Program-made: the position numbers and the translations under genes
The notes under the pieces: model-generated
Told to the model about the DNA's origin: nothing
Database searches by the model: none
The model's input: the letters and a program-made list of their open reading frames with translations, nothing else
Assembly (NCBI RefSeq): GCF_022985615.1
Contig: NZ_CP094965.1
Span: forward strand, 1-32,000
Length of the DNA: 32,000 nt
From: Candidatus Karelsulcia muelleri
GTDB lineage: Bacteria; Bacteroidota; Bacteroidia; Flavobacteriales; Blattabacteriaceae
Reading direction: 5' to 3'
In this document: in pieces, positions 1 through 32,000 of the stretch
How the letters are laid out: each line of letters begins with the position of its first letter
How positions within the stretch are numbered: the stretch's first letter is position 1

Positions 1-693
1 ATGATTTTCTTTTCTTCTTTTGGACGACGAACGATGAACGACTTGAATAAGCCTCTTGGGTTTTTCCAAGATTCTATTTTCCAAGATTATAAATTCTTAG
101 ATAGGCTCCAAAAAGAAATATTGGATATAAAAATGAAAGATTTTAATAAAAAATATAATTTTATTATTTGTGCTGAACATAATCATGTTTATACTATTGG
201 TAGAAATAGTAAATTTACTAATTTATTAATGTTTTCTAACACATATAAAACAATACCAATATTAAAAGTAGATAGAGGTGGAGATGTTACTTATCATGGA
301 TCTGGACAACTGGTCTGTTATTTGATTTTAGATCTTTTTTTATTTAATTATGATATTAATCTTTTATTACGTTTTATTGAAAATATTATTATTTATATTT
401 TATTAAAATATAAAATCCTTAGCTTTAGAATCATCAATCAAGCTGGAATCTTTGATTACTGTCATTTTAAAAAAATATGTTCTATTGGTCTTAAAATAAG
501 AAATTATATTACTAGGCATGGATTTTCTTTAAATATTAATAATAATTTAAATTATTATAATTATATTAGACCATGTGGTATTAATAAATATGGAATAACA
601 TCACTTTATACAGAAAATAATTTTTCTTTTTATATAAAAATTAAATCTTTATTAAATAATATACTTTCTTCTTTTTTTAATTTAATTTATTAA
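1..693 (+). CDS. lipB: Octanoyltransferase (lipoyl(octanoyl) transferase) LipB
   Basis: 230-aa ORF with LipB-like blocks EHNHVYTIGRNS, KVDRGGDVTYHGSGQLVCY, KICSIGLKI..RHGFSLN and RPCGI. There is an ATG at 1 and an alternative ATG at 34. An in-frame 15-bp duplication lies at 62-91 (FQDSI/FQDYK). Confidence 0.85.
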   Translation: MIFFSSFGRRTMNDLNKPLGFFQDSIFQDYKFLDRLQKEILDIKMKDFNKKYNFIICAEHNHVYTIGRNSKFTNLLMFSNTYKTIPILKVDRGGDVTYHGSGQLVCYLILDLFLFNYDINLLLRFIENIIIYILLKYKILSFRIINQAGIFDYCHFKKICSIGLKIRNYITRHGFSLNINNNLNYYNYIRPCGINKYGITSLYTENNFSFYIKIKSLLNNILSSFFNLIY

Positions 694-724
694 TTTTCAT
701 ATAAAAATATATGAAGTTTATAAG

Positions 725-3319
725 TTGATGAATTCAATAAAAAATTCAATAAAAATAGAAAAAGAATATAATTTTATTAAAAATGATAAAATCATATACA
801 ATTACTGGGAAAAAAATAAATACTTTAATTCTCTTCCTGATAATCGTTTATCTTATGTAGTTATAATGCCACCACCTAATATTACTGGTGTACTTCATAT
901 GGGACATATATTAAACAATACAATACAAGACGTATTAACAAGAAAAGCACGATTAGAAGGCTTTAATACCTGTTGGGTCCCAGGACTAGATCATGCTTCA
1001 ATAGCTACAGAACATAAACTAATAACTGAATTAAAAAAAAAAGGAATATCTAAAGAAAAAATAGGTCTTAAAAGATTTTTAAAAATAGCAACTAAATGGA
1101 AAATAAAATATAGTAAAACTATTATTAAACAATTAAAAAAAATTGGCTGTTCTTGTGATTGGCAAAGATTAAAATTTTCTCTAGATGATAATTTCTCTAA
1201 ATCAGTAAATAAAATTTTTATAACCTTATATAAGGATGGATACTTATATAAAAAGTATGGAATAGTTAATTGGGATACTAAAACTCAAACAGCTCTTTCA
1301 AATGAAGAAATTCAGTATAAAATGTGTCGAGTAAAATTGTATTATATAAAATATCATATCCAAAATGATAATAATTATATTATAGTAGCTACAAGAAGAC
1401 CTGAAACTATTTTCGCTGATACTGCTTTATGTGTTAATCCAACTGATAAAAGATATCTAAAATATATAAATAAAAAAGTAATAGTACCAATTTCTTCTAA
1501 AGAAATTCCTATTATAGCAGATAATTATGTAGATAAAAAATTTGGTTCTGGATGTGTAAAAATCACTCCAGCTCATGATTACAATGATAAATTAATTGCT
1601 GAAAGGCATAACTTAGAAATTATTAATTTGATTGATAAAAATGGAAAACTTAATAAGTCTGGATTAGATTTTGCTGGTAAAAGTGTAAAAAAGGCTCGAA
1701 TAAAAATTATAGAGTTCTTAAAAAAAAAGAATTATTTACTTAAAATTAAAGAATATAATTCACAAATTGGTTATTCAGAAAGATCTAATACTGAAGTAGA
1801 ACAATTATTATCTTCTCAATGGTTTTTAAAAATGAATTTATTAGTTAAAAAAGCTTTACATAATATTCATCAAAAAGATATAATCAAATTATATCCTAAA
1901 AAAATTAAAAAGAAAATAAAAGATTGGTTTATCAATCTTAAAGATTGGAATATTTCTAGACAATTATGGTGGGGACATAGAATTCCTGAATGTTGTAAAA
2001 CCGATAAAAAAGTTGAGGTATTAGACACTTGGTTTTCTGCTTGGATTTGGCCAATAGTAATTTTTAATGGAATAATGAATAATAATTATAATAATAATAA
2101 TAATTATAATAATAATAATAATTATGAATTACAATATTATTATCCTATTACAGAATTAGTTACTGGTGATGATATTTTATTTTTTTGGGTTATAAGAATG
2201 ATCATTGCTGGTTTTTTTTTTATTAAAAAAAAACCTTTTAAGAATATTTATTTTAATGGAATAGTCAAAGATAGTAATAGATTAAAAATGTCTAAATCTT
2301 TAGGTAATTCTCCTAATATAAATAAAATTTTTAATAAATATGGAGCAGATTCGGTTAGATGTGGAATTTTGATTATGGCACCTATTGGGAAAGATATGGT
2401 ATTTAATCCTGAGACTTTCTTAATAGGAAACAAGATTAAAAATAAAATTTGGAATGCTTTTAAGTTAATACTTACATTTAATATAACTCCCCAAAAAAAT
2501 AATATAGAAATTAATAATTATCTTTTTTCATGGATAAAAAATAAATTCTATTTATTAGTAAAACTAATAAATAAATTATTTAAAAAATATAAACTTAGCA
2601 AAGTATTAATTATAATTTCTACTTTTTTTAAGAAAGATTTTTGTTCACTTTTTTTAGAAAGTACCAAAAGAGTTAATTCATATAAATTAACATATTCTTT
2701 TTTAAAAAAAATATCTAAATTATTTAGAAATATACTAATTATTTTCCATCCTTTTATTCCCTTTATGACTGAATATATTTGGAGTATATTAAAACTTAAA
2801 AATAATATTTTCCATAATAAAAAACCTTTATTAATTCAAAAATGGCCTACTGAAAAAAAGTTAAATATAAATATACTTAATGAATTTAAAAGAATTAATA
2901 AAATTATTTTACAAATAAGAAAATTTAGAGAGATATATAAAGTATCAAAAAAACTAAAACTTTTAGTTGTTTGTAAGAAAAAATACAATAAAATTAAAAA
3001 CAATATTTTAATTTTATTAGGTAATCTAAAAAGTATTAAATGTTTAAAAAAAAATAAGAATTCTAATAAATATTATACTTTTATATTAGATGATGAAATA
3101 TATTTAATTAAAAGACCTAAAGAAATATTTGATAGAAAAAAAATAAAACATGAATTATCATATTATAAAAATTACTTAGATAAGATTATTTTAAAGTTAA
3201 AAAATTCAAGCTTTTTGAAAAAAGCCCCCCAAAAAATCATAAATTTAGAAAAACAAAAAAAAAGGTATTGTCTTAATAAGATTAATTTATTAAAATTTAA
3301 CCTGACAAGTATTAAGTAA
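725..3319 (+). CDS. valS: Valyl-tRNA synthetase
   Basis: 864-aa ORF with the class I HIGH region (PPPNITGVLHMGHILN), KMSKS (LKMSKSLGN) and the DTWFSAW block. TTG at 725 is followed immediately by ATG at 728. Confidence 0.95.
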   Translation: MMNSIKNSIKIEKEYNFIKNDKIIYNYWEKNKYFNSLPDNRLSYVVIMPPPNITGVLHMGHILNNTIQDVLTRKARLEGFNTCWVPGLDHASIATEHKLITELKKKGISKEKIGLKRFLKIATKWKIKYSKTIIKQLKKIGCSCDWQRLKFSLDDNFSKSVNKIFITLYKDGYLYKKYGIVNWDTKTQTALSNEEIQYKMCRVKLYYIKYHIQNDNNYIIVATRRPETIFADTALCVNPTDKRYLKYINKKVIVPISSKEIPIIADNYVDKKFGSGCVKITPAHDYNDKLIAERHNLEIINLIDKNGKLNKSGLDFAGKSVKKARIKIIEFLKKKNYLLKIKEYNSQIGYSERSNTEVEQLLSSQWFLKMNLLVKKALHNIHQKDIIKLYPKKIKKKIKDWFINLKDWNISRQLWWGHRIPECCKTDKKVEVLDTWFSAWIWPIVIFNGIMNNNYNNNNNYNNNNNYELQYYYPITELVTGDDILFFWVIRMIIAGFFFIKKKPFKNIYFNGIVKDSNRLKMSKSLGNSPNINKIFNKYGADSVRCGILIMAPIGKDMVFNPETFLIGNKIKNKIWNAFKLILTFNITPQKNNIEINNYLFSWIKNKFYLLVKLINKLFKKYKLSKVLIIISTFFKKDFCSLFLESTKRVNSYKLTYSFLKKISKLFRNILIIFHPFIPFMTEYIWSILKLKNNIFHNKKPLLIQKWPTEKKLNINILNEFKRINKIILQIRKFREIYKVSKKLKLLVVCKKKYNKIKNNILILLGNLKSIKCLKKNKNSNKYYTFILDDEIYLIKRPKEIFDRKKIKHELSYYKNYLDKIILKLKNSSFLKKAPQKIINLEKQKKRYCLNKINLLKFNLTSIK
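2081..2125. repeat. In-frame 18-bp tandem repeat (aataattataataataat, about 2.5 copies) inside valS, encoding an N/Y run
   Basis: Direct reading: 2081-2098 equals 2099-2116, with a partial third copy. It translates as NNYNNNNNYNNNNNY. Confidence 0.9.
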
Positions 3320-3466
3320 TTAAGTATTAAGTTATAAAATAATTAAGTGATAATACTAATACTAAGAAAGTGATAGTGATAATACTAAGAAAGTGATAAT
3401 ACTAATACTAAGACTAAGACTAAGAATGCATAATAAAAACTAAGACTAAGAATGCATAATAAAAAC
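3307..3466. repeat. Nested tandem repeats filling the valS-rsfS spacer: 15-bp x2, about 23-bp x3, 26-bp x2
   Basis: aagtattaagt occurs at 3307 and 3322 and includes the valS stop. gtgata(a/g)t..actaagaaa units start at 3347, 3370 and 3393. There is a perfect 26-bp duplicate at 3415-3440 and 3441-3466. Confidence 0.9.
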
Positions 3467-3784
3467 TTTTTATTAAAATCTATATTGGAAATAATGGAAA
3501 AAAATTCTGGAGAAGAAATTACTTTATTAAATTTTTATAAAAAAAAAAACAGAATATATGATTATTTTATAATTTGTAATGGTAGATCGAATAAACATGT
3601 TTTTTCACTTTATGAAAAAATAAAAGAAAATACATCTCCCAGTCATACAGAAGGGATAAGAAAAAGTAAATGGATATTAATGGATTATATAAATATAATA
3701 GTACATATTTTTTTAAAAGAAATAAGAAATTATTATCAAATTGAAAAAATCTATCAAGGGCTTCATATTTTATCTTATGAATAA
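3452..3784 (+). CDS. rsfS: Ribosome silencing factor RsfS (iojap-like)
   Basis: 110-aa ORF with DYFIICNGRSNKHV...EG...WILMDYINIIVHIF..E.R.YY.IE..Y, the typical RsfS/DUF143 pattern. Confidence 0.85.
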   Translation: MHNKNFLLKSILEIMEKNSGEEITLLNFYKKKNRIYDYFIICNGRSNKHVFSLYEKIKENTSPSHTEGIRKSKWILMDYINIIVHIFLKEIRNYYQIEKIYQGLHILSYE

Positions 3785-4152
3785 AAAAATGTTTTATGAG
3801 GTGTACTATTTATAATTATATTAATAAAATATATTACTTAGAATAAAATATATAAAATAAAAACCTTATTACTTAAAAATAAAAATAATAAGGTATATAA
3901 AAACGACCAATCATATTAAAATAGGAGATTTTATGTTTTTTAGTCAAAAACTATAATATTATGAAAATATAAATTATCTAAGATTCTAAAAAAGAATATA
4001 TATAAATATTGTATAATAATAAAGATATTTTAGAAAATCAAATATCAAATAAGATTTTCTAAAATAATATTTTCTGATTTATGATTTATAAGATTTAGAA
4101 AAAATATTAGTAAAAAAATTAATCCTAGTAATAAGATGGAATTTTTAAAAAA

Positions 4153-5262
4153 ATGAATTTTTCAATAAATTGTCATTATTTATTTAAAAGTTTAAAGTCA
4201 ATTTATAGTGTTATTAATCAAAATCATCATATCTCTATATTTACTTGTTTTATTTTAAATGTTAAAAATAATATGTTAAAAATTAAAGCCTCAGATTCAG
4301 AAATTTCTATTAAAACTACGTTAAAAGTATTTAGTAAACAAAAAGGGAAAGCAGCAGTTCCGGCTAAATTATTAATGGATATATTAAAACATATACCTGA
4401 ACAGCCATTAAAAATAAAAAAAAGAAATTTTAATCAAATAAGAATTATTTCATTTAAAGGAAATTACGATATATCTCTTTTAAATCACGAACTTTTTCCA
4501 AAATATAAGAAAATAAAAAGAACACAAGTTTGTGTTCTTAACAAAAAAACAATAATAAATATTATTGATAACACTTTATTTGCTGTAGGTAATGATGATC
4601 TTAGACCAGTAATTAATGGTGTTTGTTTTGAAATAAAGAAAAAAAAAGGTATTTTTGTTGCAACAAATAATAATATATTAGCAAAATATTCTATTAATAG
4701 TATTAATACTAAAGCAGAAATGAAGTTTATAATTCCTAAAAAAACTTTATTAGTCTTAAAAAAAAACTTTAACAATAAAACCAATATAATTAAAATTCAA
4801 TATAATAAATATAATACATATTTTATATTTACTAATAATATAATTATTACATCTTTAATTAAAGGAAAATTTCCAAATTATAAGAAAATACTGCCACTAT
4901 ATAATAAAAAGAACAAATTAAGAATTGCTATGAAAGAATTTAAAACTTCAATTAAAAGAATTAATTTATTTTCTAACAAAATAGATAATAAAATAAATTT
5001 TAGTTTATCTAAAAACAAATCTATAATATATGCAGAAAATAAAGATTCAAGTAATAAGGGGTATGAAGAATTAGTTTGTAAATATTTTGGAGAAAATTTA
5101 GAAATTAGTTTCAAATATAATGATTTAATAGAAGGATTATATAATTTAAAATGCGAAGAAATTGAAATAAAACTTCAAGAAAGATATAGTCCAGCATTAA
5201 TAAGGCCAATATCTTCTTTGGAAACAGAAAAGAGTTTTCGCTTAATTGTTCCTTTAAGTTAA
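4153..5262 (+). CDS. dnaN: DNA polymerase III beta sliding clamp
   Basis: 369-aa ORF with three-domain clamp length. Blocks include DLRPVINGVCFE, KFPNYKKILP and a C-terminal PALIRP...RLIVPL. Confidence 0.9.
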   Translation: MNFSINCHYLFKSLKSIYSVINQNHHISIFTCFILNVKNNMLKIKASDSEISIKTTLKVFSKQKGKAAVPAKLLMDILKHIPEQPLKIKKRNFNQIRIISFKGNYDISLLNHELFPKYKKIKRTQVCVLNKKTIINIIDNTLFAVGNDDLRPVINGVCFEIKKKKGIFVATNNNILAKYSINSINTKAEMKFIIPKKTLLVLKKNFNNKTNIIKIQYNKYNTYFIFTNNIIITSLIKGKFPNYKKILPLYNKKNKLRIAMKEFKTSIKRINLFSNKIDNKINFSLSKNKSIIYAENKDSSNKGYEELVCKYFGENLEISFKYNDLIEGLYNLKCEEIEIKLQERYSPALIRPISSLETEKSFRLIVPLS

Positions 5263-5308
5263 AAGATATATTTATAGTTGCTAATATAACAAAAATATAA
5301 TTCATTAA

Positions 5309-6430
5309 ATGAATTTTGAAAGAGGTGAAAGTAGTCTTTTTGTAATAAAGAAGAAAAATGAAGATTTAAAAAATCAAATTAAATCAAAAGAAAAAATAAA
5401 AATTATAAAATTATATAGTTATACTATCCCTAAATTAGAAAAATATGATCTTAAAAAAGGAAGAATATTAAAAATAAAAGCTAAGATAATACTAATTGAT
5501 ATCGGGTTTAAATATGATTGTATATTATCAAAAAAGGAATTACAAATACTAAAAATTAATCCTAGAATTAACGAATTAATAGATGTAATTGTAGAAAAAT
5601 TAGATTATAAAGGTAAATGTTTTTTATCCTATATAAAAGCCAATAAAATTAAATCATGGAATCGCATAAAGACTGCATATAGAAAAAATGAACTAGTATC
5701 TTTTTTAGTATTATCTAGAACAAAAGGAGGACTGATTGTATCATTATATAATATAGACTGTTTTTTACCTGGCTCCCAAATAGAATATAAAAAAGTTACC
5801 AATTTTGATTATTATGTAGGGAAAATATTGATAGGGAAAATAGTAAAAATTAATAAAACCACTAAAAATATTGTAGTTTCTCATAAGATAATTATAGAAA
5901 AACAAAATATAAAAAGAAAAGCTTTAATTATTAGTAATTTAAATAAAGGAATAATAGTTGAAGGAGTAGTAAAAAATATAACCAATTATGGAGGTTTCGT
6001 TGATTTAGGATGTAGTTTAGATGGATTATGTCATATATCAGATATAAGTTGGAAGCGTATTAAACATCCAGTAGAAAAAATAAATTTGGGAGAAAGAAGA
6101 AATTTTTTAATCTTATCAGTAGATAGACATAGAAAAAGAGTACAATTAGGTATTAAACAAATGATAATTGATAATTGGAAAAGTGTGATAAAAAAGATTT
6201 TTGTTTCTGGAAAAATAATAAAAGGAAAAATTAACTTTTTAATAAATTTTGGTATTTTAGTAGAAATATACCCATGTTTTGAAGGTTTATTACACAAAAA
6301 AGAGGAATTTAAATTCCATTATAAAATATACCCGAAAAAAATGTTTAAAATTGGGAATGTAATAAATATATTAATATTAGGTTCAAAATTAAAACATAAA
6401 AAAATTTATTTTAGTTTTAAGATTATTTAA
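5309..6430 (+). CDS. rpsA: 30S ribosomal protein S1 (shortened, about 4 S1 domains)
   Basis: 373-aa ORF with repeated S1-domain patterns, for example G.IVEGVVKNITNYGGFVDLG..DGLCHISDISW. It is shorter than the usual 550-600 aa. Confidence 0.85.
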   Translation: MNFERGESSLFVIKKKNEDLKNQIKSKEKIKIIKLYSYTIPKLEKYDLKKGRILKIKAKIILIDIGFKYDCILSKKELQILKINPRINELIDVIVEKLDYKGKCFLSYIKANKIKSWNRIKTAYRKNELVSFLVLSRTKGGLIVSLYNIDCFLPGSQIEYKKVTNFDYYVGKILIGKIVKINKTTKNIVVSHKIIIEKQNIKRKALIISNLNKGIIVEGVVKNITNYGGFVDLGCSLDGLCHISDISWKRIKHPVEKINLGERRNFLILSVDRHRKRVQLGIKQMIIDNWKSVIKKIFVSGKIIKGKINFLINFGILVEIYPCFEGLLHKKEEFKFHYKIYPKKMFKIGNVINILILGSKLKHKKIYFSFKII

Positions 6431-6445
6431 AAAAAGACGTCTAGA

Positions 6446-6483
6446 AATTAATAGTATAGCAGATAATTAATAGTATAGCAGAT
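6446..6483. repeat. 19-bp tandem duplicate (aattaatagtatagcagat x2) in the rpsA/rho convergent spacer
   Basis: Direct reading: 6446-6464 equals 6465-6483. The second copy abuts the rho stop codon. Confidence 0.9.
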
Positions 6484-7664
6484 TAATTTTTTATTTTTTT
6501 ATACATCAATTTTATAAAATCATCATTATTAGCTGTCTGTCGAAGATTTTCTCTAATATTCTTAATAGCATCTGAAGGAGACCGAGCAGTTAAAAAAAGG
6601 TTTCTTTTTATAATCCAAACTGCTTCTAAAGTCTTTAAATCAATTAACAAATTATCTTTCCGAGTACTAGATTTTAATAAATTAATCGCTGGAAATATTC
6701 TTTTATTAGCAATTTTTCGATCTAATTGTAGTTCTAGATTACCTGTTCCCTTAAATTCTTCAAAAATTATTTCATCCATTTTGGAACCAGTTTTTATTAT
6801 TGCAGTAGCTAAGATTGATAATGATCCACCACCTTCAATATTTCTAGCAGCTCCAAAAAATTTTTTGGGTTTATGTAGAGCTTTAGCTTCTACTCCTCCT
6901 GATAAGACCTTTCCAGAAGATGGTGTTAGGGTATTATATGCCCTAGCTAATCTAGTAATGGAATCTAATAATAAAACCACATCATGTCCACATTCAACTA
7001 ATCTTTTAGATTTATTTAAAACTAAATTAGCAATTTTAACATGTTTTTGGTAAGGTTCATCGAAAGTGGAAGAAATAACTTCACAATTAACATTTCTTTT
7101 AATATCAGTTACTTCTTCTGGTCTTTCATCTATTAAAAGAATTATTAAATATACTTCCGGATGATTAAATGAGATAGTATTAGCTATCTCTTTTAATAAA
7201 GTAGTCTTACCTGTTTTAGGTGGAGCAACAATCATTCCTCTTTGTCCTTTTCCAATTGGGACAAAAAGATCAATTATTCTAGTTGAATAAGTACTTAATC
7301 TCCCAGAAATTTTAAATTTTTCATTAGGATATAAAGGGGTTAAAAATTTAAAAGATACTCTATTAATTAATAATAAAGGCTTCCTTCCATTTATTCGGAA
7401 AATTCTTTTTAAAGAAAAATATCTTTCCCATTTTTTTGGAAATCTGATTAATCCTTTTATTGTATCGCCATTTTTTAAATAAAAAGACTTAATTTGTGTA
7501 TAAGTTATGTATACATCCTCATTAGAAGATAAATAATTAAACTTAGAAGATCTCAAAAAACCAAAGTTTTTATTTACTATTTCTAATACTCCTTCACAAA
7601 CTATCAAATTTCTTTTGATTCTATATTTTCTTTTTTTTTTATTTGGGTATTTTAACAAGTTCAA
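6483..7664 (-). CDS. rho: Transcription termination factor Rho
   Basis: 393-aa ORF with Walker A (PPKTGKTTLLKEIA), VLLLDSITRLARAYN and a Rho N-terminal RNA-binding region (GVLEI...FGFLR). Confidence 0.95.
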   Translation of the reverse strand: MNLLKYPNKKKRKYRIKRNLIVCEGVLEIVNKNFGFLRSSKFNYLSSNEDVYITYTQIKSFYLKNGDTIKGLIRFPKKWERYFSLKRIFRINGRKPLLLINRVSFKFLTPLYPNEKFKISGRLSTYSTRIIDLFVPIGKGQRGMIVAPPKTGKTTLLKEIANTISFNHPEVYLIILLIDERPEEVTDIKRNVNCEVISSTFDEPYQKHVKIANLVLNKSKRLVECGHDVVLLLDSITRLARAYNTLTPSSGKVLSGGVEAKALHKPKKFFGAARNIEGGGSLSILATAIIKTGSKMDEIIFEEFKGTGNLELQLDRKIANKRIFPAINLLKSSTRKDNLLIDLKTLEAVWIIKRNLFLTARSPSDAIKNIRENLRQTANNDDFIKLMYKKIKN

Positions 7665-7916
7665 TCTATTTATTTTATATAAAATTTGTTAAGATTATAT
7701 AAATATAATATATAATTATTCTTAGAATTATAATTATTATTCTTATAATTATTATAATTATAATTCTAATTATTATAATAGAATAGAATTATTAGAATTA
7801 TTATAATAGAATTAGAAAGAATTAGAATTCTCATATAATAATAATAATCTAATAATCTCCTAATCTAATCTCCTAATCTCCTAATCTAATCTCATAATAT
7901 AATATCATATCATAAT
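7665..7916. repeat. Low-complexity repeat spacer between divergent rho and prfA (ataattataatt / ttattctta / aatctcct motifs)
   Basis: Direct reading. aatctcctaatct motifs recur at 7851-7895, and ataattataattctaatta motifs are shared with 12330-12365. Confidence 0.75.
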
Positions 7917-8978
7917 ATGAATATCAAAACTTTAAAAAAAGTAAAAAAAATAAAAATCGAAATTAAAAAAAATAATGAATCTTTTTTATTGAACAATAAT
8001 TATAAAAAAAAGAATAAATATCTCTTTATTTTAAAAAGATATAAATTATATAATAATATAATGGATATATATAAACAATATAAAACTCAGAAAAATGATA
8101 TATTAGATTTAATAGAATTAGCTAGCGAATCTCAAGATGAACAATTATTAAAATCAATTAATTTAGAAATTAGTCTTTTAATTGAAAAAATAAAGAAGTC
8201 TTTAAAAAAAATAAAGAAGTCTTTAAAAGAAAAAGAAATAAATAAGAATAGTGCAATTATAGAGTTAAGAGCTGGAACAGGTGGAAATGAGGCATGTATA
8301 TTTGTTGAAGAAATTTTGAGGATGTATACTATGTATTTTAAAGAAGTTTCATGGAAATTTAAACTCTTAAATTATACCACTAATAGTTATAAAGGTTATA
8401 AAGAAGTTATAATTAAAATATATGGTAAAAATGTATATAATATTTTAAAATACGAATCTGGAGTACACCGTGTTCAAAGAATACCGGAAACTGAAGCCCA
8501 AGGTAGACTACATACTTCTGCTATTACTGTTGCAGTTTTACCAGAAATAAATAAAAAAATTAATATTTATCTTAATCCAGAAGAAATAAAAAGAGAGTCT
8601 TTTAGATCAAAAGGTGCTGGTGGACAAAATGTCAATAAAACTGAAACCGCAATTAGATTAACTCATTTACCAACTGGTATAATTGCCGAATGTCAAGAAG
8701 AACGTTCACAACATAAAAATTTAGAAAAAGCTATGAAAGTGTTAAAAGATAGAATCTTCAACTTAAAAATAAGTAAACAAATAAAAAAAATTTATACTAA
8801 AAGAAAACTTTTAATTTCTACTGGAGATAGATCGGTAAAAATTAGGACTTATAATTTTCATAAAGGTAGGGTAACAGATCACAGACTTAAAAAATCTTTT
8901 TATAATTTAGAAGAATTTATGAATGGAAAAATAGAAAATTTAATAAATTCGTTTAAATACTTAAAAAAAAAAGATTAA
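7917..8978 (+). CDS. prfA: Peptide chain release factor 1
   Basis: 353-aa ORF with the GGQ motif (RSKGAGGQNVNKTETAIRLTHLPTGI) and a PxT-type tripeptide context (RVQRIPETEAQGRLHTSA). Confidence 0.92.
   Translation: MNIKTLKKVKKIKIEIKKNNESFLLNNNYKKKNKYLFILKRYKLYNNIMDIYKQYKTQKNDILDLIELASESQDEQLLKSINLEISLLIEKIKKSLKKIKKSLKEKEINKNSAIIELRAGTGGNEACIFVEEILRMYTMYFKEVSWKFKLLNYTTNSYKGYKEVIIKIYGKNVYNILKYESGVHRVQRIPETEAQGRLHTSAITVAVLPEINKKINIYLNPEEIKRESFRSKGAGGQNVNKTETAIRLTHLPTGIIAECQEERSQHKNLEKAMKVLKDRIFNLKISKQIKKIYTKRKLLISTGDRSVKIRTYNFHKGRVTDHRLKKSFYNLEEFMNGKIENLINSFKYLKKKD
8187..8228. repeat. In-frame 21-bp tandem duplicate inside prfA (KIKKSLK x2)
   Basis: Direct reading: 8187-8207 equals 8208-8228. 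Confidence 0.9.
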
Positions 8979-8983
8979 AAAGT

Positions 8984-9745
8984 ATGAAATCTGCTAAAAC
9001 TGCTAAAAACTTAGGACAGATTTTTTTGAGAGATAATAATATAGCAAAAAAAATAGTAAATGCTCTCTATTACAAAAAGACTAAAAAATCCATCAATGTG
9101 ATTGAGGTAGGACCAGGAAAAGGAATATTGACACAATATTTATTAGACTCAAATTTATTAATAATCGAAATAGATAGTCTATATGTTAATTTATTAAGGA
9201 AGAAATTTCCAAATTTAAAAAAAAGAATACTAAATGTAGATTTTCTAAAATTTAATCCATTGGATTTTAATTTGACCAATTTTATAATAATAGGAAATTT
9301 TCCATATAGTATATCTTCTCAAATATTATTTTATATACTTAAATATAAAGATTTTATATCAGAATGCATAGGAATGTTTCCTAAAAAAATAGGGGAGAGA
9401 ATAGTAAATAAAAAAAATCTAAGTGGATTAACAATTTTAATAAAAAGCTATTTTAAAACGAAATATCTATTTACAGTAAATAACTCAGTTTTTAGTCCTA
9501 AACCAAAAATAAAATCTGCTGTTATTAAAATAATAAAAAGAGAAAATAAAAAAAATATAAATTATTCTATTCTTCACAAAGTCGTAAAAACAGCCTTTAA
9601 CCAAAGAAGAAAAAAATTAAAAAATTCTTTGAAATATATCTTATTTCAAAAAAACTTTAGGAATAATCCCATTTTTCAAAAAAGAGTAGAACAATTGTCA
9701 GTAAAAGATTTTACTTATATTAGTAGAAAAGTAATTAGAAAATGA
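8984..9745 (+). CDS. rsmA: 16S rRNA (adenine1518/1519-N6)-dimethyltransferase
   Basis: 253-aa ORF with GQIFL.D, a SAM-binding VIEVGPGKGILT block and IIGNFPYSISS. It ends in TGA. Confidence 0.9.
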   Translation: MKSAKTAKNLGQIFLRDNNIAKKIVNALYYKKTKKSINVIEVGPGKGILTQYLLDSNLLIIEIDSLYVNLLRKKFPNLKKRILNVDFLKFNPLDFNLTNFIIIGNFPYSISSQILFYILKYKDFISECIGMFPKKIGERIVNKKNLSGLTILIKSYFKTKYLFTVNNSVFSPKPKIKSAVIKIIKRENKKNINYSILHKVVKTAFNQRRKKLKNSLKYILFQKNFRNNPIFQKRVEQLSVKDFTYISRKVIRK

Positions 9746-9759
9746 TCTTGATCTTATCT

Positions 9760-9820
9760 AAGATCTAAGATATCTTAAGATCTAAGATATCTTAAGATCT
9801 AAGATATCTTAAGATATCTT
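9760..9820. repeat. 17-bp tandem repeat (aagatctaagatatctt x3.6) made of two palindromes, AGATCT and AAGATATCTT
   Basis: Direct reading: copies at 9760-9776, 9777-9793 and 9794-9810, plus a partial copy at 9811-9820. Confidence 0.9.
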
Positions 9821-9828
9821 AATATTCA

Positions 9829-9901
9829 AGCGGGGTAGAGCAAATGGTAGCTCGTCGGGCTCATAACCCGGAGCGAATAGGTTCAAATCCTATCCCCGCA
9901 A
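9829..9901 (+). tRNA. tRNA-Met (CAT), initiator type
   Basis: The cloverleaf was folded by hand. Near-identity to E. coli tRNA-fMet is judged from memory. The anticodon stem has three consecutive G:C pairs (GGG/CCC) and there is a 1:72 mismatch (A:A). CCA is not encoded. Confidence 0.8.
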
Positions 9902-9975
9902 CATTTAAGAGAATAATCAAAAATAAGGAACTAATAGAAGTATAATTATTAGAATTAATTATAATTATAATTATA

Positions 9976-9993
9976 TTCTTCTTCTTCTTCTTC
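9976..9993. repeat. (TTC)6 microsatellite upstream of dnaB
   Basis: Direct reading. Confidence 0.9.
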
Positions 9994-10024
9994 TTATTGT
10001 AAATAGACTTATGTTTTAACAAAT

Positions 10025-11398
10025 ATGAGTAATTTTTTAAAAAAGAAGAAAGAAATTATTCCACAACCACCACAAGCATTAAATTTAGAAGAAGCAGTAA
10101 TCGGGGGTATTTTAAGAGATCAAAACTGTTTAGACGAGATAATTGATATCATCTCTCCAGATATTTTTTATAAAAAAAAACATAAAGAAATTATTAAAGT
10201 AATAATTAAATTATATAATTCATATGAGCCTATAGATATATATACAGTTTATAATGAATTAAAAAAAAATAGGAAATTAGAAATAGTTGGAGGGGAGTTT
10301 TATTTAACACAATTAACACAAAGAATAGCATCTCCAGCTCATATAGAGTTTCATAGTAAAATTCTAAAAGATAAATTTCTTTTAAGAAAATTAATAGAAA
10401 CTTCTTCTGAGATTATTAAATTATCTTATGAAGAAAAAAGTGATGTGTTTAAATTATTAGATTATGCTGAAAGAAGATTATTCGAAATTAATAATAAAAC
10501 TAATATCAAAGACAACACAAAATCTATAACCGATTTATTAAATAATACAATAAAAAATATGAAAGATAATAAAGGTAAATTAAGTGGAATTCCTTCTGGT
10601 TTTAAATGTCTTGATCAAGTTACTTGCGGTTGGCAAAAATCAGAATTAACAATTATTGCAGCTCGACCTGGTATGGGAAAGACATCTTTTGCTTTATCAA
10701 TGGCTCGAAATATAGTTATTAATTTTAAAATACCAACTTTAATTTTATCATTAGAAATGTCTTCTGTTCAACTAGTAACTAGATTAATTTCTTCAGAAAC
10801 AGGTATTCCATCAGATAGATTAAAAATGTCTGATTTATCTAAATTAGAATGGGATCTTGTAAAAAGTAAAATAAAAGTATTAGGAGAATCTCCATTATTT
10901 ATAGATGATACTCATCATTTATCTATATTTGAATTACGTTCAAAATGTAGAAGAGAAATTTTAAGAAATAAAATAAAATTAGTCATTATAGATTATTTAC
11001 AATTAATGAATTATGGTAAACTAGAAAATAAAAATCTTCAAAGAGAACAAGAAGTATCCTATATTTCTAGAAATTTGAAAGCTATTTCTAAAGAGTTTAA
11101 TATTCCTATCATAGCTTTATCTCAATTATCTAGAGCAGTTGAAATTAGAGGAGGTAGAAAAAGACCAATTCTTTCAGATTTACGAGAATCAGGAGCATTA
11201 GAGCAAGATGCAGATATTGTAGCTTTTATTTATCGACCAGAATATTATGGATTTACTAATTGGGATACTGGAAATAGAGAAGAATGTCAAGGAGAAGCTG
11301 AAATAATAATAGCAAAAAATAGAAATGGAAAAATCGATAATATAAGAATGAAATTTTCTCAGGATAAAATTAAATTTGTCGAGATAGATAATGTATAA
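10025..11398 (+). CDS. dnaB: Replicative DNA helicase DnaB
   Basis: 457-aa ORF with PQALNLEEAVIGGIL at the N-terminus, Walker A (ARPGMGKTSFALSMA), IIDYLQLM and SQLSRAVE. Confidence 0.95.
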   Translation: MSNFLKKKKEIIPQPPQALNLEEAVIGGILRDQNCLDEIIDIISPDIFYKKKHKEIIKVIIKLYNSYEPIDIYTVYNELKKNRKLEIVGGEFYLTQLTQRIASPAHIEFHSKILKDKFLLRKLIETSSEIIKLSYEEKSDVFKLLDYAERRLFEINNKTNIKDNTKSITDLLNNTIKNMKDNKGKLSGIPSGFKCLDQVTCGWQKSELTIIAARPGMGKTSFALSMARNIVINFKIPTLILSLEMSSVQLVTRLISSETGIPSDRLKMSDLSKLEWDLVKSKIKVLGESPLFIDDTHHLSIFELRSKCRREILRNKIKLVIIDYLQLMNYGKLENKNLQREQEVSYISRNLKAISKEFNIPIIALSQLSRAVEIRGGRKRPILSDLRESGALEQDADIVAFIYRPEYYGFTNWDTGNREECQGEAEIIIAKNRNGKIDNIRMKFSQDKIKFVEIDNV

Positions 11399-11449
11399 GA
11401 TAATGTATAAATTAAATTTACAACAATGTATAAATTAAATTTACAACAA
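11387..11449. repeat. Tandem duplication of the last 3 codons plus stop of dnaB (12 bp x2), followed by a 23-bp x2 repeat
   Basis: gataatgtataa occurs at 11387-11398 and 11399-11410. tgtataaattaaatttacaacaa occurs at 11404-11426 and 11427-11449. Confidence 0.9.
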
Positions 11450-12252
11450 ACTCAGAATATTTATTTTTTAAAATTTTAAATTATGATTCCTTCTTAAATA
11501 ATATCTTTATAGATTATATCAAACAATCTAGCGATTATTTTAGTATAAAAAATAATGGGAATATCTTAGTAAAAAATCTTAAATTAACACCTATATATAT
11601 AACTTATATAAGAAACAATTGTTTGAATATTAAATATATCTCTCAATCTGGGTTTATCTTTATTAAGAAAGGAGTGGATAGAAATCGAAAGTATTTATTA
11701 TATAAAAAAATATTTATATATAATAATAAAGGGAATCTAATTCCAGGGGTATTAATTCCTACTAAAAAAAAACAAATGAAAATAGATATTGGAACTAAAG
11801 ATTTAAAAGAAGTATATTCTTTAGGTATTAATTTAGGAGCTAAAGTAGTATTACAAGAAGATTTTTCAATATTTAATAAATATTTATTAAGTAATGAAAT
11901 TACCAATAAAATTGGTTTATTTATTCTTTGGGAGCTTCTAAGTTTAAAAAACAAAAGAAAAATAAATTTTATGCTTATAAAAGATAAAAATACTAAATTA
12001 TACTTCATGAATTACTTAAGTTTTTTAAGAAATAACAAATTAAAAATTATCGATTTGTTTCTCAAAAAACCTCTAGGTTGTGAATTAATAGATTGTTGTA
12101 AAACAAATCATATAAAGATTCAAATCTTGAAAACAATAAAAAAGATACATTATATTATAAATATAAATATCAAATATTTAAAAACCCCAATAGAAATGAT
12201 TTTAAAGTCAGAAATAGAAAAAATAATTAATTTAATAATTATATTAATATAA
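11434..12252 (+). pseudogene. Degenerate M42-family (glutamyl aminopeptidase / endoglucanase-like) peptidase homologue with metal ligands replaced and no canonical full-length start
   Basis: The frame is open from 11434, whereas the ORF track starts at TTG 11623. It is collinear with the remembered M42 pattern: GN(I/L)(I/L) = NNGNILV, AHxDExGF = TYIRNNCL, I..GFI.F = ISQSGFIFI, G.I.GVI = GNLIPGVL, DIG = KIDIG, WDNRIG = ITNKIG, QEEVG = KDKNT, RY.H.P.E = KYLKTPIE. Confidence 0.55.
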
Positions 12253-12402
12253 TATAATATGTTTCTATTCTTCTTATTATTATTATTCTTATTATTCTTA
12301 TTAGAGTTAAAATTCCAATTCTAGTTATAATTCTAATTAATTATTATAATTATAATTATAATTACTTTTAATTCTAATAAGTAGACTTATTCTAAAAAAA
12401 AA

Positions 12403-12516
12403 GGTTAAGGTTAAGGTTAAGGTTAAGGTTAAGGTTAAGGTTAAGGTTAAGGTTAAGGTTAAGGTTAAGGTTAAGGTTAAGGTTAAGGTTAAGGTTAAGG
12501 TTAAGGTTAAGGTTAA
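12403..12516. repeat. (GGTTAA)19 perfect microsatellite
   Basis: Direct count: 114 bp, 19 perfect copies. Confidence 0.97.
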
Positions 12517-12545
12517 GGAAGGTTAAGGGAAAGGGAAGGTGAAGG

Positions 12546-12625
<80 letters not shown>

Positions 12626-12690
12626 GGGAAAGGGAAGGTGAAGGTTAAGGAAAAGGAAGGTAAGGTGAAAAGGTTAAAGGTTAAAGGTTA

Positions 12691-14046
12691 ATGTTTAATA
12701 TAGATAATAACGATACTATAACAGCTATAGCAACTCCACTTGGAGTAGGTGCTCTAGCTGTTATAAGAATTTCAGGACAATTAAGTTTTAAGATAATTGA
12801 TTTCATATTTAAACCAAAAATAAAAAATATAAAAAGCAGAAGAATATATTTGGGTTATATATATTCAAAAAATACTTTAATTGATAAAGTATTAATAAAT
12901 ATATTCAAATCCCCAAATTCATATACTGGAGAAGATATAATAGAAATATCTTGTCATGGATCTATATATATTCAAAATAAAATCTTAGATTTAATAATAA
13001 ATAATGGAGCTAGATTAGCTACTCGGGGTGAATTTACGTTTAGGGCATTTAAAAACGGAAAATTAGACCTTTATCAGGTAGAATCATTATTAGAATTATT
13101 TCATTCAGAGAATGAATTAGACCATAACTTAGCCTTAAATAATTTCAGAGGAAAGGTCTCTATAATTATAAAAAAGATAAGAAAAAAAATATTAACTCTA
13201 AATACTATTCTTGAATTTTGTATAGATTTTTCAGAGGAAGATATTAATAAAAAACATCTACTAGCTTTTAAGAAATTATTATTAAATCTAATAACCAAGA
13301 TTAAAGATTTAATTAATTCATTTAAATTAGGGCTTTTTTTTAAAAAAGGGATTGCTATAGCAATAATTGGTAAACCTAATGTTGGCAAATCTACATTATT
13401 TAATTTTTTATTAAAATCTGATAGATCAATAGTATCTAATAAATCTGGTACTACCATAAACTATATTGAAGAAAATCTCTATATAGATGGTATCAAATAT
13501 AGATTAATTGATAATGCTGGCATTAAAAAAAATACTCTAAATAAATTAGAATTAAAAGGAATAAAAAAAACAATTGAAAACATAAAAAAATCCGATATTA
13601 TAATGTATATAACTAATAATATAAATACTAAATATCTACATTTACAAAAATATTATAAATATTTCTTTAAAAAAGAAATAATATTTATTATTAACAAATG
13701 TGATTTGTTAAAAAAAAAAATAAAGATACAATCTAGTCCAATACTAATATCAGCAAAGTATGGAATTGGAATAAATTATTTATTAAATAAACTTAAAACT
13801 CTTAGTGAAAGATTTCTAAAAAATAATAATAAAACAATAATTACAAATGTTAGACATTACGAAGAATTAAAAAAAGCTTTATTTAAATTAAATAAAATTA
13901 AAGACCATATTCAAATAGGGATTGAACCTGAAATTTTATCTCTTCTATTAAAAGAAGCTAATTATAGTTTAGAGAAAATAATTGGGACTATAACTAATGA
14001 AGAAATATTAGTTAATATTTTTGATAGGTTTTGTATAGGAAAATAA
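12691..14046 (+). CDS. mnmE: tRNA modification GTPase MnmE (TrmE)
   Basis: 451-aa ORF with DTITAIATP.G.GA(L/I)AVIR(I/L)SG at the N-terminus, a G1 motif (GKPNVGKSTLFN) and the characteristic C-terminal FCIGK. Confidence 0.95.
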   Translation: MFNIDNNDTITAIATPLGVGALAVIRISGQLSFKIIDFIFKPKIKNIKSRRIYLGYIYSKNTLIDKVLINIFKSPNSYTGEDIIEISCHGSIYIQNKILDLIINNGARLATRGEFTFRAFKNGKLDLYQVESLLELFHSENELDHNLALNNFRGKVSIIIKKIRKKILTLNTILEFCIDFSEEDINKKHLLAFKKLLLNLITKIKDLINSFKLGLFFKKGIAIAIIGKPNVGKSTLFNFLLKSDRSIVSNKSGTTINYIEENLYIDGIKYRLIDNAGIKKNTLNKLELKGIKKTIENIKKSDIIMYITNNINTKYLHLQKYYKYFFKKEIIFIINKCDLLKKKIKIQSSPILISAKYGIGINYLLNKLKTLSERFLKNNNKTIITNVRHYEELKKALFKLNKIKDHIQIGIEPEILSLLLKEANYSLEKIIGTITNEEILVNIFDRFCIGK

Positions 14047-14121
14047 GGGTGATTAGCTCAGTTGGTTCAGAGCATTTGCCTTACAAGCAAAGGGTCACTG
14101 GTTCGACTCCAGTATCACCCA
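14047..14121 (+). tRNA. tRNA-Val (TAC)
   Basis: 75-nt cloverleaf folded by hand: acceptor gggtgat/atcaccc, anticodon loop cttacaa, T-loop ttcgact. It starts directly after the mnmE stop. Confidence 0.9.
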
Positions 14122-14163
14122 AATAAATGTATCATCACCCAAATGTATCATGTTCACCCAAAT
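14115..14163. repeat. Triplication of the tRNA-Val 3' acceptor end (tcacccaaat, period about 20 bp)
   Basis: tcacccaaat occurs at 14115-14124 (the genuine tRNA end), 14135-14144 and 14154-14163. Confidence 0.9.
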
Positions 14164-14168
14164 AATGT

Positions 14169-17100
14169 TTGTTTATGTTTTTAATATTCAATATAGAATT
14201 TTATAAATATAATATAATTAACAGATTATCCTGGATAATCTATAGTCTAGATTTTAAGATCTTAGAATTTAAATCTAAATTCAGAGGGAAGTCTCTAAAG
14301 AAGTATCTTATTAAATTTCTTGATCACATAAAAATAAGTAAAGTAATTATTGGTTATAATATTTATTTATTATTACAATTCCTGAACCAATTCAGAAATA
14401 AGGAATTATTTCTTAATGATAATCTATTAAGAGATACTATATTAAAGAATAAATATATTATTGATCTACAAAGTCTTTCCATAAGGCTTTTTAGTATTTA
14501 CAATAATAAGATTAGATGGCCTAAATTATCTGAAATTTATAATTTACTATTTAAATCATCACTAATAACTGGAGTACTAATAACTGCTAAATGTTTTTTT
14601 AAATTAATTCTTAATCAGACAAGATATATAAAAAAAATACAATTGTCAGAACAACAACCAACATCAACTAAAAATTTTATATTAGCTAAAAAATATACAA
14701 GTAATAATATTAATATTAAAAAATATTATTATCATATACATAATCATTCATCGTATTCGATATTAAATTCTAGTATAGATATAGATTCTTTAGTAAGAAA
14801 AATAGTGAAATATAAGATGCAAGCTATTGGTTTAACTGATTATGGAAATATGATGGGGGTAGTACAATTTATAAACACTATAGAAAATTATAATAAAATC
14901 TTTAATTTAAACATTAAACCTATAATTGGATGTGAATTTTATATATATAATAAAGATCAAGAGAAAGAAGATCATAATAAAGAGAAGGATAAATATCATC
15001 ATCAAGTTTTAATAGCTAAAAATTTAAAAGGTTATTACAATCTAGTTAAGTTATGTTCTTTAAGTTATATAGAAGGCTATTCTGTAGGTCGACCTACAAT
15101 AAATATTAATTTAATTAAACAATATAAAGCTAACTTAATAGCTTTAAGTAGTGATAGCAGGTCTGAAATTTCTTTTTTTATTAAAAATAAGTATCTTGAA
15201 GCAGCCGAGAATAAAATTAAATGGTGGTTCAAAGAATTTGGTAAGGATTTTTATATAGAAATTTTTAGACATGGCTTAGAAGTCGAAAATGAAATTAATA
15301 AAATTTTATTAAAGTTTTCTAATATATATAATATACCTTATATTATACAAAATAATAATTTTTATCTAAATAAAAAAGAAGCTGAAGTTCAAGATATTTT
15401 ACTATGTCTTAAATATGGAGAAAAACCGGGAATGAGAATTGGATTAACGAGTCAAGAACATTATGTAAAATCCAAATCATTAATGTATGATTTATTTTCT
15501 AATTTTCCAGAAGGTTTCAAAAACTTGAATGAACTTTTTACAAAGATTGAAGGCTTTAAAATTGCAGAAAGTAGAAATTTTCCAAAATATTATTTTCATA
15601 ATCTTAAATATCATTATAATAATACATTAAAAGAAAATATAGAATATTTTGAAAATAAATATTTAAAAGAACTCACTCTAAAAAAGGTTAAAGCTAAATT
15701 AAAAGTAGCTAAATTAAAAGTAGCTAAATTAAAAGTTGTAACTACTAAAATAAAAACTCGTTTAGATTTTGAATTGAGAATTATAGAAAGAATAAATTAT
15801 CCTGGATATTTTTTAATTGTAAGAGATATTATAAAAAAAGCTAGAAAAATAGGAATATTGGTTGGTCCAGGAAGAGGTTCTGTAGTTGGGTCTTTAGTGG
15901 CTTATTGCTTAGATATAACTAGAGTACATCCAGTTAAATACAATTTACTTTTTGAAAGATTTTTAAATAAAAGTCGCTTAATTTTACCTGATATTGATAT
16001 AGATTTTGATGATAAAGGAAGAGAGCAAATAATTAAATGGTTAATTAATAAATATAGTGGAATTAAAGTGTCTCAAATAATAACTTATGGAACTTTAGGA
16101 GCAAAATCAGCTTTTAGAGATGCTGCAAGAGTATTAAATTATCCTTTTCAAGAAATAAATACCCTGTCAAAATTAATGCCGAATTTTAGTTTGGAATTTT
16201 TATTTCGAACAAAAAATAAAGACTTAATAAGTCTATTAAATAATAGAGAGTATAATAATCTTTTATTAATAAAAAAAGAAATTAAAAAAAATAAATGTTT
16301 AAAAAAAATATTCGATCTAGCTATGAAAATAGAAGGAAATATAAGAACATTTGGAATACATGCTTGTGGTATTTTAATTACTCAATATGATATTCGGGAA
16401 TATTTACCAATTATTTGTTCTAAATATTCTAATTGTTTAGTAACTCAGTATGATAATAAAATAATAGAAAAAATAGGACTATTAAAAATAGATTTCTTAG
16501 GGTTAAAAACTTTAAGTATAATAAAAGATGCTTTAAAGATAATTAATAAAAAGAAATATAATATATACGATATAAATAATATTCCTCTTACAGATGAAAA
16601 AACTTTATCCTTATTTAAAAGTGGAAAAACAACAGCAGTGTTTCAATATGAATCATCAGGAATCCAAAAAAATTTAAAGAAATTAAAGCCAAGGAATTTT
16701 GAGGATTTAATAATAATGACTGCTTTGTATCGTCCTGGTCCCTTGAAAAACTTATATAATTATATAGATAGAAAAAACGGAATACAACCAGTTATATATG
16801 AATTAGCAGAATTAGAAGAATATTTAAAGGAAACTAAAGGTATAATTATTTATCAAGAACAAGTAATGCTTATAACACAAAAAGTTTCCAATTTTAATAA
16901 AGCTGAAGCTGATATCTTAAGACAAGCAATTTCTAAAAAAAATAAAGATCTATTAGATTCAATGAAAGCTAGATTTATAGAAGGAGGAATTAAAAAAGGT
17001 CATTTTAAACAGATATTATATAATATTTGGGATGCTTGGGAAAATTTTGCATCTTATGCATTTAATAAATCTCATTCAGCAAGTTATACTTTTTTATCAT

Positions 17101-18068
17101 TTCAAACAGGTTATTTGAAGAGTCATTTCCCGGTTGAATATATGTCATCTGTTTTAAGTCATAACATGCAAAATATAAAAGAAATTTCTTTATTAATAAA
17201 AGAGTGTAAAAGGATGGGATTCAAAATTTTAATACCGAATATAAATTTAAGCAATTATAAATTTGGAGTAAGTAAAAAAAAATCCATAAGATATGGATTA
17301 GGTGCGATTAAAGGAATAGGAAAGACTTCTATAAAAAATATTTTAAAATATAGAAAAAAAAGAAAAAAATTTACTTCAATTTTCAATCTTGTAAAATCTG
17401 TTAATTTAAGATTAGTTAACAAAAAAGTCTTAGAAAATTTAGTTCTTTCTGGTGCCTTGGATGTCTTCAAAGAAATTCATAGAGCACAGTATTTTGTAAA
17501 AGATAAAAAAAATCATAGTAATATGATTGAAAAAATAATAAAATTTGGTATAAAATACCAAAAGTTAAAGAAACATAGAAAAAGTACATTATTTAATAAT
17601 ATATGTGATATAGATATATTAGAACCTAAGTTTAAAAAATGTAGAAAATGGAATCATTTAGAAAAACTAAATAATGAAAAAGAGGTTTTAGGTTTTTATC
17701 TATTTTCTCATCCCATAGAGAAATATAAAAAAAAGATAAAAAAAATTACCGATTTAAATATAAAAAAGCTAAAACAATTAAATATAAATATAAATATAAA
17801 AAAGCTAAAACCAAGTGAAACTAAATTTACTATTTGTGGAATGGTTTCTCATATAGAAATAAAGAAATCTATAAATAATAGAAAATATTTATTATTTACA
17901 ATTGAGGATCAATCAGATTTTGTAAACTTTTTGTTAATTGGAAAAAAGTATTCTTTTTATAAAAAGAAGATTAAATTAAACAAGGTTTTGATTATAGATT
18001 TAATCATTAAAAAGAATTATTTACAAAAATATTTCTATAAAATAATATCAATACAAAATATTAATTGA
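14169..18068 (+). CDS. dnaE: DNA polymerase III alpha subunit with an N-terminal degenerate epsilon-like (DnaQ-fold) extension
   Basis: 1299-aa ORF. The PHP motif HIHNHSSYSIL lies at about aa 190. Other blocks are GPGRGSVVGSLVAYCL, PDIDIDF, GIHACG and YRPGP. TTG is at 14169 and the first ATG at 14175. It ends in TGA. Confidence 0.95.
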   Translation: MFMFLIFNIEFYKYNIINRLSWIIYSLDFKILEFKSKFRGKSLKKYLIKFLDHIKISKVIIGYNIYLLLQFLNQFRNKELFLNDNLLRDTILKNKYIIDLQSLSIRLFSIYNNKIRWPKLSEIYNLLFKSSLITGVLITAKCFFKLILNQTRYIKKIQLSEQQPTSTKNFILAKKYTSNNINIKKYYYHIHNHSSYSILNSSIDIDSLVRKIVKYKMQAIGLTDYGNMMGVVQFINTIENYNKIFNLNIKPIIGCEFYIYNKDQEKEDHNKEKDKYHHQVLIAKNLKGYYNLVKLCSLSYIEGYSVGRPTININLIKQYKANLIALSSDSRSEISFFIKNKYLEAAENKIKWWFKEFGKDFYIEIFRHGLEVENEINKILLKFSNIYNIPYIIQNNNFYLNKKEAEVQDILLCLKYGEKPGMRIGLTSQEHYVKSKSLMYDLFSNFPEGFKNLNELFTKIEGFKIAESRNFPKYYFHNLKYHYNNTLKENIEYFENKYLKELTLKKVKAKLKVAKLKVAKLKVVTTKIKTRLDFELRIIERINYPGYFLIVRDIIKKARKIGILVGPGRGSVVGSLVAYCLDITRVHPVKYNLLFERFLNKSRLILPDIDIDFDDKGREQIIKWLINKYSGIKVSQIITYGTLGAKSAFRDAARVLNYPFQEINTLSKLMPNFSLEFLFRTKNKDLISLLNNREYNNLLLIKKEIKKNKCLKKIFDLAMKIEGNIRTFGIHACGILITQYDIREYLPIICSKYSNCLVTQYDNKIIEKIGLLKIDFLGLKTLSIIKDALKIINKKKYNIYDINNIPLTDEKTLSLFKSGKTTAVFQYESSGIQKNLKKLKPRNFEDLIIMTALYRPGPLKNLYNYIDRKNGIQPVIYELAELEEYLKETKGIIIYQEQVMLITQKVSNFNKAEADILRQAISKKNKDLLDSMKARFIEGGIKKGHFKQILYNIWDAWENFASYAFNKSHSASYTFLSFQTGYLKSHFPVEYMSSVLSHNMQNIKEISLLIKECKRMGFKILIPNINLSNYKFGVSKKKSIRYGLGAIKGIGKTSIKNILKYRKKRKKFTSIFNLVKSVNLRLVNKKVLENLVLSGALDVFKEIHRAQYFVKDKKNHSNMIEKIIKFGIKYQKLKKHRKSTLFNNICDIDILEPKFKKCRKWNHLEKLNNEKEVLGFYLFSHPIEKYKKKIKKITDLNIKKLKQLNININIKKLKPSETKFTICGMVSHIEIKKSINNRKYLLFTIEDQSDFVNFLLIGKKYSFYKKKIKLNKVLIIDLIIKKNYLQKYFYKIISIQNIN
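15693..15737. repeat. In-frame 15-bp x3 repeat in dnaE (AKLKV x3)
   Basis: gctaaattaaaagta occurs at 15693 and 15708, and as a near-copy at 15723. Confidence 0.9.
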
Positions 18069-18129
18069 TATTCTAAAGACTATATAATAATATTATTATT
18101 ATTATTATAATAAAAATACCTAAATATTA

Positions 18130-18203
18130 GGTCTGGTAGTTCAGTAGGTTAGAATATGTGCTTGTCAAGCATGAGGTGACGGGTTCGAAACCCGTTCAGA
18201 CCG
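18130..18203 (+). tRNA. tRNA-Asp (GTC)
   Basis: 74-nt cloverleaf folded by hand: anticodon loop ttgtcaa, T-arm acggg/ttcgaaa/cccgt. Confidence 0.88.
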
Positions 18204-18208
18204 TTAAA

Positions 18209-18281
18209 TGACTTGACTGGGATTCGAACCCAGGACCCTTACATTAAAAGTGTAATGCTCTACCAACTAAGCTATCAAGCC
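18209..18281 (-). tRNA. tRNA-Lys (TTT)
   Basis: The reverse complement, ggcttgatagctcagttggtagagc-like, folds as a 73-nt cloverleaf with anticodon loop cttttaa and T-loop ttcgaat. Confidence 0.88.
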
Positions 18282-18371
18282 TTTATTAAAAGATAATATA
18301 AAAAATCTATGAATATAGATTTAATATTATAAATACTAAATTAGGGCTAATCTTCATATTAAGACATAGCA

Positions 18372-19336
18372 ATGCTAAATTTTAAAATTTTCCTTAAAAA
18401 ACTTAAGGACAAAATTGATTTAAAAAAAAAAAAATATATATAGCAGTAAGTGGTGGAGTCGATAGTTTAGTTTTATTAGATCTTTTTTTTAGAATAAAAG
18501 ATCTTAGAATAAAAGATCTTAAAATAGAAGTACTACATTGTAATTTTAAACTTAGAGGAGCAGAGTCCGAAGAAGAAGAAAATTTAATAAAAAAAATTTG
18601 TAAAAAAAAAAAAATACTTTTACATACTAAAAGTTTTAATATAAGAAAAAAGTCATCTAAGCAAATTTTGGCTAGAAAATTAAGGTATTTATGGTTTAAA
18701 AGAATGTTAAAAACAAATTATTTTAATTATATTGCTTTAGGTCATCATCTTAATGATTCAATAGAGACAATATTTATTAATCTGATCAGAGGTACAGGGA
18801 TAAAAGGGATAAAAGGAATAGGTTTTAAGAAAAAATATTTAATAAGACCTTTATTAGATTTTACTAAAACAGAGATTTTATCTTATGCAAAAACCAAGAA
18901 AATAAGTTGGATAGAAGACAGTAGTAATATAAATGAAAAATTTCTAAGAAATAAAATAAGAAAAATACTTAATAAACTATTAAGTAATGAAGCTTATTTG
19001 GGAATAAAAAAATCTTTTCATATTTTAAAAGATGAATGTTTAATGATTAATAATCATCTAAATATTATTAAAAAATATATTTTTTTAAAAAAAAATATAA
19101 AAGAAAAAACTTTAAGCTTAAAAAACTTATTTAATCTTCATCCCATGAAAATTTATTTATATAAAATCTTAAAAGATTATTATTTTAATAATATTAGAAA
19201 TTTGATGAAAATAATAATTTCTAAATCTGGGAAGAAAATAAATTCAAAAAAATCCTATTTTTCTATAAAAAAAAAAAATAAACAATTAATTTTATATCGA
19301 AATAAAAAATATGAAAAGAAAAATATTTCTAGATAA
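18372..19336 (+). CDS. tilS: tRNA(Ile)-lysidine synthase TilS, interrupted by a frameshift in poly(A)13 (18422-18434)
   Basis: ATG at 18372 opens MLNFKIFLKKLKDKIDLKKKK and stops at TAG 18441. The adjacent frame is open from 18419 to 19336 and carries the PP-loop IYIAVSGGVDSLVLL and then LGHHLND. The ORF track shows only 18668-19336. Confidence 0.8.
18491..18520. repeat. In-frame 15-bp tandem duplicate in tilS (RIKDL x2)
   Basis: agaataaaagatctt occurs at 18491-18505 and 18506-18520. Confidence 0.9.
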
Positions 19337-20444
19337 TGCCTCAACGACTCCTTTGCGAAAGGAAGTTTATATTAGTCTTTTAAAGACTCTAAAAAGATTT
19401 GGTAATCCTTCTTCTAATCATAGTTTAGGTGTATATAATAAATATAATATTGAATATTCTAGAATTAAAATTGCAAAAATTTTAAAGATTTCAGCAGAAG
19501 AAATAATATTTACTTCTAGTGGGACTGAAGCTAATAACTTGATTTTAAGAAATTGTGTTAAAAACTTGAGAGTTCAATGTATAATAACTTCATTATTAGA
19601 ACATAAATCTGTCTTAGAAACAGTTTATGATTTATATTTACAATATGACATTATTGTTAAATTTGTAACTTTTAATAGTAAGGGAGAAATAGATCTTAAT
19701 CATTTAAGAAAATTACTAAAAGAAAATACTAAAATTACATTAGTCAGTTTAATGTATGTTAATAATGAAATAGGAAATATTTTAAATATTAAAAAAGTAA
19801 GTGAAATTTGTCGGGAGTTTAATACATATTTACATTCCGATACTATTCAAGCGATAGGTCATTTAAATTTAAATCTTAATAAATTAAATATACATTTTGC
19901 AAGTGCAAGTGCTCATAAATTTTATGGGCCTTACGGAATTGGTTTTGCTTATATAAAACAAAATATTTCTATTAAATCTTTTATTACTGGAGGACTTCAA
20001 GAAAAAAATAGAAGAGCTGGTACTGAAAACATATATGGAATAATTGGAATGACAGAAGCACTTAAATTAGCTTATAATAATTTAAATTATGAGAAAAATT
20101 ATATTAAAAATATAAAAAAATATTGCATAAAAAAATTACAGAATAATATTCCTAACTTAATTTTTAATGGTTTATCTAAAAATATAAACCAAAGTATCTA
20201 TACTATACTTAGTATAGCTTTTCCTAAAAAATATCTTATAAGTCTTAATTTAGATTTAAAAGGAGTTATAATATCTCAATCTAGTGCCTGTATTTCAAGT
20301 GAATATTCACATGTTTTTAAAGCTTTGTATAAAAAGACAAAGATATATATACAAGATCTTACATTTTTAAGAATTTCTTTTGGAATTTTTAATAAAAAAA
20401 AAGAAATTAAAAAATTTTTAAAACTCTTATTAAGTTTTTTTTAA
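19311..20444 (+). CDS. iscS: Cysteine desulfurase (class V aminotransferase, IscS/NifS type)
   Basis: 377-aa ORF with LDNASTTPL, a PLP-lysine context (SASAHKFYGPYGIGF), RAGTENI and an active-site Cys region (SQSSACIS). It overlaps the tilS end by 26 bp. The gene symbol is tentative. Confidence 0.85.
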   Translation: MKRKIFLDNASTTPLRKEVYISLLKTLKRFGNPSSNHSLGVYNKYNIEYSRIKIAKILKISAEEIIFTSSGTEANNLILRNCVKNLRVQCIITSLLEHKSVLETVYDLYLQYDIIVKFVTFNSKGEIDLNHLRKLLKENTKITLVSLMYVNNEIGNILNIKKVSEICREFNTYLHSDTIQAIGHLNLNLNKLNIHFASASAHKFYGPYGIGFAYIKQNISIKSFITGGLQEKNRRAGTENIYGIIGMTEALKLAYNNLNYEKNYIKNIKKYCIKKLQNNIPNLIFNGLSKNINQSIYTILSIAFPKKYLISLNLDLKGVIISQSSACISSEYSHVFKALYKKTKIYIQDLTFLRISFGIFNKKKEIKKFLKLLLSFF

Positions 20445-21898
20445 TAAGATTTAGCAAAAAATACTCTTTGTTTAGAAGAATTTTTACTATATATGCATCT
20501 TCCATTTTGTTTCTTCTTAATATAAGATTTACTTGGAATACATATTATAGAGGCTGACGTTTCTTTTTTTATTTTTTTTTCAATGGTGGTAGAACCATCC
20601 CAATGTGAATATACTATACCACCTTTAGTCTTAATTATTTGTTTAAAATCTTTATAATTATCAACCTTTATAATAAAATCTTTTTGTATTTTTACAGCTT
20701 TTTTTAAAAGGTTTTTTTGTATTTTTTTTAATAAAATAATTATTTTATTTTTGATATTTCTTATCTTATATTTTTTTCTTTTTCTAGTGTCTCTTCTGAA
20801 AACTTCAATATTGCCCTTTTCTATTTCTTTCTTTCCAATAGTTAACCTAATAGGGATTCCTTGAATATCGTATTCATTAAATTTCCATCCGGGTCTGTAA
20901 TTTTTGCGGTTATCATATTTAAATGGTATTTGTTTTTTTTTTAAGAAAATCATTAATTTAGAAACTATTATTTCTAAAATTTTAAAAGAATCAGTTTTTT
21001 GATAGATAGGTATAATAACTACTTGAATTGGAGCAATTTTAGGTGGAATAATCAATCCATATTTATCTGAATGAGTTAAAATGACAGCTCCAATTAATCT
21101 AGTAGAAATACCCCATGATGTCCCCCAAACATGTTTATATATTCCTTTTTTATTAATATATTTAACGTTAAAAGATCTTGAAAAATTTTTCCCTAAAAAA
21201 TGAGAAGTTGCGATTTGCAAGGCTTTACCATCAGGCATAATAGCTTCTAAACAGTATGTAGTTTTTGCTCCAGCAAATTTTTCAAGATTTGTTTTTCTAC
21301 CTTTTATTACTGGAATTGATAAAATATCTTCAATAAAATATTTATACAAATTCAAAATTTGTTTACAATGCCTTATAGCTTCTTTTTTAGTTGAATGAGC
21401 TGTATGTCCTTCTTGTAAAAAAAACTCTGAGTTTCTTAAAAAGAATCTAGGTCGTATTTCCCAACGAATTGTATTAGACCATTGGTTTAATAATATAGGT
21501 AAATCTCTATAAGATATTATCCATCTTTTAAAAGAATCCCAGATTATTGTCTCAGAAGTAGGTCTAATAATTAGTTCATTTTTTAGTTTTGATTCTTTTT
21601 CAAGAATCAATTGATTGTTTTTAAATTTTAAACGACTATGTGTTACAATTGCACATTCTTTTGCAAAACCTTTAATATGATTATATTCTTTTTTTATATC
21701 AGACTTCAAAATTAATAATGGAAAATAAAAATTATTATGTCCAGTTTTTTTTAAAATATAATCTAATTTTTTTTTAATGTTTTCCCATATCTCTAAACCA
21801 TAAGGTTTAAAGATAATACAGCCTCTTATACCTGAATCTTCTGCTATATTAGCTGTTAAAATTATATCTTTATACCAATTTTTAGACCTTAAGCCCAT
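20441..21898 (-). CDS. proS: Prolyl-tRNA synthetase (archaeal/eukaryote-like type)
   Basis: 485-aa ORF with RPTSETIIW..F..WI.SYRDLP, F.RN.EFF.QEGHTAH and a C-terminal ...AKSY ending in Tyr. Confidence 0.93.
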   Translation of the reverse strand: MGLRSKNWYKDIILTANIAEDSGIRGCIIFKPYGLEIWENIKKKLDYILKKTGHNNFYFPLLILKSDIKKEYNHIKGFAKECAIVTHSRLKFKNNQLILEKESKLKNELIIRPTSETIIWDSFKRWIISYRDLPILLNQWSNTIRWEIRPRFFLRNSEFFLQEGHTAHSTKKEAIRHCKQILNLYKYFIEDILSIPVIKGRKTNLEKFAGAKTTYCLEAIMPDGKALQIATSHFLGKNFSRSFNVKYINKKGIYKHVWGTSWGISTRLIGAVILTHSDKYGLIIPPKIAPIQVVIIPIYQKTDSFKILEIIVSKLMIFLKKKQIPFKYDNRKNYRPGWKFNEYDIQGIPIRLTIGKKEIEKGNIEVFRRDTRKRKKYKIRNIKNKIIILLKKIQKNLLKKAVKIQKDFIIKVDNYKDFKQIIKTKGGIVYSHWDGSTTIEKKIKKETSASIICIPSKSYIKKKQNGRCIYSKNSSKQRVFFAKSY

Positions 21899-21929
21899 TA
21901 TATAGATATATTAGATTTATATTTATATT

Positions 21930-22065
21930 TAGATCTAGATCTAGATATGATAGAGATCTAGAGAGAGATGATAGAGGAGATCTAGATATAGATAGATAGA
22001 TATCTTAGATCTGATAGCTTAGATCTGATATCTTAGATCTAGATATAGATAGATTAGATTAATTA
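21930..22065. repeat. AGATCT/GATAG-rich degenerate tandem repeats upstream of proS
   Basis: Direct reading: agatct recurs at least 7 times, interleaved with gatag(a) and atatcttagatctgata units. Confidence 0.8.
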
Positions 22066-22117
22066 ATTAACAAATGAGTTAGTTAACTAATTGAATTTAG
22101 TTAACTAAACTTAGTTA

Positions 22118-22264
22118 TTGAATTTAGTTACTCAACTCAAAGGAAACGAAACTAATTGAATTTAGTTACTCAACTCAAACGAAACTAATTGAATTTAGTT
22201 ACTCAACTCAAAGTAAACGAAACTAATTGAATTGAATTTAGTTAACCAACTCAAAGTAAACTAA
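22118..22264. repeat. 33-38-bp tandem repeat x4 (ttgaatttagttactcaactcaaa[g][gaaa/gtaaa]cgaaactaa)
   Basis: Copies lie at 22118-22155, 22156-22188, 22189-22226 and 22227-22264 (the last is degenerate). Confidence 0.9.
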
Positions 22265-22303
22265 TTAACTAATTGAGTTGAGTTAACAACTAAAACTAAC
22301 CAA

Positions 22304-22323
22304 CTAACTAACTAACTAACTAA
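22304..22323. repeat. (CTAA)5 microsatellite
   Basis: Direct count. Confidence 0.9.
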
Positions 22324-22372
22324 TTAAGAAGTAAAGTATATAATAAAGTATATAATAGGAATAGGAAGTAAG

Positions 22373-22457
22373 GGAGAGATGGCAGAGTGGCTTAATGCGG
22401 CGGTCTTGAAAATCGTTGAGTATTAATACTCCGAGGGTTCAAATCCCTCTCTCTCCG
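22373..22457 (+). tRNA. tRNA-Ser (TGA)
   Basis: 85-nt class II tRNA with a long variable arm (tgagtattaatactcc), anticodon loop cttgaaa and acceptor ggagaga/tctctcc. Confidence 0.9.
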
Positions 22458-22480
22458 TTTATTTGGGTATTTTAGTTTTT

Positions 22481-22564
22481 GTTTAATTATATAGATGTTT
22501 AATTATATAGATTAATTATATAGATTAATTATATAGATTAATTATATAGATTAATTATATAGAT
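22481..22564. repeat. 16-bp x2 then 13-bp x4 tandem repeat ((gtt)taattatatagat) upstream of htpG
   Basis: Direct reading: units at 22481-22496, 22497-22512, 22513-25, 22526-38, 22539-51 and 22552-64. Confidence 0.9.
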
Positions 22565-22600
22565 TGTATTATAAGCTTAATAGCATAACAAAAAAGAAAT

Positions 22601-24403
22601 ATGGAAAAAGGAAAAATAAAAGTTACAGCAGAAAATATATTCCCTATAATTAAAAAATTTTTATATTCATATAATGAAATCTTTTTAAGAGAACTAATAA
22701 GTAATGCAGTTGATGCATGTGTTAAAATAAAAACTTTAGCTAATTTAGGAAAATTAAAGATTCAAGTTAATAAACTAGAAATAGAAGTAAAAGTAGATAA
22801 AGATAATAAAATATTAAGAATAGAAGATAATGGGATAGGAATGACAAGAGAAGAAGTAAAGAAATATATTAACCAAATAGCTTTCTCAAGTGCCGAAGAA
22901 TTTCTTAAAAAATATAAGACTGAGGATGCAATTATAGGTAATTTTGGTTTAGGTTTTTATTCTTCTTTTCTTGTTTCAGATAAAGTAGAAATACTTACCA
23001 AATCATACCAAAAAGGAATTAACCCAGTCCATTGGCTTTGTGATGGAACACCTAATTTTATATTACGAGATGCAAAAAAAGAAAAAATAGGTACTGTAAT
23101 TTTATTACACCTAAATGAAAAATTCCAAGAATTTTTAGAAGATTATAAGATACTTGAATTGTTAAAAAAATATTGTAGGTTTATCCCAATTCCTATAAAA
23201 TTTAATAATAAAATAATAAATAATACACAACCTCTATGGAAAAAAAAATCTCTTGAAATTAAGGAGAAAGAATATAGATCTTTTTATAAAGAATTATTTC
23301 CAGAAATTTTAGAGGATCCATTATTGTGGATACATTTGAATATTGAACATCCTTTTAAGTTGACAGGCATTTTGTATTTTTCTCAACTAACTAATCCAAT
23401 GGATCTTAAAAAAGATAAGATTCATTTATATCAAAATCAAGTTTTTGTTACTGAACATTTGGAAGGTATAGTTCCAGATTTTTTAACTTTTTTAAAAGGT
23501 GTAATAGATTCTCCAGACATTCCACTTAATGTTTCAAGATCACATATAAAATCAAATATAACTTTAAAAAAAATTTCTAATTATATTACTCGGAAAATTG
23601 CAGACCGACTCACGAAAATGTTCTTAAAAGATAGAAAGTCTTTTGAAAAAAAATGGAAAAATATAAAACTAATTATAGAATATGGTATGATAAGTGAACC
23701 AATATTTTATGAAAAATCTAAAGCTTTTGCATTATATAGTGATATCAATGGAAAATATTTTTTATTTTCTGAATTCTTAGAAAAGATAAAGAAAAAGCAA
23801 AAATCAAAAGAAAATAAAATAATTTGCTTTTATGCTACTAATTTAGATGAGCAAAATATTTATATAGAAAATGTTTTACAAAAAGGTTATAAAGTATTAT
23901 TACTAGATAGTCAATTAACAGTTCATTTGATACAAAAACTAGAAACGGATATTAATAATCTTTCTTTTGTCCGAGTGGATTCACAAAATATAGATAATCT
24001 TTTTATGGAAAAAAAATGTACTAATCTTACTCAGCAAGAAAAAAATACCTTGAAAAAGGAAATAGGGAAAACCATCGACAAAAAAAAATTTAAAATTAAA
24101 TTCGAAAACCTAAATGAAAATTATCTACCTTTTATAATAAATATACCAGAATTTATACGCCGTATAAATGAAATGAATTTAATGAGAAAAGAAAAAAACT
24201 ATTCTAATTATAATTTAGTTGTAAATACCAATAATAAAATTATAAAAAGAATATTGATAGAAAAAAAAAAGGAAATTAAAAACAAAATAATAAGAGACTC
24301 ACTAGAATTTATATTACTTTGTCATAATCTTTTAAAAAGAAAGAACAAAAATCGTTTAATAAAGAAAATATTAGAAAATATATGTACTTGCTATAAGATT
24401 TGA
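22601..24403 (+). CDS. htpG: Molecular chaperone HtpG (Hsp90)
   Basis: 600-aa ORF with the GHKL ATPase N-terminus (FLRELISNAVDA, IEDNGIGMT, IGNFGLGFYS). It ends in TGA. Confidence 0.95.
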   Translation: MEKGKIKVTAENIFPIIKKFLYSYNEIFLRELISNAVDACVKIKTLANLGKLKIQVNKLEIEVKVDKDNKILRIEDNGIGMTREEVKKYINQIAFSSAEEFLKKYKTEDAIIGNFGLGFYSSFLVSDKVEILTKSYQKGINPVHWLCDGTPNFILRDAKKEKIGTVILLHLNEKFQEFLEDYKILELLKKYCRFIPIPIKFNNKIINNTQPLWKKKSLEIKEKEYRSFYKELFPEILEDPLLWIHLNIEHPFKLTGILYFSQLTNPMDLKKDKIHLYQNQVFVTEHLEGIVPDFLTFLKGVIDSPDIPLNVSRSHIKSNITLKKISNYITRKIADRLTKMFLKDRKSFEKKWKNIKLIIEYGMISEPIFYEKSKAFALYSDINGKYFLFSEFLEKIKKKQKSKENKIICFYATNLDEQNIYIENVLQKGYKVLLLDSQLTVHLIQKLETDINNLSFVRVDSQNIDNLFMEKKCTNLTQQEKNTLKKEIGKTIDKKKFKIKFENLNENYLPFIINIPEFIRRINEMNLMRKEKNYSNYNLVVNTNNKIIKRILIEKKKEIKNKIIRDSLEFILLCHNLLKRKNKNRLIKKILENICTCYKI

Positions 24404-25896
24404 CATTCCATATTATTATAATTATCGATTTTAATAAGTTTTACTTCTTTAAATTTATTGATAAGATTAGGTTTCCATTTAATTTTTGACCTAATGTAGG
24501 TATCTGTAAAACCAAAAATATACCCATTTTTATTTGTTTTTTCAAACAATACTCTATAATGATTAAAAAGATTTTTTAAACAATAATTTTTATTTTTTTG
24601 TTTCGAAAGTAATCTAATAATTTTACTGCGTTTGTAACGCAGAATTTTTGGGATAGTTTCTTTCATAAAATATGCGTCTGTATTTTCTCTTTCTGAATAT
24701 GGAAAAACTTGAATATAAGCTAATTCTAAACTTTTTAATAAATTATAAGTTTCTAAAAAGTTAGATTCTTTTTCGCCCGGAAAGCCTACGATTATATCAG
24801 TCCCTACACAAGCCTCAGGTATAATATTTAATATTTTGTTAACCTTTTTAATATATATTTTTACATTATACCTTCTTTTCATCTTATTTAAGATATAATT
24901 ACTACCTGATTGTAGTGGTAAATGAAAATGAGGAACAAAGATCTTACTTTTTGAAATGAAATTTATTATTCGATTATTTAATAAATTAGGTTCAATAGAA
25001 GAAATTCTTATACGAATTTTGTAATTTATTTTTTGTTCAATTTTATTTAACAAATAAAACAAATCGTATTTTTTTTTATTAAATCCAAAATTTACAAAAT
25101 TTCCAATATTTATACCAGTTAGAACAATTTCTTTAATATTTAGTAAAGCTAGTTTTTTTATAGTCTTTATAATATTATAAATATTTTCTGATCTAGATTT
25201 CCCTCGAAGATTTGGAATAGGACAATAACTACATTTATAATCACATCCATCTTGGATTTTTAGAAAAGATCTCGTACGTGTTTCATTCAATGAAACTGAA
25301 GAATTATAATAATAAGTAGAGTTATAATTATAATTATAATAAGTAGAGTTATAATTATAATTATAATAAGTAGAGTTATAATTATAATAAGTAGAGTTAG
25401 AGTTAGAATAAGAAGTAGAGTTATAATAAGTAGAGTTAGAGTTAGAATAAGAAGTAGAGTTAGTAGAGTTAGTCTTAGCCTTAGCATTAAGAGCAAGAGC
25501 AGTTTTATTTTTTAACTTTAAATAATAAGGTAAATAAAATTTATCTTTAGTTCCAAGTATCAAATTAACATTTTTTAAAATGTTTTCTGTATTTTCTGTA
25601 TTATTTTCTGTCTTATAAATATTTTCTGTCTCTGTCTTATATAATTTCTGCGGAAAACATCCCAATAGGATTATGTATGCATTTTTATTTGTTTTTTTAA
25701 TCTTTCTAATTAAAAGAAAGAAATCTTTTTCTGCATTTTCAGTAATAGTACACGTATTTATTATATAAATATTTGCAAACGTATCCCAAGATACGTATTG
25801 ATAGCCTAAATTTAATAAATTTCTCTTTATTGTAGAGTATTCAGAATAATTTAGTTTACATCCGTAAGTAATGAAAGAGAATCTTAATTTTTCCAT
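24391..25896 (-). CDS. mtaB: tRNA (N6-threonylcarbamoyladenosine37) methylthiotransferase MtaB (radical SAM MTTase) with a large S/T/N/Y insertion
   Basis: 501-aa ORF with TYGCKLNYSE, a radical-SAM block (FLKIQDGCDYKCSYCPIP..RG.SRS), IRISSIEP, HLPLQSGS and a C-terminal TRAM-like end. It overlaps the htpG end by 13 bp. Confidence 0.88.
   Translation of the reverse strand: MEKLRFSFITYGCKLNYSEYSTIKRNLLNLGYQYVSWDTFANIYIINTCTITENAEKDFFLLIRKIKKTNKNAYIILLGCFPQKLYKTETENIYKTENNTENTENILKNVNLILGTKDKFYLPYYLKLKNKTALALNAKAKTNSTNSTSYSNSNSTYYNSTSYSNSNSTYYNYNSTYYNYNYNSTYYNYNYNSTYYYNSSVSLNETRTRSFLKIQDGCDYKCSYCPIPNLRGKSRSENIYNIIKTIKKLALLNIKEIVLTGINIGNFVNFGFNKKKYDLFYLLNKIEQKINYKIRIRISSIEPNLLNNRIINFISKSKIFVPHFHLPLQSGSNYILNKMKRRYNVKIYIKKVNKILNIIPEACVGTDIIVGFPGEKESNFLETYNLLKSLELAYIQVFPYSERENTDAYFMKETIPKILRYKRSKIIRLLSKQKNKNYCLKNLFNHYRVLFEKTNKNGYIFGFTDTYIRSKIKWKPNLINKFKEVKLIKIDNYNNMECQIL
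25301..25500. repeat. About 200 bp of in-frame tandem repeats inside mtaB (periods 27, 27, 21, 24, 15, 24 bp)
   Basis: aagtagagtt recurs at 25314, 25341, 25368, 25389, 25413, 25428 and 25452. On the minus strand it encodes ...STYYNYNYNSTYY.... Confidence 0.9.
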
Positions 25897-25989
25897 TTCT
25901 AAGTAAGTAAGTGAAAAAAGGTAATCTTAATATATTAATATTAAGATTAATATTAATAGATTAAGAAGCAAATAAAAAATAAAAAAATA

Positions 25990-26343
25990 ATGAAAAATAT
26001 TAATATTAATATTAATATTAATAAATATTTATCAGTAAAATCAGGAAAATATAAAAAAAAATATGTCTTTAAAGCAGGAGATACAGTAAATGTAGATTAC
26101 GAAATTAAAGAAGGTGATAAAAATAGAATACAATCTTTTAAAGGTATAATAATTAAAAAGCAAGCAAATAGTACATTTACAATTAGAAAATTTAGTGGAA
26201 CAATTGGTGTAGAAAGAATATTTCCCATAAATTCACCTATTATTAAAAACATTAAAATTATTAGTTCTGGAAAAGTTAGAAGATCAAAAATTTATTATTT
26301 GAGAAACTTAAGAGGAAAACAAGCTAAAATAAAAAGCATATAA
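25990..26343 (+). CDS. rplS: 50S ribosomal protein L19
   Basis: 117-aa ORF with GDTVNV...EG.K.RIQ.F.G..I......FT.RK...G.GVER.FP..SP and GKVRR.K.YYLR. The N-terminus carries (AATATT)4 at 25996-26019, encoding NININININ. Confidence 0.93.
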   Translation: MKNININININKYLSVKSGKYKKKYVFKAGDTVNVDYEIKEGDKNRIQSFKGIIIKKQANSTFTIRKFSGTIGVERIFPINSPIIKNIKIISSGKVRRSKIYYLRNLRGKQAKIKSI

Positions 26344-26354
26344 AATAATAAAAT

Positions 26355-28169
26355 ATGGCTTTTCAAATTACTAATGAATGTATAAATTGTGGAGCTTGTG
26401 AATTAGAATGTCCAAATAATGCCATTATTAATAATAATGCCATTAATAATGCCATTAATAATGCTATTGCCATTAATAATGCCATTGCCATTAATAATGC
26501 CATTGCCATTAATAATGCCATTGCCATTAATAATGCCATTAATGCCAATAATGATGCCATTTATGAAAGTAAAGAGAAGAAAGAGAAGAAGAATAGGTAT
26601 TTTATAGTACCAGAGAAATGTACTGAATGTATTGGTAAATATGAAAAGCCTCAATGTGTGACAGTATGTCCAGTTAATTGTATAAAAAAGTATAAAAGTA
26701 TAAAAAAAGAAAAAAGAAAAAAGAAAAATAATAAAATTTCTTTTAAAGAAATTGTATCACATGCAAAACAATATGGCTTTGTTTTTCCTAGTAGTGAAAT
26801 CTATGATGGCATAAATGCAATTTATGATTATGGTCAATATGGAATATATTTAAAAAATAATATTAAAGAATACTGGTGGAAATCAATGATACAAATTAAT
26901 GAAAATATAATTGGATTGGATACTAGTATATTAATGCATCCTAATATCTGGAAAGCTTCCGGTCATGTTTATAAATTCAAAGAAATATTTTTATATAATG
27001 AAGATACTAAATATAGTTACCGACTTGATTTATTTCTCGAAAATTATTTCCAAGAAAAAAATATTAGAAATAAAGAAAAAAATCTAAAAAATAATCTTAT
27101 AAAATATATATATAAAAAATTTAAAGAAAATGATAAAGAGAAAATCTTAAGATTAATAAATAAAATTAAGAGTAAGAAAAACTTAAGGAAATGGACTAAA
27201 ATATATGAGTATAATTTAATGTTCAAAATACCATTAAAAGAACATGAAAAGAAAAATTTTTATTTACGTCCAGAAACAGCACAAGGAATTTTTACCAATT
27301 TTTTAAATGTCCTAAATACTAGTAAAATGAAAATCCCATTTGGGATAGCTCAAATAGGAAAAGTGTTTAGAAAGGAAATAATAGCTAGACAATTTCTTTT
27401 TAGAATGCGAGAATTTGAACAAATGGAAATGCAATTTTTTATTTTTCCTAATCAGGAAAAGAAATGGTTGGAATACTGGAAAAACAACCGTCTAAAATGG
27501 CATTTATCATTAGGATTAGGTGAAAAAAAATATAGATTTTATGAACATGAACAATTAGCACATTATGCTAAAAAGGCATATGATATTCAATTTAAATTTC
27601 CTTTTGGTTTTAAAGAATTAGAAGGGATTCATTCAAGAACAAATTTCGATCTTAAAAATCATGAAAAATATAGCAAAAAAAGATTTAGAGTTTTTGATAA
27701 AGAAAAAAACAATTTTTCTATTCCATATATAATAGAAACTTCTGTTGGATTAGATAGGATTTTTTTAGCAGTTTTTTCTTCATCTTTAAAGAAGGAAACA
27801 ATTAAAGACACAAAAAAAGAAAGAATTATATTAAAAATTAATCCTGCTTTATCTCCAATTAAAGCTGCTATCTTTCCTTTAATTCAAGACAAAAGGTTAA
27901 TTTCTTTAGCTAAAGAAATTTATAAAAAATTAAAATTAGATTTTATTTTAATATATGAAGAAAAGGATTCGATTGGTAAGAGATATAGAAGACAAGATGC
28001 TATAGGGACTCCAATTTGTGTAACAATAGATTTCAAAACTTTAAAAGATAAATGTGTAACTATGAGATTTAGAGATAAAATGTTGCAAAAAAGGGTATTA
28101 ATTAAAGATTTAAAGAGGGAAATTAAAAAAGAAACCAGTATGAAAAAACTGTTTCAGTTACTTAGATAG
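26355..28169 (+). CDS. glyQS: Single ORF fusing a 2x[4Fe-4S] ferredoxin domain (about 26355-26684) to glycyl-tRNA synthetase (homology from about 26736)
   Basis: The ferredoxin part has CINCGACELECP and CTECIG....PQCVTVCPVNC. The GlyRS part has SHAKQYGFVFPSSEIYDG..A.YDYG, YLRPETAQGIF, F.RMREFEQME and ETS.GLDR. Between the two parts there is no stop codon and no ATG, GTG or TTG. Confidence 0.85.
   Translation: MAFQITNECINCGACELECPNNAIINNNAINNAINNAIAINNAIAINNAIAINNAIAINNAINANNDAIYESKEKKEKKNRYFIVPEKCTECIGKYEKPQCVTVCPVNCIKKYKSIKKEKRKKKNNKISFKEIVSHAKQYGFVFPSSEIYDGINAIYDYGQYGIYLKNNIKEYWWKSMIQINENIIGLDTSILMHPNIWKASGHVYKFKEIFLYNEDTKYSYRLDLFLENYFQEKNIRNKEKNLKNNLIKYIYKKFKENDKEKILRLINKIKSKKNLRKWTKIYEYNLMFKIPLKEHEKKNFYLRPETAQGIFTNFLNVLNTSKMKIPFGIAQIGKVFRKEIIARQFLFRMREFEQMEMQFFIFPNQEKKWLEYWKNNRLKWHLSLGLGEKKYRFYEHEQLAHYAKKAYDIQFKFPFGFKELEGIHSRTNFDLKNHEKYSKKRFRVFDKEKNNFSIPYIIETSVGLDRIFLAVFSSSLKKETIKDTKKERIILKINPALSPIKAAIFPLIQDKRLISLAKEIYKKLKLDFILIYEEKDSIGKRYRRQDAIGTPICVTIDFKTLKDKCVTMRFRDKMLQKRVLIKDLKREIKKETSMKKLFQLLR
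26415..26561. repeat. In-frame 12-bp and 18-bp tandem repeats within the ferredoxin domain (NNAI / AINNAI units)
   Basis: gccattaataatgccatt occurs 4 times at 26469-26540, preceded by aataatgccatt units. The ORFs that the track reports in three other frames are by-products of this repeat. Confidence 0.92.
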
Positions 28170-28238
28170 ATAGATATGATCACAGCAACTGTTTCAGTTA
28201 CTTAGCAACTGTTTCAGTTACTTAGATATGATCACAGC
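28147..28238. repeat. Junction duplication: the glyQS 3' end (19 bp x3) interleaved with the tRNA-Arg 3' end (13 bp x2)
   Basis: aactgtttcagttacttag occurs at 28147, 28187 and 28207. atatgatcacagc occurs at 28174 and 28226. Confidence 0.92.
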
Positions 28239-28301
28239 AGGAGTCGAACCTGCAACCTACTGCTTAGAAGGCAGTTGCTCTATCCATTGAGCTATGTGAC
28301 C
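28229..28301 (-). tRNA. tRNA-Arg (TCT)
   Basis: The reverse complement folds as a 73-nt cloverleaf: acceptor ggtcaca/tgtgatc, anticodon loop cttctaa, T-loop ttcgact. Confidence 0.88.
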
Positions 28302-28305
28302 AATA

Positions 28306-28380
28306 TCGGGATGATAGGATTCGAACCTATGACCTCCTGGTCCCAAACCAGGTGCGATAACCTTTCTACGCCACATCCCG
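28306..28380 (-). tRNA. tRNA-Pro (TGG)
   Basis: The reverse complement folds as a 75-nt cloverleaf: acceptor cgggatg/catcccg, anticodon loop tttggga, T-loop ttcgaat. Confidence 0.88.
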
Positions 28381-28389
28381 TTTATTGTA

Positions 28390-28470
28390 CGGAGAGTGTG
28401 AGATTCGAACTCACGAGGTAAAAACCTACAGTTTAGCAAACTGCTCCGTTAACCACTCCGGCAACTCTCC
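28390..28470 (-). tRNA. tRNA-Ser (GCT)
   Basis: The reverse complement folds as an 81-nt class II tRNA: acceptor ggagagt/actctcc, anticodon loop ttgctaa, with a long variable arm. Confidence 0.88.
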
Positions 28471-28476
28471 ATAATA

Positions 28477-29730
28477 TTAAATAATGATTCTACTTTTTAA
28501 TTCAGCCAAATATTTTTTCCAATTATTTATTTTCTTTTTAGCTACACCTGATTTAATTGCTGCTTTAGCTACTGCAATTGACACGTTTATCATAAGTCGA
28601 GGATCAAATGGTTTAGGAATTATATAATTTTTCCCAAATTTAATATTTTTTTCATTATAAAGAAGACTTACTTTTTTAGGTACAGGTTCTTTAGCTATCT
28701 TAGCTATTGAATATAGAGCCGCTAATTTCATTTCTTCATTTATTGAGGTCGCCTTAACATCTAAAGCCCCTCTAAAGATATAAGGAAAACATAAAGCATT
28801 ATTTACTTGATTTGGATAATCACTTCTACCAGTTGCTATAATAATATCTGAACGTGTTTTTAGAGCTTTGTGGTATTTAATTTCTGGATTTGGATTTGCT
28901 AAAGCAAATATTATAGGGTTCCTCGACATACTCATTAACATTTTTTTTGTTAATATATTACCAACAGATAAACCAATAAATACATCAGAATTGATAATTA
29001 TTTCTTCTAATTTGGTATAAGAAGTTTTAACACAAAATTCTAATTTTTCTTTTGTCAATTTTTTTCTACTATTATTTAGTACTCCGTGACTATCACACAT
29101 AAAAATGTGTTTAACCCCAAGTTTCTTATAAATTCTGCCACAAGAAATTGCTGCAGCTCCTGCTCCATTAATAACCATTTTAATATTTTCTATTTTTTTA
29201 TTTACTAATTCTAAAGCATTAATTAATGCAGCACCGGAAATTATGGCAGTTCCATGTTGGTCATCATGCATTACTGGAATATTTATTTTTTTTAATTCTT
29301 TTTCTATTTTGAAAGCTTCAGGAGATTTAATATCTTCTAAATTTATACCACCAAATGTTGGGGAAATTGATTTTACAATTTCAATAAACTTTTTTGGGTC
29401 TTTTTCCTTAATTTCTAAATCAAAAACATCTATATCAGCAAAAATTTTAAATAATAATGCTTTACCTTCCATAACTGGTTTAGATGCTTTTGGTCCAATA
29501 TCACCTAAACTTAATACAGCAGTCCCATTAGTAATAACTCCCACTAAGTTTTTTTTATTTGTGTATTTATATACTTTGTTTTTATTCTTAATTATTTCTT
29601 TACATGGTTCAGCTACTCCAGGGGAATAAGCATAAGATAAATATTTAGGTGAGTAAAATTTTTTACTTGGAATTATTTTAATTTTGCCAGCTGGATATTT
29701 ACTATGATAGTATAAAGCTTTTTGTTTCAT
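28477..29730 (-). CDS. maeB: NAD(P)-dependent malic enzyme (short form, malic-enzyme domain only)
   Basis: 417-aa ORF with YSPGVAEPC, VITNGTAVLSLGDIGP.ASKPVMEGKALLFK, HDDQHGTAI and NGAGAAA. Confidence 0.9.
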   Translation of the reverse strand: MKQKALYYHSKYPAGKIKIIPSKKFYSPKYLSYAYSPGVAEPCKEIIKNKNKVYKYTNKKNLVGVITNGTAVLSLGDIGPKASKPVMEGKALLFKIFADIDVFDLEIKEKDPKKFIEIVKSISPTFGGINLEDIKSPEAFKIEKELKKINIPVMHDDQHGTAIISGAALINALELVNKKIENIKMVINGAGAAAISCGRIYKKLGVKHIFMCDSHGVLNNSRKKLTKEKLEFCVKTSYTKLEEIIINSDVFIGLSVGNILTKKMLMSMSRNPIIFALANPNPEIKYHKALKTRSDIIIATGRSDYPNQVNNALCFPYIFRGALDVKATSINEEMKLAALYSIAKIAKEPVPKKVSLLYNEKNIKFGKNYIIPKPFDPRLMINVSIAVAKAAIKSGVAKKKINNWKKYLAELKSRIII

Positions 29731-29859
29731 TGTTTGTATATATACTTATTAATATAAACTTTATTTTATAGTTAGTTAAATTATTCTTTTAAAAGAAATA
29801 AATATTGAATTAGGTACGATATTATTATTTTTTATGTATTTTTTAGAACTCTTTATAAG

Positions 29860-29963
29860 AATATATAATATATAATATAATATTATATTAATATTAAAAT
29901 ATATAATATAATAATATATATAATAATATGATATAATTATATATAATATATTTTATATTTTAT
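29860..29963. repeat. About 104-bp A/T-only tract (single G at 29928) of ata/tat palindromic micro-repeats, upstream of maeB and downstream of der
   Basis: Direct reading. Confidence 0.85.
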
Positions 29964-29983
29964 ATCGGTTAAAGTGAACATAC

Positions 29984-31318
29984 CTAACTGATTCTTTGAT
30001 TCTTTACTTTATATTTGTTTTTAAATTTAATTTGAATCGGGATTCCAATTAGATCAAAATTAGACCTTATTTTTTTTTCTAGAAATCTTTTATAAGACCT
30101 AGGAATAAGTTTAGGATTATTGCTAAAAAAAAGGAATTTCTTAATACCTTTTTTTAAAATTGGTACGCAATATTTTATAGAAAGATTTCTACCATTACTT
30201 AAATTTATTGTTTTTTTTTTTAATATCGGAAGCATAATTTTATTAAAATAACTTGTATTTATTTTTTGTTTTTGCTTTTTTATTATACTTATTGCTTGAT
30301 TAAAAGCTTTAATAATATTTTGTTTGGAAAAATTAGATGTGAAATATATTGGCAGATCTGTAAATGGATAAATTTTTTTAATAATATTTTGTTTTAAATT
30401 TTGTAAAATACTCTTTTTTTTAATAAGATCACATTTATTAATTAATATAATAATACCTTTAAAGGTATTTTTAATAATTTTAAATATCTTTATATCTTGT
30501 TTTTGAAACCCTATTTTAGTATCTATTATTAAAAAACATAAGTCAGAATTGTAAATTGCTTGAGTCGTTCGAAGAAATGAAAAGTATTCGAGATCTTCCT
30601 TTTTTCTTTTCTTTTTTATTATCCCAGCAGTATCAATCAAAATACATTTAAAATTAAATTTATTATAAATTACTTCTATGCAATCCCTAGTAGTACCTGG
30701 AAGATCACAGACTATGCTTTGATTTTTATTTAATAAGGTATTAATTAAAGATGACTTGCCTACATTTTTCCTTCCTACTAAAGTAATCCTAGGTAAATTG
30801 TAATTTTTTAATTTAATTAATATTTCTTTTTTATTAGAAAAAATATAATTTAATAATTCGTTAACCCCTTGTCCAGTTGAACCAGATAAAAAAAAATAAT
30901 CATTAAATCCTAATTTTAAAATATCTTGTATTTCATAAATATCTGATTTATATTGATCAATTTTATTAACAGCTAGAAAAACTTTTTTTTTTGATCTTTG
31001 TAAGATATTAGATATCTTATAATCTATAGGTAATATTCCAGATAAAATATCTATTACAAATATTACATCGGTTGATTCTTCAATAGCAAATAAAAATTGC
31101 TCACATATTTTAATTTGTAAATCTTTCTTTCCAATTACATATCCTCCAGAATCTATCAGAGTAAACTTATTACCTTTCCATTTACAATCACAATATATCC
31201 TATCTCTGGTAACTCCACTCGAATAATGAGTAATTGCTTTACGGTAGCCTGCTAAATAATTAAAAAGGGTAGATTTTCCTACATTAGGCTGGCCTACTAT
31301 AGAAATTATTTTTTTCAT
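29984..31318 (-). CDS. der: Ribosome-associated GTPase Der (EngA)
   Basis: 444-aa ORF with two tandem G domains (GQPNVGKSTLFN and GRKNVGKSSLIN, each followed by DT/SGG and NKxD) and a KH-like C-terminus. Confidence 0.93.
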   Translation of the reverse strand: MKKIISIVGQPNVGKSTLFNYLAGYRKAITHYSSGVTRDRIYCDCKWKGNKFTLIDSGGYVIGKKDLQIKICEQFLFAIEESTDVIFVIDILSGILPIDYKISNILQRSKKKVFLAVNKIDQYKSDIYEIQDILKLGFNDYFFLSGSTGQGVNELLNYIFSNKKEILIKLKNYNLPRITLVGRKNVGKSSLINTLLNKNQSIVCDLPGTTRDCIEVIYNKFNFKCILIDTAGIIKKKRKKEDLEYFSFLRTTQAIYNSDLCFLIIDTKIGFQKQDIKIFKIIKNTFKGIIILINKCDLIKKKSILQNLKQNIIKKIYPFTDLPIYFTSNFSKQNIIKAFNQAISIIKKQKQKINTSYFNKIMLPILKKKTINLSNGRNLSIKYCVPILKKGIKKFLFFSNNPKLIPRSYKRFLEKKIRSNFDLIGIPIQIKFKNKYKVKNQRIS

Positions 31319-31345
31319 GACTAGTTGAAAAAATTAATAATTTAA

Positions 31346-31533
31346 ATTAAAATTCCGATTGTAGGTACTGGGAATATTGGTGGTGCTTGTGCAAGTTTAA
31401 TAGCTGCTAAGGATATAGTTAATAATATTATTTTGTTAGAATATGGTTTAAATAATGTTTTCTTAGGTATCCCAGTAATTTGAGTAAAAAAAGGAATATT
31501 ATTGAATTAAAACTTAATAAAGAATTTAATTAG
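31346..31533 (+). pseudogene. mdh: Malate dehydrogenase relic: the N-terminal about 31 codons joined to about 30 C-terminal codons, with an in-frame TGA and a frameshift
   Basis: 31346-31483 translates as IKIPIVGTGNIGGACASLIAAKDIVNNIILLE-YGLNNVFLGIPVI*. After the A7 run, the next frame reads NIIELKLNKEFN*. This matches remembered LDH-like MDH termini: MKVTVVGAGNVGA.CA....VVLLD at the N-terminus and EGEYG.ND..IGVP.IIGKNGVE.I..I.LN..E at the C-terminus. Confidence 0.7.
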
Positions 31534-31540
31534 ATAATAT

Positions 31541-32000
31541 TTAAATAATATGTTTATAGGCATTATAAGAACTTCTAACTAATGGATTGCTTTCAACATA
31601 TAAAAAGCCCATTTCTAAAGCTAGATTTTTGTAGTATTTAAATTTATGAGGCGTAATAAAGCTTTGAACTGGGTAATGTTTTGAAGTAGGGGCTAGATAT
31701 TGACCTATTGTTAATATATCAATATTGGCTTTTTTTATAGCTTTCAAAGTATTTATTACTTCTACTTCTGTTTCACCTAATCCTAGCATAATACCAGTTT
31801 TAGTTCTTATGTCGCTTTTTTTTTTTATATATTTTAAAATAGATAAGCTTCTATCATATTTAGCCTGAATACGTACTTTTTTTGTTAATCTAGGTACAGT
31901 TTCTAAATTATGAGAAATAATTTCTGGGTGTTCCTTAATTATTAGTGCAATTTTTTTTTTATGCCCTTTAAAATCTGGTATTAAGGCTTCTATAGTCGAA
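31541..32000 (-). CDS. lipA: Lipoyl synthase LipA (C-terminal part; the 5' end lies beyond the window)
   Basis: The reading frame is open from the window edge to the stop at 31541. Its translation is ...STIEALIPDFKGHKKKIALIIKEHPEIISHNLETVPRLTKKVRIQAKYDRSLSILKYIKKKSDIRTKTGIMLGLGETE.... The track lists only the part from Met 31789. Confidence 0.9.
   Translation of the reverse strand, partial: STIEALIPDFKGHKKKIALIIKEHPEIISHNLETVPRLTKKVRIQAKYDRSLSILKYIKKKSDIRTKTGIMLGLGETEVEVINTLKAIKKANIDILTIGQYLAPTSKHYPVQSFITPHKFKYYKNLALEMGFLYVESNPLVRSSYNAYKHII

Follow-up and report, generated by a model that had tools for sequence, protein, structure and literature searches.

In Candidatus Karelsulcia muelleri (hereafter Sulcia) of the Fulgoridae clade, tandem duplications very likely arise and change far faster than base substitutions, being seeded at gene boundaries, filtered by reading frame inside genes and left to enlarge the spacers. 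The sequence analysed, here called the window, covers the first 32 kb of a published genome of 156,326 bp from a Pyrops planthopper (lanternfly) host. It was compared with L014, a relative with the same ~43 kb inversion; with L016, a sibling Pyrops genome 99.75% identical to the window; with short-read Logan contigs of close relatives (L004 and L005); and with a set of ten other Sulcia loci (eight from sister planthopper symbionts, one from a leafhopper and one from a cicada symbiont).

Repeat content of the window and of related genomes

Tandem Repeats Finder (TRF) arrays with a score of at least 50 occupy 2645 bp of the window, compared to 178 +/- 109 bp (0.6%) in 30 dinucleotide shuffles. 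Of the 3227 bp of spacer, 1671 are repeat, whereas 50 spacer-wise shuffles gave 171 +/- 89 bp and never more than 345. The density of exact repeats is 52 bp/kb in the window and 1.6 bp/kb in shuffles. The share of bases in TRF arrays is 51% in intergenic and 3.4% in coding sequence. The arrays are real and lie far above chance expectation.

Extreme AT richness (22% GC), the many weak rows listed by TRF at low score and the fact that repeats can be mis-sized in Nanopore-based assemblies might suggest assembly or polishing error in low-complexity sequence, or chance periodicity. This explanation is largely refuted and retains next to no probability: dinucleotide-preserving shuffles contain 10-30 times less repeat and sister loci of equal GC 3-7 times less, many arrays are perfect and contain G/C, long ORFs stay open through in-frame arrays, and like arrays occur in four independently assembled genomes as well as in short-read Logan contigs. 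The source assembly is Nanopore-based and Illumina-polished, short-read assemblies being fragmented (Deng et al. 2023, PMC10333215); copy numbers from such polished assemblies can be imprecise.

TRF coverage at scores of at least 50 and at least 80, respectively, is 8.3% and 5.4% in the window, 6.5% and 4.0% in L014, and 10.2% and 7.3% in L016 (9.9% in 9.5 kb lying outside the window). The ten other Sulcia loci reach 1.2-2.8% and 0-1.2%, and exact repeats in sister loci 8-16 bp/kb, so that the density above sister symbionts implied by the first-pass annotation is confirmed. In our clade sample (the 32 kb window and ~28 kb from two relatives), the repeat excess is limited to the Fulgoridae clade, the same one that carries the known ~43 kb inversion. 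The left breakpoint of this inversion is the tRNA-Met-dnaB spacer: gene order is rsmA-tRNA-Met-dnaB in the window and L014, whereas sisters have grpE-dnaB or tRNA-Met-ileS instead.

Detected arrays are listed in Table 1. Those reported by the first-pass annotation were all recovered, their positions agreeing to within a few bases, by TRF or, for the lipB duplication, which is below TRF scoring range, by comparison with L014. Five further arrays had been overlooked (7694-7918, 12266-12380, 21898-22061, 25922-25964 and 29860-29965).

Table 1. Tandem arrays and duplications in the window
Position	Strand	Feature	Evidence and comparison
62..91	+	lipB, 15-bp in-frame duplication	window-specific tandem insertion vs L014
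731-755	+	valS, 12-bp x2.1 array	copy window-specific vs L014
2071..2125	+	valS, 18-bp x3 AAT-rich in-frame array	TRF
3307..3467	.	valS-rsfS spacer, compound array	units 15, 23, 6, 26 bp (TRF)
6446..6488	.	rpsA-rho spacer, 19-bp x2.2 array up to rho 3' end	TRF; spacer 71% repeat
7694..7918	.	rho-prfA spacer, two compound arrays	units 6/9/15/21/28, then 8/13/21; 80% repeat (TRF)
8185..8233	+	prfA, 21-bp x2.3 repeat	also in L014 and L015
9755..9822	.	rsmA/tRNA-Met, 17-bp x3.6 array, palindromic unit TATCTTAAGATCTAAGA	TRF
9941..9995	.	tRNA-Met-dnaB spacer, TAATTA x3.3 and TTC x6.7, low-scoring	TRF
11386..11449	+	dnaB stop/M42 start overlap, nested 12-bp, 5-bp and 23-bp duplications (40 bp total)	four-sister alignment
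12266..12380	.	downstream of M42 ORF, AT-rich compound array	units 9/15/25/31 (TRF)
12401..12691	.	largest array: AAGGTT x21.7, AAGT x10.8, AAGGTG x15.3, AAAGGTT x3.3	TRF
14115..14173	+	tRNA-Val 3' acceptor end and downstream bases (TCACCCAAAT...) x3	whole tRNA-Val-dnaE spacer
15692..15736	+	dnaE, perfect 15-bp x3 in-frame array	TRF; one copy in L014
17755..17826	+	dnaE, 36-bp x2 in-frame array	TRF; L014 orthologous site 30-bp x2.6
18489..18530	+	tilS, 15-bp x2.8 in-frame array, peptide RIKDLRIKDLKIE	TRF, translation; common to L014
21898..22061	.	compound array from proS start codon	units 14/19/21/24, AGATCT/TCTAGA-rich (TRF)
22117..22357	.	upstream of tRNA-Ser, 33-43-bp unit x3-4, then AACT x8.5 and 12-bp x2.2	TRF
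22483..22581	.	tRNA-Ser/htpG, 13-bp x7.4 array	TRF; +42 bp vs L016
25300..25472	-	mtaB, compound in-frame array	units 18/21/24/27/33/39 (TRF)
25922..25964	.	mtaB-rplS spacer, 14-bp x3.2 array	TRF
25996..26023	+	rplS 5' end, AATATT x4.7 in-frame array	TRF; +1 unit vs L016
26415..26561	+	ferredoxin gene, 12/18-bp units x8	TRF; alignment with 68-aa DICMUL ferredoxin
26703..26728	+	ferredoxin/glyS junction, perfect 7-bp (AAAAAAG) x3.7 array	TRF, NCBIfam
28147..28239	.	glyS 3' end (AACTGTTTCAGTTACTTAGATA) x3 and tRNA-Arg 3' end copy	entire spacer; repeat family D16
29860..29965	.	maeB-der spacer, AT-only compound array	TRF

Spacer arrays and duplications across gene boundaries

The first-pass annotation placed repeats in almost every spacer. 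This is true for most: repeats make up over 40% of the sequence in 11 of the 16 spacers that measure 40 bp or more, but at score 50 they are scarce or absent in five (rsfS-dnaN, dnaN-rpsA, dnaE-tRNA-Asp, tRNA-Lys-tilS and der-lipA). The dnaB-M42 spacer is 23% repeat, and the tRNA-Met-dnaB spacer has low-scoring arrays only.

Many spacer arrays are boundary-spanning duplications, in which stop codons, start codons or tRNA 3' ends are repeated. This anatomy is observed at dnaB/M42, tRNA-Val/dnaE, the rsfS start, glyS/tRNA-Arg and, in L004 and L014, at mnmE/tRNA-Val. The valS-rsfS array starts in the final valS codons, fills 100% of its spacer and ends as two perfect 26-bp copies with the rsfS start ATGCATAATAAAA in each. 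The unit derived from the tRNA-Val acceptor end is single copy in L004 and L014. At the dnaB/M42 overlap, the dnaB stop codon is retained despite the duplications and the M42 peptidase ATG is shifted out of frame; by frame analysis the M42 reading frame opens no earlier than ATT at 11434. The peptidase is intact elsewhere (272-277 aa in L006-L008, 275 aa in L014). The largest array adjoins the mnmE start, its units being one base off the mnmE start region TAATGTT.

Location directly upstream of genes and tRNAs could point to arrays as selected functional elements, such as promoter or terminator spacing, regulatory RNAs, protein-binding arrays or phase-variation loci of the kind found in pathogens. 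One unit is strongly palindromic, the 12-mer TAATACTAAGAC is shared by spacers of three genomes that are not orthologous to each other, and a regulatory role has been proposed for Borg intergenic repeats. We nevertheless regard selected function as very improbable. Units are plainly copied from adjoining gene ends, unit and copy number are unstable at orthologous spacers of genomes 97.5-99.75% identical, and arrays are missing in sisters with the same genes. Only the array at rsmA/tRNA-Met has significant hairpin potential (z = -4.55), the other nine of ten arrays tested folding ordinarily, and Rfam search returned tRNAs but no other RNA family.

Arrays inside genes

Inside genes, arrays are subject to a frame filter. 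All seven strong arrays (score at least 70) lying wholly within coding sequence have units that are multiples of 3 bp (3n). Overall, 3n arrays make up 11/14 in coding and 5/17 in intergenic sequence (Fisher p = 0.011), and indels between close relatives are 3n in 21 of 26 coding cases and in 19 of 48 spacer cases. Recent coding arrays are 3n and intergenic ones are not, as the first-pass annotation had it. Its stronger wording, that every coding period is a multiple of 3 and that selection removes frame-breaking products, holds for the strong internal arrays but fails at gene termini, where non-3n products remain: the 7-bp ferredoxin-glyS array and the 5, 12 and 23-bp duplications of dnaB/M42. 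Three weak TRF rows in coding sequence are also non-3n (dnaN period 20, iscS period 13, der period 26); those of dnaN and iscS are kept in sister genomes and therefore are not recent duplications. The prfA repeat is likewise old and falls outside the recent burst.

Recent 3n arrays have lengthened MtaB, ferredoxin, DnaE and ValS by low-complexity peptide. The mtaB array encodes ~55 aa rich in N/S/T/Y, inserted between the N-terminal and radical-SAM domains, as judged by DICMUL alignment and Pfam limits; upstream of it in the protein is a second insertion of 15 aa, T/E/N-rich with TEN motifs. In ferredoxin, a 45-aa NNAI-repeat insertion directly follows the first CxxCxxCxxxCP motif. Non-3n events persist only at gene ends and have consequences there. 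Besides the start loss of M42, ferredoxin and glyS form a single 604-aa ORF in the window and the glyS ATG of DICMUL is missing, whereas DICMUL has two distinct ORFs that overlap in different frames.

Turnover between close relatives

The window and L016 differ by 30 substitutions (seven of them in 10.3 kb of coding sequence) and by 15 repeat indels totalling 290 bp, most of which were judged by eye to be array copy-number changes. Gains and losses are both present, relative to each other. They include a 33-bp difference in the proS-start array, four indels of 22-45 bp in the array upstream of tRNA-Ser and two additional 18-bp units of the window in mtaB; the mtaB-rplS spacer of L016 has additional (TAAG)x6 and ATTAAT x2. 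Compared with L014, the window shows 461 substitutions and 61 indels, the tandem nature of which was also assessed by eye, a crude adjacency score being low for most. The window is 90 bp longer in the valS-rsfS array, 282 bp of its largest array are missing from L014, L014 is longer by 66 and 36 bp at the 18-bp valS array, and the rho-prfA spacer carries several indels. In L014 a related 15-bp unit x3.1 occupies the rsmA/tRNA-Met site, which has none in L015, and the tRNA-Met-dnaB spacer is (ATT)x25. A third close relative, represented by Logan contigs, bears still different arrays; at the mnmE site, L004 and L005 have AAGGTTT/AATGTTT units and their contigs stop inside the array.

Indel events per substitution number 0.11-0.5 within the clade and 0.02-0.03 between repeat-poor sister pairs. 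Array turnover is very fast, much faster than base substitution, in agreement with the active slippage or duplication previously proposed for this DNA. Slippage may well be ongoing and may include copy-number variation within hosts, judging from the differences between genomes.

Origin of the repeats

Mutational input could also be the same as in other Sulcia and purging weaker, if deletion bias were relaxed or if selection for compactness were less effective in a smaller effective population. Repeat-poor sisters do have perfect short spacer arrays, some of varying copy number (TATTATT x6.6 in L006 and x9.6 in L007), so the process is not confined to this clade, for which no difference in repair genes has been reported, and the repeats of Portiera BT were likewise read partly as deletion-bias loss. 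We consider weaker purging unlikely, however. Smaller effective population should also raise amino-acid substitution, and comparison with sisters revealed no acceleration. Further, 15 indels per 30 substitutions at such identity imply that repeats change at a very high rate over time, and indels per substitution are 3-20 times as numerous as in sister pairs.

Rapid tandem duplication, the explanation we prefer, would operate by RecA-independent replication slippage or template switching. Duplication across a gene boundary would be neutral, as the upstream gene retains the first copy of its end and the downstream gene the last copy of its start; fragments between the retained copies would turn into new spacer. 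Such seeds may then be amplified by slippage and later decay to ordinary AT-rich spacer. Within genes, survivors would be 3n events in tolerant loops and linkers, giving rise to low-complexity peptide insertions, and non-3n survivors would be confined to the last or first few codons, where removal of a start codon is possible (M42).

Spacers, and with them the genome, may thereby have become roughly 5-9% larger than in sister Sulcia. Genomes measure 153-157 kb, compared to 142-148 kb in other Sulcia with near-identical gene content, and gene content of the Fulgoridae clade was reported to be almost equal to that of repeat-poor Dictyopharidae Sulcia. The dnaB-to-htpG segment is 12,576 bp long in the window, and its length in seven sisters is 11,513-11,941 bp; between proS and htpG there are 703 bp in the window and 300-549 bp in sisters.

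Since amino-acid substitution has not become faster, the proximate cause probably lies in changed replisome behaviour and not in a general mutator state. The holB, dnaN, dnaB and dnaE genes are all kept in the clade. Degeneration of the DnaE exonuclease domain is common to repeat-poor sisters and therefore does not explain the clade difference.

Relation to known systems

The regime is unusual for Sulcia, as had been supposed, but it has a clear precedent: the same repeat syndrome is found in Portiera, the whitefly symbiont of Bemisia (PMC3673631). In Portiera amino-acid change is faster, whereas Pyrops Sulcia evolves no faster than its sisters in this respect. The 3n rule within ORFs is a generally known filter, described for Borg repeats (PMC9879509) and seen likewise in Pyrops Sulcia coding sequence. 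Pyrops Sulcia is thus a further example of a known syndrome, here without a raised rate of amino-acid change.

Tandem arrays of the window

The window (22% GC) begins at lipB, the set start point for genomes from the same laboratory. It carries lipB, valS, rsfS, dnaN, rpsA, rho, prfA, rsmA, dnaB, an M42 peptidase ORF, mnmE, dnaE, tilS, iscS, proS, htpG, mtaB, rplS, ferredoxin together with glyS, maeB, der and lipA, plus 8 tRNAs. Its PrfA is identical to a protein common to three Pyrops (Fulgoridae) Sulcia genomes and its MnmE to UOQ38109.1, and its DnaE displays 86% identity to that of Candidatus Karelsulcia muelleri DICMUL. The three Pyrops genomes are Nanopore assemblies with Illumina polishing, short-read assemblies being fragmented (Deng et al. 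2023, PMC10333215).

Repeats detected by TRF with score of at least 50 occupy 2645 bp, i.e. 8.3% of the window, versus 178 +/- 109 bp in 30 dinucleotide shuffles. Exact repeats (unit of 2-40 bp, total length of at least 18 bp) amount to 52.4 bp/kb versus 1.6 bp/kb in shuffles. When shuffling was performed spacer by spacer, 171 +/- 89 bp of repeat were obtained, and the highest value among 50 shuffles was 345. Both kinds of dinucleotide shuffle, over the whole window and within spacers, thus rule out chance low complexity as the source of the arrays; the tandem repeats are real. All arrays listed in the first-pass annotation were recovered along with several extra ones, and their unit lengths span 4 to 54 bp. 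According to TRF and an annotation-based gene map, repeats make up 1671 of 3264 intergenic bp (51%) versus 931 of 27,492 CDS bp (3.4%). To say that arrays occupy almost every spacer is nevertheless too strong, as repeat exceeds 40% in 11 of the 16 spacers that measure 40 bp or more.

Mobile or dispersed elements were considered as well and rejected. The repeat search of the window returned tandem families and AT-rich low-complexity similarity among spacers, and no long dispersed repeats. In Rfam, the window matches 8 tRNAs only, its spacers being devoid of other known RNA families.

Two spacers deserve separate mention. That 5' of dnaN measures 85 bp in L015, a repeat-poor planthopper Sulcia, and 298 bp in L014 (CM132443.1), where the rsfS-dnaN counterpart holds a 19-bp x3.6 array; the spacer of the window probably consists of decayed older repeats. 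The second lies between der and lipA (see the table). In addition, arrays of three spacers that are not orthologous, each located upstream of a gene, have the 12-mer TAATACTAAGAC in common. This may be coincidence, or the 12-mer may stem from a shared seed or represent a motif.

Coordinates of individual features in the window and in related Sulcia sequences
Feature	Sequence	Coordinates	Remarks
TAATACTAAGAC, valS-rsfS spacer	window	3403-3414	
TAATACTAAGAC, mtaB-rplS spacer	L001 (DICMUL)	20995-21018	
TAATACTAAGAC, ahpC-rpmH spacer	L016 (sibling Pyrops strain)	7890-7901	
Spacer 5' of dnaN	window	3785-4152	gene-free, 368 bp, 13% GC
rpsA	window	5309-6430	only 373 aa, covering positions 1 to ~370 of a 580-position profile
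rho	window	6483-7664	~45 N-terminal profile residues missing
Spacer between rsmA-tRNA-Met and dnaB	window	9903-10024	where the clade's large inversion has its left breakpoint
M42 peptidase ORF	window	11391-12252	intact, 78-82% identity to sister proteins
DnaQ-like 3'-5' exonuclease remnant	window	14169-14730	DnaE residues 1-188
tilS	window	18410-18670	no ATG, GTG or TTG before 18668
Ferredoxin + glyS	window	26355-28169	single 604-aa ORF; glyS without own ATG
7-bp x3.7 array	window	26703-26728	perfect; exactly at ferredoxin/glyS junction
der-lipA spacer	window	31319-31540	222 bp, 23% GC; no repeats, ORF or Rfam match
20-bp x2.8 array	L015	9133-9187	perfect, GC-rich, TCAAGTCCTGTCCCCGCAAG; adjoins tRNA-Met

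Repeat content, gene order and genome size across Sulcia

Sister loci around mnmE or prfA were taken from eight other planthopper Sulcia, one leafhopper and one cicada symbiont. TRF coverage of these ten loci is 1.2-2.8% (score of at least 50) and 0-1.2% (score of at least 80), versus 8.3% and 5.4% in the window. Exact repeats amount to 7.7-16.4 bp/kb in the sisters (L015 left out of this count) versus 52.4 bp/kb. The repeat content of the window is 3-7 times that of the ten loci, so that the supposed excess of repeats over sister symbionts is borne out. Sisters also possess short perfect spacer arrays, some of them at the same spacer with another copy number; TATTATT is repeated 6.6 times in L006 and 9.6 times in L007, both repeat-poor planthopper Sulcia. 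Two further genomes match the window in repeat richness: coverage at the two thresholds reaches 6.5% and 4.0% in L014, and 10.2% and 7.3% in L016 (CP094964.1, 155,888 bp), where it is 9.9% in the 9.5 kb past the window.

The window and L014 have in common the derived order rsmA-tRNA-Met-dnaB, while sisters display tRNA-Met-ileS and grpE-dnaB. L016 was covered from 20 to 41.5 kb of its contig, a span that the junction falls outside. The derived order belongs to a rearrangement of ~43 kb that has already been published for Pyrops Sulcia (PMC10333215). Limitation of the repeats to the inverted block was rejected, coverage being 7.1% outside (1-9902) and 8.8% inside (9903-32000). The spacer at the left breakpoint retains a TTATTCTTATT-type array, which is found upstream of dnaB in genomes with ancestral order.

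Orthologous segments are 5-9% longer in the window than in sisters. The dnaB-to-htpG segment measures 12,576 bp versus 11,513-11,941 bp in seven sisters, lipB-to-rsmA 9,745 bp versus 9,039 bp in L015, and proS-htpG 703 bp versus 300-549 bp. Genome size is 153-157 kb in the clade versus 142-148 kb in sisters, with nearly the same gene set.

Array turnover between close relatives

The window and L016 share 99.75% identity. They are separated by 30 substitutions, of which 7 fall in 10.3 kb of CDS, and by 15 indels with a summed length of 290 bp. Judged by eye, most of these indels are copy-number changes in arrays; among them are +18 and +18 bp in mtaB (two more units of an 18-mer), +6 bp in rplS (one more AATATT unit) and (TAAG)x6. 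Where arrays are complex, whole units are not always resolved by the alignments.

Identity to L014 is 97.5%, with 461 substitutions and 61 indels. Specific to the window are 282 bp of AAGGTT block, tRNA-Val 3'-end copies and 40 bp at dnaB/M42, and a 15-mer of dnaE is present three times versus once in L014. Specific to L014 are insertions in valS (+66/+36 bp), dnaB (+9/+6 bp) and dnaE (+15/+33 bp), and a 105-bp array after mnmE. Yet other array states occur in Logan contigs of a third close relative. The ratio of indels to substitutions is 0.021-0.034 among repeat-poor sisters, 0.108 between the window and L014, and 0.5 between the window and L016. Head-to-tail copies, gain or loss of units between relatives and nesting, the signs by which slippage or template switching is recognised, are all present.

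Reading frame inside genes

The best period is divisible by three in 11 of 14 arrays located wholly inside CDS versus 5 of 17 intergenic ones (Fisher p = 0.011), and in 7/7 CDS arrays scoring at least 70. The same holds for indels (pooled from the comparisons of the window with L014 and L016), where lengths divisible by three account for 21 of 26 in CDS versus 19 of 48 in spacers. Three weak TRF rows in CDS deviate. The dnaN (period 20) and iscS (period 13) rows among them are conserved in sister genomes, hence are not recent duplications, and were rejected as exceptions. Real events of other lengths do exist in three cases, all confined to gene ends; one of them is a set of 4-5-bp indels, seen in the comparisons with L014 and L016, that lie no more than a few codons from the stop codons of lipB and glyS. 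The statement that every period inside genes is a multiple of three therefore stands for all strong arrays, and fails at gene termini.

MtaB carries a ~55-aa insertion rich in N, S, T and Y, plus 15 aa, between its two domains, and ferredoxin a 45-aa NNAI-repeat insertion after its first cluster motif. Both are lineage-specific and in frame.

Phase-variable contingency loci contain tracts not divisible by three in the 5' coding region or promoter, which switch the frame reversibly. The window does not follow this pattern: its internal CDS arrays are divisible by three, and the two deviating cases, a start-codon loss and an array where two genes are joined in one ORF, are not internal switches. 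Taken together, array turnover and the three-base bias in CDS indicate that the first-pass annotation, in proposing active slippage or duplication filtered by selection, was essentially right.

Gene ends, starts and junctions

Many spacer arrays consist of copies of adjacent gene ends. Perfect 26-bp units contain the rsfS start, which is thus present twice. The tRNA-Val acceptor end with downstream bases is found in three copies, and the glyS-tRNA-Arg spacer is wholly built from the last 20 bp of glyS and the tRNA-Arg 3' end. AAGGTT(T) units 5' of mnmE differ by one base from its start region AATGTTT. In the repeat-poor L015, the array adjoining tRNA-Met looks like copies of the tRNA 3' end, similar to the tRNA-Val triplication of the window.

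Where the M42 start and dnaB stop overlap, 12-, 5- and 23-bp duplications are nested. They leave dnaB intact and place the M42 ATG out of frame: it was lost via the 5-bp tandem duplication, and the ORF now opens at ATT 11434. From the sequence, this ORF would be either a very recent pseudogene or a gene with non-canonical start. Ferredoxin and glyS, which form one ORF in the window, are separate, overlapping ORFs in different frames in DICMUL.

The N-terminus of tilS (region of the SGGVDS motif) is in frame with the remainder of the gene, whose translation probably begins at a non-canonical codon. The truncated lengths of rpsA and rho are conserved in L014 and L015.

Possible mechanism and cause

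From head-to-tail copies, unit-wise gain or loss and nesting we infer RecA-independent slippage or template switching. In E. coli, such copies are products of these processes, according to Lovett 2017 as cited in PMC8378479. There too, copies are arranged head to tail, whole units are gained or lost, nesting occurs and homologous recombination genes are dispensable; the likeness concerns a mechanism, not a genomic syndrome. Tandem duplication across the boundary of tightly packed genes would be neutral and would create a spacer, and this boundary-spanning seed might then be amplified by slippage. Such a model predicts net growth, which is seen in the longer segments and genomes. Hairpins were rejected as a general driver of slippage, since a single one of the 10 arrays tested folds better than shuffles.

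What set off the instability? Loss of proofreading was considered as a cause. The DnaQ-like exonuclease domain (PF00929) on DnaE is intact in cicada Sulcia (L013), and its remnant in the window is devoid of catalytic motifs: FNIEF replaces FDTETTG, the ExoII Asp is substituted and ExoIII is deleted. The domain is fully deleted in two planthopper Sulcia (L009, L010) and in the leafhopper symbiont (L012). However, every planthopper Sulcia examined has the domain in degenerate form or lacks it, repeat-poor sisters being no different in this respect, and its loss was therefore rejected as a clade-specific cause. Loss of holB was rejected too, this gene being found on the 152,970-bp L014 and the Pyrops contigs; dnaN, dnaB and dnaE are likewise retained in the repeat-rich clade.

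A general mutator or a small population would be expected to affect proteins as well. Protein distances of the window to three outgroups are 0.124, 0.125 and 0.222, and those of sisters to the same outgroups 0.116-0.125 and 0.217-0.226 (2822 columns). Substitution, at the amino-acid level to which this comparison refers, is not accelerated in the window lineage. This speaks against both a general mutator and a simple fall in effective population size, and the two were rejected.

Instead of lost proofreading or mismatch repair, altered behaviour of the replisome may have been the trigger. Mutants of the E. coli replisome reportedly affect repeat stability, as Saveson and Lovett are said to have observed in 1997. 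Decay of the clamp-loader delta subunit gene holA, or reliance on host-supplied factors, might bring about such a change. Gene content of Pyrops and Dictyopharidae Sulcia is almost identical, and holA is pseudogenised in two of three Pyrops strains (PMC10333215). As a candidate cause, holA decay is a lead, not a finding. The instability may also be linked to the ~43 kb inversion of the same clade. It is possible, if on balance doubtful, that this Karelsulcia clade has entered an instability specific to slippage and duplication and decoupled from the rate of amino-acid change.

Comparison with known systems

The closest parallel is the genome instability of Candidatus Portiera aleyrodidarum from Bemisia tabaci and other Aleurolobini (Sloan & Moran 2013, PMC3673631; Santos-Garcia et al. 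2020, PMC7821994). Both are ancient obligate insect symbionts with tiny genomes, in one clade of which short tandem repeats absent from sisters have proliferated, mainly between genes. Enlarged spacers (modestly so in the window), a rearranged gene order that departs from that of sister lineages, and indels associated with repeats among closely related strains are also common to both. Portiera BT is more extreme, being 69% coding and 30-40% intergenic versus ~90% and about 10% in the window. It displays a sharp spike of 7-bp units, while the window has no preferred unit length. Its substitution rate is raised, whereas in the window amino-acid change is not faster. Portiera BT has lost dnaQ, dnaN, dnaX, holA, holB, mutL, ruvC and ssb, in contrast to the window clade with its dnaN, dnaB, dnaE and holB. 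The two also differ in taxon (Gammaproteobacteria and Bacteroidota).

Perfect tandem repeats are further known from Borg extrachromosomal elements (Schoelmerich et al. 2023, PMC9879509). Like those of the window, they are pervasive, recent and lineage-specific, occur in spacers as well as ORFs, and often start within gene ends. Units in Borg ORFs are all divisible by three and yield low-complexity or disordered peptide, compared with only 14-38% of intergenic units. The window follows the same rule in intact ORFs and not in spacers, with exceptions at gene termini. Borgs are giant archaeal elements with a proposed repeat function, unlike a reduced symbiont chromosome, and our analysis gave no evidence of selection on the peptide repeats of the window.

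In leafhopper Karelsulcia, intrahost variation consists mostly of indels in homopolymers and short tandem repeats, including an in-frame 6-bp repeat in atpB that expands by +1 or +3 units (Mol Biol Evol 2026, PMC13345377). That genome is repeat-poor and stable with occasional slippage, and array-filled spacers or genome growth are not described there (PMC13345377). TRF coverage of the leafhopper locus is 2.4% versus 8.3% in the window. The main texts of PMC10333215, PMC8406288, PMC10030309 and PMC12992758 with its preprint do not mention Sulcia tandem repeats.

Significance

The window adds a new example to a known kind of genome instability in symbionts, here within a lineage renowned for being stable, and its distinctive feature is decoupling from the rate of amino-acid change. 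If the proposed instability is true, repeat indels would compete with substitutions for the largest share of divergence between sibling strains, the genome would be regrowing by roughly 8-14 kb, and genes would be remodelled as start codons are lost, two genes become joined in one ORF and low-complexity segments are added to proteins. Because of the arrays, short-read assemblies of these genomes fragment; the arrays could serve as hypervariable markers of host populations.

Boundary-spanning duplications would offer a concrete neutral route to spacers, gene fusions and start-codon losses in tiny genomes. The clade would also be a second case, besides and independent of Portiera, in which to ask what functions in replication restrain repeats. 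Sulcia is a model of extreme genome stasis. In this clade, tandem-repeat turnover outpaces base substitution and a minimal genome grows, suggesting that no general mutator is needed for such stasis to be broken.

Follow-up and report, generated by a model that had tools for sequence, protein, structure and literature searches.

A degenerate N-terminal domain in DnaE of planthopper-type Karelsulcia muelleri, probable vestige of a fused proofreading exonuclease

The dnaE locus and its reading frame

We analyzed a 32-kb window (32,000 nucleotides, the whole stretch of DNA under study) from Candidatus Karelsulcia (Sulcia) muelleri, taken from a planthopper-type genome of ~156 kb. The gene of interest, dnaE, lies directly downstream of a valine tRNA gene (Table 1). 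Its open reading frame begins at TTG 14169, just past an in-frame stop codon (TAA, 14163-14165), and from this TTG would encode 1299 amino acids. The start that is conserved among strains is ATG 14175, which alignment places in every strain that carries the N-terminal remnant described below, and which yields a protein of 1297 amino acids. Residues of the window DnaE are numbered here from TTG 14169. Pfam models recovered the DnaE1 core (PHP, DNA_pol3_alpha, finger, HHH_6, and OB), and the match to NCBIfam PRK05673 scored 1029 bits, above the cut-off of 1002. A protein search returned Karelsulcia DnaE records that are 99-100% identical to the window DnaE; identity is 48% to the intact Sulcia DnaE and 37-44% to the proteins of Blattabacterium and free-living Flavobacteriia.

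HIHNHSSYS, the PHP motif, starts at residue 189 (nucleotide 14733), with 186-188 residues ahead of it. The exonuclease-homologous module (residues 3-150), a linker (residues 151-188), and PHP all lie in the single open frame 14175-18068. A hidden frameshift or a split gene was ruled out, because this frame is uninterrupted and identical in a 99%-identical strain. At the other end of the protein, ~85 amino acids found at the C-terminus of intact Bacteroidetes-type fusions are also missing from the window DnaE.

Table 1 Features of the dnaE locus in the window.
Feature	Coordinates	Strand	Basis or remark
tRNA-Val(TAC)	14047..14121	+	ARAGORN, sequence, alignment; directly 5' of dnaE, fixed landmark
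dnaE (DNA polymerase III alpha, DnaE1 type)	14175..18068	+	ORF list, Pfam, NCBIfam, near-identical records
Probable degenerate DEDDh (epsilon/DnaQ-like) exonuclease remnant, residues 3-150	14175..14618	+	family HMM, hhalign, alignments, AF2/Foldseek, omega
Exo I position	14190..14198	+	N8-I9-E10 opposite invariant D-T-E (alignments)
Exo II position	14352..14372	+	G62-Y63-N64-I65-Y66-L67-L68 opposite invariant G-H-N-x-x-F-D
Exo III region	14511..14597	+	IRWPKLSEIYNLLFK...TGVLITAKCF opposite KWPTLTELYKKLF..AHDSKSDVLATSKCF; H-x4-D segment lost
Linker between remnant and PHP, 38 aa, low complexity	14619..14732	+	omega about 0.74-1.4
PHP domain with degraded metal site	14733..15368	+	alignment to 7pu7/5lew

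An exonuclease-like remnant and a degraded PHP site

The original prediction had read the ~186 residues ahead of PHP as following the pattern of the DnaQ fold, and the profile comparisons agree with it. A family HMM built from 60 intact fused domains, all from outside Sulcia, matched the window N-terminus with 36 bits (E=2.5e-13, single target), and profile-profile comparison with hhalign gave a probability of 98.7% (E=3e-16); these values rule out chance similarity. The homology is visible only with family-specific profiles. Generic Pfam (RNase_T PF00929) and NCBIfam models did not detect the domain in a scan of residues 1-192, in which a match to MscL (E=0.16) was dismissed as spurious, and a profile of the degenerate family alone found no match in the PDB sequence set. 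The intact relatives match 2p1j and DnaQ 8h18 by sequence.

We judged the pairing of motifs against an alignment of 15 intact homologues, in all of which (15/15) the catalytic residues D6, E8, D97, H159, and D164 are invariant. Each segment paired in the original prediction aligns with them. At Exo I, FNIE falls opposite FDTE, so that Asp is replaced by Asn while Glu is retained, as predicted, and the D-x-E motif is broken; a segment of ~14 amino acids that follows in the intact domains (TTGLP...NW) is deleted in the window. At Exo II, IGYNIYLL aligns with IGHNIYFD: the His has become Tyr63 and the catalytic Asp Leu68, the two changes that had been proposed, and the motif is left without its Asp. 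Further along, the segment that had been matched to the iDtl.laR consensus, YIIDLQSLS, pairs with IIDTKEKS. At Exo III, RWPKLSEIYNLLFK...TGVLITAKCFF aligns with KWPTLTELYKKLF..AHDSKSDVLATSKCFF; the AHDSKSD segment of the intact relatives is lost and with it the H-x4-D motif. Both residues that were expected to be missing here are missing, the His inside the deletion and the Asp replaced by Gly135 (14571-14573). Because four of the five catalytic residues and ~45 residues of the core have gone relative to intact domains, the remnant should, judging from its sequence, be unable to perform two-metal hydrolysis.

The outcome of structure prediction depended on the alignment supplied. With intact homologues in the alignment, AF2 produced a model with a pLDDT of 79 and a pTM of 0.73, whose top Foldseek matches in the PDB were all DEDD exonucleases, with TM scores of only ~0.45-0.58; the best was the PolC exonuclease domain 2p1j (E=3e-4), and the others included the Pol II exonuclease domain, ExoI, and TREX2. 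The confident model leans on those intact homologues, because an alignment of only nine degenerate sequences gave a pLDDT of 42 and no confident fold. The latter model was left out of the fold search.

The metal site of the adjoining PHP domain is degraded too. The PHP-type exonuclease of Mtb and Taq DnaE1 uses nine ligands (five His, three Asp/Glu, and one Cys), and mutation of D23 or D226 kills the activity in Mtb (PMC5636811). In the alignment to 7pu7/5lew, the window keeps four of the nine (H191, H193, E256, and H278), and N200, Y225, D329, N396, and F398 stand in place of Mtb DnaE1 D23, H48, C158, D226, and H228. Since PHP is evidently disabled in addition to the exonuclease remnant, the window DnaE polypeptide has no intact proofreading site in cis. 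The linker between the two evolves about neutrally; intact fusions carry one of ~60 amino acids (PMC3919608). Inspection of the window linker by eye revealed no clamp-binding motif of the QL[SD]LF type.

Ancestry, repeated deletion, and selection

A Bacteroidetes-type DnaE1 with an N-terminal exonuclease fusion has been described previously (Timinskas et al. 2014, NAR, PMC3919608) and is mentioned by Banos-Mateos et al. 2017 (PMC5636811). We found the fusion of PF00929 with DnaE intact in Sulcia with genomes of 245-285 kb, in Blattabacterium, and in free-living Flavobacteriia, and the intact form is ancestral in these groups. The annotation of the Sulcia protein reads "putative bifunctional DNA polymerase III alpha/epsilon". 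In the tree, the planthopper-type sequences all fall into a single clade without an intact domain. The gene order mnmE, tRNA-Val, dnaE is common to the intact Sulcia contig L010 and to L009 and L001-L008, in keeping with orthology and synteny of the compared genes. A single contig scan with the polymerase body yielded only one true relative (the DICMUL Sulcia, L011), and the states of the exonuclease domain were taken from protein matches. From these data we conclude that residues ~3-150 of the window DnaE are very probably the vestige of an N-terminal DEDDh 3'-5' proofreading exonuclease whose fusion to DnaE1 is ancestral in Flavobacteriia and other Bacteroidota. The fused and predicted catalytically dead proofreading-type domain of the original prediction has held up in the profile and ancestry comparisons, and the structure model has DEDD exonucleases as its best PDB matches.

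In several lineages even the remnant has gone. In the sister strains L001-L003, dnaE begins within ~27 nucleotides of tRNA-Val and 11-15 amino acids before PHP, and in P0018, a member of the other planthopper subclade, the remnant was deleted independently. The 190-kb Sulcia of leafhoppers keep only about 41-44 amino acids, and of the domain they retain exactly the last two helices (KWPT.TELYK and FFELLRI); an upstream, split-off "dnaQ" reading frame was ruled out in these genomes, where the gap between mnmE and dnaE is only 86 nucleotides. Nor is there a second DnaQ-like reading frame within the 32-kb window. The remnant is dispensable, since it has been lost at least three times through clean deletions that place the start codon shortly ahead of PHP.

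Where it survives, the remnant changes at about twice the rate of the polymerase body, and its dN is 2-2.7 times the value for the body. Across four pairs its omega was 0.44-0.61 compared to 0.25-0.3 for the body, by the Nei-Gojobori method, which is rough in a genome of 22% GC. The upper bootstrap 95% limits of 0.73-1.04 lay below 1 in three of the four pairs. The two planthopper subclades are only ~25% identical over the remnant, and the clade that they form is reported to have diversified alongside planthoppers for ~263 My (PMC12992758); invariant across both subclades are K..SK..IG.NI...L, IID, WP/MP, and F...L. An omega below 1 and this long persistence could reflect a remaining role, in which case "vestige" would be too weak a word.

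One form of that idea is a pseudo-enzyme with a non-catalytic job, in which the dead domain would support the replicase by packing on PHP, by stabilizing alpha, or through contacts with DNA or the beta clamp. A parallel would be E. coli Pol III, in which epsilon and the inactive PHP domain both have structural roles. Bootstrap intervals that mostly exclude 1, core motifs shared by both subclades, survival across so deep a clade, the retention of precisely two helices in the 190-kb Sulcia, and the compact DnaQ-like fold that AF2 is still able to model are all consistent with such a job, as is the presence of dnaN nearby in a 99%-identical strain. However, at least two planthopper sublineages whose DnaE is otherwise 82-85% identical have lost the entire domain by deletion, and no compensation is visible there. 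The raised dN, the low identity between subclades, and the linker without a clamp-binding-like motif argue in the same direction, and part of the constraint is accounted for because translation has to pass through the region to reach the polymerase. On balance we regard a structural job as unlikely, albeit by far the most serious of the alternatives to simple decay.

It is very improbable that the region is untranslated, with dnaE starting downstream, for example at TTG 14643, and 14169-14642 a non-coding fossil. A public gene call (P0002) that is 100% identical to the window does give a protein of 1141 amino acids from TTG 14643, inside the linker, and the sister strains function with a start just before PHP. 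Yet the remnant frame has no stop in 187 codons when ~19 are expected: none of 20,000 shuffles was stop-free (mean 18.7 stops), and each of the other five frames contains 8-34. The frame is also open in 11 of the 11 protein clusters that bear the remnant, across deep divergence; its omega is below 1, the ATG sits at the same conserved place after tRNA-Val, and most records annotate the long form. An exonuclease that is still active through a re-wired catalytic site is harder still to credit. Glu10, the Exo I carboxylate, and the Exo II Asn do survive in the window clade, but the missing DEDDh residues include the general-base His and all are invariant in intact relatives, and a deletion has taken out the segment that holds the HGI motif and the substrate-binding beta strand. 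Moreover, the residues that survive differ among subclades (NIE, IDLG, and LDYK), as expected from drift.

For the decayed vestige that we favor, we envisage the following history. The exonuclease would have been inactivated once, at the base of the planthopper clade, and the remnant would have lasted as an in-frame N-terminal leader of the essential DnaE. Because translation starts upstream and the protein has no further Met ahead of residue 217, a stop codon or frameshift in the remnant would destroy DnaE. Constraint on its amino acids would have relaxed to about half of that on the polymerase body, yet not to zero, because the leader probably still has to adopt a compact fold or do no harm beside PHP. 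The trimming is stepwise, from intact to dead but translated to deleted.

Consequences for fidelity and comparison with known systems

With a dead remnant and a disabled PHP, fidelity would rest on base selection by the polymerase and on any repair or host factors. The original prediction had gone further and seen in the loss of cis proofreading a cause of the AT bias, a tilS frameshift, and slippage repeats in the window. The homopolymer frameshift in tilS is real; the causal inference is not supported in the form given. Sulcia that have kept the exonuclease intact are no less AT-rich (23.2% GC in L010 versus 22.4% in the window), which undoes the link to AT bias. The Sulcia DnaE of the planthopper clade evolves 2.5-3 times faster, whereas the leafhopper lineage is hardly accelerated, and the 190-kb Sulcia in which the domain is deleted show little or no acceleration of rate. 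Neither the tilS frameshift nor the planthopper acceleration is attributable specifically to loss of the exonuclease.

Among insect symbionts, Sulcia is the textbook case of slow evolution and a stable genome structure, and models of mutation-rate differences among symbionts draw on lists of the genes for replication and repair. In whole Sulcia lineages, the only recognizable proofreader now seems to be a dead remnant or gone, and the PHP back-up appears to be dead as well. A wider proposal, which we advance tentatively and with rather more doubt than conviction, is that planthopper-type and, independently, 190-kb leafhopper Karelsulcia have replicated for tens to hundreds of My without any bacterial proofreader (DEDDh, PHP, or stand-alone epsilon), and that the dead domain, where it survives, is held by purifying selection as a structural pseudo-exonuclease. 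If this is true, Karelsulcia either replicates with unusually low fidelity or owes its fidelity to the host, and inventories that list "dnaQ" as retained (Sulcia-MSEV, for example) inherit the annotation of a vanished domain. More generally, "alpha/epsilon bifunctional" labels and rules that call pseudogenes at 60% of length both mask the loss of a domain. The intact, dead, and deleted states form a dated natural series in which to ask what share proofreading loss has in rate acceleration and whether the host compensates.

No new mechanism is involved: this is domain-level reductive evolution of an already described fusion, by ordinary gene decay. What the window carries is a degenerate variant of the published exonuclease-DnaE1 fusion. 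The closest comparison is the Bacteroidetes-type fused DnaE1 (PMC3919608), directly orthologous and from the same phylum, which has the same architecture (exonuclease-type domain, linker, PHP, Pol3 core, HhH, and OB) and in which the PHP metal site is already degraded, as in the window. It differs in having the catalytic and core residues that the window lacks, a longer linker, and a domain that Pfam can see. Profile and structure-model comparison would place the remnant in the fold family of E. coli DnaQ epsilon and the PolC exonuclease domain (DEDDh, PF00929). Epsilon works in trans and the PolC domain sits inside PHP, whereas the window domain is N-terminal, in cis, and by all appearances catalytically dead.

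Two further systems show related losses. According to Sloan & Moran 2013 (PMC3673631), as cited in PMC10333215, the whitefly symbiont Portiera lost dnaQ proofreading, a loss linked there to genome instability and expansion. On that account Portiera, too, is an obligate insect endosymbiont that lost its replicase proofreader during genome reduction; Portiera lost a separate gene, whereas in Sulcia the domain was part of a fusion, decayed where it stood, and left behind a remnant that is translated, in genomes that stay tiny and syntenic. [quoted passage not shown] As with the window PHP, a proofreading module without an active site stays in the replicase. The E. coli PHP, however, is indispensable as the docking site of epsilon, while in Sulcia the gene has survived repeated deletion of the exonuclease remnant.

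The dnaE locus and its N-terminal region

GC content is about 22% across the whole 32-kb window, and the gene order M42 peptidase, mnmE, tRNA-Val, dnaE, tRNA-Asp and tRNA-Lys, tilS is common to every relative examined. The DnaE protein is 99-100% identical to two Karelsulcia (Sulcia) muelleri records (P0001 and P0002); its next-nearest relatives come from Sulcia with 118-160 kb genomes, isolate DICMUL among them. The window and these near relatives belong to the planthopper-type Sulcia (PMC10333215, PMC12992758). NCBIfam PRK05673 matched the protein with 1029 bits. In Pfam, PHP starts at residue 189 and the Pol III alpha, finger, HhH and OB domains come after it. As originally predicted, 186-188 residues lie ahead of the PHP motif HIHNHSSYS (nt 14733). 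Public gene calls are at odds over whether the exonuclease remnant in this region is part of DnaE: record P0002 (an identical protein, 1141 aa) begins at an internal TTG at 14643, and P0001 and others begin at the upstream ATG.

Features of the dnaE-tilS stretch (window positions)
Feature	Position	Description	Basis
19-nt tandem repeat	14115-14173	duplicates tRNA-Val 3' end (TCACCCAAAT...) and spacer, reaching dnaE start	
dnaE ORF	14169-18068	1299 aa from TTG; in-frame TAA directly 5'	ORF list
ATG (MFLIFNIE...)	14175	dnaE start kept among strains	strain alignment
Remnant	14175-14618 (+)	DnaE residues 3-150 (TTG numbering)	
Linker	14619-14732	38 aa between remnant and PHP	
15-nt x3 tandem repeat, perfect	15692-15736	inside dnaE; AGCTAAATTAAAAGT	
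36-nt x2 tandem repeat	17755-17826	near dnaE 3' end; insertion QLNININIKKLK	
tilS, frameshifted	18372-19336	poly-A run about 18411-18422, one A fewer than L008 (99%-identical strain)	

Neither Pfam nor NCBIfam models recognized the N-terminal 186-188 residues. Protein searches found PF00929 (RNase_T/DnaQ) ahead of PHP in DnaE from 245-285-kb Sulcia (about 1403 aa) and from Blattabacterium and dozens of free-living Flavobacteriia (1435-1550 aa), confirming an intact fusion in relatives; some of these proteins are labelled 'bifunctional alpha/epsilon'. The N-terminal exonuclease fusion of Bacteroidetes DnaE1, with a linker of ~60 residues, was described by Timinskas et al. (PMC3919608), and Banos-Mateos et al. 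(PMC5636811) list it among three independent events in which the PHP proofreader was replaced. Aligning the window N-terminus with intact domains recovered every motif-by-motif correspondence of the original prediction, and profile comparison was likewise positive: residues 36-157 matched an HMM trained solely on 60 non-Sulcia intact domains (36 bits, E=2.5e-13), and hhalign of nine degenerate against 15 intact sequences gave a probability of 98.7% (E=3e-16, 142 columns). By these sequence comparisons, the window N-terminus is homologous to the fused DEDDh exonuclease.

Catalytic residues, PHP ligands and other exonucleases

The DEDDh residues D6, E8, D97, H159 and D164 (numbering of P0021, an intact reference) are invariant in 15 of 15 intact sequences. 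Alignments place Asn8, Glu10, Leu68, a deleted His and Gly135 at these positions in the window. Also missing are about 14 residues past Exo I (TTGLP...NW) and a second segment of about 30 residues (IIKPEGFEIPFNSTKIHGIS...), the equivalent of which bears a beta strand and substrate contacts in DnaQ-type enzymes. The Exo leftovers differ among other planthopper Sulcia (IDLG/IDLV in P0012/13, LDYK in P0014-17), a pattern that would be expected from drift and not from a re-wired site. With four of five DEDDh positions lost and Glu10 kept, the remnant is probably catalytically dead, as had been proposed. Because all three DEDDh motif tests came back negative, the region is best classed as a degenerate ortholog of the DEDDh exonuclease, not as an exonuclease itself. 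P0031, a Sulcia protein on a 67-kb contig, is close to P0020 and the 190-kb clade and may be an intermediate: both Exo I and Exo II are still complete, the Exo III spacing is shorter (VHDSDVL vs AHDSKSDVL) and almost the whole linker is gone.

The PHP domain is the proofreader in many bacteria; its trinuclear site needs nine ligands, and Mtb DnaE1 loses the activity when D23 or D226 is mutated (PMC5636811). An alignment to Mtb DnaE1 (7pu7/5lew) shows H191, H193, E256 and H278 retained in the window, and N200, Y225, D329, N396 and F398 in place of D23, H48, C158, D226 and H228. Five of nine ligands are thus lost, equal to the number altered in the inactive E. coli PHP domain. In relatives with an intact exonuclease, S or Q already replaces D23, consistent with the variable PHP site noted in Bacteroidetes by Timinskas et al. 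(PMC3919608). In P0014-P0019, a second planthopper subclade, the first His of H-x-H-x-H is Asn (NIHNHS), PHP decay past the window's state.

A six-frame search of the 32 kb with both exonuclease profiles matched only dnaE and yielded no second exonuclease ORF; for a separate dnaQ this covers the window's part of the genome. One Karelsulcia replication and repair list comprises dnaE, dnaN, dnaX, holA, gyrAB and mutSL, without dnaQ (PMC12016543), and Waneka et al. 2021 report that dnaE and dnaQ are both still present in the 190-kb Sulcia-MSEV (PMC7952229). Since the exonuclease domain is essentially absent at the 190-kb Sulcia dnaE loci examined, the latter count may be a carry-over of the 'alpha/epsilon' label.

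Constraint on the remnant and its deletion in relatives

The remnant frame contains no stops in 187 codons (8-34 in the other five frames), none of 20,000 composition-preserving shuffles was stop-free (mean 18.7 stops), and the frame is open in all 11 protein clusters carrying the remnant. Against four relatives, the Nei-Gojobori dN of the remnant exceeded that of the polymerase body by a factor of 2-2.7. In deep comparisons omega was 0.44-0.61 for the remnant, 0.25-0.29 for the body and 0.74-1.4 for the linker, values that are rough at 22% GC and consistently ordered body < remnant < linker; bootstrap 95% intervals for the remnant had lower ends of 0.26-0.39 and upper ends of 0.73-1.04, with 96.5-100% of replicates below 1. 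The frame is maintained, and constraint on the remnant is relaxed but non-zero. AF2 could not fold the degenerate family confidently on its own (pLDDT 42); once intact homologues were added to the alignment, residues 1-158 reached pLDDT 79 and pTM 0.73. The best PDB matches of this model (TM about 0.45-0.58) were all DEDD exonucleases, namely the PolC-type exonuclease 2p1j (E=3e-4), the Pol II exonuclease domain, ExoI, PolC and TREX2. The model leans on the intact homologues and shows compatibility with a DnaQ-type fold, not folding itself.

In L001-L003 (138-146 kb genomes; DnaE 82-85% identical to the window's), dnaE lies within about 27 nt of tRNA-Val and begins 11-15 residues ahead of PHP; in P0018, from a 138-kb genome of the other planthopper subclade, ~28 residues precede PHP. 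In the 190-kb Sulcia about 41-44 residues are left, derived from the last two helices (KWPT.TELYK, FFELLRI), with an mnmE-dnaE gap of only 86 nt; at one such locus (L009 1550-6579, CP093899.1), dnaE begins 86 nt past mnmE, ~44 residues before PHP. Because it has been removed repeatedly, and nearly all of it in the 190-kb Sulcia, the remnant is dispensable. A residual structural role of the remnant seems to us less likely than not. We favor passive carriage: the remnant would persist because the single start codon lies upstream of it and an essential enzyme downstream. There is no Met between DnaE residues 3 and 217, so point mutations would erode it only while it stays readable and harmless, and removal would take a precise deletion making a new start.

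In a neighbour-joining tree built from the polymerase body, the planthopper-type sequences all fall in a single long-branched clade without an intact domain, and the 190-kb clade lies within intact-exonuclease Sulcia, beside P0020 and P0031. Read from this distance tree of one protein, the most parsimonious history would have the domain inactivated once, at the base of the planthopper clade, then completely deleted twice within that clade, and separately almost completely deleted in leafhopper Sulcia. At the C-terminus (window about 17990-18068), planthopper-type Sulcia DnaE all stop ~85 residues early and lack the domain past the OB fold, which is kept in intact-exonuclease Sulcia, 190-kb Sulcia, Blattabacterium and free-living Flavobacteriia; with the N-terminal decay, the replicase is eroded at both ends.

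Mutation patterns and known systems

The original prediction tied loss of proofreading to AT bias, the tilS frameshift and slippage repeats. The first link failed, as base composition does not vary with exonuclease state: locus GC is 23.2% in a 271.6-kb Sulcia whose domain is intact, 22.6% in 190-kb Sulcia and 22.4% in the window. In Tajima relative-rate tests of the polymerase body, planthopper Sulcia had 176-245 lineage-specific changes vs 68-80 in intact-exonuclease Sulcia (p<=1e-11). The 190-kb clade, also without the domain, showed no acceleration against P0021 (59 vs 59) and was only slightly faster than its closest relative (25-33 vs 9-22). Faster planthopper evolution is thus compatible with, but not specifically explained by, proofreading loss; the comparison does not control for population size, mismatch-repair loss or time.

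The tilS frameshift was confirmed as a 1-nt loss in the poly-A run: L008 has an intact gene (14168-15133, 321 aa), and the window keeps only ORF 18668-19336 in frame. Slippage repeats are indeed common in the dnaE stretch. The 19-nt repeat has one copy in L004, two in L005, three in the window and four in L008 (all related Sulcia loci). The 15-nt repeat, with two AKLKV units more than the 99%-identical P0001, looks like an in-frame slippage expansion within an essential gene, and insertion QLNININIKKLK occurs in none of the relatives aligned. For neither the frameshift nor the repeats can the cause be assigned to the exonuclease.

The limited literature searched contained no description of fused-exonuclease decay in Sulcia, which does not prove novelty. 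Window DnaE shares the architecture of the published Bacteroidetes DnaE1-exonuclease fusion, and by profile and structure-model comparison its N-terminal fold family is DnaQ/PF00929. Conceptually, it comes closest to the dead PHP domain of E. coli alpha and to the dnaQ loss in Portiera.

Follow-up and report, generated by a model that had tools for sequence, protein, structure and literature searches.

A ferredoxin and glycyl-tRNA synthetase lie in one open reading frame in Candidatus Karelsulcia muelleri of Pyrops planthoppers

The window analysed here (32,000 nt, positions 1 to 32,000 of contig NZ_CP094965.1) belongs to Candidatus Karelsulcia (Sulcia) muelleri of a Pyrops planthopper. The genome has a size of 156 kb and a GC content of 22%. 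Behind rplS, the window carries a single ORF in which a ferredoxin is followed by a Lys-rich linker and a full-length glycyl-tRNA synthetase (GlyRS) of the alpha2 type (Table 1). These genes form a tightly packed conserved unit in Sulcia, rplS-fdx-glyS. Pfam profiles match the 604-aa product at aa 6-24 and 9-109 (Fer4/Fer4_7), 296-475 (tRNA-synt_2b, PF00587, the class II core) and 504-592 (HGTP_anticodon, PF03129, the anticodon-binding domain). An in-frame fusion of the two genes had been proposed in an earlier note made from the DNA letters; direct reading of the ORF and the domain matches agree with it, and the fusion ORF is real. At the ORF level, an appended N-terminal domain, a linker and a complete synthetase core are predicted to form one polypeptide. 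The linker derives from the ferredoxin C-terminal tail and the first glyS codons. Its frame 0 has neither a stop nor an ATG, GTG or TTG codon, while frame +2 contains TAA TAA at positions 26729-26734. An Rfam scan returned tRNAs only, with no RNA element at the junction. A sigma-70 promoter scan was uninformative (16 sites versus 18.8 expected) and placed no site on the plus strand of 26355-26736.

Table 1. Features of the fdx-glyS locus and its surroundings (window coordinates; aa, residues of the fused ORF)
Feature	Position	Strand	Remarks
MiaB-like radical-SAM gene	24391-25896		nearby, within the window
rplS (L19)	25990..26343	+	ends 11 nt upstream of the fdx ATG
fdx-glyS, single fused ORF	26355..28169	+	604 codons + TAG stop; 72.0 kDa, pI 9.7 (predicted)
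Ferredoxin moiety, YfhL/Alvin-type 2x[4Fe-4S]	26355..26681	+	aa 1-109
ATG of ferredoxin	26355..26357	+	A at -3, -6, -12
Ferredoxin Cys motif 1, C9-P20, CINCGACELECP	26379-26414	+	aa 9-20
In-frame tandem repeat, period 6/12/18	26420..26561	+	NNAI/AINNAI units
Ferredoxin Cys motif 2, C89-P106, CTECIGKYEKPQCVTVCP	26619-26672	+	aa 89-106
GTG (V102)	26658..26660	+	between third and fourth Cys of second motif
Lys-rich linker IKKYKSIKKEKRKKKNNK	26682..26735	+	aa 110-127; Lys/Arg at 11 of 18 residues
(AAAAAAG)x3.7 perfect tandem repeat	26703..26728	+	spans former stop/start junction
AAG (K123)	26721..26723	+	aligns with glyS ATG of unfused relatives
ATT (I128)	26736..26738	+	A at -3, -6, -12; upstream region 84% A
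GlyRS moiety, alpha2/dimeric type, full length	26736..28166	+	

The ferredoxin part retains all eight Cys residues and both Pro residues, in motifs that fit CxxCxxCxxxCP and CxxCx8CxxxCP. The same cluster motifs occur in the Alvin-type/YfhL ferredoxins of A. vinosum (1BLU), P. aeruginosa (2FGO) and E. coli (YfhL, 2ZVS), which it matches with E-values of 4e-12 to 2e-7. However, these are separate proteins of roughly 80 aa that have a C-terminal helix, whereas the present domain is joined covalently to an enzyme. In this domain, the Lys-rich linker takes the place of the last ~10 profile positions, and the inter-motif loop holds a low-complexity insert of ~45 aa. The tandem repeat lengthens this loop by about 40-50 residues, to 68 aa, compared with 28 aa in locus L092, where the insert is just beginning to form, and 17-23 aa in the unfused planthopper relatives, which lack it. 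Against the NCBIfam model of YfhL-family di-[4Fe-4S] ferredoxins (NF033683, cut-off 86 bits) the native sequence scores 67.4 bits and the repeat-free version 84.2 bits (profile 1-70 of 80), while the 115-aa ferredoxin of a 287-kb Sulcia reaches 100 bits. The domain stays below the curated cut-off and does not cover the full profile including the C-terminal helix; on sequence grounds it is a truncated, insert-bearing derivative of this family. It may still bind clusters. Only one synonymous and five non-synonymous differences separate the fdx part from that of L092, and differences within the fused clade are too few for a conclusion on selection on the ferredoxin. Divergence in this clade is likewise too small to show selection on maintenance of the linker frame. 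An AlphaFold2 model of the 604-aa ORF (35-sequence GlyRS alignment) had a mean pLDDT of 61.7 and a pTM of 0.55, with pLDDT below 50 for aa 1-25 and 69-158 (ferredoxin/linker region), and is too poor to say anything about the compatibility of ferredoxin and GlyRS.

The GlyRS part is well preserved. It matches the NCBIfam equivalog NF003211 with 564.3 bits (cut-off 312) over aa 131-589 (profile 2-453 of 454) and TIGR00389 with 427 bits (cut-off 243). It keeps every column that is invariant across 35 aligned GlyRS (>120 columns, window included). Tajima relative-rate tests show no imbalance relative to unfused sisters (e.g. 14 vs 14, 15 vs 14). The dN/dS of glyS relative to L092, based on few differences (7.5 synonymous and 17.5 non-synonymous), is 0.50 and lies inside the spread of nearby genes. 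The synthetase part is intact and evolves no faster than its unfused sisters, and its sequence is best read as that of the cell's working glycine-tRNA ligase. In the alignment, residue 4 of T. thermophilus GlyRS falls on ORF aa 129 and residue 64 of human GlyRS on ORF residue 127. At this point the human chain has about 63 extra N-terminal residues, presumably the WHEP domain, which indicates that an N-terminal appendage is tolerated in this enzyme family.

In eight unfused Sulcia lineages of planthopper/leafhopper type (L082, L083, L085-L089, L091) fdx lies directly before glyS. Gene order (rplS-fdx-glyS), ferredoxin Cys motifs and GlyRS are as in the window (GlyRS identity 83-91% among L082-L089, 62% for L091). 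However, these lineages encode two proteins, of 67-115 aa and 480-495 aa, divided by a stop and an ATG, where the window has one 604-aa ORF. The junction itself is variable. The fdx TAA abuts the glyS ATG in frame in L082, a 3-nt spacer is present in L091, and the genes overlap by 1 nt in L083 and by 11-14 nt in L085-L089. Stop and start take the form TAAATG, TAATG or an 11-nt overlap, and the frame offset of the two genes varies (0, +1 or +2). In L083 and L088 the junction carries tandem duplications that include the ATG. This junction is, judging from its sequence, a slippage hot spot. The ferredoxin was lost in two other lineages. In L084 its core is deleted and an 18-codon remnant ORF still overlaps the glyS ATG; in L090, 2 nt separate the rplS stop from the glyS ATG that follows. 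This loss without replacement argues that GlyRS does not need the ferredoxin, which is probably a tolerated passenger on the synthetase. In all lineages examined, glyS lies directly behind an upstream ORF. The free-living Bacteroidota matches listed served as a negative control: none of these 80 loci had this ferredoxin within 4 kb of glyS.

The fused junction is found in other genomes, as a comparison of relatives suggested in the earlier note revealed. In a second Pyrops genome (CP094964.1) the junction DNA is identical base for base, while elsewhere over 9.4 kb the two differ by 12 substitutions and 12 repeat indels. A protein model of a third Pyrops genome (P0122) runs from the same GTG on through the linker. 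The separately deposited CM132443.1, with 2-3% nucleotide divergence, is fused too; its linker has another sequence of equal length, with AAG at the old ATG position. The fusion is inherited and present in more than one diverged genome, so it is not an assembly artefact. Outside these genomes it was not encountered: the best 120 matches of a protein search with the full-length ORF included no further fused cluster, and with the repeat-free ferredoxin, linker and GlyRS N-terminus as query no match spanned both halves (maximum coverage 60%, none with Fer4). The architecture, unrecognised when first noticed, has no comparable synthetase in the protein searches, the PDB or the literature. A paper on Pyrops, one on Oliarus and a 2026 paper on planthoppers mention neither the fusion nor the ferredoxin nor the tandem repeats.

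Within 26355-26862 the only in-frame ATG, GTG or TTG codons are ATG 26355 and GTG 26658, which bears out the earlier observation that the stretch from the ferredoxin core to the GlyRS homology has none. In Bacteroidia lacking Shine-Dalgarno (SD) sequences, the choice of start uses upstream A residues at -3, -6 and -12 (PMC6847099). Contexts were compared by base identity at -3, -6, -12 and -13; a weight matrix built from 15 window genes was over-fitted and set aside. Of the canonical starts, ATG 26355 alone has a good Bacteroidia-type context, and it is most likely, from this context, the start of the whole fusion. GTG 26658, absent from the earlier note, is an ancestral Val codon also present in unfused relatives, and its context is poor (U at -3, C at -6). 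Of the non-canonical candidates named there, ATA 26682 stands and the second in-frame ATA is at 26700 rather than 26697; ATT 26736 coincides with the start of a RefSeq model. The public models disagree. GenBank starts at the GTG (503 aa; UOQ38117.1, identical to the window) and RefSeq at the ATT (477 aa; WP_246980492.1, 'MSFKEIVSH...', identical to the window). For the three Pyrops genomes the NCBI pipeline picked ATT and the depositors GTG, while for CM132443.1 the same pipeline annotated the whole fusion (564 aa). Predicted masses are 72.0 kDa for the fusion and 57.9-61.0 kDa for the internal starts, correcting earlier estimates of about 70 and 55 kDa. The internal starts in the GenBank and RefSeq models of the three Pyrops genomes are a counterpoint to a fused product; another is that a bulky, cluster-requiring, repeat-expanded N-terminal domain could hinder folding.

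The ORF is a genuine, lineage-specific gene fusion of fulgorid Sulcia (Pyrops and a relative), and we favour, with a probability of roughly 0.6, the view that GlyRS is translated from the ferredoxin ATG as part of the fusion. The main competitor, which we consider unlikely though worth keeping in view, is internal initiation: GlyRS would start at ATT 26736, ATA 26700 or GTG 26658, the ferredoxin frame would simply have no stop, and the full-length fusion would be a minor or useless by-product. The ATT sits where GlyRS homology begins (NF003211 position 2 at aa 131; T. thermophilus residue 4), and near-cognate initiation is conceivable in a symbiont of uncertain initiation fidelity. However, initiation at ATT or ATA is very weak in the bacteria studied, the GTG is disfavoured by its ancestry and its bases at -3 and -6, and ribosomes elongating from ATG 26355 would cross and occlude the internal sites. 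The A residues before the ATT and its A-rich upstream region do match the determinants of SD-less Bacteroidia (PMC6847099). The internal starts picked for three genomes also point this way, but the annotation of the whole fusion in CM132443.1 by the NCBI pipeline indicates that these models reflect annotation heuristics and are not evidence. In another proposal, which appears very improbable, the products would be separated at the RNA level: transcriptional slippage on the A6-A7 runs of the linker would move part of the transcripts into frame +2, end the ferredoxin at TAA TAA and recreate the ancestral coupling. These stops fall exactly at the old junction, immediately before ATT 26736, and poly(A) tracts seem to be relied on elsewhere in this genome (tilS, A13 tract at 18422, -1 frameshift). 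Yet the runs contain just 5-7 A, whereas appreciable transcriptional slippage usually needs 9 or more, and GlyRS would still require a non-AUG start. Programmed frameshifting or readthrough was rejected because no stop has to be bypassed.

Two further explanations question the gene or the assembly. The glyS start could have been lost in a gene on its way out, with glycyl-tRNA charging taken over by the host or a co-symbiont. Five synthetase genes have already been lost in Sulcia of Pyrops and Dictyopharidae (PMC10333215), and the genome carries other lesions such as a tilS frameshift. Against this, the 477-codon frame is intact in four genomes although stops arise easily at such a low GC content, all family-invariant GlyRS residues are kept without rate acceleration relative to unfused sisters, and glyS has stayed in frame with the upstream ATG. 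Such decay of the gene seems improbable to us. A sequencing or assembly error is the least credible of these explanations, being hardly conceivable. Homopolymer-rich sequence of the kind found in this low-complexity A-rich stretch is error-prone, but the identical junction DNA recurs in the second Pyrops genome, the P0122 model spans it, CM132443.1 is also fused, and the Pyrops assemblies combine short and long reads (PMC10333215). Moreover, the lost T's of TAA and ATG are no homopolymer-length error.

The unfused relatives show the ancestral arrangement: a small yfhL-type ferredoxin gene whose stop touched or overlapped the glyS ATG, leaving no room for a separate leader. The two genes were presumably translationally coupled. 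Since stop and ATG are adjacent or overlapping in relatives, they could easily be lost together. Their joint loss had been compared earlier to the effect of a small junction deletion. Both signals are indeed gone, but a simple deletion is not the cause: the junction has gained about 14 nt relative to the closest unfused relatives, by tandem-repeat slippage comprising (AAAAAAG)x3.7 and a GTATAAAA duplication. This gain brought the ferredoxin and glyS frames into register. A slippage-type duplication in the A-rich junction would have joined the frames and removed the stop, and the redundant glyS ATG would then have mutated to AAG. At the old start, unfused MKNNKISLKE... aligns with KKNNKISFKE... 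in the window. The ATG could be lost with least harm once a functional read-through product was being made. Ribosomes starting at ATG 26355 would now read through the linker into GlyRS, giving a ~72 kDa protein, probably the main product, with the ferredoxin as an N-terminal appendage. The fusion has the look of an accident of genome decay that has been tolerated, not of a designed enzyme; relatives keep the two genes separate, adjacent and on the same strand. Fused or overlapping genes are known from extremely reduced symbiont genomes (e.g. Carsonella) and arise by the same process: as AT-rich genomes dominated by drift lose intergenic space and stop/start signals, unrelated neighbouring genes end up as chimeric ORFs. 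To our knowledge, the pairing of a ferredoxin with an aminoacyl-tRNA synthetase, persisting across several host species, has not been described.

Partial parallels exist among synthetases. Like the window ORF, human GARS1 is an alpha2-type GlyRS with an extra N-terminal domain on a linker. WHEP, a helix-turn-helix module that binds RNA or protein, was acquired in eukaryotes, whereas the appendage described here is an Fe-S ferredoxin apparently attached by accidental read-through, with no evidence of its helping the synthetase. The TrpRS of Thermotoga maritima is an aminoacyl-tRNA synthetase that binds an Fe-S cluster, and the fusion is similarly predicted to be a synthetase polypeptide carrying [4Fe-4S]. 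In the TrpRS type, however, the fold of the synthetase itself provides the cluster ligands, while here a fused dicluster ferredoxin domain would bind it. We know of no other synthetase with a fused ferredoxin, and this would be the first if the domain is cluster-loaded.

A further, doubtful possibility is that the only ferredoxin and the only GlyRS of fulgorid Sulcia form one obligatory polypeptide with two [4Fe-4S] clusters, acting both as electron carrier and as synthetase. If so, the ferredoxin would reduce radical-SAM enzymes encoded nearby, namely the MiaB-like protein and that of a gene at the window's end read as LipA (Pfam shows Radical_SAM only). The Lys-rich linker might increase the affinity for tRNA, and the supply of glycyl-tRNA would become coupled to Fe-S or redox status. 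More generally, the locus is an annotation problem with three incompatible public models (503, 477 and 564 aa), in two of which the ferredoxin is missing from the proteome. It also provides a natural test of start-codon selection in Bacteroidia without Shine-Dalgarno sequences: either the cell makes an essential enzyme with 127 foreign residues at its N-terminus, or this enzyme depends on a non-AUG start. The fdx-glyS fusion is a clean and datable natural case in which extreme gene packing and repeat slippage merge two unrelated essential-pathway genes, the product then being passed on across host species.

In the window, a ferredoxin gene (fdx) and the glycyl-tRNA synthetase (GlyRS) gene glyS share a single ORF (see table). 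Its N-terminal 109 residues form a ferredoxin moiety with two iron-sulfur motifs and a Pfam Fer4/Fer4_7 match. NCBIfam places this region among the YfhL-type dicluster ferredoxins (NF033683), and the nearest solved structures are 1BLU, 2FGO and E. coli YfhL 2ZVS (Alvin-type). Beyond a basic linker, a complete alpha2-type GlyRS starts at about residue 128 (564 bits against NF003211, cut-off 312, profile positions 2-453 of 454), ORF residue 129 aligning with residue 4 of the T. thermophilus GlyRS. The earlier note had read ferredoxin, Lys-rich linker and GlyRS in one frame, and both the ORF reading and the profile matches agree. By sequence, the GlyRS half belongs to the dimeric GlyRS family, and the ferredoxin half is a YfhL/Alvin-family derivative that has been truncated and carries an insert. 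The only in-frame ATG, GTG or TTG codons as far as 26862 are ATG 26355 and GTG 26658. The statement that no canonical start follows the ferredoxin core thus holds, with the amendment that the last Cys motif contains this GTG. Of the in-frame ATA codons, the second is at 26700 rather than 26697.

The best protein matches are from Candidatus Karelsulcia (Sulcia) muelleri genomes of 140-157 kb. The G+C content of the window is 22% and its GlyRS part is identical to UOQ38117.1 / WP_246980492.1 (156,326-bp genome). That genome is one of three Sulcia genomes of 155.8-156.7 kb whose hosts are Pyrops planthoppers (Fulgoridae); short plus long reads went into their assembly (PMC10333215). Their database models are 503-aa (GTG) and 477-aa (ATT) proteins, not the fused ORF, which RefSeq carries for one genome, without comment, as WP_455345346.1.

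The junction was compared across relatives, as the earlier note had proposed, and the fusion recurs. The sister Pyrops genome CP094964.1, with 12 substitutions and 12 repeat-length indels relative to the window over 9.4 kb, is identical across 451 bases covering the whole ferredoxin and the junction. The model from the third Pyrops genome (P0122) starts at the same GTG and crosses the linker with one Asn-to-Lys change. CM132443.1 (locus L092; 152,970 bp), a separate deposit with a 2-3% nucleotide difference from the window, is also fused and annotated as a 564-aa 'glycine--tRNA ligase'. Its linker (...AGT ATA AGT ATA AAA AAA ATA AAA AAG AAA AAT AAT AAA ATT) differs in sequence but is equal in length and in frame, has AAG at the same position and contains no canonical start codon. 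The (NNAI)n repeat of the Pyrops ferredoxin is merely incipient in L092, so the fusion is older than the repeat expansion. These sequences show that the fusion is real.

The locus was also retrieved from ten other Sulcia genomes (L082-L091) for comparison with the window. A separate ferredoxin of 67-115 aa lies directly ahead of glyS in 8 of the 10, and in every lineage compared glyS directly follows an upstream ORF, with no space for a separate leader. Of 80 loci from free-living Bacteroidota among the matches listed, none has such a ferredoxin 4 kb or less from glyS, so this sample shows the adjacency in Sulcia only. Planthopper Sulcia have lost the ferredoxin in at least two lineages: the L084 remnant joins the start and tail of fdx in frame, and L090 keeps no trace. 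The neighbouring MiaB-like gene is also lost in L084 and kept in L090.

Features of the fused locus, of its counterparts in other Sulcia genomes and of repeats and lesions in the window
Feature	Position	Strand	Description	Basis
Fused fdx-glyS ORF	26355..28169	+	604 codons, single frame	ORF listing, direct reading
Iron-sulfur motif 1	aa 9-20	+	CINCGACELECP	direct reading
Iron-sulfur motif 2	aa 89-106	+	CTECIGKYEKPQCVTVCP	direct reading
Linker	residues 110-127	+	IKKYKSIKKEKRKKKNNK; 11/18 residues Lys/Arg	composition count
Start ATG	26355		A at -3, -6, -12; canonical; predicted product 604 aa, 72.0 kDa	
Start GTG	26658		U at -3, C at -6; ancestral Val codon; predicted product 503 aa, 61.0 kDa	
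Start ATT	26736		excellent A-rich context; non-canonical; predicted product 477 aa, 57.9 kDa	
L082			fdx stop, then ATG directly, in frame (...GAA AAA TAA ATG AAA AAT AAT AAA ATT TCT...)	
L091 (287-kb genome)			3-nt spacer from fdx stop to ATG	
L083			fdx/glyS overlap 1 nt (TAATG)	
L085, L086, L087, L088, L089			fdx/glyS overlap 11-14 nt	
L084 (CM132438.1)	1952-2011		ferredoxin core deleted; 18-codon remnant ORF (MALKITNCPVNCIKTNDK, then stop) overlaps glyS ATG	
L090 (Oliarus polyphemus OPOL-1, CP110505; PMC10030309)	about 1998-2001		no ferredoxin; rplS stop 2 nt ahead of glyS ATG	
L083 duplications	2756-3001		N-terminus duplicated (MYKITKEC twice); 16-nt duplication taking in glyS ATG	
L088 duplication	1787-2014		18-nt unit containing ATG in three copies (NKINNE x3)	
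L088 ferredoxin			4-residue deletion in second Cys motif (CAECIGNPCVKVCP); no Pfam match	
MiaB-like radical-SAM gene, insert	25300-25473	-	~60-residue Ser/Thr/Tyr/Asn-rich in-frame repeat	
rplS, insert	25996-26023	+	N-terminal (NI)n in-frame repeat gained	
Ferredoxin, insert	26420-26561	+	(NNAI)n in-frame tandem-repeat expansion	
Long intergenic micro-/minisatellite arrays	12401-12691; also 7694-7975, 9755-9822, 21898-22360, 22483-22581			
tilS (tRNA-Ile lysidine synthetase)	18374-19336	+	-1 frameshift 17 codons in; lesion 18422-18434	
glyS last 18 nt (ACTGTTTCAGTTACTTAG)	28148, 28188, 28208		three copies	
Convergent tRNA-Arg 3' end + 2 flanking nt (ATATGATCACAGCA)	28174, 28226		two copies	
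glyS/tRNA-Arg junction	28148-28239		tandem duplication; length differs in CP094964.1	
209-aa ORF	11623-12252	+	probable gene remnant; covers only positions 86-155 of 292-position M42 glutamyl aminopeptidase profile	

In the N-terminal alignment the Met of an unfused GlyRS (MKNNKISLKE, P0010) falls on K123 of the window (KKNNKISFKE), encoded by AAG 26721-26723. L086 and L087, the unfused relatives nearest to the window, end their ferredoxin with the same tail, ...CIKKYK. In these the last Cys codon and the ATG are 28 nt apart with frames offset by 1, whereas in the window 42 nt lie between that Cys codon and the old ATG position, and both parts are in one frame. The added nucleotides are repeats, namely a duplicated GTATAAAA and, at 26703-26728, a perfect (AAAAAAG)x3.7 array. 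Tandem duplications that take in the glyS ATG itself are found in L083 and L088, and the sequences point to the fdx-glyS junction as a recurrent slippage site. A minimal history would involve slippage that merged the frames and removed the stop, plus an ATG to AAG change. The fusion probably came first, with the ATG still present and both products possible; the ATG could be lost later, since a working read-through protein was by then available. Loss of the ATG before the fusion seems less likely, as an essential gene would for a time have had no start. The comparison with unfused relatives agrees with the suggestion that ferredoxin stop and glyS start were lost together, but replaces the small junction deletion proposed for it by a slippage gain plus the ATG to AAG change.

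The GlyRS part retains every invariant column in an alignment of 35 GlyRS. Its counts in Tajima relative-rate tests are close to even when set against those of unfused sister lineages (14 vs 14, 17 vs 11, 15 vs 14, etc.), reaching nominal significance only against P0010 (p about 0.04, uncorrected). GlyRS dN/dS against L092 is 0.50, neighbouring genes ranging from 0.07 to 1.5, all at very low divergence. All fused genomes keep the eight Cys and both Pro of the ferredoxin, and the fused ferredoxin lacks the last ~10 family-profile positions. The Pyrops (NNAI)n insert adds ~45 residues to the inter-motif loop; the window ferredoxin scores 67 bits against NF033683, and 84 with the repeat removed (cut-off 86). 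It differs from that of L092 by 1 synonymous and 5 non-synonymous changes, a divergence too low for a selection test.

Bacteroidia initiate translation without Shine-Dalgarno pairing; an A at -3, -6, -12 and -13 promotes initiation, as does a start codon that begins with A (PMC6847099). Translation that begins at ATG 26355 meets no stop ahead of GlyRS and must yield the 72-kDa fusion. The family tolerates N-terminal additions at this very point, human GlyRS having about 63 extra residues ahead of the residue aligned to ORF residue 127. Together with the start contexts, these features favour translation as a ferredoxin-GlyRS fusion (probability about 0.6). Internal initiation of GlyRS is rather unlikely: ATT 26736 has excellent A-rich surroundings but is not a canonical codon, and GTG 26658 was a Val codon in the ancestor and is poorly placed at -3 and -6. 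Decay of the gene with GlyRS supplied by the host would fit the common loss of synthetases in these symbionts (PMC12992758; PMC10333215), but the GlyRS ORF is intact and unaccelerated, and the prospect is slim. Slippage at the A-runs separating the two products, the ferredoxin ending at TAA TAA 26729-26734, is very improbable, and an artefact is scarcely credible.

The loss of the ferredoxin in L084 and L090 shows that it is dispensable in these two lineages. KorAB would be a likely partner for a ferredoxin. Strain RANSCY is the only known planthopper Sulcia that has not lost korAB (PMC10333215). Possible remaining clients are nearby radical-SAM enzymes, namely the MiaB-like gene (24391-25896) and a radical-SAM gene at the window end, presumably lipA. 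A bifunctional, cluster-bearing ferredoxin-GlyRS, the most novel of the readings considered, is unlikely.

The window is full of tandem repeats (213 TRF rows in 32 kb), several in frame within genes. The MiaB-like protein has 501 aa against 432-450 in relatives, and in-frame copy numbers vary between the sister Pyrops genomes (36-39 nt and 6 nt). Intergenic arrays include (AAGGTT)x21.7, (AAGT)x10.8 and (AAGGTG)x15 directly upstream of mnmE; 33-43-nt units x3 lie upstream of tRNA-Ser. Such long satellite arrays are unexpected because Sulcia genomes are usually described as very stable and compact. The Pyrops paper makes no mention of tandem repeats (PMC10333215). At the tilS lesion L092 reads TTAAAACAAAAAAAAATAT; the C of this sequence is missing from the window, which leaves an A13 homopolymer there. 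Neither the ATG nor the remainder of the 321-codon frame is damaged, and the SGGVDS PP-loop within that frame is kept. Transcriptional slippage at the poly(A) is a candidate rescue, a homopolymer sequencing error the other candidate. Between 22652 and 32000, each of the 12 substitutions sets A or T in CP094964.1 against C or G in the window (A>C or T>G). Such a one-way trend is odd for a 22% GC genome, and errors of polishing or sequencing in one of the two assemblies could account for it.

The architecture, which the earlier note did not recognise from any described synthetase, was found only in the clade's own cluster when the best 120 clusters from a search of 5.8 billion proteins were examined. 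A protein search with the junction region gave no further case, no PDB chain matches both halves, and the fusion was not found in the literature. Mechanistically it is of the same kind as the accidental neighbour-gene fusions of extremely reduced symbiont genomes. Its main value lies in an annotation correction, in a dated example of fusion by slippage and in a natural experiment on how Bacteroidia select their start codons.
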